Of a stretch of DNA of 54,956 nt, positions 1-54,956 are shown piece by piece. Every line of letters begins with the position of its first letter. Positions within the stretch are counted from its first letter, which is position 1. The notes beneath the pieces are model-generated. The model saw only the letters and a program-made list of their open reading frames with translations, had not been told where the DNA came from and ran no database searches. The translations under genes were made by a program, and so were the position numbers. This stretch comes from Pedosphaera sp. (GTDB lineage: Bacteria > Verrucomicrobiota > Verrucomicrobiia > Limisphaerales > SIBH01): positions 1 to 54,956 of the forward strand of contig JANOQV010000014.1 in NCBI GenBank assembly GCA_031414955.1, read 5' to 3'.

Positions 1-322
1 GATCGCCGGGCTGATGCTGCACCTGCTGCTGGGGCGGCGGCCGAATAAACGGCTGATGGAGCGGCTGCGCTTTTACCTGCTGGGCTGGGCCACGGCCGAA
101 GAACTGGCGGCGGCCACGGCGGCGGCGCTGAAGGCGGGCGCGAAAAAATCCTGAGCGGAGTCTGATGGTGGCCTGAAGTCAGGAACCCCGGACGGGCCGC
201 GCTTGCCCGGAAGCCGCCCGCCGCGCGGCGGCTTCCTTCGATCCCCCCGCCGCGACCAAACTCGCCTTCCCCAAAGACCACCCCGCCGCCCCGGTCGGCC
301 ACCGCCATGCCGAACACTATTG
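1..322 (+). mobile_element. Right end of an IS4-family insertion sequence (truncated by window start)
   Basis: Transposase-like C-terminus at 2..154, followed by ATGCCGAACACTATTG at 307..322 (reverse complement CAATAGTGTTCGGCAT), which resembles IS4-family terminal inverted repeats. Left end and target duplication are outside the window. Confidence 0.65.
2..154 (+). CDS. IS4-family transposase, C-terminal fragment
   Basis: Frame 2 reads IAGLMLHLLLGRRPNKRLMERLRFYLLGWATAEELAAATAAALKAGAKKS*, resembling the C-terminus (GRKP...FY..GWA..EEL) of PVC-group IS4 transposases. Confidence 0.65.
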   Translation: MAGLMLHLLLGRRPNKRLMERLRFYLLGWATAEELAAATAAALKAGAKKS

Positions 323-387
323 GCATCCAGCCCGTGCTACCCTGGCCTGTTCTGGAGTCCCGCCCAATCGGGAAGCACCACAGCCAA

Positions 388-825
388 CTATGGCCGGGCG
401 ACGAGCGCCTTCACTTCAGCGGTGAGAATGGTGCTGGCGTGGATGGCCTGGCGCAGCGCCTTCCGCAACGCAACCGGCAAATCTTTGCCGAAGCAGCGGA
501 TTTCCTGGCGCACGAACCGGGCGTTGAATTCGGCCAGCGGGACTGATTTGAGGTCGTTGCAATCCACGATGGAGGATTTCTTGAGCACGCCAAAGGTGGC
601 CGGGGCCAGTTCCACCAGGGTTTCGGGACAGGCCTGGCGGCGCAGTTTCACTTCCTCGACTTTGGACGTGACAACGGAGAGCAGAAGCACCCGCTGGGCG
701 AGCGGATCGGAATTGACCACGATGAAGTAATGCGGCTCCGGCGAGGTGAGGTGCCGTTCCTCAAAATAATAGACGCTCCCTTCGCGCAGGGTGAGCCGGA
801 GTTTGAGATCGATGTCTCCGGCCAA
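388..825 (-). CDS. Putative toxin, MazF/PemK-like fold (partner of Panacea antitoxin)
   Basis: 145 aa; GSVYYF...PHYFIVV...VVTSK...SIVDCN pattern parallels PemK/MazF; TTG start 3 nt after the antitoxin stop. Confidence 0.55.
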   Translation of the reverse strand: MAGDIDLKLRLTLREGSVYYFEERHLTSPEPHYFIVVNSDPLAQRVLLLSVVTSKVEEVKLRRQACPETLVELAPATFGVLKKSSIVDCNDLKSVPLAEFNARFVRQEIRCFGKDLPVALRKALRQAIHASTILTAEVKALVARP

Positions 826-828
826 GGT

Positions 829-1422
829 TCAACTCCAGCGTTGGTCGAAGGCCTGACGCTGGAGAAACAACTCGCGCGCGGCCTCGCGCTCTTTGGCCGT
901 CAGGGCATGGCAGGGATTGCATCCGGCTTCCGGCTCGGCAAAAAAATCCGCGTAATCCATCGCGACGCGCCGGTGATTCTTGAGCGCGTTCTCGTGACGC
1001 TTCCATTCGGGGTAACGGTGCGTCAGGTCGCGGAGCTGATACTTGGTTTGATAGCCAAAATTTTCCCAGGCAAAGGTCAGCGCCTCCTGGTCGCTGGCGG
1101 AGAGCACCGCCCGGTCAACGTCGGCCACGGAGGCGTAGTCGTAGTCGCTTTTCTTCTGGAGAAATTTGCGGGCATAGCTGCGCGCCGGAGCCGGCAGCAG
1201 ATCATGCGCTTCGGCCAGTTGCTTGGCTTCGGAGGCGACCGGCCCGTGAGTCATGGCGAAGTAGGCGCATTCACTGACGGGCCGTCCGAACTTGCGCAGG
1301 TGGTAGCGGTCGGCAAAAAAGATGAGCTTGAGCGCCTTGAGCTTGTTGATGCGCCCGCCAGATTGCCGGGCCAGAAAGTTCAAAGCCTGCGTCGCTTTGC
1401 GATGGGTTAGAGACAGACTCAT
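829..1422 (-). CDS. Panacea-domain (DUF4065/SocA-like) antitoxin
   Basis: 197 aa; KLKALKLIFFAD, AMTHGPV and LRDLTHRYPEW match the DUF4065 motifs (KLxKLxY, GPV, L...TH...W). Confidence 0.85.
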   Translation of the reverse strand: MSLSLTHRKATQALNFLARQSGGRINKLKALKLIFFADRYHLRKFGRPVSECAYFAMTHGPVASEAKQLAEAHDLLPAPARSYARKFLQKKSDYDYASVADVDRAVLSASDQEALTFAWENFGYQTKYQLRDLTHRYPEWKRHENALKNHRRVAMDYADFFAEPEAGCNPCHALTAKEREAARELFLQRQAFDQRWS

Positions 1423-1560
1423 GCGGGTCGATTTATCACGGACAAAACCAAAGTTGTGGGCCGACCATGCCGGTTTTGAGTGGTCTGGTCAAATGGCAGT
1501 TTTGCAGCGCGAATGGCCGATGAACTCAAGGCGATGCTTTAGAAACTCAGCCGAAGCACT

Positions 1561-3102
1561 TCACTCCCACTCAATTGTCCCCGGCGGCTTGCTCGTGATG
1601 TCGAAGACGCAGCGGTTCACGCCCTTCACTTCGTTGATGATGCGGCTGGAAAGTTTTTCGAGCAGGTCGTAGGGCAGTTTCACCCAGTCGGCGGTCATGC
1701 CGTCCTGCGATTCCACGGCGCGGAGGGCGATGGTGTACTCGTAGGTGCGCTCGTCGCCCATCACGCCCACGCTGCGCACCGGCAGCAGCACGGCGAAGCT
1801 CTGCCAGATTTTGTAATACCAGCCCGTCGCCTTCATCTCCTCGACCACGATGGTGTCGGCGTCGCGCAGAATGCGGCAGCGTTCAGGCGTGACTTCGCCG
1901 AGGATGCGCACGGCGAGTCCAGGTCCGGGGAACGGCTGGCGGAAAACAATTTCCTTGGGCAGTCCGAGTTCGAGTCCGAGTTGGCGCACTTCGTCCTTGA
2001 ACAGGCAGCGCAGCGGCTCGACGAGCTTGAACTTCATGTTCTTGGGCAGGCCGCCCACGTTGTGATGGCTCTTGATCATCGCGGCGGGGTTGCCGGCGAT
2101 GGGCACGGACTCGATCACGTCGGGATAAAGCGTGCCTTGGGCGAGGAACTTGGCTTTGCCCGCGCGCTTGGTCGCGGCGGCGAAAATTTCGATGAAGGTC
2201 TTGCCGATGATCTTCCGCTTCCGCTCCGGATCGGTGACGCCCTTGAGTCGGCCGAGGAAGATTTTCTCCGCGTTCTCGGTCTGGAGCTTCATGTGGAAAT
2301 GGCTCCCGAACAAATCCTGCACCGCCTTCTCCTCGCGCCCGCGCAGCAGGCCGTTGTTGACGAAGATGCAGGTGAGCTGATCGCCGATGGCCTTGTGAAG
2401 CAAGGCCGCCGCGACGCTGGAATCCACGCCCCCACTCAAACCAAGAATCACCTGCTCCTGGCCGACCTGCGCGCGGATCTCTTCCACTGCCTGATCGATG
2501 TAGCTGCGCATCGTCCAGCTCTTGCCGCAGCCGCAGATGCGGTGGACGAAGTTGGCGATCAGTTCCTTGCCGCGCGGCGTGTGGACGACTTCGGGATGGA
2601 ATTGCAGCCCGAAGAATTTCCGCGCGCGATTCTCGATGGCGGCGTATTCGGAGTTCTCCGTGACGGCGACGGGTTTGAAATCGCGCGGCAGCTTGGTGAG
2701 CTTGTCGCCGTGGGAATTCCAGACTTGGAGTTCGCGCGGAAGTTTTGAAAACAAAGCGCACGAACCGTCCTTCACCGTGAGCGTGCCCTTGCCGTATTCG
2801 CGCTTCTGGCCCTTCTCGACCTTGCCGCCGAGGAAGTGCGCGAAGAGTTGCACGCCGTAGCAGATGCCCAGCACCGGCACGCCGAGATTAAACACACCCT
2901 TGTCCGGCATCGGCGCGTCCTCGGTGTACACGCTGTTCGGTCCGCCGCTCAGGATGATCCCAGAGGGCTTGAGCGCGGCGATTTCCGCCGCCGGCGTGTC
3001 GTAGCGCAGGATGGTGGAATAGACGCTGCACTCGCGGATACGCCGCGCGATGACCTGCGTGTACTGGGAACCAAAATCAAGAATGACAATCTGTTCGTTC
3101 AT
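1561..3102 (-). CDS. guaA: GMP synthase (glutamine-hydrolysing)
   Basis: [36 protein letters not shown] and terminal KPPGTIEWE. Confidence 0.98.
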
Positions 3103-3373
3103 TTCAAAAAAAGAAGGGTGAGTTTTTGCCGCCGTGGGAAAGTTTTTGCGAGAAGAATTTTGGCCGAACCGCGGCGGCGGACGATTCTAGCCGCCAGCGC
3201 CTCGGGGGTAGAGGTGGCCGCTCTCCAGGTCTTCACACCGTTGCTGTGGAGGGCAAAGCCCCTTGGAACTAAGGGCGGACGAGGCCAGTGTTCAACCCAG
3301 TTGGGGTCACCGGTCTTGGGCGGCTGCGCTCAAATGGGCGGGGCATTTTGCCCCGGTAGGGCAAGGCCGCGCG

Positions 3374-4666
3374 CTATCCCTGCTGCCAATTCTGGATCGA
3401 TGCCTCAAGGAAGCCTTCGATGCGATCCGTGACCGCCGTTTCATTGTAGTGGGAAAGAATCTCGGTCTGGGCGATCTCGGCCATCTGGGTGCGCAAGGCC
3501 GGGGAGATTTGCAATTCCTGGATCGCCGCCGCCAGTTCCAGGCCCGCGCCCGGGGTGAAAGTGAGCGCATTCTCGCCGTGGCGCAGCAATTCGCGCGTCC
3601 CGCCCAGAGCTGTGCCCACGACGAACAGTCCAGCCGCCATCGCCTCCAGCACGGTCAGGGAGAAAGGCTCCGGCTCCTCGCTGGTGTAGAGCAGCGCGTC
3701 GTGGCGGCGGTAGATGGCCGGCAAATCGCGCTGCAGGTTCGAGACGTTCAGGAATTCCACCGGCAGTTGCTGGAGGGCGATGAAGGAGCGCAATTCGGCC
3801 ACGTAGCTGGAGTCACCCTTGCCGTAAATGCTCAGGCTGGCCTTGAGGTTGTTCCGGCGCAGTTGGTGAATGGCCTGGACCGCCGTGAGCACGCCGCTGC
3901 GCCTGGTCAGAGGCGAGACCACGAGCAACTTCGTCACCGGCAGGCTGGCGGGTTTTACTTCGCCGACAAAATTTTGCGTGGCAATGCCGGGATAAATCAC
4001 CTCGGCATGGCTCACCATGAAACCCGCCCGCTCGGCGGATTCCTTCAGCCACGGGCTGGCAAAATAGAGGCGGTCAAAACGGAACGCGCTCAGTGAATTG
4101 GGCACCGGCTCGTCCACGTAAAGTTCCGGCATCCGGTCGTGGCCCTTGATCAGCCGGGTCGGAGCCAGATCATCCAGGCTGGTGCGCTGGCCGGAGAACT
4201 CGAGAGCCTTGCGCGCCAGGTTCATGCCCGGATGATTCCACCAACGCAGCCAGGGATCGTTCGCCACTTCGAGGGTCATCCAGTTGTCCGCCACGTCGAA
4301 GACCACCGGGAATCGGGCGTGACGCAGGGCAAAGAGAAGCGATTTGGATAATCCGGACAAGCTGAACACCAACACGATGTCCGGCGGGTGGGCGGTGAGC
4401 GTCTCCTTCAGCACCTGATGCTGGTGCGTCTCGATCTGTTTCAGGTCGTGGTAGCTGGTCACGAGGGGATGGTCGAACGCGCCGTGGAGCAGCAACCGGC
4501 GCTCGACCTCCCCGCCCCGCTGCGCCTGGTTCATCCCGTGGGTGGAGGTAAGAATCCGCACCTGATGCCCGCGCAACTTGAGGTTGTTCACCACCGCCTC
4601 GCAGCGCAGATCGAACGTCCCGGCGTGATGCGGCGGATACAGATTGGTGATGACCAGGATTTGCAA
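3374..4666 (-). CDS. Glycosyltransferase family 4
   Basis: Probable TTG start at LQILVITNLYPPHHAG; C-terminal EPFSLTVLEAMAAG (E-x7-E) motif of GT-B/GT4. Confidence 0.88.
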   Translation of the reverse strand: MQILVITNLYPPHHAGTFDLRCEAVVNNLKLRGHQVRILTSTHGMNQAQRGGEVERRLLLHGAFDHPLVTSYHDLKQIETHQHQVLKETLTAHPPDIVLVFSLSGLSKSLLFALRHARFPVVFDVADNWMTLEVANDPWLRWWNHPGMNLARKALEFSGQRTSLDDLAPTRLIKGHDRMPELYVDEPVPNSLSAFRFDRLYFASPWLKESAERAGFMVSHAEVIYPGIATQNFVGEVKPASLPVTKLLVVSPLTRRSGVLTAVQAIHQLRRNNLKASLSIYGKGDSSYVAELRSFIALQQLPVEFLNVSNLQRDLPAIYRRHDALLYTSEEPEPFSLTVLEAMAAGLFVVGTALGGTRELLRHGENALTFTPGAGLELAAAIQELQISPALRTQMAEIAQTEILSHYNETAVTDRIEGFLEASIQNWQQG

Positions 4667-4769
4667 CTGGGGCGAGGCTACCCGTCGACAGGACGGGAGG
4701 GAAGAGCAGAGCAGTGAAGGATTGAACCGGCCAGGCGACGGTGCCACAGTCCTGACGAATCCAACTCGA

Positions 4770-5669
4770 ATGACAATCATCAAGACGTGGCTGTTTATAG
4801 GGGCCGGGCTGACGCTGGCGACTGGACTGTCCGCAGCCACGTTCAACGTGCCGCCGCCGGCTTCGCTCTCGCTGACCTCGGCACCGGGCGGGATGCGGGT
4901 GGTCTACCAAGGAGCGACGAACTTCAAATATCAGGTGCAGGTTTCAAGCAACTTGAACACTTGGTCGCAGTTGGCCAGCAATGTGGCCGTCAACCGGGCA
5001 ACGGCCATCGTTGACGTACAGTCCACGAATCGTCCGATGCGGTTTTACAAGGCGAGTTCGCAGGTCACGCCGTTTTTCTACAAGGGCACTTTCAGCGGCG
5101 CGGAGAGCGGTTCGTTCATTCTGCTGGCGCGCACGAACAACACGACGGTGTTCCTGGGGAACAATCCGGGCCGCTTGCGCGGCGAGTATTCCACCAACTT
5201 GGTGGTCGGGGGTGATGATTCCGCCGGCGGCACGTTCCTCGTCAACGCACCCGGTTGTCTGCAATTCACCGCCTCGAACACGATCACGGGGCGCTTCACC
5301 AACAGTGCCAGCGCAACGGGCACCCTGGCGGGCGGGCAAAGGGCGAATGTGGGCAGCTTCAGCGGTTACGCCGGGATCTACACCGGCACGGTGTCCGCTC
5401 CACACACCGGACCGGCGCGCATCCTGTTGTGCCCGGATGGCTCCTTTGCTTTTTATCGGACCGACCCGAATTTTGGGACGAAGGATGGCGGGCTTGGCAC
5501 TCTGCCGCCGGCTGGTCCCGCCACCTTGGATGTGTATCTGAGCGGGTCCGGCATCATGCATGTGGCTGGATCGCTCAACAAAGTAACCAAGGTCTTCAAC
5601 CTCACGGTTCACGAGTTGGACAACCTCATCAGCATCGCCACGCTCACGTTTACCGAACCGGTCTTTTGA
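4770..5669 (+). CDS. Secreted beta-rich hypothetical protein with an N-terminal Y..QxSxNLxxW...RFY domain
   Basis: ATG 4770 gives a signal-peptide-like MTIIKTWLFIGAGLTLATGLSA, then YQVQVSSNLNTW...VDVQSTNRPMRFYK; the rest is G/T/S-rich beta strands. Confidence 0.75.
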   Translation: MTIIKTWLFIGAGLTLATGLSAATFNVPPPASLSLTSAPGGMRVVYQGATNFKYQVQVSSNLNTWSQLASNVAVNRATAIVDVQSTNRPMRFYKASSQVTPFFYKGTFSGAESGSFILLARTNNTTVFLGNNPGRLRGEYSTNLVVGGDDSAGGTFLVNAPGCLQFTASNTITGRFTNSASATGTLAGGQRANVGSFSGYAGIYTGTVSAPHTGPARILLCPDGSFAFYRTDPNFGTKDGGLGTLPPAGPATLDVYLSGSGIMHVAGSLNKVTKVFNLTVHELDNLISIATLTFTEPVF

Positions 5670-5709
5670 CTTTTCCCGTTCGCCTCCCTAGCCTGCGCCC
5701 TAATTCAGC

Positions 5710-6702
5710 ATGAAACTTTTTACCACTCTGCTCGCCTGTGTTCTGCCCCTGCTGGCTCCGGCTTGCGAACTCTGCTCCATCTCCAGCGCGGACAGCGCGC
5801 GCCGGGAGGCCGCCACGGGACCGGTCCTCACCTTGAGTGAGCAATACATTCCCTTCGCCACGTTGCAAGTGAACGGCGAGCCTTACCCCAAGAGCGCGAC
5901 CTTCTTTCATCAGGCTTTCTACGAGCGCTTCACCAGCCACGTTGTGCCGGGCTACAATTTCTCGCGCCGCTTCGGCGTCAGCTTCAACATCCCCTACGTC
6001 TATGGCGATTTTCGCCGCGCCGAAGTCACGCCACTGGGTCAGTTGATCGATGAGCAAGGAACCGTCTCGGGTCTGGGTGACGTGGCGCTCATCGGGCGCT
6101 GGACGGCGTTCCAAAAACGGGAGACAGACTATGAAGTGGTTTGCAATCTCTTGGGCGGGATCAAGTTCCCAACCGGCGAAACCGAGCGTCTGGAGGACGA
6201 ACGGAAACAAGAGTTGCTCTACCAGCAACTCTTCGGTCCGAATCACGCGCATTCCATCGGCGGCATTCACCAGCACGATCTGTCGCCGGGCACGGGTTCG
6301 TATGATGGCATCTTCGGGGCGAGCGCGAACCTGAGATGGAAACGGCTCTTTTTCTTCAGCCAGTTCCAATACTACCTGCGCACCGAGGCGCTTGATTATG
6401 AGATGGGGGATTTGACCATCATCTCCGGCGGCCCCGGTGTCTTTCTGGTTCAGAACGCGGAGGTGACATTGAGCCTGCTGGCGAATGCCTTCTACGAAAA
6501 CCAACTGCGGGATCAGGCGCTGGGCCAGGATAACGAGCAGACGGGTTATTCGTCCTGGTATATGGGACCGCAAGCGGCCTTCTCCTGGGGAAAGCATTTC
6601 AGCATGAACGCCGGCGTGGACGTGCCGCTGGCCATTTACAATCGCGGCATTCAAAGCGTGCCGGACTACCGCGTGCATGGCGGGTTGAACTGGAAGTTTT
6701 GA
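5710..6702 (+). CDS. Putative outer-membrane beta-barrel ('transporter'/MetA-pathway-like family) with CxxC and His-rich loop
   Basis: Signal peptide, CELC, SGLGDV, GIKFPTG, LSPGTGSYD, alternating beta strands and C-terminal Phe (LNWKF). Confidence 0.75.
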   Translation: MKLFTTLLACVLPLLAPACELCSISSADSARREAATGPVLTLSEQYIPFATLQVNGEPYPKSATFFHQAFYERFTSHVVPGYNFSRRFGVSFNIPYVYGDFRRAEVTPLGQLIDEQGTVSGLGDVALIGRWTAFQKRETDYEVVCNLLGGIKFPTGETERLEDERKQELLYQQLFGPNHAHSIGGIHQHDLSPGTGSYDGIFGASANLRWKRLFFFSQFQYYLRTEALDYEMGDLTIISGGPGVFLVQNAEVTLSLLANAFYENQLRDQALGQDNEQTGYSSWYMGPQAAFSWGKHFSMNAGVDVPLAIYNRGIQSVPDYRVHGGLNWKF

Positions 6703-6708
6703 TCCCCG

Positions 6709-7854
6709 TTACCGCCCGCGATGGATGATCTCCAGCGTGAGCACCGAGTAGGCCGTGACCAGATTGGAATCTTTTTCCCACCAACGCCCGGTTTCGTTCT
6801 GCCAGGAGCCGTCGGCCTTTTGCAGATCGATCAGCCGCAGGGCCAGGTCCCGTCGCCAGTCGATTTTCCGTCCGTCTTTGGTTTGCAACTCGTCCACCTT
6901 CGCTGCGGCCAAGGCCTTGGTCATGAGGTGCAGGTAGTAAAAGTAACCCTGCTGGCCCAGACCGGGATTCTCCTGCAAAGAATAGTTGGCGCGCAGCCAG
7001 TCCAGCACGGCCTGAACCCGAACATCAGATTGTTTTACCTCTGAATAGATGTAACTGAGCAAGCCCGCGTAGCTAATGCTGCCGTAGGAGCGGAGCGCGA
7101 CTTTGCCGCTGGCATTCGTCACGCCGGCGGCCTTGCTGCTTTCCGGGTCATACACGAAGCCGCCGCGATCCTTCGCCTCAGTGGAAACCCAGTCCTGTTG
7201 GTTCACGCCGGGCAGGTTTTGGCAGGTCTGAAGAAACTGAATCGCCGCCGCCCAGTCCAAATCCTGGCCCGCCGGGTTTTGATCCGCGACCAGATGCTTG
7301 GTGAAATACAGCGCTTCCAAGGCAGTAAGGGTGTTGTTCATGTCCGAGCGCCCCGCATCGTGGCTGTAGCCGATGCCGCCGTCCCACGGCGAATCCATCT
7401 TGCCGCGCTCGCCGAGATCAGCCTGCTGGCCGGCGACAAAAGCTCGCGCCTTGCGCAAAACCGCGTCGTGCCGCGCCTCTCTCGCTGCCAGCAAGCCCAT
7501 CATACAGATGGACGTGTTGTAATTGGCCAGTTCTGAGACGTAGATGCCACCGTCGGGCCGAACGCAGCCCAGCACGAAGGAGTAGCCCCGGCCCAGGCCC
7601 GGCCAGTGCTTCAACCTTGCGTTTGGCTCGCCCTGTAGAGCCGTGAGCACTAGGGCCGTGACGCTGGGATGCTCCGGGGTGGACCACCAGCCATTGCTAT
7701 TTTGGGTGGACTTGAGCAAGTCATTACCCTTCTCGATGGCGCGTTGAATTTCATGCTGGAGCGAGATGTCCGGGGTCCGAAGCTTGAGCGCGTCTGCCGC
7801 CGACAAAACCAGGGAAGTAAGGGCGACACAGAGACAGCCGTAGGTAAAACGCAT
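6709..7854 (-). CDS. Exported prenyltransferase/squalene-cyclase-repeat (alpha/alpha barrel) protein
   Basis: ATG 7854 with signal peptide; QW-like repeats TQNSNGWW, VRPDGGI, DGGIGY, RGGFVY, LQKADGSW. Confidence 0.8.
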   Translation of the reverse strand: MRFTYGCLCVALTSLVLSAADALKLRTPDISLQHEIQRAIEKGNDLLKSTQNSNGWWSTPEHPSVTALVLTALQGEPNARLKHWPGLGRGYSFVLGCVRPDGGIYVSELANYNTSICMMGLLAAREARHDAVLRKARAFVAGQQADLGERGKMDSPWDGGIGYSHDAGRSDMNNTLTALEALYFTKHLVADQNPAGQDLDWAAAIQFLQTCQNLPGVNQQDWVSTEAKDRGGFVYDPESSKAAGVTNASGKVALRSYGSISYAGLLSYIYSEVKQSDVRVQAVLDWLRANYSLQENPGLGQQGYFYYLHLMTKALAAAKVDELQTKDGRKIDWRRDLALRLIDLQKADGSWQNETGRWWEKDSNLVTAYSVLTLEIIHRGR

Positions 7855-7897
7855 GGGGCAAGAATTCCGGCCTGCCGCCCAAATGCCAACAGAAAAC

Positions 7898-7926
7898 TTG
7901 ACGCGATCCGGCACGCCGAATAGCCT
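7898..7926 (+). promoter_or_regulatory. Sigma70-type promoter of the nusA-infB operon
   Basis: TTGACG (7898..7903), 17-bp spacer, TAGCCT (7921..7926). Confidence 0.65.
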
Positions 7927-7967
7927 CCGCAGCAGAAGTCAATTGCTGGAACATTCCAGCGCGTGCG

Positions 7968-7998
7968 AAGTCGGAGAGTTAAATCTGCCGACTTTTTT
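7968..7998 (+). terminator. Intrinsic terminator/attenuator in the nusA 5' leader
   Basis: AAGTCGGAGA-GTTAAA-TCT(G)CCGACTT hairpin running into a 6-T tract, between the promoter and the nusA ATG. Confidence 0.65.
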
Positions 7999-8025
7999 GT
8001 TCCCCTGATGGGAAGGAAAGAAACT

Positions 8026-9312
8026 ATGAACGCTGATTTTTTGGCCGTCCTGGAGTTTTGGGAGCGGGAGAAGGGTATCAGCCGTGAAGTTTTGATCACG
8101 GCGGTGCAGGAATCCCTCGTGCAAGCCGCGAAAAAGGCCGTGGGTCCGGCGCGCGAACTGCGCTGCGCGATTGATCAGAAGAACGGGGATATCAAGGCTT
8201 ACGCCAAACTCATCGTTTCCGAGAAGGTGCTTTCCAAGCACGATCAGATTTCAGTCTTCGACGCCCGCCGGATCAAGGCGGACGCTCAAATCGGCGAGGA
8301 AATCGAAATCGAAGTCACACCCACGGGCTTCGGGCGCATCGCCGCCCAATATGCCAAACAGGCGCTGATGCAGCAGGTTCGACGGGCGGAAAAACAGCTC
8401 ATCTTCGTGGAGTTTAAGGATCGGGTGGGCGACATCATTAGCGGCGTGGTCCGCCGGTTTGAACGCTCGGATGTGACGGTTGATTTGGGCAAATACGAGG
8501 CTTTGCTGCCAAACCGGGAGCGTGTGCCAACCGAGGAATATCAAATTGGCGAGCGCATTCGCTGCTTCGTGAAGGCCGTCGAAAACGGCGCGCATGGGCC
8601 GGAGATCATCCTGTCCCGCGCGGATCCGAACTTCGTCCTCAAGCTGTTCCAGTTGGAGGTCTCTGAGATCAATGACGGCACCATTGAGGTCAAAGGCATC
8701 GCCCGCGAACCGGGTTTTCGAACTAAGATCGCGGTCTGGACCCGGGACGAGAAGGTTGATCCGGTTGGCGCTTGCGTCGGTCTGCGCGGCCAGCGGGTGA
8801 AAAACATCGTTCGCGAGTTGAACAACGAGAAGGTGGACATCATCAAGTGGGATGCCAACGTGCGGAATTTCGTCACCAACGCCTTGTCGCCGGCCAAGCT
8901 GAAAGAGTTCGAGGCGGATGAAAGTCGCAAACGCGTCCGCATCACGGTGGCGCAAGACCAGTTGTCGCTGGCCATCGGCAAGCGCGGCCAAAACGCACGG
9001 CTCACTTCAAAGCTGACTGGCTGGCAGGTGGACATTGAGGCCGAAGAAATCGCCGTGGTGGGATTCGAAGAACAGGTGGCCCAAGCGGTCAAGACCATCG
9101 CGGCCATTCCTGGCATCGCGCCTGGACAGGCGGATGCGCTGGTCCATGCCGGATTCGTGAACCTGGAAAATCTACTCCAGGCGGAGCCGGAGGATTTGGC
9201 TGGCATTCCGCAAATCGCAGAGCAAGCTCCGGCGATTTATGAAGCAGTGCGGGCGGAAGTGGCGCGGCGGCAAGTCAAGCTGGGGCTGCCGTCGTCATCG
9301 CCAGTGGAGTGA
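8026..9312 (+). CDS. nusA: Transcription termination/antitermination factor NusA
   Basis: ATG 8026 after GGAAGGAAAG; FGRIAAQ, IAREPGFRTK, DPVGACVG, LAIGKRGQNARL. Confidence 0.98.
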   Translation: MNADFLAVLEFWEREKGISREVLITAVQESLVQAAKKAVGPARELRCAIDQKNGDIKAYAKLIVSEKVLSKHDQISVFDARRIKADAQIGEEIEIEVTPTGFGRIAAQYAKQALMQQVRRAEKQLIFVEFKDRVGDIISGVVRRFERSDVTVDLGKYEALLPNRERVPTEEYQIGERIRCFVKAVENGAHGPEIILSRADPNFVLKLFQLEVSEINDGTIEVKGIAREPGFRTKIAVWTRDEKVDPVGACVGLRGQRVKNIVRELNNEKVDIIKWDANVRNFVTNALSPAKLKEFEADESRKRVRITVAQDQLSLAIGKRGQNARLTSKLTGWQVDIEAEEIAVVGFEEQVAQAVKTIAAIPGIAPGQADALVHAGFVNLENLLQAEPEDLAGIPQIAEQAPAIYEAVRAEVARRQVKLGLPSSSPVE

Positions 9313-9392
9313 GTTATGGAATCCGGTTTTGCCAATTTGAGCTCATAATCGCATGAAGACTGCGATTTCAAACCGGGACGGAACAAATTTAT

Positions 9393-11837
9393 ATGCCCGT
9401 TCGTATTTACGATATCGCCAAGAAACTCGGCCTGGGGAACAAGGAAGTTCTCCTCAAGGCCAAGGAACTTGGCATTGCCGCCGCCAAAGTCGCGTCCAGT
9501 TCGCTGGACAAGATCACCGCTGAATTCCTCGCCGAACAACTCGGCGGGAATAAGGTCGCCGAAGCGCCCCCAGCCCCGCCCCCCGCGCCCGAAATCGCCG
9601 CGCCCGCTGTAGTTGTTGCGCCGCCCGCGCCCGAAATCGCTCCCTTGGTGGAAGCAAAGGTCGCCGCACCTGTGATTACCGCTGGTCCCTCGGAGGTGGT
9701 CATGACTGCGCCCCAGACCGAACCTCCGGCCAAACTAACGCCGCCGCCAGTTGTGCCAACCGTGCCACCTGCACCCTCCGCGCCCAAATTGGGGGAAAAG
9801 GTTGGTTCGATTTTGTTGCCCCAGCGCCCCAGGGTGGGCGACAAACTCGGCTCGATTAAACTGCCCCAGCGGGATGCTGGACGTGGTGAGGGCGGACGTG
9901 ATTTCGGCCGCGGTCGCCCCGACGCGCGCGGCCTGCGACCAGGCCAGATTCCGCAAGGACGCACCTCTGGTTTTCCCCAGCGCCCCACCGCGCCGCTGCC
10001 GGCCAAAAACCCGGCGCTGCCACAATTCGCCTTGTCCGCTGATGCCCCGGTCATCATCAGCAAGCCACCCATCGTCGTGCGCGAACTGGCCGACCTGATG
10101 AAGCTGAAGCCCTTCAAAATCATCGCCGACCTGATGGAATTGGGCGTGTTCGCGAACGTGAACCAGGCCATCGACGAAACGACGGCGCAACGCGTCGCGG
10201 CCAAGAATGGCTTCAAGTTCGAGGTTGAAAAACGCGAGCGCGGCGGCGGCATCGTCCACGCCCCGGTTAAAAAGGTCGAACTCGACATCGAGGACAAACT
10301 CGAAACCCTCAAGCCGCGCCCGCCCGTCGTCACCATCATGGGCCATGTCGATCACGGCAAAACCTCGCTCCTGGACGTGATTCGCAAGGCCAACGTCGCG
10401 GCTGGCGAGTCCGGCGGCATCACCCAGCATATCGGCGCCTACACCATCTCCTTTCCCCATCCCGAACGGACGGATGAGCTCCAGCAAATCACCTTCCTCG
10501 ACACGCCCGGCCATGCCGCCTTCAGTGCCATGCGCGCCCGCGGCGCGAATGTCACCGACCTGGTGGTGCTCGTGGTCGCGGCCAACGACGGCGTGATGCC
10601 GCAGACGCTCGAAGCCCTGAGCCACGCGCAGGCGGCGAAGGTTCCGATCCTGGTCGCGGTCAATAAGATCGACCATCCAAACGCCGATCCGATGAAGGTG
10701 CGCAAGCAACTCGCCGAGAAAGGACTCACGCCCGACGATTGGGGCGGCGAAACCATTTTTGTCGATGTCTCCGCGCTCACCAAAGTCGGCGTGGACAAGT
10801 TGCTCGAAATGATTTTACTCCAGGCCGACTTGTTGGAACTCAAGGCCAACCCCGACCGCCGCGCCAAAGGCAACATCATCGAGTCCGGCCTCGAACCTGG
10901 TGGCCCCACCGCCACCGTGCTCGTGCGCAAGGGCACCTTGCGCAAAGGTGACGTCCTCCTCTGCGGCCAGTATTACGGCCGCGTGCGGGCGCTCATCAAC
11001 GAGGAGGGCAAACGCCTTGATGAAGCCAGTCCGTCCGTGGCCGTGAAAGTTCTCGGCCTCAACGGCGTGCCCGAAGCCGGCCTCGAATTCAGCGTCCTGG
11101 AAAATGAAAAGGCCGCGCGCGAGGAAGCCGAACGCCGCGAACACCAGGCCCGCAAGGAAGGCCAGGAAGCCGCCAAGCCCAAGGTCTCCCTCGAAAACCT
11201 CTTCCAGCGCCTCGATGATCAGAGCGCGAAGATCCTCAAGGTCGTGGTCAAGGCCGACACCCAAGGATCGGTCGAAGCCATTGCCGACGCCCTCAACAAG
11301 ATCGAGTCCGACAAAGTCTCGATGGAAATCTTGCGCGACGCTGTCGGCACTATCACCGAGTCCGACGTGCTGCTTGCGTCCGCCTCGAAAGCCGTCGTGC
11401 TCGGCTTCCACACCCGCATCGACAACGGCGTCTCCGACATCGCCAAGCGCGAGCGCGTGCAAATCAAGCTCTATACCATCATCTATGAACTGATTGACGA
11501 GGTGAAGCTGGGCATGGCCGGACTGCTCGATCCCATTCTCAAGGAAGTCGTCACCGGTTCGGCCGAGGTGCGGCAGATTTTCGAGCTGTCCAAGGGCGGC
11601 AATGTCGCCGGTTGCGCCGTCACCACCGGCCGCATCATCCGCGGCAAGGTCCGCGTCATGCGCCGCAAGAACCTCATCTACGAGGGCGTCACCCAGTCGT
11701 TGCGCCGCTTCCAGGACGAAGTCAACGAGGTGCGCGCCGGCATGGAATGCGGCATCCGCGTCGAGGGCTTCAACGAGTTCCAGATCGGTGACACCATCGA
11801 GTGCTACGCCATCGAGAAGGTGGCGTCCAAACTCTGA
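9393..11837 (+). CDS. infB: Translation initiation factor IF-2
   Basis: [32 protein letters not shown]; follows nusA. Confidence 0.98.
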
Positions 11838-11854
11838 TCCAGCGAAGACCGCCT

Positions 11855-12211
11855 ATGCCTTCTCACCGCCTGTTGCGAGTGAACGAACTTTTGAAACGCG
11901 AGATCGGCGAAGCCTTGCGCCGCGAGATGCCCATCGCGCAGGCCGGCTTGGTGACCGCCAATGAGGTGGACGTGGCGGGAGATCTCAAGACCGCCAAGGT
12001 TTACCTCGGCATGCTGGGCACGGCGGAACAGAAGAAGACGGCCCTCGGCCTGATGGGCCAGGTCGCCCCGCGCATCCAGGCCCATGTCGCCCGCACGGTC
12101 ATTCTCAAATACACGCCCAAGCTGAAGTTTCTCGTCGATGAATCTGTGGATCGCGGCAACCGCGTGCTCAACATCCTCGAAGAACTGGAGAAAAATTTGC
12201 CGAAAGACTGA
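11855..12211 (+). CDS. rbfA: Ribosome-binding factor A
   Basis: R..RVNELLKREI, DLKTAKVY, KYTPKLKF..D; follows infB. Confidence 0.95.
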   Translation: MPSHRLLRVNELLKREIGEALRREMPIAQAGLVTANEVDVAGDLKTAKVYLGMLGTAEQKKTALGLMGQVAPRIQAHVARTVILKYTPKLKFLVDESVDRGNRVLNILEELEKNLPKD

Positions 12212-12224
12212 CCTGCCGGCCCTC

Positions 12225-13208
12225 ATGAAACTCGCGCCCAAAATCGTCCGTCGCATCATCGACAGCATCCGCGACGCCCGCACCTTCTGCGTCGTCGGCC
12301 ACATTCGTCCGGACGGCGATTGCATCGGCTCGCAACTCGGCCTGGCCCTCGCCCTCAAGAATGAAGGCAAACGCGTCCGCTGCTGGAACGAAGATGTCGT
12401 GCCCCAGAAGCTTCGCTTTCTCGACCCCGAGCGGATGTTCGAGAAACCCCATGCCGGCGAGAAATTCGACTGCGTGATCGCGACGGACTGCGCCAGCTTC
12501 GAGCGATTGGGCCGGTCGGGACAGCACATCGGGAACCGCAAACTGTTCATCAACATCGATCACCACGCGAGCAACACCCGCTACGCCGACATTAACTGGG
12601 TTGCGGGCCAGGAACCATCCTGCGGCGAACTGATTTACAAGCTGCTGCGCGCCGCCAACTGGTCCGTCACCAAGCCCATTGCCGACTGCCTCTTTACCGC
12701 TGTCTCGACCGACACCGGCTCGTTCCAATACGCCAGCACCCGTCCCGCCACCTACCACGTTGGTGGCGAACTGGTGAAGCGCGGCGCGGACCTCGCCAAA
12801 ATCTGCGATGAGGTTTATCAGTCCTACTCGCTCCAGCGCGTGCGCCTGCTGCGCCATGTCTATAACAGCTTCAAGCTCACGCACGACGACCGCATCGCCT
12901 ACTTCTGGCTCAAGCAAAAGGACTTCGCCCGCACCGGGGCCGAACGCAACGATACTGAGGGTCTTATTGAACACATCCGAGACATCGAACCAGTCGTGGT
13001 CGCCTGCGCCTTCGAGGAAATGGAGCCGCAACTTGTCCGCATCAGTCTCCGCTCCAAGAACGGCAAAGTGAACGTGAATGAAATCGCCGCGCAATTCGGC
13101 GGCGGCGGGCACAAGGCGGCGGCCGGCGCGCGCATCCCCGGCACTCCCGCCTCCGTCCAGCGCCGGGTCGTGGCCGCCATCCGGAAAGCCCTCGACGCGG
13201 CCCGCTGA
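12225..13208 (+). CDS. nrnA: DHH/DHHA1 phosphoesterase (bifunctional oligoribonuclease/pAp phosphatase)
   Basis: HIRPDGDCIGS, NIDHH, TDTGSF, SLRS, GGGGHKAAAG; typical position after rbfA. Confidence 0.9.
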   Translation: MKLAPKIVRRIIDSIRDARTFCVVGHIRPDGDCIGSQLGLALALKNEGKRVRCWNEDVVPQKLRFLDPERMFEKPHAGEKFDCVIATDCASFERLGRSGQHIGNRKLFINIDHHASNTRYADINWVAGQEPSCGELIYKLLRAANWSVTKPIADCLFTAVSTDTGSFQYASTRPATYHVGGELVKRGADLAKICDEVYQSYSLQRVRLLRHVYNSFKLTHDDRIAYFWLKQKDFARTGAERNDTEGLIEHIRDIEPVVVACAFEEMEPQLVRISLRSKNGKVNVNEIAAQFGGGGHKAAAGARIPGTPASVQRRVVAAIRKALDAAR

Positions 13209-13306
13209 CTGGCGGGTAGATAGGGCGAATTACGGCCTGGACAGGAGAGGTGGAGTTCAAAGTCTTCAGCCTGCAACCTCAGAAATCGAATCCGAAGCCG
13301 GGCGAG

Positions 13307-13382
13307 TGGTGGGCCTGCTCGGATTTGAACCGAGGACCAAGCGATTATGAGTCGCCTGCTCTAACCGCTGAGCTACAGGCCC
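13307..13382 (-). tRNA. tRNA-Ile2 (anticodon CAT, lysidine-modified)
   Basis: Minus strand GGGCCTGTAGCTCAGCGGTTAGAGCAGGCGACTCATAATCGCTTGGTCCTCGGTTCAAATCCGAGCAGGCCCACCA: 76 nt, encoded CCA, anticodon arm GGCGA-CTCATAA-TCGCT as in ileX-type tRNAs. Confidence 0.92.
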
Positions 13383-13389
13383 CTGTAAC

Positions 13390-13444
13390 AAGCTCCCCAT
13401 ACCAGACACCAAACTTCAAACAAACTCCAACCTACAAATTCCAA
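13390..13444 (-). repeat. 55-bp heptamer element, copy A
   Basis: ttggaat ttgtagg ttggagt ttgt ttgaagt ttggtgt ctggtat ggggagc tt, ending 7 nt upstream of the tRNA. Confidence 0.8.
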
Positions 13445-13506
13445 GAGTTCAACCGGCTGGCCGCCCCGGAAGCTGCCGCCACGGCGCGGATGAAGCGACC
13501 GCCGGA

Positions 13507-14133
13507 CTACGACTTCTTTTCCCGCGCCGCGTCAGCCGCGCGCCACAGGTACCAGGCGGCCGTGGTGCGATGCGGGCGCCACCGCTCGCCGAAGGCGAGC
13601 AGTTCCTTCGGCTTGGGCATCTCGGCCCACCGGTAGGCGTGACGAAATCCAGTGCGCACACCAAAGTCATCAATGGGCAGAATATCCTCCCGGCCCAATT
13701 GAAAGATGAGCAGCATCTCGACCGTCCATTGGCCCACCCCGCGCACGGCGGTCAACCGCGCAATGATTTCCGCGTCCTCGAGTTTCGCGATCTGGCGGGA
13801 GGAAGGCACCGTGCCATCGAGTGATTTGGCCGCAAGATCGCGCAGCGCGGCAACTTTGGCACCGGAGAAACCCGCGCCCCGAATGGCGACATCCTCCACT
13901 TGCTCAAGATCCTCCGGCCGGGGAAACCGGCGGCCGGGGAAGAGCTTGATGAAGCGCTGGAGAATGGTGTCCGCCGCCGTCCCGTTGAGTTGCTGATGCG
14001 CGATGGCCCGGGCCAGGGACTCGAAGGGCGAACGCCCCGCGCGCGGCCGCAATTCGCAGCGCCCGTGTTTCTGGATCAGGCGGCGCATGACGGCGTCCTT
14101 GGCGGTCAGATGTTTCAGGGCATCGGCAGTCAC
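13507..14133 (-). CDS. alkA: DNA-3-methyladenine glycosylase II (HhH-GPD, AlkA family)
   Basis: Probable GTG start; FESLARAIAHQQL, LTAVRGVGQWT (HhH), PIDDFG, WRPHRT. Confidence 0.88.
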   Translation of the reverse strand: MTADALKHLTAKDAVMRRLIQKHGRCELRPRAGRSPFESLARAIAHQQLNGTAADTILQRFIKLFPGRRFPRPEDLEQVEDVAIRGAGFSGAKVAALRDLAAKSLDGTVPSSRQIAKLEDAEIIARLTAVRGVGQWTVEMLLIFQLGREDILPIDDFGVRTGFRHAYRWAEMPKPKELLAFGERWRPHRTTAAWYLWRAADAAREKKS

Positions 14134-14252
14134 TTGGTGGGTGATGTTAGTTTCCCCTGGCTCAAGCTCCAGCCGGAAAACTGCGCGGCCCATCCGCGCC
14201 GGGCTTGCTTCGCCGGCCCGGCCGCCCTACCACGAGCGGCAGCGACTCATTT

Positions 14253-15008
14253 GTGAAACTCATTTCCTGGAACGTGAACGGATTGCGCGCCGTGCTGCGC
14301 AAAAATTTCCTCGAGTTCATCGAAGCGGAAAAGCCGGATGTGCTCTGCCTGCAGGAGACGAAATGCACGCCGGAGGACATCGAGGGGCTTTGGACGGCGC
14401 GTTTCTCCAGCCACTGGAATTCCGCGGAGAAGAAGGGCTATGCTGGCACCGCCATCTTCGCACGCACGCCGCCCATCAAGGTCACGACTGGAATCGGAGT
14501 GCCCGAACACGACCGCGAAGGACGAGTTGTCACGGCCGAGTTTGCGGACTTCTTCGTGGTCAATGTTTACGTCCCGAATGCCCAGCGCGAACTGACGCGC
14601 CTGGTCTATCGTCAGGAGTGGGATCGCGATTTCTTGCGCTACTTGAAGAAGCTGGAGCGCCGCAAGCCGGTGATTTTCTGCGGCGACTTGAACGTGGCCC
14701 ACACCGAGATCGATCTGGCCAATCCCAAGGCCAACGTGAAGAACCACGGTTTCACGCCGGAGGAGCGCGCGGGTTTCAGCGCCGTGCTTCAGGCCGGCTT
14801 CATTGACACCTTCCGCGAGTTTGAGCCGGGCGGTGGACATTACACCTGGTGGAGCCGGATGCCGGGAGTGCGGGCGCGGAACATCGGGTGGCGGCTGGAT
14901 TACTTTCTGATGAGTGCGGCCCTGCGACCGAGGTTGAAGCGGGCCTTCATCCTCCCGGACGTGACCGGCTCCGACCATTGTCCGGTGGGGATTGAATTGG
15001 GGCGGTAG
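14253..15008 (+). CDS. xth: Exodeoxyribonuclease III / AP endonuclease
   Basis: GTG start KLISWNVNGLRA, LQETK, YVPN, GDLNVAH, GWRLDY, GSDHCPV. Confidence 0.95.
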   Translation: MKLISWNVNGLRAVLRKNFLEFIEAEKPDVLCLQETKCTPEDIEGLWTARFSSHWNSAEKKGYAGTAIFARTPPIKVTTGIGVPEHDREGRVVTAEFADFFVVNVYVPNAQRELTRLVYRQEWDRDFLRYLKKLERRKPVIFCGDLNVAHTEIDLANPKANVKNHGFTPEERAGFSAVLQAGFIDTFREFEPGGGHYTWWSRMPGVRARNIGWRLDYFLMSAALRPRLKRAFILPDVTGSDHCPVGIELGR

Positions 15009-15078
15009 CCTGGTGGCCTCAAGTCATTTTCGGCCCGGGGGGGCTGGACAGGTTGCGGCTTTGCCGGTGCCCATCAAA

Positions 15079-17283
15079 CTACGCCGCCGCGCTTACGAGC
15101 AAATCATTCACGGTGCGGGCCACCGTTTCGAGCTGGAAGGGTTTGGCCAGCCGGGGATTGCCCACCGACTCAAAAAATGCGCGCGTCTCATCCGAAACCA
15201 CGTCCCCGGTCAGGAAGATGATGCGGCTGGCCAGTTCCGAATCAATCCTTTGCACTTCGGCGTGGAAACCCCGCCCGTCCAGTTGCGGCATGCGGTAATC
15301 AGAAAGGATGACGTCGAAACGCTCGCGGCGCAGGAGGTCGAGCGCCTGAAGAGGATGAGATGTGACTACGACTTGGTGGCCGAATTGAGTAAGAATCTCA
15401 CCGACCATCTCGGCCAGGGTCTCCTCGTCGTCGAGCACCAGGACGCGCCCAGTTTGTTCCGCCACGAAGGGGGCGGGCAACGGGGCAAGCGGCTCCGGCA
15501 CCGCCGGCTCGGAAGTGGTGATGGTTTCAGTGGGGACGGGAAACTCGAGGGTGAAACCAGCGCCGCCCGTGGGCGCGGGGGTGTAAGTGATGCGCCCACC
15601 GTGTTCGCTCATGATGCTGTGCGCGATGGAGAGACCCAACCCGGTCCCGACACCCACCTCTTTGGTGGTAAAGAATGGTTCAAAGATTTTACCGCGCAAA
15701 TCAGCCGGCACGCCGGGGCCGTTGTCTTCGATCTGGATGGAGACGAACGCCGCCACCGCGCGCGTCCGAATGACAATGCGGCCGGGACAAGGCGCGCAGG
15801 CTAGAGCCTGGAGGGAATTGTGGAGGAGGTTCACGAGCACCTGTTGCACCTGGTCGGCGTCGGCGATGACCTGGGGCAGGCCGGGATCGAGGTCGAGGGT
15901 GATGGTGCTCTGGGCGACGAGCGCATCGAAGCGTCCCAACTCGACGACCGACTCGATCAACTCGTTCAACGGCACCGGGCCGCGCTGCGCAGGCCGCTCG
16001 CGAGCGAAGGAGAGAAAATTCCGCACCAGCTTGGCGGCGCGGTTGCCTTCCCGCGCGATTTTTTCCAAATCGCCCCGCATACTCATGGGCACGTCCGCGC
16101 GGCTGAGGAGAAGATCGAGGTAGCCCTTGATCACGGCCAGCGGGTTGTTCAACTCATGGGCGATGCCCGAAATCATCTGGCCGAGGGCGGAAAGCTTTTC
16201 GGCCTGGCGGATTTGTTGTTCGAGTTGAAAGCGCTCGGTCATCTCCTTGAGCACAAATTGATAGGCCGGCTCCCCATCCATCTCGATGACGCTGCGCCGC
16301 ACGGCCACGGCGCTGGTCCCGCCGTCGCGACTGGTCAGGTTCATAGGGGCGTCCGGCAGCATCCGGTCGAGGCACTGGGTCTCAGCCTTGCTCCTCGGCA
16401 TGTTGGTGCGACGCAGGAAGTCGTTGAGCGAGGACTTGGGCGTCAGTTCGCCGGACACGCCCAGCAGTTGGCGAGCGCGAAGGTTTAGTTCCAAAATCTC
16501 AAACCCGTCGCACGACGTGATCACGATCGCCTCGCTCGCCTGGTCGAACAACTGGCGGTAGCGCGCCTCGGTCGAGCGCAGGCGGCCTTCGGCCGCCGCG
16601 CGAGCGCCGCGCTCCAGGGTCGAATTGTCCACGGCGGCGCGGCGCAACTGACGCGCCTCCTCCAGGACGAGAACAATCATTCCCACCGCGATGAACAACT
16701 GAAGCAGAGTGGCCACGACGAAGACTGCGGCCCTCAAATCCGAGACCATTTCGGCGAAAGGAAAGGCCAGCAAGAACCCGCCCCAGCAGGCGAATCCTGC
16801 GCAAAGCAAAGTGGCTCCAGCGAATTCCTGCCGCATCCGGCACGAAAAAAAACAGCGGGCCGCGAGCAAGCTGGAGACACCGAGCGTGGCGAAGACCGGG
16901 AACTGGGCGTGCCACGGGTTGTCCAGGTGATACGTCCCCACGTAGCTCCAGAGCGCGAGGAACAAGACAAGCAGCCCGACAACGCGGCGCGGGATGCTCC
17001 GCCCCATGAAAACCAGACAACCCCACGAGAGAAAAAGGGCGGAAATTCCCACCGCCCAAGTCCGGGCCAGCGAGCCGAGCGCGGAAGGATGTTCAAGCAA
17101 GCCACAGGTCAGGCAAAGCCAGAGTGCGTGGAAGAGCCAGGCCACCATCCAGATCTGAAAATACCGCCGACGGGTGTAACTGTTCAGATAGGCGAACAAA
17201 CCGATGAGCAGCGACACGCTGAGAAGTGCCGCCAGCAAAGCCGGGCGTAAGTGCTCCGGCCCAAAATACAAATCGAAAGACAT
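15079..17283 (-). CDS. Hybrid sensor histidine kinase (multi-TM N-terminus, PAS, HisKA, HATPase, REC)
   Basis: About 7 hydrophobic helices, GIAHELNNPL H-box, DNGPG, FEPFFTTK, GTGLGL, C-terminal LVLDDE...SDYRMP...KP receiver. Confidence 0.93.
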   Translation of the reverse strand: MSFDLYFGPEHLRPALLAALLSVSLLIGLFAYLNSYTRRRYFQIWMVAWLFHALWLCLTCGLLEHPSALGSLARTWAVGISALFLSWGCLVFMGRSIPRRVVGLLVLFLALWSYVGTYHLDNPWHAQFPVFATLGVSSLLAARCFFSCRMRQEFAGATLLCAGFACWGGFLLAFPFAEMVSDLRAAVFVVATLLQLFIAVGMIVLVLEEARQLRRAAVDNSTLERGARAAAEGRLRSTEARYRQLFDQASEAIVITSCDGFEILELNLRARQLLGVSGELTPKSSLNDFLRRTNMPRSKAETQCLDRMLPDAPMNLTSRDGGTSAVAVRRSVIEMDGEPAYQFVLKEMTERFQLEQQIRQAEKLSALGQMISGIAHELNNPLAVIKGYLDLLLSRADVPMSMRGDLEKIAREGNRAAKLVRNFLSFARERPAQRGPVPLNELIESVVELGRFDALVAQSTITLDLDPGLPQVIADADQVQQVLVNLLHNSLQALACAPCPGRIVIRTRAVAAFVSIQIEDNGPGVPADLRGKIFEPFFTTKEVGVGTGLGLSIAHSIMSEHGGRITYTPAPTGGAGFTLEFPVPTETITTSEPAVPEPLAPLPAPFVAEQTGRVLVLDDEETLAEMVGEILTQFGHQVVVTSHPLQALDLLRRERFDVILSDYRMPQLDGRGFHAEVQRIDSELASRIIFLTGDVVSDETRAFFESVGNPRLAKPFQLETVARTVNDLLVSAAA

Positions 17284-17515
17284 TCGGCCAAAGGCTATAT
17301 CGTGCCGGAGAGGCGAGGACTAAAGGGCATCCCTCCCGGCGTGGCCCGCTCCGGCCCCAAGCCCGCCCCTGTTACGGCCACGCCGCTCATGGATCGATTG
17401 CCCAGGAGACGGTCCAGCGAAAGCAGCATTTCTGGACTCGGACCGATCAAACTCGGGGGCGTTCGGGTCAGGTCCTCCTTGCGCTGCGGCCCGCCCTGTC
17501 GTCTCATTCGCGGCC

Positions 17516-18436
17516 ATGAGCATCCGCCTGGAAATGCTGCAAGTCGCGCGGCTCGCGCCGAAGGTTCTTGGCCCTGAGGCCACGGAACTGGTGGCGAAGT
17601 TTCTGCGCGCGCAGCAGAACGACGACGGTGGCTTCAAGGATCGCAACGGCCGGAGCGACCTCTACTACACCGTGTTCGGTCTGGACGCGCTCACCGCGCT
17701 GCAACAGCCGTTCGAGGCCGAACGCGTGCGCGCGTTTGCCGAGACATTCGACGATGGCGGCGCGCTCGACTTCGTGCATCTTTGTGCTTTGGCACGTTGC
17801 TGGGCCGCCATTGGCCTTAACCGACCACGTGAGTCAGCGTTGACTGACTTCATCGTGCGCACGATGGAATTGTCACAACGGCTGGCCTCGTTTCGGTCGC
17901 GCGATGGCGGATTTAATTCCAGCCCTGACCAGGAGCGCGGCACGACCTACGGCGCTTTTCTCGGTGTGGCGGCTTATCAGGATCTGGGCGTGGAGCTTCC
18001 TGCTCCAATGGAGTTGGTTCGCTCCCTGAAGTTCCTGGAGACAGAAGATGGCGCGTGGACGAATGAAGTTTTTGGTCGTGGCCAGATGCCGGTGGGCGCG
18101 ACGAACGCAACGGCGGCGGCAGTCACCGTGCTGCGCCAGTTGCACATGCCGGTGAATGCCACCGTGGGCGACTGGCTGCTCACGCAGGCTCATCCGCAAG
18201 GCGGATTTCTCGCCGTGCCCGGCGCGCCCATTCCTGATCTGCTTTCCACCGCGACGGCTCTGCATGCGCTGGCTGGCTTGCAAATTCCCTGCGACCGAAT
18301 CAAGGAACAGGGTCTCGACTTCGTGGACTCGCTTTGGACCAACGAAGGCGGGTTCCACGGCCACTGGGCGGACGATCACCTCGACTGTGAATATACCTGC
18401 TATGGGCTGCTGGCGCTGGGGCATCTGAGCTTGTAG
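17516..18436 (+). CDS. Cytoplasmic prenyltransferase/squalene-oxidase-repeat protein
   Basis: QQNDDGGF, DLYYT, SRDGGF, QAHPQGGF, DLLSTATA, EGGFHG...DCEYT; no signal peptide. Confidence 0.82.
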   Translation: MSIRLEMLQVARLAPKVLGPEATELVAKFLRAQQNDDGGFKDRNGRSDLYYTVFGLDALTALQQPFEAERVRAFAETFDDGGALDFVHLCALARCWAAIGLNRPRESALTDFIVRTMELSQRLASFRSRDGGFNSSPDQERGTTYGAFLGVAAYQDLGVELPAPMELVRSLKFLETEDGAWTNEVFGRGQMPVGATNATAAAVTVLRQLHMPVNATVGDWLLTQAHPQGGFLAVPGAPIPDLLSTATALHALAGLQIPCDRIKEQGLDFVDSLWTNEGGFHGHWADDHLDCEYTCYGLLALGHLSL

Positions 18437-18455
18437 CCGCCTTGGTCAGCGGCGG

Positions 18456-20327
18456 CTACGGGGACACGGCCAGTTTCTCAAAGCTCTCTTCAATGAAGGT
18501 CGTGTTCTGAATCCGGGCCAGCCGGGCGTAAAGACCGCCCACGGCCAGCAACTCCTCATGCGTGCCGCGCTCGATGATCTCACCGGCGCGCAAGACCAGA
18601 ATTTGATCCGCCCGACGAATCGTGCTCAGGCGATGCGCGATCACGAAACTGGTGCGGTGCGCCATGAGCCGTTCCAGCGCTTCCTGAATCAGCTTCTCGG
18701 TCGCGGTGTCCACGCTGGCAGTGGCTTCGTCGAGGATGATGATGGGCGTGTTCTTGAGCAAGGCGCGGGCGATGCTGACCCGCTGCTTCTCGCCCACGCT
18801 CAATTTCACGCCGCGCTCGCCCACGCGCGAATCGTAACCTTCCGGCAGGCGCAGGATGAAATCATGGCAGTTGGCGGCACCGGCGGCGGCCGTTAATTCC
18901 TCGTCCGTGGCGTCGAGTTTCCCATAGAGAATGTTTTCTCGCACCGTGCCATTGAAGAGAAATGGCTCCTGGCTGACCACGCTGATTTGGGCGCGGAGCG
19001 AGTCGAGCGTGAGTTGGCTGGCGTCCTGGCCATCGAGGAGTATGCGTCCGCCCGTCGCTTCGTAGAACGCAGGCAGCAGATTCACGAGCGTGGACTTGCC
19101 GGCACCCGTCGGCCCGACCAGCGCGATCATCTCGCCGGGACGGGCGCGCAAGGAAACATTTCTCAAAATCACGCGCTCGGGCGAGTAAGCGAAGGAGACG
19201 TCTTCGTAAATGACTTCGCCCAACCTGCCGCCAGCCTCTGGCTGGCGAGTAAGAGGGAGGTTCGGCCGCGGGAGGCCCGCAGCCCGGGCCGTGCGGCGCG
19301 GATTCGCGGTCTCCGTGTTGAAATCGAGAATGTCGAACACTCGCTCCCCGGCGGCCCGCGCCGCCTGGAGCATCTGGTTCAAGCCGTGCAACCTCGTCAC
19401 AGGCTCATAAAAAAGCGCGAGGAAGAACAGGAAAGCGATGAGGTCGCCGAGCGAAAGCTGGTTGTTCAACACCTGCGCGCCGCCGAACCACAGGACCAAC
19501 CCCGTCCCCAGCGCCGCGGCAAAGCTCATCGCCGGTGAGTAGTTGGCCCAGGCGCGCATGACCAGCAGCGTGCCCTGGCGCAACGCATCCGCGCGAGCGG
19601 TGAACCGCGCGTCCTCATGCACCTCGCGCCCGAAGGATTTGATCTGGCGCACGCCCTGGAGGTTGTCCATGAGGAGCGCGTTCATCGCGCTGGCGGCTTC
19701 GCGCTGGGCACGGTAGCGCTTGTGCGCCGTCGTCGTGTACCAGAATGCTCCGCCGGCCAGGATGGGCAACGGAACCAGGGCCACCGCCGCCAGCGCCGGG
19801 TTCGTGTAAAAAAGAAATCCCAGCACACCCACGATGCTCAACACCGCCACCGTCCCCTGCTCCGTCCCGTCGATGAGCAGGCGCTCGACGGAATTCACAT
19901 CCTCGATCACGCGGGTCATGAGATCGCCGGACGAGCGCTGGTCAAAGTAGTTCACCGGCAGCCGTTGGAGCTTGGCATAGACCTCGCGGCGCATGTCGAA
20001 GATGACGTTCTGCTCGAAGACATTGTTGATGCGGATGCGGATGCTGTTGAACACATCCTTGAGGAGGAACGCACCGATCAACCCGAGCATCACAGCGGTC
20101 AGTTGCTCGGCCCGTTTCTGCCCGATGACTTCATTGACAATGTGTTTGAGCAGCAAAGGGTAGGCGAAGGAACAGGCCAACGAAGCCAGCGCGCAGGCGA
20201 TGGTGGCCGTGGCCATGCCCGGATAGGGCCGCAGATAGGTGGCCACGCGCCGGATGGTTTCCCAACTGGTCCGTTTGCGGGCCGGGATGCTGGGGTCGGG
20301 CTGCGGGGTGAGAGATGCGTGCGCCAT
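18456..20327 (-). CDS. ABC transporter, fused permease/ATP-binding (MsbA-like exporter)
   Basis: Six-TM domain, GPTGAGKST, LSVGEKQR, ILDEATASVD, IAHRLST. Confidence 0.95.
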   Translation of the reverse strand: MAHASLTPQPDPSIPARKRTSWETIRRVATYLRPYPGMATATIACALASLACSFAYPLLLKHIVNEVIGQKRAEQLTAVMLGLIGAFLLKDVFNSIRIRINNVFEQNVIFDMRREVYAKLQRLPVNYFDQRSSGDLMTRVIEDVNSVERLLIDGTEQGTVAVLSIVGVLGFLFYTNPALAAVALVPLPILAGGAFWYTTTAHKRYRAQREAASAMNALLMDNLQGVRQIKSFGREVHEDARFTARADALRQGTLLVMRAWANYSPAMSFAAALGTGLVLWFGGAQVLNNQLSLGDLIAFLFFLALFYEPVTRLHGLNQMLQAARAAGERVFDILDFNTETANPRRTARAAGLPRPNLPLTRQPEAGGRLGEVIYEDVSFAYSPERVILRNVSLRARPGEMIALVGPTGAGKSTLVNLLPAFYEATGGRILLDGQDASQLTLDSLRAQISVVSQEPFLFNGTVRENILYGKLDATDEELTAAAGAANCHDFILRLPEGYDSRVGERGVKLSVGEKQRVSIARALLKNTPIIILDEATASVDTATEKLIQEALERLMAHRTSFVIAHRLSTIRRADQILVLRAGEIIERGTHEELLAVGGLYARLARIQNTTFIEESFEKLAVSP

Positions 20328-20482
20328 GCCTCAACAAACAGACCGCTTCCAAGGGCGTGTTCCGCCCAGACGCTGCCACTTGAACTTCATTTTCATTCCT
20401 GCGATTGGACTGAGGTTTGCTGAAAGAGCGGCTCCGAGCAAAAAAGAATTTCAATTTGAGCCAGATGATTCATTGTGCAGCC

Positions 20483-21331
20483 ATGTTCCCAGCGGTGGAC
20501 ACGAGCGATTCATTCGCAGTGCAAAGCGAAAGCGAGGACATTTTCTCCTCCCTGTTCCCGGAGGGGAACGCGGACTTCATCGCGCGCGGCTTCGGATGGG
20601 CCCGCCAATGGTTCACCGGCCATTACCCCGGCTATCTCGCCATAGACGCCCGGTACCACGACCTGGAGCACACCTTGCAGGGGACACTTTGCCTGGGCCG
20701 CCTCCTGCGCGGCCGGCATTTCGCCGGGATCCGCCCAGTTCTCACGGCTGAGATGTTCGAGGTGGGATTGCTGGCGATCCTCATGCACGACACCGGCTAC
20801 CTGAAACGCAGCGACGATGGCGAGGGCACGGGCGCGAAATACACTGTCACCCATGTGCGCCGCAGCGGGGAGTTTGCCCGGACCTTTCTTGAAGCCCACG
20901 CGTACCCGCCAGGCCTGATCACCTCGGTGCAGCAGATGATTCGATGCACGGGGGTGAACGTGGATCTGGGTGCCATTCCCTTTGCCAGCGAGCTGGAACG
21001 CACGATCGGCTACGCGCTGGGCACGGCCGACCTGCTGGGGCAGATGGCTGCGCCGGACTACGTGGAAAAACTTCCGGTGCTGTTCCTGGAATTTGAAGAA
21101 GCGGCCAGATTCAGTGCGGACGAATCGCCGCGTTCCATCCGTTTTCCCAGCGCCACCGCGCTGATGCGAAACACGCCGGTCTTTTGGGATAAGTATGTCC
21201 GGCCCAAAATCGATCACGACTTTGGCGCGCTCCATCGTTTCCTCTGCGACCCTTTTCCCGACGGTCCGAATCCCTACCTCCAAGCGGTGGAAGCCAATCT
21301 CGCCCGGCTCCGAGAACGCACGGCGGCCTAG
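20483..21331 (+). CDS. HD-superfamily metal-dependent phosphohydrolase
   Basis: YHDLEHT, LMHDTGY, THVRRS, TADLLG; ATG 20483 is the likely start. Confidence 0.8.
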   Translation: MFPAVDTSDSFAVQSESEDIFSSLFPEGNADFIARGFGWARQWFTGHYPGYLAIDARYHDLEHTLQGTLCLGRLLRGRHFAGIRPVLTAEMFEVGLLAILMHDTGYLKRSDDGEGTGAKYTVTHVRRSGEFARTFLEAHAYPPGLITSVQQMIRCTGVNVDLGAIPFASELERTIGYALGTADLLGQMAAPDYVEKLPVLFLEFEEAARFSADESPRSIRFPSATALMRNTPVFWDKYVRPKIDHDFGALHRFLCDPFPDGPNPYLQAVEANLARLRERTAA

Positions 21332-21404
21332 ATTCAATCACTCCTCGCTGGCCTTGGCCGGTGCCGCTGGACCAGGGCGAGGCGGCCCGCGCTGGTGGCG
21401 TCAG

Positions 21405-21460
21405 TTGGATTGTTGGAGCTTGGTGTTTCTTTGGTGTTTGGATTTTGAATTTTGGTGTTT
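21405..21460 (+). repeat. 55-bp heptamer element, copy B
   Basis: ttggatt g ttggagc ttggtgt ttct ttggtgt ttggatt ttgaatt ttggtgt tt, 9 nt before the pcrA GTG. Confidence 0.85.
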
Positions 21461-21469
21461 AATCCCGCC

Positions 21470-23488
21470 GTGTCTCGCGAGTACGTGCTGCAACCCTTTC
21501 ATGCGCCGGTCGAACTGCAAATCGACTACGCGCACGAACTCAATGAGCAGCAGCACGCCGCCGTCACCGCGCTGCCGGGACCGGCACTGGTCATCGCCGG
21601 CGCGGGTTCGGGCAAGACGCGCACGCTCACCTATCGTGTCGCGTATCTGCTGGAGCAGGGCATTCCGCCTGACCGCATCCTGCTGCTCACCTTCACCAAC
21701 AAGGCCGCGCGCGAGATGATGCGGCGCGTGGCGGACTTGCTCGGGCGCGACCTGCCGGAGTTGTGGGGCGGCACGTTTCATTCCATCGGGGTACGGGTCT
21801 TGCGCCGGCACGCGGAACTGGTGGGCTTTCGTCCCGACTTCACCATTCTCGACCGCGAGGATTCGAGCGATCTGCTCAAGACCTGCATCGCCGAGGCGGA
21901 GATTGATGTGAAGGCCACGCGCTTTCCCAAGGCCGACGTGGTGAACGACATCATCTCCATGGCGCTGAACACTCATCGCAGCGTGGCCGAAGTGGTGGCC
22001 CAGGATTACGATTACTTTGCCGCGCTCGCGCCGCAGATTGCTGATATCGCCGGGCGCTATCGCAAGCGCAAGCAAGCGGCGAACGTGATGGATTTCGACG
22101 ACCTGCTCGCGCTCTGGCTCAAGCTGCTCCAGGAGCACGAGGACGTGCGCGAACGGTTTCAGCGCCGCTTCCAGTTCATCCTCGTGGACGAGTATCAGGA
22201 CACGAACAAGCTCCAGAGCGACCTCATCGACCTGCTCGGCGCGAAGCACCGGAACGTGATGGTGGTGGGTGATGATTCGCAGAGCATCTACTCGTGGCGC
22301 GGCGCGAACTTCCGCAACATCCTCGAATTTCCGAAACGCTACCAGGGCGCGAAGACCTACAAGATCGAAGTCAATTACCGCAGCACGCCCGAGATTCTGT
22401 CCGTGGCCAATGCCGCCATTGCCGCCAACACCGAGCAGTTCACCAAGGAACTCACGGCGGCGAAGAAGTCCGGTCCCAAGCCCGTGCTCGTGACCTGTGG
22501 CGACGCAAATCAGCAGGCCTCCTTCATCGCGCAGCGCGTGCTGGAACTGCGCGAAGAAGGGCGCAGCATGAACGAGATGGCCGTGCTCTACCGCTCCCAC
22601 TTCCACGCCCTGGAACTGCAACTGGAATTCACCCGGCGCAACATCCCGTTCAGCATCACCAGCGGCATCCGCTTCTTCGAGCAGGCCCACATCAAGGACG
22701 TGGCGGCGTATCTCAAGCTCGTGACCAACTCGACGGACGAGCTTTCTTTCAAGCGCCTCGTGATGATGCTGCCAGGTGTGGGCGGAAAGGGCGCGGCGAA
22801 GTTGTGGGCGGCTTTCGCCCAGAAAATTCAAGATCCAGGATCCAAGGTCCAAAGTCCGCTCGCGGCGACGGTCCAGGGTTGTGCCAAGTCCGTGCCCAAG
22901 AAAGCGGAGAAAGCCTGGGCGCAATTCGCCATCACGCTTTCCCAGATCGAGATCGAGCCAGTGCGATCTCAGCCGTGGGAGATGATCCGCATCATCATTG
23001 AGGCCGGCTACGAGGATTATTTGCAGGAGACTTTTGCCAACTACCGCAACCGCCTCGAAGATCTGGAGCAACTCGCCAGCTTTGCCCGCACCTTCAAGTC
23101 CACGGCGGAGTTCCTGACCCAGCTCTCGCTCCTGACCAACCTCGAGGCGAACGACCAAGGCGCGAAGTCCAAGGACGACGAGGAGCAGATTCGACTTTCC
23201 ACCATTCATCAGGCCAAAGGTCTCGAGTTCGACGTCGTGTTCATCATCATGCTGTGCGACGGGCTGTTCCCCTCCGCGCGCTCCAGCGAATCCGTCGAGG
23301 GCGAGGAGGAAGAGCGCCGCCTGTTTTACGTCGCCATCACCCGCGCGCGCGATGAGTTGTATCTCAGCCACCCGCTCATGCGTGCCATGCAAGCCTACGG
23401 CGGCGATGCCATGCAGGAACCCTCTCGCTTCCTGAAGGAGCTTCCGCCGGAGTTGATCGACGAATGGAGCCTCAGCACGTACGGCTGA
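21470..23488 (+). CDS. pcrA: ATP-dependent DNA helicase, UvrD/PcrA family
   Basis: IAGAGSGKT, LTFTNKAA, LVDEYQDTN, VGDDSQSIY, NYRST, TIHQAKGLEF, EEERRLFYVAITRA. Confidence 0.93.
   Translation: MSREYVLQPFHAPVELQIDYAHELNEQQHAAVTALPGPALVIAGAGSGKTRTLTYRVAYLLEQGIPPDRILLLTFTNKAAREMMRRVADLLGRDLPELWGGTFHSIGVRVLRRHAELVGFRPDFTILDREDSSDLLKTCIAEAEIDVKATRFPKADVVNDIISMALNTHRSVAEVVAQDYDYFAALAPQIADIAGRYRKRKQAANVMDFDDLLALWLKLLQEHEDVRERFQRRFQFILVDEYQDTNKLQSDLIDLLGAKHRNVMVVGDDSQSIYSWRGANFRNILEFPKRYQGAKTYKIEVNYRSTPEILSVANAAIAANTEQFTKELTAAKKSGPKPVLVTCGDANQQASFIAQRVLELREEGRSMNEMAVLYRSHFHALELQLEFTRRNIPFSITSGIRFFEQAHIKDVAAYLKLVTNSTDELSFKRLVMMLPGVGGKGAAKLWAAFAQKIQDPGSKVQSPLAATVQGCAKSVPKKAEKAWAQFAITLSQIEIEPVRSQPWEMIRIIIEAGYEDYLQETFANYRNRLEDLEQLASFARTFKSTAEFLTQLSLLTNLEANDQGAKSKDDEEQIRLSTIHQAKGLEFDVVFIIMLCDGLFPSARSSESVEGEEEERRLFYVAITRARDELYLSHPLMRAMQAYGGDAMQEPSRFLKELPPELIDEWSLSTYG
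22824..22858 (+). repeat. In-frame heptamer run inside the helicase
   Basis: aaattca agatcca ggatcca aggtcca aagtccg, encoding KIQDPGSKVQSP. Confidence 0.7.
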
Positions 23489-23564
23489 GCCACGACCATT
23501 TGGTTCAACTCGGAAGACGTGGAAGCGGTCGCTTCAAAGTGGGGGTCAAGAGAGCACGATGCCA

Positions 23565-23592
23565 GGTAGGGCGCCGGTGTCCCCACCGCGCC
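23565..23592 (+). repeat. GTAG-type REP-like palindrome
   Basis: GGTAGGGCGCCGGTGTCCCCACCGCGCC; related doublet at 44135..44182. Confidence 0.55.
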
Positions 23593-23629
23593 GGGCCAAG
23601 AAGGGAGAGAACGCCCGCACTGGCGAACG

Positions 23630-23833
23630 CAGCGCCGGAGGCGCGGCAGAGAGTAGCCCACGGCGTGAGCCGTGCGACCATTCGTTCCGGGAGACCGCAG
23701 CCCCAGCGGGGCGGCAGAACCGCGACCCCAGTGGCGAGGTGGGTCTTCTGTCGCCCCGCTGGGGCTGGAGCCTTCGGCGACGTGATCCCACGGCTCACGC
23801 CGCGGGCTATTCTCTGCCGCCGCGCTGCGGCTG
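23630..23833. repeat. ~200-bp nested palindromic element (REPIN/MITE-like), copy 1
   Basis: Outer arms cagcgccggaggcgcggcagagagtagcccacggcgtgagccgtg / cacggctcacgccgcgggctattctctgccg...gctg; inner arms cagccccagcggggcggcagaa / ttctgtcgccccgctggggctg; second copy at 54765. Confidence 0.9.
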
Positions 23834-24054
23834 AAACGGGAGGCACGCCCCGGCCCACATCGGTGCAACACGGAAGGAGTGGAAGCGCTGGGTTCACCGC
23901 CGCGCCCGGAGGCCGGGGAGGCAACGGGTTCAGAGTGGGGTCGCAGGCGGGAGGGTGCCGCTTCGCATGGTTCGCTTCGGAGCAAGCGTATTGAAGGCAG
24001 CAAGGTTCATTTTCTTCTCGCCGTGCCGCGTCTTTGCTTCCTCAATCTCGCTCC

Positions 24055-25464
24055 ATGAAATCCTTTTGCCTCGTCGCCGCGCTGGCGTTGTCTGCGGTGC
24101 TACCCTGCACGGCGGCGGCGTGGCCGCAATTCCGCGGGCCGGAGGGGCTGGGCGTGGCCGAGGGGGCGGAGCCGCCCACGTTCTTCGGCACTGCCTCGAA
24201 TGTGTTGTGGAAGGCGGAACTGCCGCTGGGGCATTCGTCGCCCTGCGTGTGGGGGAACAAGGTTTTTCTCACCGGCTACGACGGCAAGAAACTGGAGACG
24301 CTCTGCCTGGACCGCAGCACGGGCACGGTGCTCTGGCGGGAGACGGCCCCGGCGAGCAAGATCGAACCGGCCCATCGCATCGCCACCCCCGCGTCGTCCA
24401 CGCCCGCGACGGATGGAGAGCGGGTCTATGCCTACTTCGGGTCGTTCGGGCTGCTGGCGTATGATTTGAACGGCAAGGAACTCTGGCGCGTGCCGTTGCC
24501 CGCGCCGATGGTCGAGTTCGGCACGGGCACGTCGCCCATTCTCGCGGGGGAGCGGGTCATCCTGGTGAGCGATCAGGATCAGGGATCGTTCCTGCTGGCG
24601 GTGGACCGGCGCACGGGCAAAACCATTTGGCGGGTGGAGCGGCCCGAATTCCGCCGCAGCTTTTCCACGCCGACGCTGTGGAAGAATGAAAGCGGGGTGG
24701 AACTGGTGGTGCCGGGGTCGATCTGGTTGACGAGCTACAACGTGGTAGATGGCACAGAGCGGTGGCGTTACAGCGGCACGTCGCGGGTGGCGAACAGCAC
24801 GCCGATCTTCGGCGATGGCCTGCTGTTCTACGCGAGCTGGAACATCGGTGGCGACGAGGGCGACCGGGTGACGATGCCCGTGTTCGAGGAGTTCGCGAAG
24901 GAGAGCGACAAGAACAGCGATGGAAAGTTGACGCGGGAGGAGATTCCGGCGGGTCCGGTGCGGGACAGGTTATCGCAGATGGATTTGAACAAGGACGGTT
25001 TCGTGACGCCCGTGGAGTGGCAGAACATGCGGGACATGTTTGCCAACACGGAAAACGCGGTCCTCGCGGTGCGGCCGGGCGGCCGGGGCGACATCACGAA
25101 GTCGCATGTGGCGTGGAAGAGCAAACGCAGCCTGCCGTATGTGTCCTCGCCGCTCTATTATCGCGGCCGGCTCTACACGGTGAAGAACGGCGGGCTGTTC
25201 TCGTGCTACGAGGCGAAGACGGGGCGGGTGCTTTACCAGGATGAACGGCTCGATGCGCCGGGGGATTATTATTCGAGCGCGGTGGCGGTGGGCGGGAAGA
25301 TTTACGTGGCGTCGCAGAAGGGCGTGGTGAGCGTGATCCAGGCGGGGGACGCGCTGGAGGTATTGGCGCGGAATGATTTGAAGGAACAAATCTTCGCCAC
25401 GCCGGCGGTGGTGGAGGGCGTGCTGTATGTGCGGACGGAGAAGGGGCTGTATGCGTTTAAGTGA
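24055..25464 (+). CDS. PQQ-like (BamB-type) beta-propeller protein with an EF-hand pair
   Basis: Signal peptide then WPQFRGP, SSP/STP...GKELW repeats; EF-hand loops DKNSDGKLTREE and DLNKDGFVTPVE. Confidence 0.9.
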   Translation: MKSFCLVAALALSAVLPCTAAAWPQFRGPEGLGVAEGAEPPTFFGTASNVLWKAELPLGHSSPCVWGNKVFLTGYDGKKLETLCLDRSTGTVLWRETAPASKIEPAHRIATPASSTPATDGERVYAYFGSFGLLAYDLNGKELWRVPLPAPMVEFGTGTSPILAGERVILVSDQDQGSFLLAVDRRTGKTIWRVERPEFRRSFSTPTLWKNESGVELVVPGSIWLTSYNVVDGTERWRYSGTSRVANSTPIFGDGLLFYASWNIGGDEGDRVTMPVFEEFAKESDKNSDGKLTREEIPAGPVRDRLSQMDLNKDGFVTPVEWQNMRDMFANTENAVLAVRPGGRGDITKSHVAWKSKRSLPYVSSPLYYRGRLYTVKNGGLFSCYEAKTGRVLYQDERLDAPGDYYSSAVAVGGKIYVASQKGVVSVIQAGDALEVLARNDLKEQIFATPAVVEGVLYVRTEKGLYAFK

Positions 25465-25471
25465 GAAGAGG

Positions 25472-27151
25472 ATGGAAGTGAGTGCGGTACAGGTGGAGCT
25501 TGTCGCGCTGCGACAAGCCCGCCCGCGTTCAGCGGGCGGTTCGAGTGAGGCGTGGATGCGAACCCAGTTGAGTTGCGCCGCTGAACGCGGCGCTACTCGT
25601 CGCAGCGCGACGAGTTCCACCACGCTGGCGAGGAGTAGCTGGAACTTCAGTGAGTGTCTGGCGCGCTGGTGTTTGGAGGTCATTGCATGTCTGGCCTTCC
25701 TGCTCCCCTGCTCCACCTTCGCCGCGGCCCGGCCAAACATCGTCTTCGTGCTCACGGATGATCAGGGCTATGGCGATCTGGGTTGCCACGGCAATCCGGT
25801 GCTGAAGACGCCGCACCTGGATGCCTTCCATCGCGAGAGCGTGCGCTTCACGGACTTCATGGTCAGCCCGACGTGCGCGCCGACGCGTTCGGCCTTGATG
25901 ACGGGGAGGCATGAGTTCCGCAACGGCGTCACGCACACCATCCTGGAGCGCGAGCGGATGACGACCAACGCGGTGACCATCGCGCAGGTGTTGCAACGGG
26001 CGGGTTACGCCACGGGCATTTTCGGCAAGTGGCATCTGGGCGACGAAGCTGAGTATCAGCCGGAGCGGCGCGGCTTTGACGAGGTGTTCATCCACGGCGC
26101 GGGCGGCATCGGACAGACGTATCCGGGAAGCGGTGGCGATGCGCCGGGCAACAGCTACTTCAATCCCTACATCCTGCACAACGGCCGTTTCGAACAGACG
26201 CAGGGCTATTGCACGGATGTGTTCTTCAACGAGGCGATGAAGTGGATGGAGGTAAAGCGCGCCAACCCGCAACCGTTCCTCGCCTGGATTGCGCTCAACG
26301 CTCCGCACGGACCGCTCCATGTGCCGGCGGAATACGAAAAGCCTTACGCGGGAAAGGTGGGCACGAACGCCGCGAAGTTCTTCGGCATGATTGCCAACAT
26401 CGACGATAACTTCGGGCGGCTGACGGCGAAGTTGCGCGAGTGGAAGATCGAGACCAACACGCTGGTGATTTTCATGACGGACAACGGCGGCACGGCGGGC
26501 GTGCCGGTCTTCAACGCGGGCATGCGCGGCGGCAAAGCCACGGCGTACCTCGGTGCCACGCGAGTGCCGTCGTTCTGGCGCTGGCCGGCAGCGTTTCAAG
26601 GCGGAGTGGATTGCGCAAAACTCACGGCGCATGTGGATTTGTTCCCGACCTTCGCCGAACTCGCCGGGGTGAAACTGGATGCGAAAGCTCGGGCCCAAGT
26701 GGAGGGCCGCAGTCTGTTGCCGCTGCTGGAAAATCCCATGGCGCCGTGGCCCGAACGGCAGTTGGTCACGCATGTCGGGCGCTGGGAGCGTGGGCAGGCG
26801 GCGGAGGCGAAGCTGATCAACGCCAGTATTCGTAACTCGCGCTTCCAACTCGTGTCGGCGGGGCAACCGAAGAATCAGACCACCGCGCCGCGCTGGGAAC
26901 TGTTCGACTTGAAGAACGATCCCGCACAGAAAACCGACGTGCGGGAGAAATTTCCCCAAGTCGCCCAGTCCCTGGAGTCGGCCTACGAGAAGTGGTGGAC
27001 CGACACACAGCCGTTCCTGGTGAATGAGAACGTCGAAGCACCGAAAGTGAATCCCTTCAAGGCGCTTTTCTGGAAACAGTATGGCGGCGGCCCGGATGAA
27101 GCCTTGCCACGCCGCATGGATCCGACGGCGGCGCGCGCCTTGAAGCCCTGA
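25472..27151 (+). CDS. Arylsulfatase (FGly-dependent sulfatase); start uncertain (25472 ATG or about 25673 TTG)
   Basis: RPNIVFVLTDDQGYGD, CAPTRSALMTGR (CxPxR), GKWHLG, TDNG, DLKNDP. Confidence 0.92.
   Translation: MEVSAVQVELVALRQARPRSAGGSSEAWMRTQLSCAAERGATRRSATSSTTLARSSWNFSECLARWCLEVIACLAFLLPCSTFAAARPNIVFVLTDDQGYGDLGCHGNPVLKTPHLDAFHRESVRFTDFMVSPTCAPTRSALMTGRHEFRNGVTHTILERERMTTNAVTIAQVLQRAGYATGIFGKWHLGDEAEYQPERRGFDEVFIHGAGGIGQTYPGSGGDAPGNSYFNPYILHNGRFEQTQGYCTDVFFNEAMKWMEVKRANPQPFLAWIALNAPHGPLHVPAEYEKPYAGKVGTNAAKFFGMIANIDDNFGRLTAKLREWKIETNTLVIFMTDNGGTAGVPVFNAGMRGGKATAYLGATRVPSFWRWPAAFQGGVDCAKLTAHVDLFPTFAELAGVKLDAKARAQVEGRSLLPLLENPMAPWPERQLVTHVGRWERGQAAEAKLINASIRNSRFQLVSAGQPKNQTTAPRWELFDLKNDPAQKTDVREKFPQVAQSLESAYEKWWTDTQPFLVNENVEAPKVNPFKALFWKQYGGGPDEALPRRMDPTAARALKP
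25492..25621. repeat. 130-bp REP-doublet palindrome
   Basis: ggtggagcttgtcgcgctgcgacaag ... ctcgtcgcagcgcgacgagttccacc, with an inner ccgcgttcagcg / cgctgaacgcgg pair. Confidence 0.8.
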
Positions 27152-27192
27152 ACGAGTCTCTGATCAGGAACCGGACAAACCTGGAATAATTC

Positions 27193-28494
27193 TCACCGCG
27201 GAATGACAACTTCCAAGCCCTCGCGTGCCGCTTCGACCAGCAGGTCTGCGCTCGCGAGCGAGCGCGCGTGCGCCAGCATGCGGGAGATGCGCTCATCGTC
27301 GTGCGTCGGGTCGTGGTGGAAGAGGTAGAGTTGCTTCACCTGCGCGCGGGTCGCGATGTCCACCACGTCATCCACGCAGGCATGGCCCCAGCCGATGCGC
27401 TGCTCATATTCGGCCGCATCGTATTGCGCATCCATGATGAGCACCTCCGCGCCGGAGATGAATTGGATCAGCTTCTCGTCCTGCTGCCGGGCAAATTCAA
27501 CGGCCCGCGCGTCGGCTCCAGCGGGCTTGGCTCTCATGCGGAGGAACGGCTCATTGTCCGGGATGAAGACCACCGCGCCCCCACGGGCCTCGATGCGATA
27601 GCCCACACAGATGCCGGGATGATTCACGAACATGGCCCGCACGCGCACCGGGCCCACGGTGAATTCCAGGTCGCGCAATTCCTCGATGGTGATGTTGCCG
27701 GGCAATTCCTTCAGTCCCACCGGAAAATACGGACTCTCCATCTGCGCGCCGAGCGTGGCGGCCAACCCTTGCCGGGCACCTTCGTAGCCGAGAATGCGCA
27801 CCGTGTTGCGCGGGTCGTAAGCCGGCACGAAAAACGGAAAGCCCTGGATGTGGTCCCAATGCGTATGAGTGAGCAGCAAGGTGATGTTCAGCGGCTGGTG
27901 GTTGAACTCCTGCTCGAGACTCAGCCCGAGCGGGCGAATGCCGGTCCCGGCATCCAGCACGATGATCTCACCCTCGGCACGCACTTCGACGCACGAGGTG
28001 TTGCCACCGTAAAAGTTTGTCCCCGGCCCCGGGGAGGCAATCGATCCGCGCACGCCCCAGAACTTCAACCACGTCGGCCCGTCGGCGAGGCGGCCGGGAG
28101 CAGCGGTCTCGACCGGCCTGGTCGGGCCTTCGCCCGAGGTCAGCCGCAGCAAGGTCGCGCCGAGTTCGGCGGGTTGGACCGGTTTGACGAGATACTCGTC
28201 GGCGCCAGCCTCGAGCGCGTTCAACTTGTCCGTGGAATAGCCGCGCCCGGAGAGCATCACGATTTTGGTGCCGTGCAATTCAGGGGTGGCGCGGATGGCC
28301 CGGCAAACCTGGTAGCCATTGCAGCGCGGCATGAGCAGGTCGCACACGACCACGGCGGGCTTGTGCTGACGGGCGAGGTTGAGGCCCGCCTCGCCATCCT
28401 CGGCGGCGAGCACTTTCCAGCCACGTTGTTCGAGCAACGCGCCCAGCATGGAGCGCAACGCGTCGTCGTCTTCAATGAGCAAAACCGCTTTCAT
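27193..28494 (-). CDS. Response-regulator receiver fused to an MBL-fold metallo-hydrolase
   Basis: LLIEDD...CDLLMP...KP receiver, then FWGVRGS, GGNTSC, LDAGTG, THTHWDHIQG, WGH, FHHDP. Confidence 0.9.
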   Translation of the reverse strand: MKAVLLIEDDDALRSMLGALLEQRGWKVLAAEDGEAGLNLARQHKPAVVVCDLLMPRCNGYQVCRAIRATPELHGTKIVMLSGRGYSTDKLNALEAGADEYLVKPVQPAELGATLLRLTSGEGPTRPVETAAPGRLADGPTWLKFWGVRGSIASPGPGTNFYGGNTSCVEVRAEGEIIVLDAGTGIRPLGLSLEQEFNHQPLNITLLLTHTHWDHIQGFPFFVPAYDPRNTVRILGYEGARQGLAATLGAQMESPYFPVGLKELPGNITIEELRDLEFTVGPVRVRAMFVNHPGICVGYRIEARGGAVVFIPDNEPFLRMRAKPAGADARAVEFARQQDEKLIQFISGAEVLIMDAQYDAAEYEQRIGWGHACVDDVVDIATRAQVKQLYLFHHDPTHDDERISRMLAHARSLASADLLVEAAREGLEVVIPR

Positions 28495-28742
28495 TCCCAG
28501 GCCAAACCTTCTTCTAAATCGTGGCTGATGGCGTGGACTCTAATTAAACAGCCCCGGATGGAAATGGAAAAAGCTGAAGGCGAGCGACGACGCGCGCGCT
28601 TTGAAGAAACAGCTCTGCCCACCATCACCCGCTCTGGGCAGGGTAAAAGCGGCGCTCAAAATCTCAACAAGCCTCATAGTCATCTCACATCGTCAGGCCA
28701 GGGACGCAAATAAAACAACTCAACCCACGAGTTCGACCGGGC

Positions 28743-31700
28743 TCAGGGCACGAGTCGCGCGCGATAGCCCCGGCTGATGCTGGTCGGCGGCAGGCTGTTG
28801 GTGTCGGTGAAGCTTACCTCGCCGCTCAAGTTCGAGACGGTCAGCAGCGTCGTCCAGTTGGTGAGGTTGGGAGCCACCTCGATGGCGTAGCTGCGATTGG
28901 TGCTGCCACCCGCCAGCGTGGCCGAGAAGACGCCGTTGCTCAGTCGTGGCCGGAGAATTGAAAACGGCAGCGGCAACGAATCCCGCACCGTCAGCAGGGC
29001 CACGGCGCTGGTCACGGAGCCGAAGCTGTTGACCACGCGCACATCGTAGTTGCCCGCGTGAACCAGTTGCACGTTGGTCCGGGTGAAGTTTGCCCCGGAA
29101 GCGCCGCCGATGTTCACGCCATTGAACCGCCACTGGTAAACGAGCGCACTTTGACCTGACGCGGCCACGGTGAAGCTAGCGCTCGTTCCCACGTCGTTCG
29201 TCCGGCTTGCCGGCTGCGCGCTGATGAATGGCCCGCCCGGCAGCCCGAGACGAAACTGCACCGCACCGCCATTCGGCGTGGAGGTGTCGTAACCCGCCAC
29301 GACGATATAATAGGTCGTTCCGTAAATTGCCGGAAACGTGACGCTGCTCTGCAAGCCGGACGCGTCGTCGCTCACCGCCATCTGCACGAGGGAGGTGAAG
29401 TTGAGCGGCAGGCCCGGCCGGTTCGTATAGACCACCAAAATCGTGTCGAACGCGCTGCCCACCGTATCCATCGTCACCAGACCGCTGGCCGGCGCGGTCC
29501 ATTCCAGCCACATCGTCTTCACCGCGTGGGTGAAATAATGATTCGGCTCGTTCACCTCCAGCGTGGCCGCATTGTTGTTGCCGGTGAGGAAATTGGTGAA
29601 GCCGTTGAGAATGCCACGGCCGTTGAAACTGTCGGCCAGATTGGTGCTCGCCAGCACGACGGAGAAGTTAACCACCGCCGACGTCGAGACGAGTCCGAAG
29701 GGGTCGCGCGCCACGGCGTAAGTCTGATACGCGGCCAGCGGCGCGTTCGAGAGCGTGGCGAAATAAGGCGCGTTGGTCAGCGAGGCCAGCAACACGCCGC
29801 CCACATAAAGGTCCACCCGCGCCACGCCGCCGTTCGTGTCCGTGGCCGTGGCGGTGATGCCGATGTTCCCCGGCCCGGGCAGCGCCGCGCCATTGGTCGG
29901 GCTGGCGATGCTGACCAGCGGCGGGCCGTTGATGCTCAAGGCCACCGGGGCCGAGGTCGCGTTCCGACCCAGCGCGTCAGTGGCGACCGCGAAAAGCAGG
30001 TTGCTGCCCGTGGGCGGGTTCGTCCAAGTGAACTGATAGGGTGCCGCGAGCAAAGGACTGACGGCATTCGGGCCGAAATAGAACGTGACACTCACGCCCT
30101 GCCCGGGATTCGGATCGCTGGCTGTCGCCGCGAGAAGAAGATTGGTGGGCGTGAACGGCACGAATGTTCCGTTGGTCGGCGTGGTGATCACAACCACCGG
30201 CGGGAGATTATCGTTGTCCACGATGGTCACCGTCGCATTGCTCGGCGAACCGATCAGATACTCCGGCGCGGCGAGCAAGGTCAGCGTCACCAGTTCGTCC
30301 GCTTCAATTGTTGCCTCATCCACCGGCAGGATGGTGATCGTCGCCGCGTTCGTGCCCGCCGGGATCGTGACCTGACTGGAGATGGACTGATAATCCGTCC
30401 CGTTCAACGCCCCGCCGGCGACACTGAAGTTCACCGTGACCGGGAAATTATTGCTGCCGTTGCGCGTGACCGTGAACACGCCGGGATTCAAGCCTTGCTC
30501 GGCTGCACCCGGATCGGTGGCCGCAATCGTGACCGTCGGCGGCACGATGACCAGGAGAGTCGCATTGGAACTAAGCGCGCTACCGACGGCGTTGCTCACC
30601 AGCACGCTGTAGGTTCCGCTGCGGGCCGGCTGAACATTCGTGAAGACAAGATTGGTGCTGGTCGCGCCGGAAAGAGTCACCCCGTTGAAGAGCCATTGAT
30701 AATAAAGCGGCGCACTGCCGGTGACACCGACCTCGAACGAAACCGTCGCGCCGATGATGACGGTTCGATTGATCGGTTGCGCCACGATCTGCGGCGGCAC
30801 GCTGAGTTGCAGGGCTGCCGGCGCGCTGGTCGTGGAGCCGAAACTGTTGGTGATGACGACGAGATAAATGCCGAGGTCCGGGGCCTGCACGTTGGTCAGC
30901 ACGAGCGTCGGCTGCGTCGCACCCAGCACGGAACCGCCGTCCTTCCACCACTGGTAATTCAAGGGTCCCGTGCCGATCGCGCCCACGGTGAAGCTCGCCG
31001 TACCGCCCGCCGCGACGGTACGACCCAGCGGCTGATACACAATCTGCGGCCCGGCCTGAATCGTCAGCAACGCGTTGGTGGTGAGGGCCGCGCCGGCAGG
31101 ATTGACCGCGCGCACCGAGTAGAGGCCCGCATTCGTGGTCTGTGCGCTCACGATGGCATAAGCAGCGTTGGTCGCGCCGGCGAGGTCCACCCCGTTCCAG
31201 CGCCATTGATAAGTCAGCGGCGCGACCCCCGTGGCCAGGGCAGTCATGCTCACCGCCGTGCCCGGCAACACGGTGCGATTGGTCGGCTGCACCGTGAACA
31301 CCGGCGGAGCCAGCACCGCCGCGCCATTGCTCGCGCCCGGCGTGGGCAGGGCCGCCCGCCAATTCACCGGATCGTTGGCGTAATTCAGGGCGACGGCGCG
31401 CTGCAAGGAAACTCCCGACCCGTTCGTGTTCCCATCCGCCGCCGAGGGCCACGGCGCGGAGTCGCGATAATGAATTCGCTCCACGAGAATGTACGGCACG
31501 TCGCCCAGGTTCGGCGCATCGGGCCGGTTCAACCGAATCTCATCGTCGCCGTTGTTCAGCTTCCCGTTCCACGGCCCGACCAGCGGCACGGCCGGGCTGA
31601 GTCCGTAGCGCAAACGAAACGCCGCCAGGTCGGTGGCATTGGTCTGCGGGTCGAATCCCACCACGACAAGGAAGCCGCCCGCCGCAATCCAGGTGTTGGT

Positions 31701-34700
31701 CGCGAAATCAAAATCCACCGCGCTGCGCAGATGCCAGGTGTTCGTGAAGTGGTTCGGGTCGAACAACGCCACCGCGCTGGCGCTGGCGTTGTGCAATTCG
31801 ATGAACTCGTCGCGCGCATTGTCGTTCGTGCCCAACTCGGGCGGATGATAATGAATCTCGCTGATCACCACCGCTCCGACCTGGGGATACGCATTCGTGG
31901 CCCCGCTCCCGGTGCGGAACTGCTCGACACTGGCCGGACTGTCCACGCCCAGAGTGCGCGAACTCAGCGCCGGAAAATCAAACCCGATGCTGGTCTCGAA
32001 GCGTCCGAACGTGACCCCGTTGGCCTGCGCGCCGAAGTCCACCGACGCGCGGTAGCCGGTCAGATTGCCGTTGGTGTCCGTGACCGAGAGGAAGATTTCG
32101 TCCCCGTTCGCCGAACTGAGCGAGAAGCTGGGAAAGAGCAGCGTGGGATTGAACTGATTTTCGTACAAGACGGTGAAGCCGCCGGGCTGGAGGATGGTGT
32201 TATCCGCAATGCGGAACTTGCGCGGCTCGAGTTGGGAGTCGCTGAGATACCAGCCCCCGATGTCGATGGGCCGGGCGGTGGGATTAAACAGCTCGATGGC
32301 ATCCTCCAACGGCGGATCGGAGTGAGTGAGCGCCTCGTTCATGACCACGTCCTCGAAGGGCAGGAAATTTGCCTGGCCCGGCGTGGGCGTCCTCGGGAAG
32401 CGGACGCGGTTGGTGGCACCGTCCGGGAAACGGCCTTCCGAAACGCCGCTCTGTTGCAGGCCGAAAGTAACCGCGTCGATCTGGGTCAATCCATCGGTGG
32501 CGAAGAATCCCACCGCCTCGCCCGATCCAGCCAGGCGGAAGTTCACATGGTCCGCGCCCGCGCCCGGATTGTTGTCCGCGATGAACTGGACGAATCCGCG
32601 CCCGCCCAGACCAATGAACGAGAGGTTGGGGATTTTGTACTGCGTGCGGCTGATCAGATTGTCCGTGAGATAAAAGCCGCCTAACGCCACGGGCTGCGCG
32701 TTGGGATTGAAGAGCTCGAAGTAGTCATCGTCGCCGCTCTTCGCATCGGCCATCCACTCGTTGACCCGCACCGTCGCAGCGCTGGCCAGGGATGCGGCGA
32801 GGTTCAGACTTCCCTCCGTCGGCAGCGTCAGTCCCCACGCGCCCACTCCGTTCGGCACACGACCGATGGTGAAGTCCGCCGCCTGCAAACCAAACTGCAC
32901 CGAGTCGAAGAGCGCGCCGCCCCGCGACAGCTTGTCGAACAACAACACCTCGTCGCCACTGGCCTTGAAGCCAAAGCCGGTGTTGAGTCCTGGTCCCGCG
33001 TTGGTGCTGGCCGGTGTGCCGGAATCAAACTTCACCGTCAGGTAGCCGAGCGCCGGCACGGCCGCGCCCGCCGGGAAAACCCAGCGCCTCGGCACGGCCA
33101 CGTCATCGCTCAGACTCATGTCGCCCACGTCCACCGGGCTGGCGGTGGGATTGTAGATTTCAATCCAGTCCGTGATCAATCCGTCGGCATTCGTGTAACT
33201 CTGGTTGTTCGCCATCACCTCGTTCAAGGCGATGGCCGTGGCGATGAAGTTGGTCACGGACTTGACCGCGTAGAGCGACAGGCCGAACACATCGTCGCTG
33301 CTCCCGTTGTCGCTTTGATGCACCTCGACCGCGATCACATTGTCGCCTTCGACCAGCGCCGTGCTGGAGAGGGCGATGACTTCCGGCTGTCCTTCGCTGC
33401 CCTGGGTCTGCGCCTGGGAGGTAAAGAGGACCGGATTGGCGGTGACGCGCAGCCGTCCGGCCTCGACGCCGTTGAGGTAAATGACCGCGCCGTCATCGAG
33501 ATAATTGGTGGCGAAGAACTGCCAGCCGGAGCCATTGGTCCATTGGAAGTGCGTCCGGTAATAAACGGTGATCGGCCCGCCGTTCTGCGGCGATGGACTG
33601 AAGGTGTTGAAGGGAAACGGGTAAAGCCCTGGAGAAGTCTCAAAGCCAAAGAGGCCGCGCCCCGCCGGCCAGCCGGAGTCATCGAAGGCCGCCGGCAACC
33701 AGTCCGTCTCGAAATCAAACCCGGTGTCGTTGTAGCGCCAGATCTGGTTGGTCACGCCGAACAGCACGGCCAGGCTGTTGCTCACCGTGATGCTCACGCT
33801 GCTGAACGGATTCGGCGAACCGGGCGTGGGCAGCGAGAACATGGCCCGCGCGTCACCGCCGTTGGGGGAGCGACCTTCAGAGATGTCCGTCGCCTGCGGT
33901 CCATAAATGACACAATCGATCAGCACGCCCGCCGGGCTGAACAAGGCAATCGATCCCTGCACGGGCGACAGCTTGAAGGAAAGGTGATCGGCCCCCTGCC
34001 CTGCGTCCGCGTCGGCGATAAACGGAAGGTAAGCCCCGCCCGCGATGAAACTCAGCGCCGGCACCTGGTGCAGCAACGGCGCGCTGGCCGGCGCATCGCT
34101 GAAGAACGAACCACCGATGTTTACCGGCAGTGAATCCAGGTTGAGCACCTCCACAAAATCTTCGCCCACCGTGGCGTCGGCCAGCCACTCGTTGATCTTC
34201 AACCGGGAGAGATCACCGAGAGGATACGGCGTGTTGGCCGCCCCAAGCGTGGGATAAGACAGACCCCACGAACCACCGGTCAGCCGGCCCAAGGACAAAT
34301 CCTCAAGCTGCAAGCCGAACGAAATCGAGTCCAGCAATGCACCGCCACCCGCACTGGATTCGTAGAGGTAAATCGAGTCGCCGCGCTCGCTGAGGGCGAA
34401 ACCGAGATGGATGCCGCTGGTGACTTTCGATTCGTCGGCATAAACCAGCAGATACTGGCCCGGCCCCAGGGTCGTGTTGGTCGGGAAGGCGAACTTGTAG
34501 TGGTTGTTTGGGTCATCCGTAATCCCCTTCCCCGCGAGGTTCACCGCGTTGGTCCCGGGGTTGAACAGCTCAATCACATCCGGTGTTTCGCCCTCGTGCG
34601 GGAAGGCCAGCCGGTTTACCGCCAGCACCTCGTTGAGCAGCACGCGACCGGGCTTGTTCGTCACCACCCAGGTGCGCGATGACGAGGCCAGCGCCGTCGA

Positions 34701-37700
34701 ACCAAAAAACAAATCATCCTGATACAACCCCGAGTCGCGCCGGCCCGACACATCGACCCGGTGTGAACCAGTCCCGAGACCGGCGAGCGCAATGGGCGTG
34801 GCCAGCGGCGTCTCGGCGCTCCACGCGCCGCCGTCGAGCCGCCACTTGTAATGAGTGAAGCCTGAACCGTCCGTCCAGCCGGGCACGGCGCGATTCACGC
34901 CCACCACCAGCGTGGCGCCGTTCGTCGCGGTGGTGGCTTCCGGCTCGCCGGAAATCGAAGCGCCCGTCGGCACCACGCCGCCACGGTCACGTCCATTCGG
35001 CCCCGTGCCCACTGCCGGTGAACCGGCCCGCACCGCAAACCATTCGCGCAACACCTGCGCCTGTTGCCAGGTGGTGAAGTTCGTCGTCTCGGACCACTGC
35101 GGCACGCGCACAAAGAGCGGATCGTTGGTCGAGTTGCCCGAACCGGGACCGGCCCAGGTGAAAGGCATCAGGTTGTGGTTGAAGGTAATATTGCTCGCGA
35201 GCGCGGTTCCGTTCGTCACGTTGCGGGTCAATCGTTGGGCATCGTAAATCACGTTGCCCTCCGCGAACAGGCCGCTCGCCAGAGCGATGCCGTCGTCACC
35301 GAAGTTCAGCACCGCCGCCGTGGCCGCGTCGCCGAAGCCCGCGCCCGTCTGTCGCACCACCGTGTTGTTGAGGAAGGTGTAAAAGTTCCCCTGCTTGGCC
35401 GTGGCCGCCTGATCCACGTCGTAGAAAATGTTACCTAGGACCGTGATCTCGGAAGTCTGGCCGCTGTCGTTGCCACCACTCACGCCGCTGGCGGAATCGG
35501 GGGAGCCGTTGCGATGCACATGCAGGAAGATGTTGCCCTCGACCCAGGCGTCCGTGCCGTCGAGATCGAGGATGTCGTCGTCGCTGCCCGTGAAGACGTT
35601 CTCGATGAAGTGGACGATGGGACCAGGACGGTTGCCGCCGGTGAAATCAATCGTGTCGTTGTAGCCGTTGACCTTGCCGCAAAAGTTCCGCACGAAGACG
35701 CCGTGACCACCGGTGCGGATGCCACCCGTGCCGTGGATGGGTTCAATGCTCGCAGTGGTGGCGGGAAAGTGGCAGTGGCTCACGAGGAAGGATGCGCCGT
35801 CGAGATTGAGATAGCGGACGCCCGTCGCGCCGAAAGTCAGGTGGTCAAGATAGACCTCGCCACCCTGCACGTTGATGGCCGAGCTGCTGTTGAATTCGAG
35901 ATGTGCGTAGGCGAGGCGCGTCTCGGGAGAACCAGGCGTGCCGTTGACGATGAGACCGCCCCAGGTCGCACCGGAGCCGGGCACGCGCGTGAAACGTATC
36001 GGCGCAGTGGCCGTGCCTTCGGCCAGCAACCGCCCGCCATCGGCCACGTTGAGGGACGCGCCGGAGTTGAAGAAAACGCTCGCGCCCGACTGGATGGTCA
36101 GGGTCACGTCGGCATTGATGGTCAACGCGCCGGACACGGTGAACGGCCCGTTGGCCGCCGTCCAGGTCGCGTCGCTGCTGATCGCGCCGGAGACAGCCGT
36201 GCCCGCGACATTGCGCCAGATGTCGATATTGGCCGTCGCGATCTCGACACCGTTGCTGTTGAGCGCCTGCACCAGCACGCGGTTCACGCCGGGCTGCAAG
36301 GCCACGCTGGCATTTGTCCAGCGCGCCTCCCAGGCCGACCAGACGGAGGTGGATCCATTGACCAGCACGGTGCGCGTGTGGATGGCATCCGAGAAACCAA
36401 ACAACGTGGCCGTGGCCGAACTGCTCTGCGGATAGCCGCCCACCACGGGCAACGACGACTGAATGGAAATGGCGAGCGGGATCTGCGAGCGCACGTAGGC
36501 GTTGCGATTGGTGGCAGAGGTCTTCATCGCCGTGATGGTGGCCGCCGGCACCCACGAACCGAGCGCGTCATCCATGGTTCGCGACAGTTCGGCGTTCGAG
36601 AAAGTCGTATCGAGCAATCGATTCAAGGTCGCAAAGTAGGTGGGGACAAACTCCGGGTGCTTCAGGAAGCGGTTGATCGTGCTCAGGGCCGTGGCGCGAA
36701 AGAGATTGGTGCCGGTCGAAAAGTTAGGCCCGGAGCCTTGGCCGTAAATCGTGTCCCAGTCATGGACCAGCAATTTGAAACGCGGATCGATCCCGCCGCG
36801 GTACATCCCAAAATCATCGCCGAAGCCGGTGCCCAGACTCGTCTCGCCACTGATGGTCAGCGTGTAGAGGGCGAAGTAGAGCATCCATTGCTCCACGTTC
36901 ACCGCCTGCCGCACCGTCGGCACGTAATTCGCATCGCTCGTGTTGGGCGAGAGCGCGAAGGTGAGATTCATCAGGTCGGTCCAGTCATTCTCGGTCGAGT
37001 TGTTCTGCTTGGAATAACCCGCGCTGGTGTAAGAAGGAACGCTCGTGCCGAGATAACCGAGCGACGCCGAATGACTGCCAGTCGAGGCGCGGTAAATGTT
37101 GCCGCCGTTGTCCTGCGGGAAATGCGCGTCCACGAATTCGCCGCCCGGCACCTCGGTGGCGACGTAGGAGCCAAACTGCGGCGAGTTGGCCAGGGCGAGA
37201 TTGGCCCCATTGACCCGCACCTGCACGGCGCGAGCGGTCTCGGCGTCCATGCCGGATCTCGCCGCCAGGGCATAGCCCGCCAGTTGGGAGTGGGTGAACT
37301 GGGTGTTCAGGTTGATCTGCGACACGCCCTTCCACGGACGATCCGAGGAAATGTTCAGCCGGTAGTTCGGCGGATTCTGTCCGCGGCTGCCGGCGCCGCG
37401 AATGCGCAGGCCATTCAAGTGGCGCAACTCGGACGACGTGCCATCGATGCTGATGAATGTCGCGTTCATCTGCGCGTCGCTGTTGCGGTCTCCGCTGGTG
37501 TTGTTGAGGGTCGTCAGTTCCGCGCGCTCGGTTTCGTTCATGAGCACGCGATAGAACGGCTGCCCGCCGCCGTAACTGGAGTCGTCCACTTGCAGGAGCG
37601 CGTTGGCGGATTGCGAGAACACGCCGTCGATGCTGGCCGGGGCCGGCCAGGAGTTCGTGACGCCGGAGGCGGTTACGGCTTCGACATAGTATTCGAGCAC

Positions 37701-38552
37701 GGTCAGATTCGGACGGGCGGCGAGTACCGTGCCATAGACATCATCGCCCGCCCCGCCATCGCCGCTCAGGCCGTTGTCATTCATCACCTCGGCGGTGAAT
37801 GGATTGGACTGGGGGTTGGCATCCACACGGTAGAACAAGCGCACGGTCACGCCGGTGCCGGGCGGAACGACGACTCGGGCGGCGATGGTAATGACGTTCG
37901 TCGAGCGCGGGACGAGCGGGAGATGGGCGGTGTCGAGCACAAGGGCACGGGAATTGAAGCTCTGGACGGAATTGGCCGCACCAGGCGTGCCCCCATCGAC
38001 CGTGCTGGCCACCCAGTTCTGGCCCGAATCGCGCGGTAGATTCCGGTTCACCAACTCAACGGACTTTCCGGTGCCCGAGTGCGGCGTGAGCCAGTCCCAA
38101 CCGCGATGATTATTGTCCAGGGGCCCGCGAATACGCTGCCCCCAGTCGCCTTGGTCGGCATAGGTGATTTCATCAATCTTGCTGCCGAGAGGGTCTTCGA
38201 GCCGGATGGTTTCCCCGCCATTGGCCAGTGCGCCGAGCCAGCCGCCGATGATATAATCACCATCCACGCCAGGATGCGCCGGAATAAACGTCGCCAGATT
38301 CGCCGCCACAACCACGAAGCCGCCGGGGTGAATAATCTGCGACGGAAAGGCAAAGTTGACGCCCTTGGTGAATTTCCAACCCAGCAGATTCACCGTGTTC
38401 GTCCCGGCGTTGTAGAGTTCGACCCATTCCTCATTCGTGCCGTGCGACGCGGAGTCGTACATCAACTCGTTGATGATGATGGATTGCGCGCGGGCCGGCG
38501 CAGGCACCAGGCAGGCAAGAGCGATAAAGAAGCAAAACAGGGGTCGAATCAT
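28743..38552 (-). CDS. Giant secreted protein: 7 lamin-tail domains, CotH kinase, beta-helix, Ig, Calx-beta and Big domains
   Basis: 3269 aa with signal peptide; seven (I/L/V/M)(N/S)E...(D/E)x(I/V/F)E(L/I/V)xN...TPG-type units; CotH-like RIRGAGSRG...NYRL...DFGMY...HDWD; YQW..NG...G.Y.V Ig repeats; Calx-beta-like FTVTRNG...GTDY. Confidence 0.9.
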   Translation of the reverse strand: MIRPLFCFFIALACLVPAPARAQSIIINELMYDSASHGTNEEWVELYNAGTNTVNLLGWKFTKGVNFAFPSQIIHPGGFVVVAANLATFIPAHPGVDGDYIIGGWLGALANGGETIRLEDPLGSKIDEITYADQGDWGQRIRGPLDNNHRGWDWLTPHSGTGKSVELVNRNLPRDSGQNWVASTVDGGTPGAANSVQSFNSRALVLDTAHLPLVPRSTNVITIAARVVVPPGTGVTVRLFYRVDANPQSNPFTAEVMNDNGLSGDGGAGDDVYGTVLAARPNLTVLEYYVEAVTASGVTNSWPAPASIDGVFSQSANALLQVDDSSYGGGQPFYRVLMNETERAELTTLNNTSGDRNSDAQMNATFISIDGTSSELRHLNGLRIRGAGSRGQNPPNYRLNISSDRPWKGVSQINLNTQFTHSQLAGYALAARSGMDAETARAVQVRVNGANLALANSPQFGSYVATEVPGGEFVDAHFPQDNGGNIYRASTGSHSASLGYLGTSVPSYTSAGYSKQNNSTENDWTDLMNLTFALSPNTSDANYVPTVRQAVNVEQWMLYFALYTLTISGETSLGTGFGDDFGMYRGGIDPRFKLLVHDWDTIYGQGSGPNFSTGTNLFRATALSTINRFLKHPEFVPTYFATLNRLLDTTFSNAELSRTMDDALGSWVPAATITAMKTSATNRNAYVRSQIPLAISIQSSLPVVGGYPQSSSATATLFGFSDAIHTRTVLVNGSTSVWSAWEARWTNASVALQPGVNRVLVQALNSNGVEIATANIDIWRNVAGTAVSGAISSDATWTAANGPFTVSGALTINADVTLTIQSGASVFFNSGASLNVADGGRLLAEGTATAPIRFTRVPGSGATWGGLIVNGTPGSPETRLAYAHLEFNSSSAINVQGGEVYLDHLTFGATGVRYLNLDGASFLVSHCHFPATTASIEPIHGTGGIRTGGHGVFVRNFCGKVNGYNDTIDFTGGNRPGPIVHFIENVFTGSDDDILDLDGTDAWVEGNIFLHVHRNGSPDSASGVSGGNDSGQTSEITVLGNIFYDVDQAATAKQGNFYTFLNNTVVRQTGAGFGDAATAAVLNFGDDGIALASGLFAEGNVIYDAQRLTRNVTNGTALASNITFNHNLMPFTWAGPGSGNSTNDPLFVRVPQWSETTNFTTWQQAQVLREWFAVRAGSPAVGTGPNGRDRGGVVPTGASISGEPEATTATNGATLVVGVNRAVPGWTDGSGFTHYKWRLDGGAWSAETPLATPIALAGLGTGSHRVDVSGRRDSGLYQDDLFFGSTALASSSRTWVVTNKPGRVLLNEVLAVNRLAFPHEGETPDVIELFNPGTNAVNLAGKGITDDPNNHYKFAFPTNTTLGPGQYLLVYADESKVTSGIHLGFALSERGDSIYLYESSAGGGALLDSISFGLQLEDLSLGRLTGGSWGLSYPTLGAANTPYPLGDLSRLKINEWLADATVGEDFVEVLNLDSLPVNIGGSFFSDAPASAPLLHQVPALSFIAGGAYLPFIADADAGQGADHLSFKLSPVQGSIALFSPAGVLIDCVIYGPQATDISEGRSPNGGDARAMFSLPTPGSPNPFSSVSITVSNSLAVLFGVTNQIWRYNDTGFDFETDWLPAAFDDSGWPAGRGLFGFETSPGLYPFPFNTFSPSPQNGGPITVYYRTHFQWTNGSGWQFFATNYLDDGAVIYLNGVEAGRLRVTANPVLFTSQAQTQGSEGQPEVIALSSTALVEGDNVIAVEVHQSDNGSSDDVFGLSLYAVKSVTNFIATAIALNEVMANNQSYTNADGLITDWIEIYNPTASPVDVGDMSLSDDVAVPRRWVFPAGAAVPALGYLTVKFDSGTPASTNAGPGLNTGFGFKASGDEVLLFDKLSRGGALFDSVQFGLQAADFTIGRVPNGVGAWGLTLPTEGSLNLAASLASAATVRVNEWMADAKSGDDDYFELFNPNAQPVALGGFYLTDNLISRTQYKIPNLSFIGLGGRGFVQFIADNNPGAGADHVNFRLAGSGEAVGFFATDGLTQIDAVTFGLQQSGVSEGRFPDGATNRVRFPRTPTPGQANFLPFEDVVMNEALTHSDPPLEDAIELFNPTARPIDIGGWYLSDSQLEPRKFRIADNTILQPGGFTVLYENQFNPTLLFPSFSLSSANGDEIFLSVTDTNGNLTGYRASVDFGAQANGVTFGRFETSIGFDFPALSSRTLGVDSPASVEQFRTGSGATNAYPQVGAVVISEIHYHPPELGTNDNARDEFIELHNASASAVALFDPNHFTNTWHLRSAVDFDFATNTWIAAGGFLVVVGFDPQTNATDLAAFRLRYGLSPAVPLVGPWNGKLNNGDDEIRLNRPDAPNLGDVPYILVERIHYRDSAPWPSAADGNTNGSGVSLQRAVALNYANDPVNWRAALPTPGASNGAAVLAPPVFTVQPTNRTVLPGTAVSMTALATGVAPLTYQWRWNGVDLAGATNAAYAIVSAQTTNAGLYSVRAVNPAGAALTTNALLTIQAGPQIVYQPLGRTVAAGGTASFTVGAIGTGPLNYQWWKDGGSVLGATQPTLVLTNVQAPDLGIYLVVITNSFGSTTSAPAALQLSVPPQIVAQPINRTVIIGATVSFEVGVTGSAPLYYQWLFNGVTLSGATSTNLVFTNVQPARSGTYSVLVSNAVGSALSSNATLLVIVPPTVTIAATDPGAAEQGLNPGVFTVTRNGSNNFPVTVNFSVAGGALNGTDYQSISSQVTIPAGTNAATITILPVDEATIEADELVTLTLLAAPEYLIGSPSNATVTIVDNDNLPPVVVITTPTNGTFVPFTPTNLLLAATASDPNPGQGVSVTFYFGPNAVSPLLAAPYQFTWTNPPTGSNLLFAVATDALGRNATSAPVALSINGPPLVSIASPTNGAALPGPGNIGITATATDTNGGVARVDLYVGGVLLASLTNAPYFATLSNAPLAAYQTYAVARDPFGLVSTSAVVNFSVVLASTNLADSFNGRGILNGFTNFLTGNNNAATLEVNEPNHYFTHAVKTMWLEWTAPASGLVTMDTVGSAFDTILVVYTNRPGLPLNFTSLVQMAVSDDASGLQSSVTFPAIYGTTYYIVVAGYDTSTPNGGAVQFRLGLPGGPFISAQPASRTNDVGTSASFTVAASGQSALVYQWRFNGVNIGGASGANFTRTNVQLVHAGNYDVRVVNSFGSVTSAVALLTVRDSLPLPFSILRPRLSNGVFSATLAGGSTNRSYAIEVAPNLTNWTTLLTVSNLSGEVSFTDTNSLPPTSISRGYRARLVP

Positions 38553-38748
38553 AAGACTTCAGGACAACGCCGCACCTTGGGCACGGGGCGGGATCGATTC
38601 AAGAGTGTTGTTGTAAAAACAGGAGCGAAGTGCGCGAGTGCCCAGTCGCGGTTCCATGAAATGATGAGCATTTGAGTCGCGCCACTTGCCAGGCGAGATT
38701 ACGGACGAGGCACGCCCGGAGGAAGGGCCAGAGATGGAAGCTCCACTC

Positions 38749-38788
38749 AAAAGCAAACGGCGTGCGGGAGCATTCTCCCGCACGCCGT
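38749..38788 (-). terminator. Intrinsic terminator closing the REC-DUF4388 operon
   Basis: Perfect 14-bp stem acggcgtgcgggag / ctcccgcacgccgt with a 4-nt loop, then TTGCTTTT on the minus strand, 16 nt after the stop at 38805. Confidence 0.85.
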
Positions 38789-38804
38789 CTGGAGAAAAGC
38801 CGGG

Positions 38805-39203
38805 TTACCTGCCGAGCAACGAGGCGAACAATCCCTTGTGCTCGGTCTGTCGCTGCCGGGCCTTCATCTGGCCGAGCACAGACTGCCAGGTGATGTAAAG
38901 CTTGTGCCACTGATTCTCGATGCCGCGCAGCGCATTTTCGTTGCTGTCGCTCAGAAAGCGCATCGAGGGCACGCTGGTCATGAGACCATGCACATCCTCG
39001 CGCGTCACGGCCGAGCCTTCCACCGCGGCGAGGATCAATTCCAGTTCCTGGGTGATGACGGTTTTGACCTCCATGAACTGGTTCTCATCATCAAGGGTGA
39101 ACTTCTTGAACCGGGCCAGGCCGAGGTAGTGGTTAAACTGTCTCCAGCAGTCCAGGTAGTTCTCCATGCGGACGATCAGGTCTTGCATTCGATTGGCGCT
39201 CAT
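38805..39203 (-). CDS. Helical hypothetical protein with amphipathic C-terminal tail
   Basis: 132 aa, ends KGLFASLLGR; ATG lies 3 nt after the upstream stop. Confidence 0.8.
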   Translation of the reverse strand: MSANRMQDLIVRMENYLDCWRQFNHYLGLARFKKFTLDDENQFMEVKTVITQELELILAAVEGSAVTREDVHGLMTSVPSMRFLSDSNENALRGIENQWHKLYITWQSVLGQMKARQRQTEHKGLFASLLGR

Positions 39204-39206
39204 AAA

Positions 39207-39500
39207 TTATTTTTTGGGCAAAGTTTGGGGCAGTAGGAAGATCAAGGCTCCGCCTCGCAAGTTGCGGGCGGTCACACGCAGGCTCGGGTAATAGACGTTC
39301 AGCTCCTGGAGCGGCATCTGGGCGTGCTGGGCATTGCGGAAAAAGGCCAGCACGCGCTCGCCGATGTCGCGCATTTCGGTCACCGGGAACCATTGGGGCA
39401 GCGTGGAAGCGATGATGCGACCCTCACGGTCAAGGGAGAACGCGCCGGAAGGAATTTTGCCCAGTTTGCGCGGGGTGCGCCTTTTGAAGAGTGGTTTCAT
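39207..39500 (-). CDS. Small hypothetical protein, probable Roadblock/LC7-like fold
   Basis: 97 aa from an ATG overlapping the upstream TGA (ATGA); GAFSLDREGRIIASTL, a helix, then three short beta strands. Confidence 0.65.
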   Translation of the reverse strand: MKPLFKRRTPRKLGKIPSGAFSLDREGRIIASTLPQWFPVTEMRDIGERVLAFFRNAQHAQMPLQELNVYYPSLRVTARNLRGGALIFLLPQTLPKK

Positions 39501-40582
39501 GATTCCCATTTGGCCAGGATGTTTCGCATGGTTTCCCGCACCTCGTCCGAGCGCATGGTCGAGCGGAAGCCGACGCAAAGATCGCCTTTGCTCGAATCGG
39601 CCAGGGCAACGTGGTTGGAATTACTGAGCGCGGTGATTTGCTGCACCTGCCCGACCTGAAGGAAGTCACCGAGATCGGAGAAGGACTTTAGGGATTCCTG
39701 CGTCCAGTCGGACATCTGGTCCGCGCTTTCCAGCCCATAGGACTTCATCTCACAGCGCGGCTTGGGACCGACGCAGAGGGCAAACTGCACGCCATCGAAG
39801 CGAGTCAAACCGACCAGCGGAGTCATGCCATCCATGCCCAGATGGGTGCCGTCATTGTGGGCGGCAGCACCGCCGGCTTCATCCATCTCCTGGGCTAGTT
39901 CCAGGAGCAGTCCCTGGTAGGAGCTGAAAATGGCACGCTCGCGAGCCTCGTCGCCCGGGAGCATCTCGAAGTTGCCGGTTTTCCAGGCAAGGATCTTTCT
40001 AAAGGCGGCCTCCCCCTTGAATTCGTCGGTCTCCGCATCGAACAATTCGCCATTCTGAATCCAGATGCGGCCATTCAACGCACCATTGCTAATCTTGAGC
40101 GTGGAGGAGTTCTGCGAAAGACATTCGAGTTGGATCAAATCCACCAGGCTCTTGCTCTGCACACCGCGGAAACCACCCTGGGTGTCGCGTTGCATGATGG
40201 CATCGATGGAATCGAGGAAGTTCTGCCGCTCATGTTCGGAGCCGGGCTTCTGCCAGTACTGGTCCACCCCCATGCCGTAGGCCCGGGCGCGGAAATGTTC
40301 ATCGGCGATGCAGGTCCAGACGACAATACGAAGCTGGGGATATTTGCGCCGAGCGATGGCGATGACCTGGAGACCGTCCATCTTGGGCATGTTGAGATCA
40401 ACAATCAGGAGTTGGAATGGCCCGGACTCGAGCATGGCCAGGGCGCGGGGACCGGTCGAGGCGGTGTGGACTTCCGGACCGCTGGGCAGGGTCTTGAGGA
40501 ATTCCCAATACACTTCCAGGAAATCCTGATCGTCATCGACCAGCAAAATCTTCGAACGCGTCGCTGTTTCTGTGCTGCCCAT
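39497..40582 (-). CDS. Response regulator: REC + DUF4388 + probable roadblock-like C-terminal domain
   Basis: ILLVDDD...VDLNMP...KP; FRG...SLVDLIQL...GRIWIQNGELFDA...GEAAF..ILAWKTGNF (DUF4388). Confidence 0.85.
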   Translation of the reverse strand: MGSTETATRSKILLVDDDQDFLEVYWEFLKTLPSGPEVHTASTGPRALAMLESGPFQLLIVDLNMPKMDGLQVIAIARRKYPQLRIVVWTCIADEHFRARAYGMGVDQYWQKPGSEHERQNFLDSIDAIMQRDTQGGFRGVQSKSLVDLIQLECLSQNSSTLKISNGALNGRIWIQNGELFDAETDEFKGEAAFRKILAWKTGNFEMLPGDEARERAIFSSYQGLLLELAQEMDEAGGAAAHNDGTHLGMDGMTPLVGLTRFDGVQFALCVGPKPRCEMKSYGLESADQMSDWTQESLKSFSDLGDFLQVGQVQQITALSNSNHVALADSSKGDLCVGFRSTMRSDEVRETMRNILAKWES

Positions 40583-40821
40583 AATTTCGACAAATCAACT
40601 GATTAGTGTCTCACCGTCTTGTTTTCGGCCGCTTGGCGAACCGACTTAAGGGGCAGTTGCAAGAAGCGCGCCAGCCGCGCACAGCAGCAGAATGACGCAA
40701 ATTGCCGCCCTCCCGTCGCGAAATCCGGGCAAGATGGTTGAAGTTGAGACTCGAAGCTCAGGAATGGTGCAGTCCCGCGGCGATTGGCTCGATCCTGATC
40801 GGACCGACTGCGATGCAACGG

Positions 40822-40868
40822 CCAAACGAAAAGAGCAGGCGCGAAGCCTGGCCCCTACCTGCTCTTTC
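40822..40868 (-). terminator. Probable terminator after greA
   Basis: aaagagcagg (40830..40839) / cctgctcttt (40858..40867) inverted repeat followed by a T-rich tail on the minus strand. Confidence 0.5.
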
Positions 40869-40889
40869 TCCTGAAGCTGCGCCGCCGGC

Positions 40890-42752
40890 TTATGCCGTGG
40901 CCGTGGCCGTCTCGGCAGGAGTGAGATTGGGCCCAGCGGGCAGAGGTGCTGTTTCGATGGCATCCACGCTGTAATGATGCATTCCGCTGTCCGTCTCCAG
41001 TTCCACTTCCTCGCCGGGCTTTTTATTGATGAGTTTCTGCGCCACTGGGGCGAGGTAGCTGATGACATTCTGCTCGGGATCGGAATCCCAGGCCCCAAGG
41101 ATGATGAACTTCTCGGCCTGTCTGGTCTCAAGGTTGGTCACGCGCACCTGGGTGCCGATGCTGACCACGTCGGTGCGGGCATTGGAAAAATCCGAGCCAC
41201 GGGCGCGGACAATTTGGCCTTCCAATTCGGATTTGCGGCGCATCAGAATCTTTTGCATCTCCTTGGCCGCCTTGTATTCGTGATTCTCACGCAGGTCGCC
41301 GTAGCTGCGGGCAATGGCAATCTCCTTGGAGTTGGCCGGAATTTTCTTCTGCACCAGGTCGGCGTATTCGTCTTTGCGGCGTTCCAGGCTGCCCCAGGAA
41401 ACAACAAAACTGTTGTCCTGCCGGGTGGCGTCACCGGCGATGAGCGGCTGAATGGCCGGGTAGTTCTTGACGATGCGCGCGAGCAAGGATCGCTTGTCCA
41501 TGTCGTCGAACACGGTCGAAAGCTGGAGGGCACGGGTGAGATCCTTGATGACTTCAAGGTCGGCTGATTCGATCAGTTCCACGAGCAGGTTTTGATCATC
41601 CATGATGAAGTCCCGCAGGCGGCTGGACTTCTTCTCGTTAAACTGATCGCGCTCCATCGACGTCAGCATGGCCCGAAACACTTCCGGCCCAAGAATGTCG
41701 GCGAAAGCGTCCGAACGCTCCTTGGCCAGCCAGAGCAGCAACTCGGTACTGGCGGCATGTTGGTTGATAAGTTTGGCCAGCGTTTCCTTCAACACCTCAG
41801 GTTTGCCGTTGTCGATGAGCAGGCTCGCCATTTCACCGCAAAGCTTGGCCGACACGGCGTTCATGCCCGTGCGCACAGCGTCCGGCCAAAGAGGCGTGCC
41901 GAGCTTGAAGGTCTCCAGCGCCCGGCGCTGCTTCGCGGCCGGCAAGGACTCCATGAACACACTGAAGCGGGGCTGCTGATCCCACACGGCTTGCGGCGTC
42001 AGTTCACCCGCCACGACAGGCAATCCGGCGGCGGCGGTCAAATCATCACGCACAAACATCGCCTCCAGGGCCAGCGCGGTTTGCGGACGGAGATGCGTGG
42101 CAATCTCAGTGTTCAGCATCGTGTTGATTTCACTCACTGCGGCGGCCTTGTCCGACAAATCAGCGCACATCTTCAATACTTCGGCCGCCGCGGCCGCGTG
42201 CGCCTTTAAACCCTTGGCGGCGCGGAAATCCTTCATCAACCGATCCTGCAAAGAGACTTCCTCAGCCTGATAAACAATCGGATCGGTCTTCTTCGCCGGC
42301 ACCTGGAAGTGCCCATCCTTCTTCAACTCGCGCTTGGCCACTTCCCACCATTTCTTCCAGTCCGAAGTGATAACGTCTGGCACCAGCACCTGCTGCATTT
42401 GGGTAATAGTCGCCTGGCCCCCGTAGCTGTTGAGCACCACCTTTATGACGGCGAGATGATCGAGCGCAGCCAGCTTACGCAAGCCATCAAGGTCGCTGGC
42501 CTTCTTGGCCAGGATGTGATCCGGGGAGACAGGCTTCAACGAGTCGGCCGCGAAACCAAGATCCATTTGGTGTCCCGGCTTGTTTGGGAAATCGATCAAG
42601 AACCGGGCAAAAACTGTGTCCACGGTCGTGATGCGTCCGAAGCCCCAACTGCGATGCACGCAATATCCCGTCTGGGCGAGCACGGTGAGGACATCGACAT
42701 TCTTGGAATTAATTTTTCCGCCAGCCGCCAATTTTTCAAACTCTTCTCTCAT
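40890..42752 (-). CDS. greA: Transcription elongation factor GreA with long N-terminal extension
   Basis: C-terminal IAIARSYGDLRENHEYKAAK...VSIGT...ISYLAPVA; about 450-aa N-terminal region with HRSWGFG; ATG 42752. Confidence 0.88.
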   Translation of the reverse strand: MREEFEKLAAGGKINSKNVDVLTVLAQTGYCVHRSWGFGRITTVDTVFARFLIDFPNKPGHQMDLGFAADSLKPVSPDHILAKKASDLDGLRKLAALDHLAVIKVVLNSYGGQATITQMQQVLVPDVITSDWKKWWEVAKRELKKDGHFQVPAKKTDPIVYQAEEVSLQDRLMKDFRAAKGLKAHAAAAAEVLKMCADLSDKAAAVSEINTMLNTEIATHLRPQTALALEAMFVRDDLTAAAGLPVVAGELTPQAVWDQQPRFSVFMESLPAAKQRRALETFKLGTPLWPDAVRTGMNAVSAKLCGEMASLLIDNGKPEVLKETLAKLINQHAASTELLLWLAKERSDAFADILGPEVFRAMLTSMERDQFNEKKSSRLRDFIMDDQNLLVELIESADLEVIKDLTRALQLSTVFDDMDKRSLLARIVKNYPAIQPLIAGDATRQDNSFVVSWGSLERRKDEYADLVQKKIPANSKEIAIARSYGDLRENHEYKAAKEMQKILMRRKSELEGQIVRARGSDFSNARTDVVSIGTQVRVTNLETRQAEKFIILGAWDSDPEQNVISYLAPVAQKLINKKPGEEVELETDSGMHHYSVDAIETAPLPAGPNLTPAETATATA

Positions 42753-42800
42753 AAAGATCAAATTTCTCGCCGACACCCGAGCGAACTGGATTATTAGAAG

Positions 42801-44105
42801 GTGACTTTTGAAAAACCAAGGGAAATGTCTTTGCGGCTGCTCCTGCAACGTGAGTCAGGCCGTGACTACATTGAAAATCTCCTCGAAGCCGCGCTGGCCG
42901 CCTCGAGTTTGAGCAGCCCCGATCGCGGGCTGCTCCAGGAACTCGTTTATGGCGTGGTCCGCTGGCAGGCCACGCTCGACTGGCTCATCGCGCGAAAGAC
43001 CGCTGGCCGTCCACAGAAGCCGGGGCTGCAAATCCTGCTCCGGCTCGGGCTGTATCAAATCTTCTGGCTCTCTCGCATCCCTGATCATGCGGCAGTGAAC
43101 GAGACCGTCGAAATCGCACGCCAGCAGGGCTTCGGACCTCAGGCGGGTTTTGTGAACGCCATCCTGCGAGGCTACCTCCGCGAGCGTGACGAGACGCAAC
43201 GCGCCCTCGGCGAACTCAAGCAATCCGATCCTGCGCTGGCCGCCTCGCATCCCGGATGGCTGTGTGCGCGCTGGGAGAAACATTTCGGGCGCGAAGCCCT
43301 CTCCCACCTGCTCGAATGGAACAACACGCCCCCCAGCACCTTCGCCCGCGTGAACACCCTCCGCGCCGAGCCGGAAAAACTGCGCGCGCAGTGGGAACGC
43401 GAGAAAGTGTCGGCCCGGTTGATGCCGATCGAGTGGGCCGACCAGACCATGGTCTATGCGCTGGAATCATTTCCCCCGCTGGCCACCCTGCCGAGTTTTC
43501 GCGACGGGCTGTTCTACGTCCAGGATCCGAGCACCCTCCTGGCGGTGGCACTACTCGACCCGCAGGCGGGTGAAACTATTCTTGATCTGTGCGCTGCGCC
43601 CGGCGGTAAGACCACCTACATCGCCGAACGAATGCGGAACCACGGGACCATCATCGCTCACGACATCGCGCCTGATCGGCTGAAGCTCGTTACGGAGAAC
43701 TGCGGCCGGCTCGGCGTGACCTGCGTCACCCCCACCCTGCCCTCCACGCTCCACGCTCCACCCTCAACTCTCTTCGACCGCATTCTCATCGATGCGCCGT
43801 GCAGCAATACGGGCGTGATGCGCCGGCGCGTCGATTTGCGCTGGCGCATCCGCGAGGCGGAAATTTCCCGGCTGCGCGCCACCCAACTTCAACTCCTGAG
43901 TGAGGCGCTGCCGCAGCTCAAGCCCGGGGGCACGCTCGTTTACAGCACCTGCAGTCTGGAGCCGGAGGAGAACGCCGATCTGGTGCGCGAATTTGTGAAG
44001 GAGAATCCGACGATGCACGTACAGCGCGAACGCTCGTTGACGCCTTGGACAGACCACACGGACGGCGCGTACGTGGCGCGTTTGGTCAAGGCGACCGCAC
44101 CTTGA
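42801..44105 (+). CDS. rsmB: 16S rRNA m5C967 methyltransferase RsmB (Sun)
   Basis: NusB-like N-terminus (ELVYGVVR, LRLGLYQ, HAAVNE), YVQD, DLCAAPGGKT, DAPCS, YSTCS...EEN. Confidence 0.95.
   Translation: MTFEKPREMSLRLLLQRESGRDYIENLLEAALAASSLSSPDRGLLQELVYGVVRWQATLDWLIARKTAGRPQKPGLQILLRLGLYQIFWLSRIPDHAAVNETVEIARQQGFGPQAGFVNAILRGYLRERDETQRALGELKQSDPALAASHPGWLCARWEKHFGREALSHLLEWNNTPPSTFARVNTLRAEPEKLRAQWEREKVSARLMPIEWADQTMVYALESFPPLATLPSFRDGLFYVQDPSTLLAVALLDPQAGETILDLCAAPGGKTTYIAERMRNHGTIIAHDIAPDRLKLVTENCGRLGVTCVTPTLPSTLHAPPSTLFDRILIDAPCSNTGVMRRRVDLRWRIREAEISRLRATQLQLLSEALPQLKPGGTLVYSTCSLEPEENADLVREFVKENPTMHVQRERSLTPWTDHTDGAYVARLVKATAP
43740..43767 (+). repeat. In-frame heptamer run inside rsmB
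   Basis: ccctcca cgctcca cgctcca ccctcaa, encoding PSTLHAPPST just before FDRILIDAPCS. Confidence 0.65.
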
Positions 44106-44134
44106 AGTGGCCGCCAGAAAACTGCGGCCGTGCC

Positions 44135-44182
44135 GGTTGGGCGTCGCCGTCCTCAGCGCGCCGGGGACAGCGACGCCCTGCC
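44135..44182. repeat. Degenerate GTAG-type REP doublet
   Basis: ggttgggcgtcgccgtcctcagcgcgcc followed by ggggacagcgacgccctgcc (inverted partner); similar to 23565..23592. Confidence 0.6.
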
Positions 44183-44295
44183 CGCACCAGCACTTCCGAG
44201 CACATCGCACAACAACCCTCCTTTTGATGCTGCCGTCCTCCACTCAAGATTGACGTCACCCCGCAAACCGTGTGCAGTGACACCCATTCCATCAC

Positions 44296-45321
44296 ATGAA
44301 GAAATACAACGTCGGCATCATCGGTTATGGCTGGGTTGCGAGCGCACACATTCCCGCCATCAACGCCAGTTCGCAGGCCCAGGTCACGGCCATCTACTCC
44401 TCGCGTCCGCTCGACGATTTGGAAGTGAGCGCCAGGCACGGCAGTTCGATTCGCACGTACACCGATCTCGCTGAGATGCTGGCCGACGAAAGCCTCCACG
44501 CCATCTCCGTGTGCAGCTATCCCTACCAGCACACCAAGCACGTCATCGCAGCGGCCAAGGCCGGCAAGCATGTCATTGTGGAGAAACCACTCGCGCTCTC
44601 GTGGAAGGATTGTCTCGCCATCAAACGCGCCGTGGACGCCGCCGGCGTGCAGACATGCGTCTGCTTCGAGTGCCGCTTCTCCAGCCAATTCCTCACCACC
44701 AAGGCGGTCATTGATGAAGGACTGCTCGGCGAACTGCACTACGGCGAAGTCGATTACTACCACGGTATCGGACCCTGGTACGGGCAGTTCCGCTGGAACA
44801 CGCGCAAGGACGCCGGCGGCTCCTCACTCCTCACTGCCGGCTGCCACGCGCTCGACGCCCTGCTGCTCTGCATGGGCCAAGACGTGACCGAAGTCACCAG
44901 CTACGACACCAAGTCGAAGAGCAAAATCTTCGAGCCCTACGAATACACGACCTCGAGCGTGACCATCCTCAAGTTCAAGAGCGGCAAAATCGGCAAATGC
45001 GCGGCCATCGTGGATTGCCTCCAGCCCTATTACTTCCACACGCACCTCGTCGGCAGCGAGGGCAGCCTGCTCGACAACAAGTTTCATTCAATGAAGCTCG
45101 GCGGCCTGAACAAGAACGCGTGGAGCAACCTCTCCATGAAGATGCTCGATTCCGGCGACGTATCCGACCATCCCTACACCACGCAGTTTCAAGCCTTCTT
45201 CGACGCGTTGGACAAAGGCAAGAAGATGCCGCTGACCAGCCTCGACGACGCCATCAAGACGCACGAAATCATCTTCGCGGCGGACAAGTCGGCGGCGACG
45301 GGAAAGACGGTGAAGCTCTAA
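44296..45321 (+). CDS. Gfo/Idh/MocA family oxidoreductase
   Basis: VGIIGYG, AGKHVIVEKPLA, GGSSLLTAGCHALD. Confidence 0.92.
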   Translation: MKKYNVGIIGYGWVASAHIPAINASSQAQVTAIYSSRPLDDLEVSARHGSSIRTYTDLAEMLADESLHAISVCSYPYQHTKHVIAAAKAGKHVIVEKPLALSWKDCLAIKRAVDAAGVQTCVCFECRFSSQFLTTKAVIDEGLLGELHYGEVDYYHGIGPWYGQFRWNTRKDAGGSSLLTAGCHALDALLLCMGQDVTEVTSYDTKSKSKIFEPYEYTTSSVTILKFKSGKIGKCAAIVDCLQPYYFHTHLVGSEGSLLDNKFHSMKLGGLNKNAWSNLSMKMLDSGDVSDHPYTTQFQAFFDALDKGKKMPLTSLDDAIKTHEIIFAADKSAATGKTVKL

Positions 45322-45344
45322 TCGATTCCATGGACGACGGCCTG

Positions 45345-45485
45345 AAGATCCAAATCCCAAACTCCAAGCTCCAGGGAAACACCAAGCTCCAAGCTCCAAT
45401 CCTGCGTTGGACATCCACCAGACAGCCCGCTTGGTATTTGGTGTTTGGAGCTTCTCTAGATCTTGGATCTTGGATCTTGAGTCTT
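45345..45485. repeat. Inverted pair of 55-bp heptamer elements (copies C and D) with a 31-bp spacer
   Basis: C (minus, 45345..45399): ttggagc ttggagc ttggtgt ttcc ctggagc ttggagt ttgggat ttggatc tt. D (plus, 45431..45485): ttggtat ttggtgt ttggagc ttct ctagatc ttggatc ttggatc ttgagtc tt. Confidence 0.9.
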
Positions 45486-45510
45486 CGGCGATGGAGCCGC
45501 CCCAGCACCT

Positions 45511-46293
45511 ATGCCTAACCCTCGCGCCCTCGCCATTGCCGCGCACCCGGACGACATCGAGTTCGTAATGGCGGGTACTTTGTTGCGGCTCAAGGAGCGG
45601 GGTTGGGACATCCACTACTTCAACCTCTCCACCGGCAACTGCGGCAGCGCGCGCCACGATGCCGCCACCACGCGACGACTACGACTGGCCGAGGCCAAGC
45701 GCGCGGCAAAGATTCTCGGCGCGCATTTCCATCCGCCCCTCGCGGATGACTTGGAGATTTTCTTTGACCTGAAGCTCCTGCGCCGCGTCGCGGCCGTGCT
45801 TCGCGAAGTGAAACCGGTCATCGTCCTCACGCATTCGCCCGAGGATTACATGGAGGACCACATGAACACGTCGCGGCTCGCAGTTACGGCGGCCTTTGCG
45901 CGCGGCATGAGGAACTTCATCACCACCCCAAAGCACCGCGCCGTGGAAGGCGCGATCACGGTGTATCACGCCATGCCGCATGGGCTGTGCGATGGAATGC
46001 GCCGGCCCGTTGCCGCCGAACTGTTTGTGGACACCACAGCAGTTCACGCCACGAAACTCGCCGCGCTGGCCGAGCACCGCACGCAACAGGAATGGCTCGA
46101 CGTGAGCCAGGGCATGAACTCCTACCTCCAGAGCATGGACGCGATGTCGCGCGCGGTGGGGAAGATGTCGCGACGCTTCCGGCACGCCGAAGGCTGGCGG
46201 CGGCACTCGCATCTGGGCTTCTGCGCCGAGGCCGACGACCCACTGCGTGCGGCGCTCGGGAGCAAGACCGTGGGGCGAAATTCCAGACCCTGA
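45511..46293 (+). CDS. PIG-L/LmbE family deacetylase
   Basis: AIAAHPDDIE, R..EA, THSPEDYMEDH, HRTQ. Confidence 0.9.
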   Translation: MPNPRALAIAAHPDDIEFVMAGTLLRLKERGWDIHYFNLSTGNCGSARHDAATTRRLRLAEAKRAAKILGAHFHPPLADDLEIFFDLKLLRRVAAVLREVKPVIVLTHSPEDYMEDHMNTSRLAVTAAFARGMRNFITTPKHRAVEGAITVYHAMPHGLCDGMRRPVAAELFVDTTAVHATKLAALAEHRTQQEWLDVSQGMNSYLQSMDAMSRAVGKMSRRFRHAEGWRRHSHLGFCAEADDPLRAALGSKTVGRNSRP

Positions 46294-46315
46294 AAGACGC
46301 CAGAACAGCACCTGA

Positions 46316-47236
46316 TCAATGCCGTCGCGCCGGAGCCAGTTCGCCGGCGGGCACGGCGAAGGGCAACCAGTTCTGACGCGGCGGCAATGGGCAGGTGGCG
46401 AAGGCGGTGAAGCCGCAGGGCGGAGTGTAGGCGCGGTTGAAATCAATCACCACCTGGCCGCTGGGATCGGGTTTGGCCACGTAGAGGAAACGGCCCGAGG
46501 CATAGGTGGTCTGAGCGGCGGTCTGGTCGTGGAAGATGACGAAGTAGTCCTGCTCGCCGGGTTCCTCCACCACATCGAGTCGGTGCTCGGAGCCGCCGTG
46601 GGGGAAGACGATCGTGCCCGGCGAGACATATTCCTGGGTGCCGCCGAGCACGTCCTGAACCTGCAAGGTCCGCACAAATGGGGATGGCTCGAAGCGCCCC
46701 GCGACACGCCAGGCCGGATCGTAGGGAAAACATTTCAGCCCCTCGAACTGCGCGCGCGCCGGAGCCTGCGGATCGCGCACCCGCAACCCCAGCCGTTCGC
46801 CGCGTTCGATAAGCACGAAAGAGAGTTCACCGATGAGAAGCCTGGTCGGCTCGGCATTGGTGTCGGACTTAAATTCGGCCTGACGGACTGGCTGGCCGTC
46901 GATCGTGGCCACCACTCCGGGCGCGGCTTCGAACAAGATGGTTCGCCCGCGGCGCAGGAACGTGCCGACCTGCGGAACGGCGCGCGCGCGCGGGAGCAAG
47001 GCGTGGTTCGTCGGGTCGCTACCCACATGGTTGGCTCCCTCGACCAGCCAATGCCGCAAAATCAAGGTGGTCCAGCCATTCGAACCGGCGATGGATTCGC
47101 GCCGCTTGGCCTGCCAGGCCAGCCAATCGGTGGGGGCGGCAACGGCACTGACCACGGCGCGGGGACGGTCCGCCACTCGGGGGGCACAACTCGTGCAGCC
47201 CAAGGCCAGAAACAGGATTGACCAACAACAGCTCAT
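46316..47236 (-). CDS. DUF1684 domain-containing protein, probable lipoprotein
   Basis: ATG 47236 with LALGC; FHDQT...TYASGRFLY...IDFNRAYTPPCGFTAFATCPLPP..N.L motif. Confidence 0.88.
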   Translation of the reverse strand: MSCCWSILFLALGCTSCAPRVADRPRAVVSAVAAPTDWLAWQAKRRESIAGSNGWTTLILRHWLVEGANHVGSDPTNHALLPRARAVPQVGTFLRRGRTILFEAAPGVVATIDGQPVRQAEFKSDTNAEPTRLLIGELSFVLIERGERLGLRVRDPQAPARAQFEGLKCFPYDPAWRVAGRFEPSPFVRTLQVQDVLGGTQEYVSPGTIVFPHGGSEHRLDVVEEPGEQDYFVIFHDQTAAQTTYASGRFLYVAKPDPSGQVVIDFNRAYTPPCGFTAFATCPLPPRQNWLPFAVPAGELAPARRH

Positions 47237-47328
47237 GACGCGCAGGCTAGCGGGTCGGAAGGAGGGAGGGAAGCACTGGCGGATGGAAAGGCAGGGCAGA
47301 CTCATCCAATTTCGCGGTGTTTCGCACG

Positions 47329-47415
47329 AATGTCCCAAATCCCAAATCCCAAATAAATTCCAACGGCCCAAATTCCAAAACCAGGCGTTCGCAATGCGAT
47401 TGGAGTTTGGAATTT
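47329..47415. repeat. Heptamer element copy E (minus) with a truncated inverted partner
   Basis: Minus 47329..47378: ttggaat ttgggcc g ttggaat ttat ttgggat ttgggat ttgggac att; plus 47400..47415: ttggagt ttggaat tt. Confidence 0.8.
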
Positions 47416-47600
47416 AGCCCGAAAACCGAAGTTGGAGGTGGGTGGCACGGGTTACCAGTCCGTGCTACCCACCTCAACTTCGGAGTTCGGGTTCAAACTT
47501 CCCCTGGCCCGAGGCCAGGCAGGTTTTTGTCTCGAACACCAGAACTCAGCAGACCGCCGCGCTACTGAAGGAAAGCCGCCAACCTGCCGAAACAGCAGGC

Positions 47601-48086
47601 ATGACAGATGAAAGAAATCAGGGGCCAGCAACGCGGTGGTATGCCGTGCAACGGAGTACGCTCATCACCTGCCTTTTCATCTGTCTGGTGACTTACGGGT
47701 TGTCCCGCTGGGTGCTGTCGCCGGTAAAAATTTGTGGCGATAGCATGACACCTAATTACGGCGACGGGCAGCCGAACTACATCAACCGCCTCGCCTACCT
47801 TTCCACGCCACCCCGCCGGGGCGATGTCGTAGGAGTGCGCTTTGGCTCGGAGTTTCTCTTAAAACGGGTCATCGGGCTGCCTGGCGAACGGGTCGAGTTC
47901 CGGCGGGACGTGGTAGTGATCAACGGTCAACCCCTGGACGAACCCTACCCCGTGCGCCCGCTCCTCTGGCGCCTGCCGGCGGTGCAACTCGGTCCCAACG
48001 ACTACTGGGTGATGGGCGACAATCGAATCAATTCGATGCTCGGTTCCGTCCCGCGGGAAAATATTTTGGGCAAGGCGCTGTTTTAG
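47601..48086 (+). CDS. lepB: Signal peptidase I (short, single-TM)
   Basis: GDSMTP (catalytic Ser), RGDVV, LLKRVIGLPGE (catalytic Lys), MGDNR..S. Confidence 0.88.
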   Translation: MTDERNQGPATRWYAVQRSTLITCLFICLVTYGLSRWVLSPVKICGDSMTPNYGDGQPNYINRLAYLSTPPRRGDVVGVRFGSEFLLKRVIGLPGERVEFRRDVVVINGQPLDEPYPVRPLLWRLPAVQLGPNDYWVMGDNRINSMLGSVPRENILGKALF

Positions 48087-48140
48087 CCTGTCCGCAGTTA
48101 TCCTCGTTGAAATCCCGCTGCCCGCTGGCCACAGTTCAGC

Positions 48141-50267
48141 GTGCGTGCTCTCTCCCCTCCCAGCTTGAGGATCGCGGCCTGGCTGCTCGCCGCCGTCCTG
48201 CCGGCCTGCGCCGCGCAGAAGCAGTCCCTGACGCCCAGTGATCAACCCGACGTGGTGGCGCTCACGGCCGAAGCGCGCAAATCCGTGGTCGTGGTCACGC
48301 AACGCGGACGCGACGGTCGGCAGGACGGCGTGGGAGCGGGTTTCGTGGTGGCGCGCGAGGGATTGATCGCCACTTGCCTGCATGTCATTGGCGAAGGGCG
48401 AGCGATCAGCGTCGAGTTGAGCGATGGACGGCGCTTTGAAGCCACCGAGGTGCTGGCCTCGGATCGCAAGCTCGACCTGGCCGTCGTGCGCATCGCGGCC
48501 TCGAACCTGCCCGCGCTCAAACTTGGCGACTCGGGAGCATTGCCCCAGGGCGCGCCCGTCATCGCCCTCGGCAATCCGGCGGGACTGGAACACAGCGTGG
48601 TGCAGGGCGTGGTCTCGGCCAAACGCGACTTCGACGGCGTGGAGTTAATTCAACTGGCCATCCCCATCGAGTCCGGCAACAGCGGCGGCCCGTTGCTCGA
48701 CACTCGGGGCCACGTCCAGGGCTTGTTGAGCATGAAATCCGCCGTGACGGCCAACCTCGGCTTCGCCGTGCCTGTGAATGCGCTCAAGGCGCTCCTCGAC
48801 CGTCCCAACCCGGTGCCGATGGAGCGTTGGCTCACGCTGGGGGCCTTGAATCCCAACGAATGGACGCCCCTCATGGGCGCGCGCTGGAGCCGCAAGGCCG
48901 GTCGCATCCTGGTCGAAGGACTGGGCGCAGGGTTTGGCGGGCGCTCCCTCTGTCTCTCGCGTCAGGCCGTGCCGGCGCTGGCTTACGAGGTTTCTGTGAT
49001 GGTGAAACTGGAGGACGAAGCCGGCGCGGCCGGGCTGGTCTTCGCTTCGGATGGCGGCGACCGGCATTACGGCTTTTATCCCACCGCCGGCCAGATGCGC
49101 CTGACACGCTTTGACGGGCCGGATGTTTTCTCGTGGACGATCCTCCAGGAGTTCAAGACCCCGCACTACCAAGCCGACGATTGGAACACGATCAGCGTGC
49201 GGGTGGAGACGAACCGCATCGTTGGGTTCGTGAACGGCCGGCAGGTCATGGAATCCAGCGACGACGCGTGGCGCGAGGGCCGGGTGGGGCTGGCGAAATT
49301 TCGCGACACCCAAGCGCAGTTCAAAGAGTTCCGCCTCGGCCCCAAGGTCATCGGCCCGTCCATCACCTCCGGGCGCGAGGATGAGCGGAGCCGGTTGCTC
49401 GACCAAGCGCGTAAGCTGGAGCAGCAAGCGCAAGAGTTGCGGCGCGCAGCCTCTACATCCCACGCGCGCACCACGGAGCAGGCGCTCGTGGCAGCGCTGC
49501 ACGGGCCTGAGGAGCAGATTGATCTAAGCCACGCCGCCTTGCTGGTCGCGAAGCTGGATCAGCCGGAATTGGAACTGGAATCCTACCGCGCCGAACTGGA
49601 CAGCCTTGGCTCAGAGTTGAAAACAAAGCTTGCCGGGCCAACCAGCGACACGGCCAAGGTGGCGACCTTGACTCGATTCCTCTTCACCGATCACGGCTTT
49701 CACGGCAGCCGCACGGATTATTACAACCGGGCCAACAGCTACCTCAGCGACGTACTTGACGACCGCGAAGGCTTACCCATCACCCTGGCCGTGCTGTACC
49801 TCGATCTCGCGCGCCAGATCGGGCTGACCAACGTCGCCGGGATCCCCGTGCCGACGCACTTCATGATTTCGTTCCGCCCCGCGCAGGGGGCCGAACAAAT
49901 CATCGACGTGTTCAACGGCGGCAAGGTTTTGACCCGCAGCGAAGCGGTCGAGCAAGTGGCCGAGAACGCCGAGCGCATCAGCCCGTCCGACTTCACGCCG
50001 GCCAGCAAGCGGGAGATTATCACGCGCCTGCTGCACAACTTGAGCGGTCTCGCCCAGCGCACCGGCAGCGCCGGAGATTTGCTCCGCTACCTGAACGCCC
50101 TCGTGGCCTTGAATCCCGACTCGGTGGCGGATCGCCTCCTGCGGGCGCGCACCTTCATGCAACAGGGCAACAACCCGGCGGCCAAAGCGGACTTGCGCTG
50201 GCTGCTGGATCACGCCTCGACCGAGCTCGACCTGGAGCGCCTCGGCGAATGGTATCGCTCGTTATGA
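48141..50267 (+). CDS. Exported trypsin-like serine protease fused to DUF1080-like, SirB1/Transglut_core2 and TPR regions
   Basis: TCLHV / DLAVV / GNSGGP triad; AGLVF...WNTISVRV...VNGRQV...GRVGL beta-sandwich; GFHG..DYY...NSYLSDVLDDREGLPITLAVLY (SirB1). Confidence 0.85.
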   Translation: MRALSPPSLRIAAWLLAAVLPACAAQKQSLTPSDQPDVVALTAEARKSVVVVTQRGRDGRQDGVGAGFVVAREGLIATCLHVIGEGRAISVELSDGRRFEATEVLASDRKLDLAVVRIAASNLPALKLGDSGALPQGAPVIALGNPAGLEHSVVQGVVSAKRDFDGVELIQLAIPIESGNSGGPLLDTRGHVQGLLSMKSAVTANLGFAVPVNALKALLDRPNPVPMERWLTLGALNPNEWTPLMGARWSRKAGRILVEGLGAGFGGRSLCLSRQAVPALAYEVSVMVKLEDEAGAAGLVFASDGGDRHYGFYPTAGQMRLTRFDGPDVFSWTILQEFKTPHYQADDWNTISVRVETNRIVGFVNGRQVMESSDDAWREGRVGLAKFRDTQAQFKEFRLGPKVIGPSITSGREDERSRLLDQARKLEQQAQELRRAASTSHARTTEQALVAALHGPEEQIDLSHAALLVAKLDQPELELESYRAELDSLGSELKTKLAGPTSDTAKVATLTRFLFTDHGFHGSRTDYYNRANSYLSDVLDDREGLPITLAVLYLDLARQIGLTNVAGIPVPTHFMISFRPAQGAEQIIDVFNGGKVLTRSEAVEQVAENAERISPSDFTPASKREIITRLLHNLSGLAQRTGSAGDLLRYLNALVALNPDSVADRLLRARTFMQQGNNPAAKADLRWLLDHASTELDLERLGEWYRSL

Positions 50268-50535
50268 ACCACCCACCGGTGCATCTCTTCGACCTCGCGA
50301 CGTGGAGACAGCAGAGCCGCGCCTGTTGGCCGTGAAAAACTCAGGACGGATCCTGAGCAAACCGGCCTGGCCCTGCGGGTAATGGGGAAATCCGGCCTTC
50401 GACCGGGCCGGAAGTAGATTGTTCGCGCCGGGAGAATTCAGGCGGAACGAGCCTGGCTCGGTCGGAATCTCCCGGCCGCAAAGCCTCACGCGAGAATGGG
50501 AACGGGCGAACGTCCGCCGACCGCAGCCTTCAAGT

Positions 50536-53433
50536 TCACTTCTTCTTCAACTCATCCAGGCGCTGGCGGACAAGCTCGCGTTCCTGGGCGTCGGCGGAGC
50601 CGGCATAACGCAGGTACTGTTCGTAGCGGCTCCGCGCCTCCTTCCAGTTTTTCTGCTGATAGGCAATGTCTCCCAGCCCGTAATAGACTTGGAAGCTCGT
50701 GGTAGTGAGCTTGAGCATGGCGACGTAATCCTTTTGGGCCGCCTCGAGTTTCTGACTGCGCAGATTGGCAATGGCCCGGTTGAGCAGCGCGGCGCTGTGA
50801 TCCTTTTGCAGCCGCAGCACGGTGGTGAAGGACTGGATGGCCTGCTCATAGTCGTTGATGAAGATGCAGAGATTGCCGTGGTTGAACCAAGCGGCGGCAT
50901 TTTTGGGCTGGAGGCGCAACTGACGATCCACCACCCGGAGGGCATTGGTCATGATCCCGGCCGCATCGGCCGTATTGGTGTGGCGCAACCGCTCGGCTTG
51001 GCCGACGTAAAGACGCCAGAGATTGTCGTAGGCCGCATCCACGGCGGGGAACCGACTGAGGGATTGAGTCAGGACTTGCTCGGCTTGCTGGAAATCTCCT
51101 TTCGCGAAATGAGCCAAAGATTCAACGCGAGCCACCTCCACCTGGACGGCGGGCGCGTTGGTTTGCAACTGCGGGCGGCTCCGGACGGCCTGCAGGAGGG
51201 CCAGAGCACGGTCTGGTTGCAGGGACAGAACCTCCAAGTTGGCCAGGGCCGCCTGGAAATAAACCTCGTCCGGCGAGTAGTAGAGCGAACGCCGCAGTAA
51301 CTGGCCGGCTTGGCGAAAGAGATTGCCGTTGGCGAACATGTTCGCCACCTCCAAGGCAAAGGAGGCTTCATCGATCGGTCCACAGACGCCCAGAATGTAC
51401 GTCAGCCCGGCGCGGTAGTGGCCGAGCTTTTCTTCGGTCTCCTTGCTTAATTTCACCAGACGAGTCCGGTCCTTGCGCCAGGAGGAGTTCATCTCACGGT
51501 TAATCAGCGCCGCCACATTCTCAGGGTTCAAGGCGATGGCTTGTTCAAAAACCGGCGCGGCCTCCTCGAAACGTCCGGCGCGTTGCAAATCGAATCCCCA
51601 ATGGTTCAAGGCCCGGGAATAGTAGCTGCCGACGAAGGACGGATCGCTGTCCTGTTGCTTCCGGGAATCACTGGGCAGCCGGGCCAGGTCCGACTTCAAT
51701 TCCTGAAACGGACCGGTCGCAAGCGCATTCCAGAACGCCGCCTGCTGAACCATCAACTCCCCGGTCACCACGGGCGGATCGGTCATGTCCGGCGCATAGG
51801 GTTTGAGCAGATAGACCAGCTTGGAAGGCTCGGCGTAAAAAGTCTCGAAATAGTACCCAAAACTCGGGTGGAGATAGACCAGTTCATGCGTGCGGCCCAA
51901 TTCCGCCACGAACTGAACCAAGGACAGTTGAGTCGGGTGCGTAGCCCCCGGCTTCAAGCGCAACTTGGGCAGGCGATCTCCATAACGCTGGCGGAGGAAC
52001 CGCTGGTAGGCGGGATCCGGCAACGCCCCCGTATCGATCAGGATGTGTTTGCTCGCGGCGGACGCTCCAAGCTGGGCCCGAACCGCGTGCAGGCGCAACG
52101 CGTCGTCGCTCATCAGGACGGAGGGCTTTTCCGGCAGCGATTTCATCAGCGCCTCGCTGTAATTGTGGAAGGCGCGGGAAGTCAGGGCCCGGATGTGTCC
52201 ATGATTTTGCTGATACAGCCGCCCGACGGCATAGATCGCCCCCCCGCACACCAGCACCGTCAGCGCGTGCTTGAAGACCGACGGCACCATCTCCTGACGG
52301 GAAGAGCGCCGGGCCTTGCCCCCGGCCAGCAAGAGCAGGAAGCCGCTGAAGTACCCCGCCGCCAACGCCCCAAGAAAATAGCAGGGAAGAAAGACGAACA
52401 GCACGGGGATGCTTTCGCGCGCTTGCGCCGCGACTTCCCGGGGGCTGATCGGCGGATCAAAGGCCACGTAAATACAAAAGGCCAGCAGGCCCGCGTGCAA
52501 GATGATGGCCGCCCCATTGGCAAAGGCGCTGCCCATGGGCGACTGATCTCCGAAGCTGCTCGACCATCGGATGGCAAGGATGAGCAGCGGCACCAAGGCG
52601 TAGATGGCGGGCAGCAAGCCGACGCGGCGGAAACCAATGACCATGTTTTTCTGAGCAACCAGGTTGGTCTTCAAGGCCGTCCAGAAGGAAACGGAGTTGA
52701 TGTCGGACTGGCTTTGCACGAGAGGCAGCAGCAGGTAAAGGGAAAGGCCGGCCAGGCCGAGCAGGAACATCTTCACGAGGAAATCAAAGCGGAAAAACTT
52801 CCACCCCTTCATCCAGACCAAGGCCACGAGCAGGGCCGGAAAAAATGCCACCAGCGCGTAATTATTCGTGAGGCCCAGGCCGTAAACCAAGGCCAGCTTG
52901 TACAGCCATGAATTCTGCCCCTCGACCCGGAATTCCAGGAGACAGCGCACGCAATAAGCGAAGAGCAACAAATCCAGCGCCTCGCCCGTGCCCACGATGG
53001 CGTTTTCCCAGAAGGTGCGTTGCAGGCCGCAAATGAGAACCGCAATTACGACCGGCACCCAGGCCAGTCGGAGGTTCAGGAAGGAGGTTTCGTCCGCGCT
53101 CCGATCCCGCTGCATTTGAGTCCGGTCATGCGGGAGAATCGCCACGCAGCGCGCCAGCAAACCCAGGCTTAACGCGGCGCAGAGCGCGGCGATGAAATTC
53201 AACCCCAGCAACTGAATTCCGGAAGGCAGCAAGCCCACGACCTCCGTCACCAGATAGTTCAAAGGCGCCGTGTAAACCGGTCGCCAGTCAACTCCCATGG
53301 CCCGGGCCAGGGGCCAGGCGCTGGACACCGTGATGGTCCGGGTGAGCGTGAAAAGATAAACGAGCAGCATGGCCGCGACGGCCAGCCACGGCAGATAGCA
53401 ACGGGCAAAGTTGCGCTTGGGCATTGTTTCCAT
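50536..53433 (-). CDS. DUF2723/TMEM260-like multi-pass membrane protein with C-terminal TPRs
   Basis: VYLFTL..T, TFWENAIV, GLGLTNN, LYLLLPL, many TM helices, then multiple TPR repeats. Confidence 0.78.
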   Translation of the reverse strand: METMPKRNFARCYLPWLAVAAMLLVYLFTLTRTITVSSAWPLARAMGVDWRPVYTAPLNYLVTEVVGLLPSGIQLLGLNFIAALCAALSLGLLARCVAILPHDRTQMQRDRSADETSFLNLRLAWVPVVIAVLICGLQRTFWENAIVGTGEALDLLLFAYCVRCLLEFRVEGQNSWLYKLALVYGLGLTNNYALVAFFPALLVALVWMKGWKFFRFDFLVKMFLLGLAGLSLYLLLPLVQSQSDINSVSFWTALKTNLVAQKNMVIGFRRVGLLPAIYALVPLLILAIRWSSSFGDQSPMGSAFANGAAIILHAGLLAFCIYVAFDPPISPREVAAQARESIPVLFVFLPCYFLGALAAGYFSGFLLLLAGGKARRSSRQEMVPSVFKHALTVLVCGGAIYAVGRLYQQNHGHIRALTSRAFHNYSEALMKSLPEKPSVLMSDDALRLHAVRAQLGASAASKHILIDTGALPDPAYQRFLRQRYGDRLPKLRLKPGATHPTQLSLVQFVAELGRTHELVYLHPSFGYYFETFYAEPSKLVYLLKPYAPDMTDPPVVTGELMVQQAAFWNALATGPFQELKSDLARLPSDSRKQQDSDPSFVGSYYSRALNHWGFDLQRAGRFEEAAPVFEQAIALNPENVAALINREMNSSWRKDRTRLVKLSKETEEKLGHYRAGLTYILGVCGPIDEASFALEVANMFANGNLFRQAGQLLRRSLYYSPDEVYFQAALANLEVLSLQPDRALALLQAVRSRPQLQTNAPAVQVEVARVESLAHFAKGDFQQAEQVLTQSLSRFPAVDAAYDNLWRLYVGQAERLRHTNTADAAGIMTNALRVVDRQLRLQPKNAAAWFNHGNLCIFINDYEQAIQSFTTVLRLQKDHSAALLNRAIANLRSQKLEAAQKDYVAMLKLTTTSFQVYYGLGDIAYQQKNWKEARSRYEQYLRYAGSADAQERELVRQRLDELKKK

Positions 53434-53485
53434 TGTGCTTGGGTGAGCGGAAGTTGAAGGCATGGTGATGGGGCTTGGCAAGCGA

Positions 53486-54682
53486 TTAGGCGGCGTCCAG
53501 CGACGCCGCTTGGCCCAACCCGCCGGGCGGCGGAATGGCCAGGCGGACATCCGCCACACATTCAACGTGTTGGGTCTGCGGAAACATATCCAAGGGGCGG
53601 ACGCTGCACAGTTCAAAGACACCCTCCGCGCATAAAAGGTTCAAATCTCTCGCCAGCGTGGCCGGATGACACGACACATAAATCACTTGCCGGGGCCGGA
53701 CAGCCCGCAGTTGCTCGATCGCACTCTTGGGCACGCCCGCCCGCGGCGGATCAAGAATCACGGTCGTGTCCTGCGCCGGAAATCGTTCCAGCAGCGACGG
53801 GAGCAACTGTTCCGCGTCGCCCAGCACGAAGTCCCCGTTGGGGCGGCGATGCCGCAGCGCGTTGTTCTTCGCCGCCTTGATGGCCGGCTTGTCCAATTCC
53901 ACGCCCACGAACTGCTCCACCGCATCGCCCAGGGAGATGCCGAAGAACCCAACCCCGCAGTAAACATCCACCAAATACTTCGAACCGCTCGACACCAGCG
54001 CCTCGCGCGCCGCCTCCACCAGCTTGGGCAGAAGAAAAAAATTGTTCTGGAAAAACGAATCGCGCGGCACGTCCCAATCCTCGGGCGGAATGCGCAGCAC
54101 CACCTTGAGTCCTCCTTTGGGCGGAGGATTGGCCAGCACTCCGAGGATTTCCTGGTTCAAGGCCGGTTCCGCAATCGCGCATTCCTTGACGTCCACCACC
54201 AGCCCGCAATCCCAGCGCAGGTAGCCGATGTTCAGCTTCTGGGCCGGCTTGTTCCACTGCGAACGGATCATGATGCGATTGCGGTAATGATACGGCTGCG
54301 GACAGGGCACCACCGCCTGCACCACTTCGCGCGGGAATTTCCCGATGCGCTCGAACAAGTCCGCCACCTGCTTGTGTTTCAACTCCAGTTGCGTCTCGTA
54401 GGCCAGGTGTTGGTACTGGCAGCCGCCGCACTCGCCAAACACCGCGCACGGCGGCGTCACCCGCGCCGGCGAAGGGGCGATGATTCGCACCGGCTTGGCC
54501 CGGGCGAAGTTCTTCTTCACCTCCGTGATCTCCACTTCCACCTCTTCGCCGAGTGCGGTGAAAGGCACGAACACGACCAACTCGCCATGCTTGCCCACAC
54601 CGTCGCCGCCGAAGGCCACGTCATGAATGCGCACCGTAACCCGCTGGCCGGCGGCCAGGACCGTTGTTGTTTCTTCCGACAT
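53486..54682 (-). CDS. rlmD: TRAM-domain RNA m5U methyltransferase, RlmD/TrmA family
   Basis: VAFGGDGVG (TRAM), C..FGECGGC, SFFQNN, DVYCGVG, LDPPRAG, YVSCHPATLARD, DMFPQTQHVE. Confidence 0.85.
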   Translation of the reverse strand: MSEETTTVLAAGQRVTVRIHDVAFGGDGVGKHGELVVFVPFTALGEEVEVEITEVKKNFARAKPVRIIAPSPARVTPPCAVFGECGGCQYQHLAYETQLELKHKQVADLFERIGKFPREVVQAVVPCPQPYHYRNRIMIRSQWNKPAQKLNIGYLRWDCGLVVDVKECAIAEPALNQEILGVLANPPPKGGLKVVLRIPPEDWDVPRDSFFQNNFFLLPKLVEAAREALVSSGSKYLVDVYCGVGFFGISLGDAVEQFVGVELDKPAIKAAKNNALRHRRPNGDFVLGDAEQLLPSLLERFPAQDTTVILDPPRAGVPKSAIEQLRAVRPRQVIYVSCHPATLARDLNLLCAEGVFELCSVRPLDMFPQTQHVECVADVRLAIPPPGGLGQAASLDAA

Positions 54683-54764
54683 CAGGCGCGCAGTGGTATC
54701 CGCTGCCGGGGAAATGTCAAACTTCGCGCCGTCCGCGGGTGCGATTGAAAGTGGCGGGCAACGA

Positions 54765-54956
54765 CAGCGCCGGAGGCGCGGCCAGAGCGTAGCCCACGGC
54801 ATGAGCCGTGGGTTAAGTTGGGCCTGGCGCTCCAGCCCCAGCGGGGCGAAAGAACCTGCCCGAGAAATTCTTTCGCCCCGCTGGGGCTGAGGGCGGGCGG
54901 GTCTTTGCCCCACGGCTCATGCCGTGGGCTACGCTCTGGCCGCGCCTCCGGCGCTG
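54765..54956. repeat. ~190-bp nested palindromic element (REPIN/MITE-like), copy 2
   Basis: Perfect 48-bp outer arms and perfect 22-bp inner arms; ends at the last base of the window. Confidence 0.92.

Follow-up and report, generated by a model that had tools for sequence, protein, structure and literature searches.

Five AT-rich tracts of 55 bases, built of heptamers, lie beside tRNA and protein genes in a 54,956-nucleotide stretch of Pedosphaera sp. DNA (contig JANOQV010000014.1 of assembly GCA_031414955.1), referred to here as the window. What are these tracts, and how did they come to lie where they do? A sequence-only reading of the window had described a dispersed element of three heptamers, a 4-nt spacer and four heptamers, and had proposed either an array for a periodic DNA- or RNA-binding protein or the ends of a non-autonomous mobile element. 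All five tracts are present where that reading placed them. We consider it probable that they are arms of hairpin inserts at start codons, likely gene-less copies of a PF05635 (Avd/S23p-like) cassette. Two loose ends meet in these elements, namely what the S23p/four-helix-bundle family does and why heptamer repeats are over-represented in bacterial genomes. The earlier interpretation is supported overall: a conserved spacer position, an orientation bias and presence/absence polymorphism, whose lack it had named as speaking against it, were all found.

Heptamer arms in the window and across the genome

The window contains the following features.

13390..13444, minus strand: arm A, single and decayed, 47 bits
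21406..21460, plus strand: single UG-rich arm, 71 bits
22825..22852, minus strand: array of four units of the same type, without the 4-nt step, translated in frame inside pcrA
44296..45321, plus strand: Gfo/Idh/MocA oxidoreductase gene (Pfam), 5' side of the hairpin junction
45330..45518, plus strand: relay mini-ORF of 62 codons, open across both arms and the loop
45345..45399, minus strand: 5' arm of the hairpin pair, CA-rich on the mRNA strand, 4x7 + 4 + 3x7
45400..45430, no strand: loop of the hairpin pair, 31 nt, unique
45431..45485, plus strand: 3' arm of the hairpin pair, UG-rich, 3x7 + 4 + 4x7
45511..46293, plus strand: PIG-L deacetylase gene (Pfam), 3' side of the junction
47292..47417, plus strand: truncated ISAs1-type MITE, left terminal repeat at 47292-47306
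47329..47378, minus strand: copy E, inside the MITE, three distal units only, below 30 bits
47400..47415: partial second arm inside the truncated MITE

Four of the window copies score 47-80 bits on a matrix trained on the genome. The UG-rich strand of arm A stops 7 nt ahead of a CAT-anticodon tRNA (13307-13382, minus strand), called Met(CAT) by ARAGORN; the Ile2 identity given earlier is one that we take to be plausible for such a tRNA. The arm at 21406-21460 ends 9 nt ahead of position 21470, where pcrA/uvrD likely starts with GTG. A same-family arm stands at the equivalent place in four congeners; congener G004 has no arm there, and the second copy in congener G005 carries another repeat. 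The names assigned earlier to neighbouring genes (pcrA/UvrD, PIG-L deacetylase, DUF1684) hold under Pfam. All window copies adjoin protein or tRNA genes and none carries a PF05635 ORF.

The inverted pair at 45345-45485, taken with its flanks, folds at -70.3 kcal/mol (z = -4.06). The mini-ORF that crosses it opens with an ATG 8 nt past the TAA of the Gfo/Idh/MocA gene and ends with a stop overlapping the PIG-L start at 45511, a geometry repeated identically, with an equal 192-nt gap, at a metagenome locus (L012). Among the contigs of four public runs over positions 43500-48500, one DNA contig crosses the pair with a single difference and none holds an empty allele; the single RNA run hardly covers these positions. 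No window arm matched Rfam 15 at the gathering score, where the only matches, elsewhere, were to tRNA and four to Acido-Lenti-1.

Genome-wide, the 3x7 + 4 + 4x7 grammar is confirmed. With a cut-off of 30 bits the matrix finds 235 arms in the 6.55 Mb genome as against 2 in the reversed genome. Under a 3+4 unit model with at least 25 of 28 positions matching, spacers of 0 to 7 nt return 4, 0, 0, 3, 203, 33, 0 and 1 matches, so that the 4-nt step dominates and the position of the spacer is conserved. Unit positions 5-7, thought to vary freely, are instead biased, mostly to A/G/T, A/G/T and C/T. Copies had been described as single or inverted pairs, and both forms occur, yet the inverted pair (93 cases vs 49 singles) is the true unit, several single arms having a decayed partner. 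A pair comprises a CA-rich arm, a unique loop and a UG-rich arm in that order, with two AT-rich heptamer arms of 55 nt and a loop of 7-178 nt, making a hairpin element of ~120-290 bp. The units sit between or in protein genes as called by our own simple caller.

No loop is common to any of the 71 free pairs, that is, those outside MITEs (best local score 25), and thus nothing suggests that a single master copy multiplied recently. Within an element, units 4-7 of the two arms resemble one another, with 0.6-0.8 identity vs 0.4 between elements. This similarity is element-wide and not in register, and no base-for-base covariation between arms was found; nor was a G-U bias between them, 189 G-U pairs being only slightly above 151 A-C mismatches. 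Either would have pointed to selection for pairing in the RNA.

The fixed unit count and internal step bear out the earlier statement that this is not a simple microsatellite. Repeats born by slippage and retained by chance could have homogenised units 4-7 within arms, and heptamers are given as the commonest long class of simple sequence repeat in the accessible part of PMC4679880. Set against this are 235 arms with a fixed number of units and a 4-nt step, their inverted pairing, precise empty sites (below) and the same phase kept with other units. We give chance retention next to no weight; as a main cause, slippage is refuted by the fixed grammar and the empty sites.

Start codons, empty sites and relay mini-ORFs

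Presence/absence polymorphism, which the earlier reading expected to be lacking in slippage repeats, is seen at orthologous sites of congeners. These are empty or occupied by other repeat families, and the insertion points are start codons. The pstB-pstB2 junction is an ATGA overlap, empty, in 8/8 congeners and here carries an insert with ATGA at either end; pstA-pstB is likewise empty in 8/8, and a site at C301:30057 in 4/4, the start ATGA being retained at the left end of the insert. ATGA also flanks both sides at C301:30057 and at mreC-mreD, which an element-borne ATGA would fit equally. No target duplication beyond the ATG was detected (right-hand ATGA in 25/41 vs 54% genome-wide, permutation tests not significant).

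Could the arms arise at start codons by being written in place or overwritten, through local templating or gene conversion and perhaps via a four-helix-bundle-using factor, the loop being local DNA? We regard this as unlikely, even if several observations suit it. No two free loops are alike, units 4-7 have a single flavour per element across the two arms, and one orthologous site holds arms that agree in layout but differ in unit flavour and enclose unrelated 26-nt loops. At mreC-mreD, congeners with 0.86 identity at four-fold sites differ in the heptamer units of both arms. However, the orthologous arms at pstC-pstA in G000 and G007 agree nearly unit by unit, as expected of descent, the empty alleles with their ATGA overlaps hold no DNA able to become a loop, and whole gene-bearing cassettes precede many different genes. 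The close agreement at pstC-pstA also leaves hypermutation of the arms unsupported.

The expected orientation bias relative to genes was found as well. The UG-rich arm ends at most 25 nt from a start in 49/65 free pairs, in 32/62 the CA arm is preceded, at a distance of 0-1 nt, by a start codon (ATG at the mirror position, 3/62), and none of the 65 free intergenic pairs lies at a convergent junction. Such junctions hold 8/17 Acido-Lenti-1 hairpins and 0/38 MITE-borne units. Because MITE-borne units also avoid them, part of the bias may be due to selection and not to targeting, and the avoidance is weakened as proof of targeting.

This placement of UG-rich arms near starts would also suit host regulatory modules, in which the four-helix-bundle protein, a host RNA-binding protein or RNase III would bind or cut the arms in mRNA and thereby tune how downstream genes are translated or how stable their transcripts are, as one regulon. 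Arms persist genus-wide at some sites (pcrA, set A), and in the accessible parts of the papers concerned a similar role is proposed for the Beggiatoaceae TAACTGA repeats (PMC4679880) and the stem of the Coxiella intervening sequence (IVS) is cut by RNase III (PMC4990558). Against it, the neighbouring genes have no common function, single junctions differ among relatives (empty, same family, 7-, 9- or 10-nt families, or unrelated ORFs) and pattern matches per genome range from 0 to 118 inside one genus. Since junction contents and match counts vary in this way, turnover is indicated and not a conserved regulon, and we rate regulation slightly below writing in place.

How, then, does an operon tolerate the insert? 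A mini-ORF links stop to start in 41 of the 62 free co-directional operon junctions, falling to 3/62 when one nucleotide is added to the loop and to 3/62 when two are added. Element-free gaps show 44 relays in 575. In chimeric pairs the mean is 23/66 and the maximum 34/66, vs 52/66 observed. In nine of the 62 pairs the element is fused in frame to the downstream gene, several fusions resembling signal peptides; as 16/62 count as fused after a +1 shift, the fusion class does not exceed chance when taken by itself. Both relays and fusions, like the ISAs1 MITE around copy E, had been overlooked in the first reading. Judged from its sequence, the mini-ORF likely carries ribosomes across the hairpin, and relay frames show how ~60 operon junctions can each accommodate a hairpin with a 55-bp stem while translation goes on uninterrupted. 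From the fusions it seems that repeat DNA can give rise to export signals time and again. Because the arms create false N-termini and small ORFs, they matter for annotation.

Four-helix-bundle cassettes and a proposed mode of spread

The first reading had pointed to similar tracts beside four-helix-bundle genes, and the link is real: gene C241:18056-18349 of this genome lies between arms of the same family. In such loaded cassettes terminal inverted repeats enclose a PF05635/TIGR02436 ORF. The matrix detects at least one arm at 78 of 80 homologous loci, with a CA arm before and a UG arm after the gene at 62 (47 simple and 15 bearing additional arms), a single arm at 16 and none at 2. In a search blind to the unit, 4 nt is the best step in 66/80 upstream and 66/80 downstream arms vs 8/79 distal flanks. 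In a second set of 20 cassettes, mostly from genomes without the TTGG pattern and with units TTCG, TTAG and TTGA, the same step is best in 10/20 upstream and 16/20 downstream arms. Over all 100 loci the unit varies among TTGG, TTCG, TTAG and TTGA, and the TT spacing 7,7,7,4,7,7,7,7 is mostly retained. The unit follows the protein subclade on a quick tree (8 changes vs 23 shuffled), which, since arms and gene travel together in cis, cannot show co-evolution.

Among 150 genomes of the order, in which kin are not independent, the gene clade is present in 16/17 with at least 10 pattern matches and in 40/150 overall. Pattern matches are missing from 13 of the 40 clade-bearing genomes and turn up in 11 of the 110 others. 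Two sites account for most loaded cassettes (41 and 20 of the 95 downstream genes, which fall into 17 clusters), a distribution that looks largely vertical. The earlier suggestion of ends of a non-autonomous element is supported, and the free hairpins are likely the gene-less form of the cassette.

The cassette protein belongs to TIGR02436, its nearest folds being 2RLD, 2GSC and Avd (4DWL/8UB7). The accessible text of bioRxiv 10.1101/2023.10.23.563531 describes Avd as an RNA-binding pentamer with flipped-out bases in the crevices between protomers; the shared fold offers a model for reading a periodic strand. The small cassette protein probably forms a ring and may read the fixed spacing of the arms. 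The alternative proposed earlier, an array for a periodic binding protein, fits to the extent that the TT phase is conserved. A constant phase with a subclade-dependent unit makes a sharp substrate for a binding test. Unlike diversity-generating retroelements, the cassettes have no adjoining reverse transcriptase, template or variable repeat within 1 kb at 80 related loci. The two reverse transcriptase genes of the genome have no arm within 1.5 kb and lie on contigs other than that of the cassette, and the free copies could be linked to neither a transposase nor a reverse transcriptase of the genome.

In the mechanism that we propose, the insert would land in the sense direction at or just behind a start codon, and the mini-ORF would be opened by the former start or by an ATG that the element carries at its 5' end. 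Operon copies would survive when the frame takes ribosomes through the hairpin to the next start, or fuses; in fusions the UG-rich arm would encode a hydrophobic stretch able to act as a signal peptide. The four-helix-bundle protein, probably an Avd-like ring, would bind the single-stranded arms via their TT/AA spacing and would be needed in trans for the spread. A more general claim is put forward tentatively, and we doubt it more than we believe it: that these are a transposase-free class of mobile element, in which the ring reads TT/AA at 7,7,7,4,7,7,7,7 on single-stranded arms and brings hairpins, loaded or empty, to translation starts. If true, S23p-type rRNA intervening sequences and much of the bacterial heptamer-repeat excess would go back to one system, and signal peptides would be repeatedly created anew.

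By analogy, the insert works like mycobacterial MIRUs and is built like the S23p-bearing rRNA intervening sequences. MIRUs, in the accessible parts of PMC12548453 and PMC3184786, are inverted-repeat inserts in operons, at start codons, with an internal ORF overlapping its neighbours at -4. Shared features are dispersal in operons, start-codon sites, an ORF overlapping both neighbours and both empty and filled sites. MIRUs are 40-100 bp, G-C-rich and have tetranucleotide direct repeats, whereas the hairpin insert (~120-290 bp) is AT-rich with phased heptamers and has a gene-bearing form; those same parts name neither periodic arms nor a partner gene. The Coxiella burnetii 23S rRNA IVS, as far as the accessible text of PMC4990558 goes, is a stem-loop of unexplained mobility with an S23p/PF05635 ORF in its loop and tandem heptamers directly ahead of that ORF. 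In contrast, our cassettes lie between protein genes, not in a 23S rRNA gene, and most hairpin copies have no ORF of this kind, with arms in open frames and the 3+4 phase in both.

Dispersed intergenic heptamer arrays are described for Xanthomonas (GGGAATC) and Nostoc (GGGGA(C/T)T) in PMC4692102 and for Beggiatoaceae (TAACTGA) in PMC4679880. Like our arms they often have four units, often form inverted pairs and lie near start or stop codons; unlike them they run without a break, and of those in Xanthomonas 16% are found at convergent junctions. The accessible parts of both papers interpret them as G-quadruplexes or regulator sites and describe no four-helix-bundle link, phase step or relay ORF. 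In the open-access texts searched, no paper came to light that treats four-helix-bundle cassettes with heptamer arms, or the empty copies of such cassettes, as a class.

Copy E and the ISAs1 MITE

Four window copies had been placed just 5' of genes. For copy E this needs amending, since it is not simply upstream of the DUF1684 gene and is a passenger in a truncated ISAs1 MITE. These MITEs are marked by 15-nt terminal inverted repeats, 10-nt target duplications and a cognate transposase in the genome. They hold 40 of the 142 units, copy E included (left end only).

Ordinary MITE/REP biology, with a host ISAs1 or Y1/RAYT moving all copies and the four-helix-bundle gene as mere cargo, could draw on these 40 units, on an intact ISAs1 with the same ends (C23:7505-8727), on the 16 of 26 bounded MITE copies in which at least 8 of 10 flank letters match, and on the twelve Y1 transposase genes of the genome. 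We nevertheless think it improbable, less so than slippage. The other 102 units have no ISAs1 ends, MITE copies are distant from starts (4/21 within 25 nt), the relay is absent from their main subfamily (0/10), and arms follow the four-helix-bundle clade across genomes. REP/REPIN systems with a RAYT differ in that no Y1 gene (PF01797) here has an arm within 1.5 kb (0/12). Likeness to ISAs1-family MITEs is limited to the copy E type, whose interior is the heptamer hairpin, free copies being unmarked. On the cassette reading, an ISAs1 MITE has separately acquired one hairpin lineage and spreads 40 of the 142 units. Over 121 nt, the truncated MITE around copy E shares 91% identity with a complete copy.

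Arm grammar and the hairpin unit

All five tracts reported by the sequence-only reading lie at the described places in the window. Each is an arm, a heptamer tract of the form 3x7 + 4 + 4x7 (55 nt; copy E has three units in place of the last four) that is UG-rich or CA-rich according to the mRNA strand. We searched the whole genome (6.55 Mb in 313 contigs, the window contig included) with a model of three plus four units, requiring at least 25 of 28. Spacers of 0 to 7 nt gave 4, 0, 0, 3, 203, 33, 0 and 1 matches, so the claimed fixed 4-nt spacer holds genome-wide (203 matches versus 0-33 at the other lengths). A matrix trained on the best model matches finds 235 arms (118 +, 117 -) at a cut-off of at least 30 bits, against two in the reversed genome used as control. 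Conservation is strongest for YT pairs, at positions 1, 8, 15, 22, 26, 33, 40, 47 and 54 (66-100% of arms), a spacing pattern of 7,7,7,4,7,7,7,7. Unit positions 5-7, said to vary freely, are indeed variable genome-wide but biased in composition. Rfam gave no match at any window arm.

The tract's actual unit is a hairpin. The 235 arms resolve into 142 units: 93 inverted pairs, in which a loop separates a CA-rich arm from the UG-rich arm behind it, and 49 singles. The tracts do occur singly or as inverted pairs, as had been proposed.

Hairpin features in the window
45345-45399 (-) and 45431-45485 (+), window pair
45330-45518, relay ORF of the window pair
47329-47378 (-), copy E, a truncated member of the ISAs1-type MITE set

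With its flanks, the window pair has a predicted fold of -70.3 kcal/mol (z = -4.06). The two arms of a pair share a common sequence flavour in units 4-7 without base-for-base register, and comparison of arm pairs revealed no clear preference for G-U pairs between them; selection for exact RNA pairing is therefore unsupported.

MITEs with 15-nt terminal repeats hold 40 of the 142 units, the flanks of bounded MITE copies match in at least 8 of 10 letters in 16 of 26, and an intact ISAs1 transposase gene at C23:7505-8727 bears MITE-type ends. The free pairs lie outside these MITEs, and the loop is unique in all 71. The ISAs1 ends also enclose several diverged hairpin lineages with differing loops, so the arms have been retained and the remaining MITE interior has drifted.

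Diverged hairpin lineages within ISAs1 ends (contig:position)
C105:66292
C89:8574
C229:7860
C54:24438
C296:15465
C30:3478
C61:2238

Insertion at start codons and coupled reading frames

Presence and absence in relatives, a check that the sequence-only reading had called for, locates the insertion points: orthologous sites are found both empty and filled, and their comparison places the insertions at start codons. At pstB-pstB2 all eight congeners have an ATGA overlap, and the insert in this genome has ATGA on either side. The sites are empty at pstA-pstB in 8/8 congeners, at C301:30057 in 4/4 (where the insert's left end retains the start codon), at C301:23814 in 2/3 and at mreD-mrdA in 4/11, while pstC-pstA is filled in one of seven evaluable congeners by arms nearly identical to ours. 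The mreC-mreD site is empty in two of ten congeners and carries other heptamer families in eight. The flanking ATG(A) may be either a duplicated target or element-borne; target duplication beyond ATG gave no signal genome-wide.

The window junction, from Gfo/Idh/MocA to PIG-L, is an insertion hot spot. It was found in 63 of 90 loci; among the matches listed, several have a short junction with nothing inserted, and many have other 7-, 9- or 10-nt hairpins or unrelated ORFs. One locus (L012) holds the window hairpin family with a different loop.

By our own gene calls, the 71 free pairs occupy 62 co-directional, three divergent and no convergent junctions, with five inside calls and one at an edge; the background is 288 convergent among 2418 gaps of at least 100 nt. 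MITE-borne units are likewise never convergent (0/38), and Acido-Lenti-1 hairpins are so in 8 of 17 classifiable cases. A start lies no more than 25 nt from the end of the UG arm in 49 of 65 free pairs versus 4 of 21 MITE pairs.

We called a relay where an ORF begins at or near the upstream stop, stays open across the hairpin and has its stop codon no more than 8 nt from the downstream start. Among the 62 free co-directional pairs there are 41 relays, mostly starting at -4 relative to the upstream stop, nine in-frame fusions and 12 with neither. Lengthening the loop by 1 or 2 nt reduces relays to 3 and 3, and the +1 control scores 16 "fusions" versus the nine real ones. Chimeric pairs from the initial 66-pair set averaged 23 and never exceeded 34, versus 52 observed; gaps without the element contain 44 relays in 575. 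These frame statistics make it likely that a mini-ORF relays ribosomes through the hairpin. Whichever of the three frames is read, UG arm translations are hydrophobic (mean hydropathy 0.9-1.1), and several fused leaders, as read, resemble signal peptides. One fusion protein, compared in 11 genomes including its own, has an arm-derived leader in nine, a decayed one in one and an ordinary short leader in one. In a second, the site is occupied by the window family or by one of two 9-nt families, varying by congener. Taken together, the nature of the insert, its points of insertion and its open frames are established with high confidence.

Four-helix-bundle cassettes and a candidate mechanism

The genome has four PF05635 (four-helix-bundle) genes. 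On contig C241, two CA-rich arms of the window family enclose the gene, and next come a loop and a UG-rich arm. Its protein matches TIGR02436 and 2RLD, and its predicted model (mean pLDDT 87) has 2RLD, 2GSC and Avd as nearest structures. The other three genes are enclosed by inverted arrays built from different units: in two the heptamer arms are uninterrupted and reversed in orientation (UG-rich first), and in the third the arms have an 8-nt period. Their reading frames are likewise coupled to the downstream ATG.

Other PF05635 cassettes
C217:29050-29361
C137:15599-15886
C32:21037-21342

Related loci, almost all from Verrucomicrobiota, number 136, of which 80 were compared. A CA arm lies 5' and a UG arm 3' of the gene in 62, one arm is present in 16 and none in two; with at least one arm in 78/80, and with the C241 gene among window-family arms, the link to four-helix-bundle genes raised in the sequence-only reading proves correct. 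A second phase test, blind to unit sequence and seeking the best step, used distal flanks as control: 4 nt was best in 66/80 upstream arms, 66/80 downstream arms and 8/79 distal flanks. In 20 additional cassettes, most of them picked from genomes in which the TTGG pattern is absent, the units are TTCG, TTAG and TTGA; the 4-nt step recurs in 10/20 upstream and 16/20 downstream arms, and two to four arms favour 5 nt. Downstream ORFs fall into 17 clusters, and 61 of 95 cassettes lie at two sites. The arm unit changes 8 times across a quick tree of 100 proteins, versus 23 when shuffled; this agreement shows co-inheritance rather than binding.

Across 150 genomes of the order, in which kin are non-independent, the four-helix-bundle clade occurs in 40 and the arm pattern in 38. 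Of the 17 genomes with at least 10 pattern matches, 16 have the clade. Matches are absent from 13 clade-bearing genomes, and one or more occur in 11 of the 110 that lack the clade.

We propose that the insert would be a non-autonomous derivative of the four-helix-bundle cassette that lands in sense orientation at start codons, with selection for relay or fusion filtering the inserted copies. The four-helix-bundle protein would recognise it in trans via the TT/AA phase. Such recognition and mobilisation, suggested by linkage and analogy with Avd, is an even prospect. Avd is a pentamer whose protomers hold flipped-out bases of the RNA between them (bioRxiv 10.1101/2023.10.23.563531). Less likely alternatives are arms rewritten in place, a regulatory role for the hairpins, and movement of the copies by host transposases.

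Known systems and other periodic loci

The insert is genuine and is a variant, hitherto undescribed in the literature searched, on kinds already known. As far as the consulted portions of PMC12548453 and PMC3184786 describe MIRUs, it behaves as they do, but differs from them in size and composition. The Coxiella IVS, with its S23p ORF and heptamers, has a similar build (PMC4990558, in excerpt), whereas the window-family insert lies outside rRNA. Heptamer pairs close to starts and stops appear in Xanthomonas, Nostoc and Beggiatoaceae in extracts of PMC4692102 and PMC4679880. The open-access papers searched yielded no prior description of a heptamer-armed cassette class.

Unrelated single-ORF inserts occupy the window junction in seven loci (L003, L004, L007, L009, L020, L286, L299), and in another (L287) a GxxExxY-like gene begins behind 10-11-nt repeats. 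Some single-ORF inserts have ends that we take to be reminiscent of integron cassettes. Inside operons, three of four PF13366 genes lie between inverted arrays with a 9-10-nt period, and empty forms of this parallel cassette type occupy the same junctions in relatives. Acido-Lenti-1 has 21 similar places genome-wide. Of two putative DGR-like RT loci, one has a small HRDC-like gene together with a secreted target upstream; in the other the RT is frameshifted and accompanied by an avd-like gene.

Other loci
C19:21052-21396, C301:22897-23232, C184:108917-109258, PF13366 genes (GxxExxY-type, PD-(D/E)XK-like) with arrays
C267:10284-13428, C8:10479-11898, DGR-like RT loci, labelled by sequence reading
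window 23631-23832, 54766-54955, two inverted pairs of Acido-Lenti-1 hairpins (Rfam RF01687)
window 28743-38552 (-), secreted-type protein of 3269 aa whose domains are lamin-tail (seven), CotH kinase (one) and Ig

The RsmB and Gfo/Idh/MocA genes contain short tandem runs with other 7-nt units (window 43742-43765, 44820-44835). Four heptamer units are translated in frame within pcrA (window 22825-22852); the congener alignment breaks at this spot, where congeners G007 and G004 have a different repeat, palindromic and also in frame.
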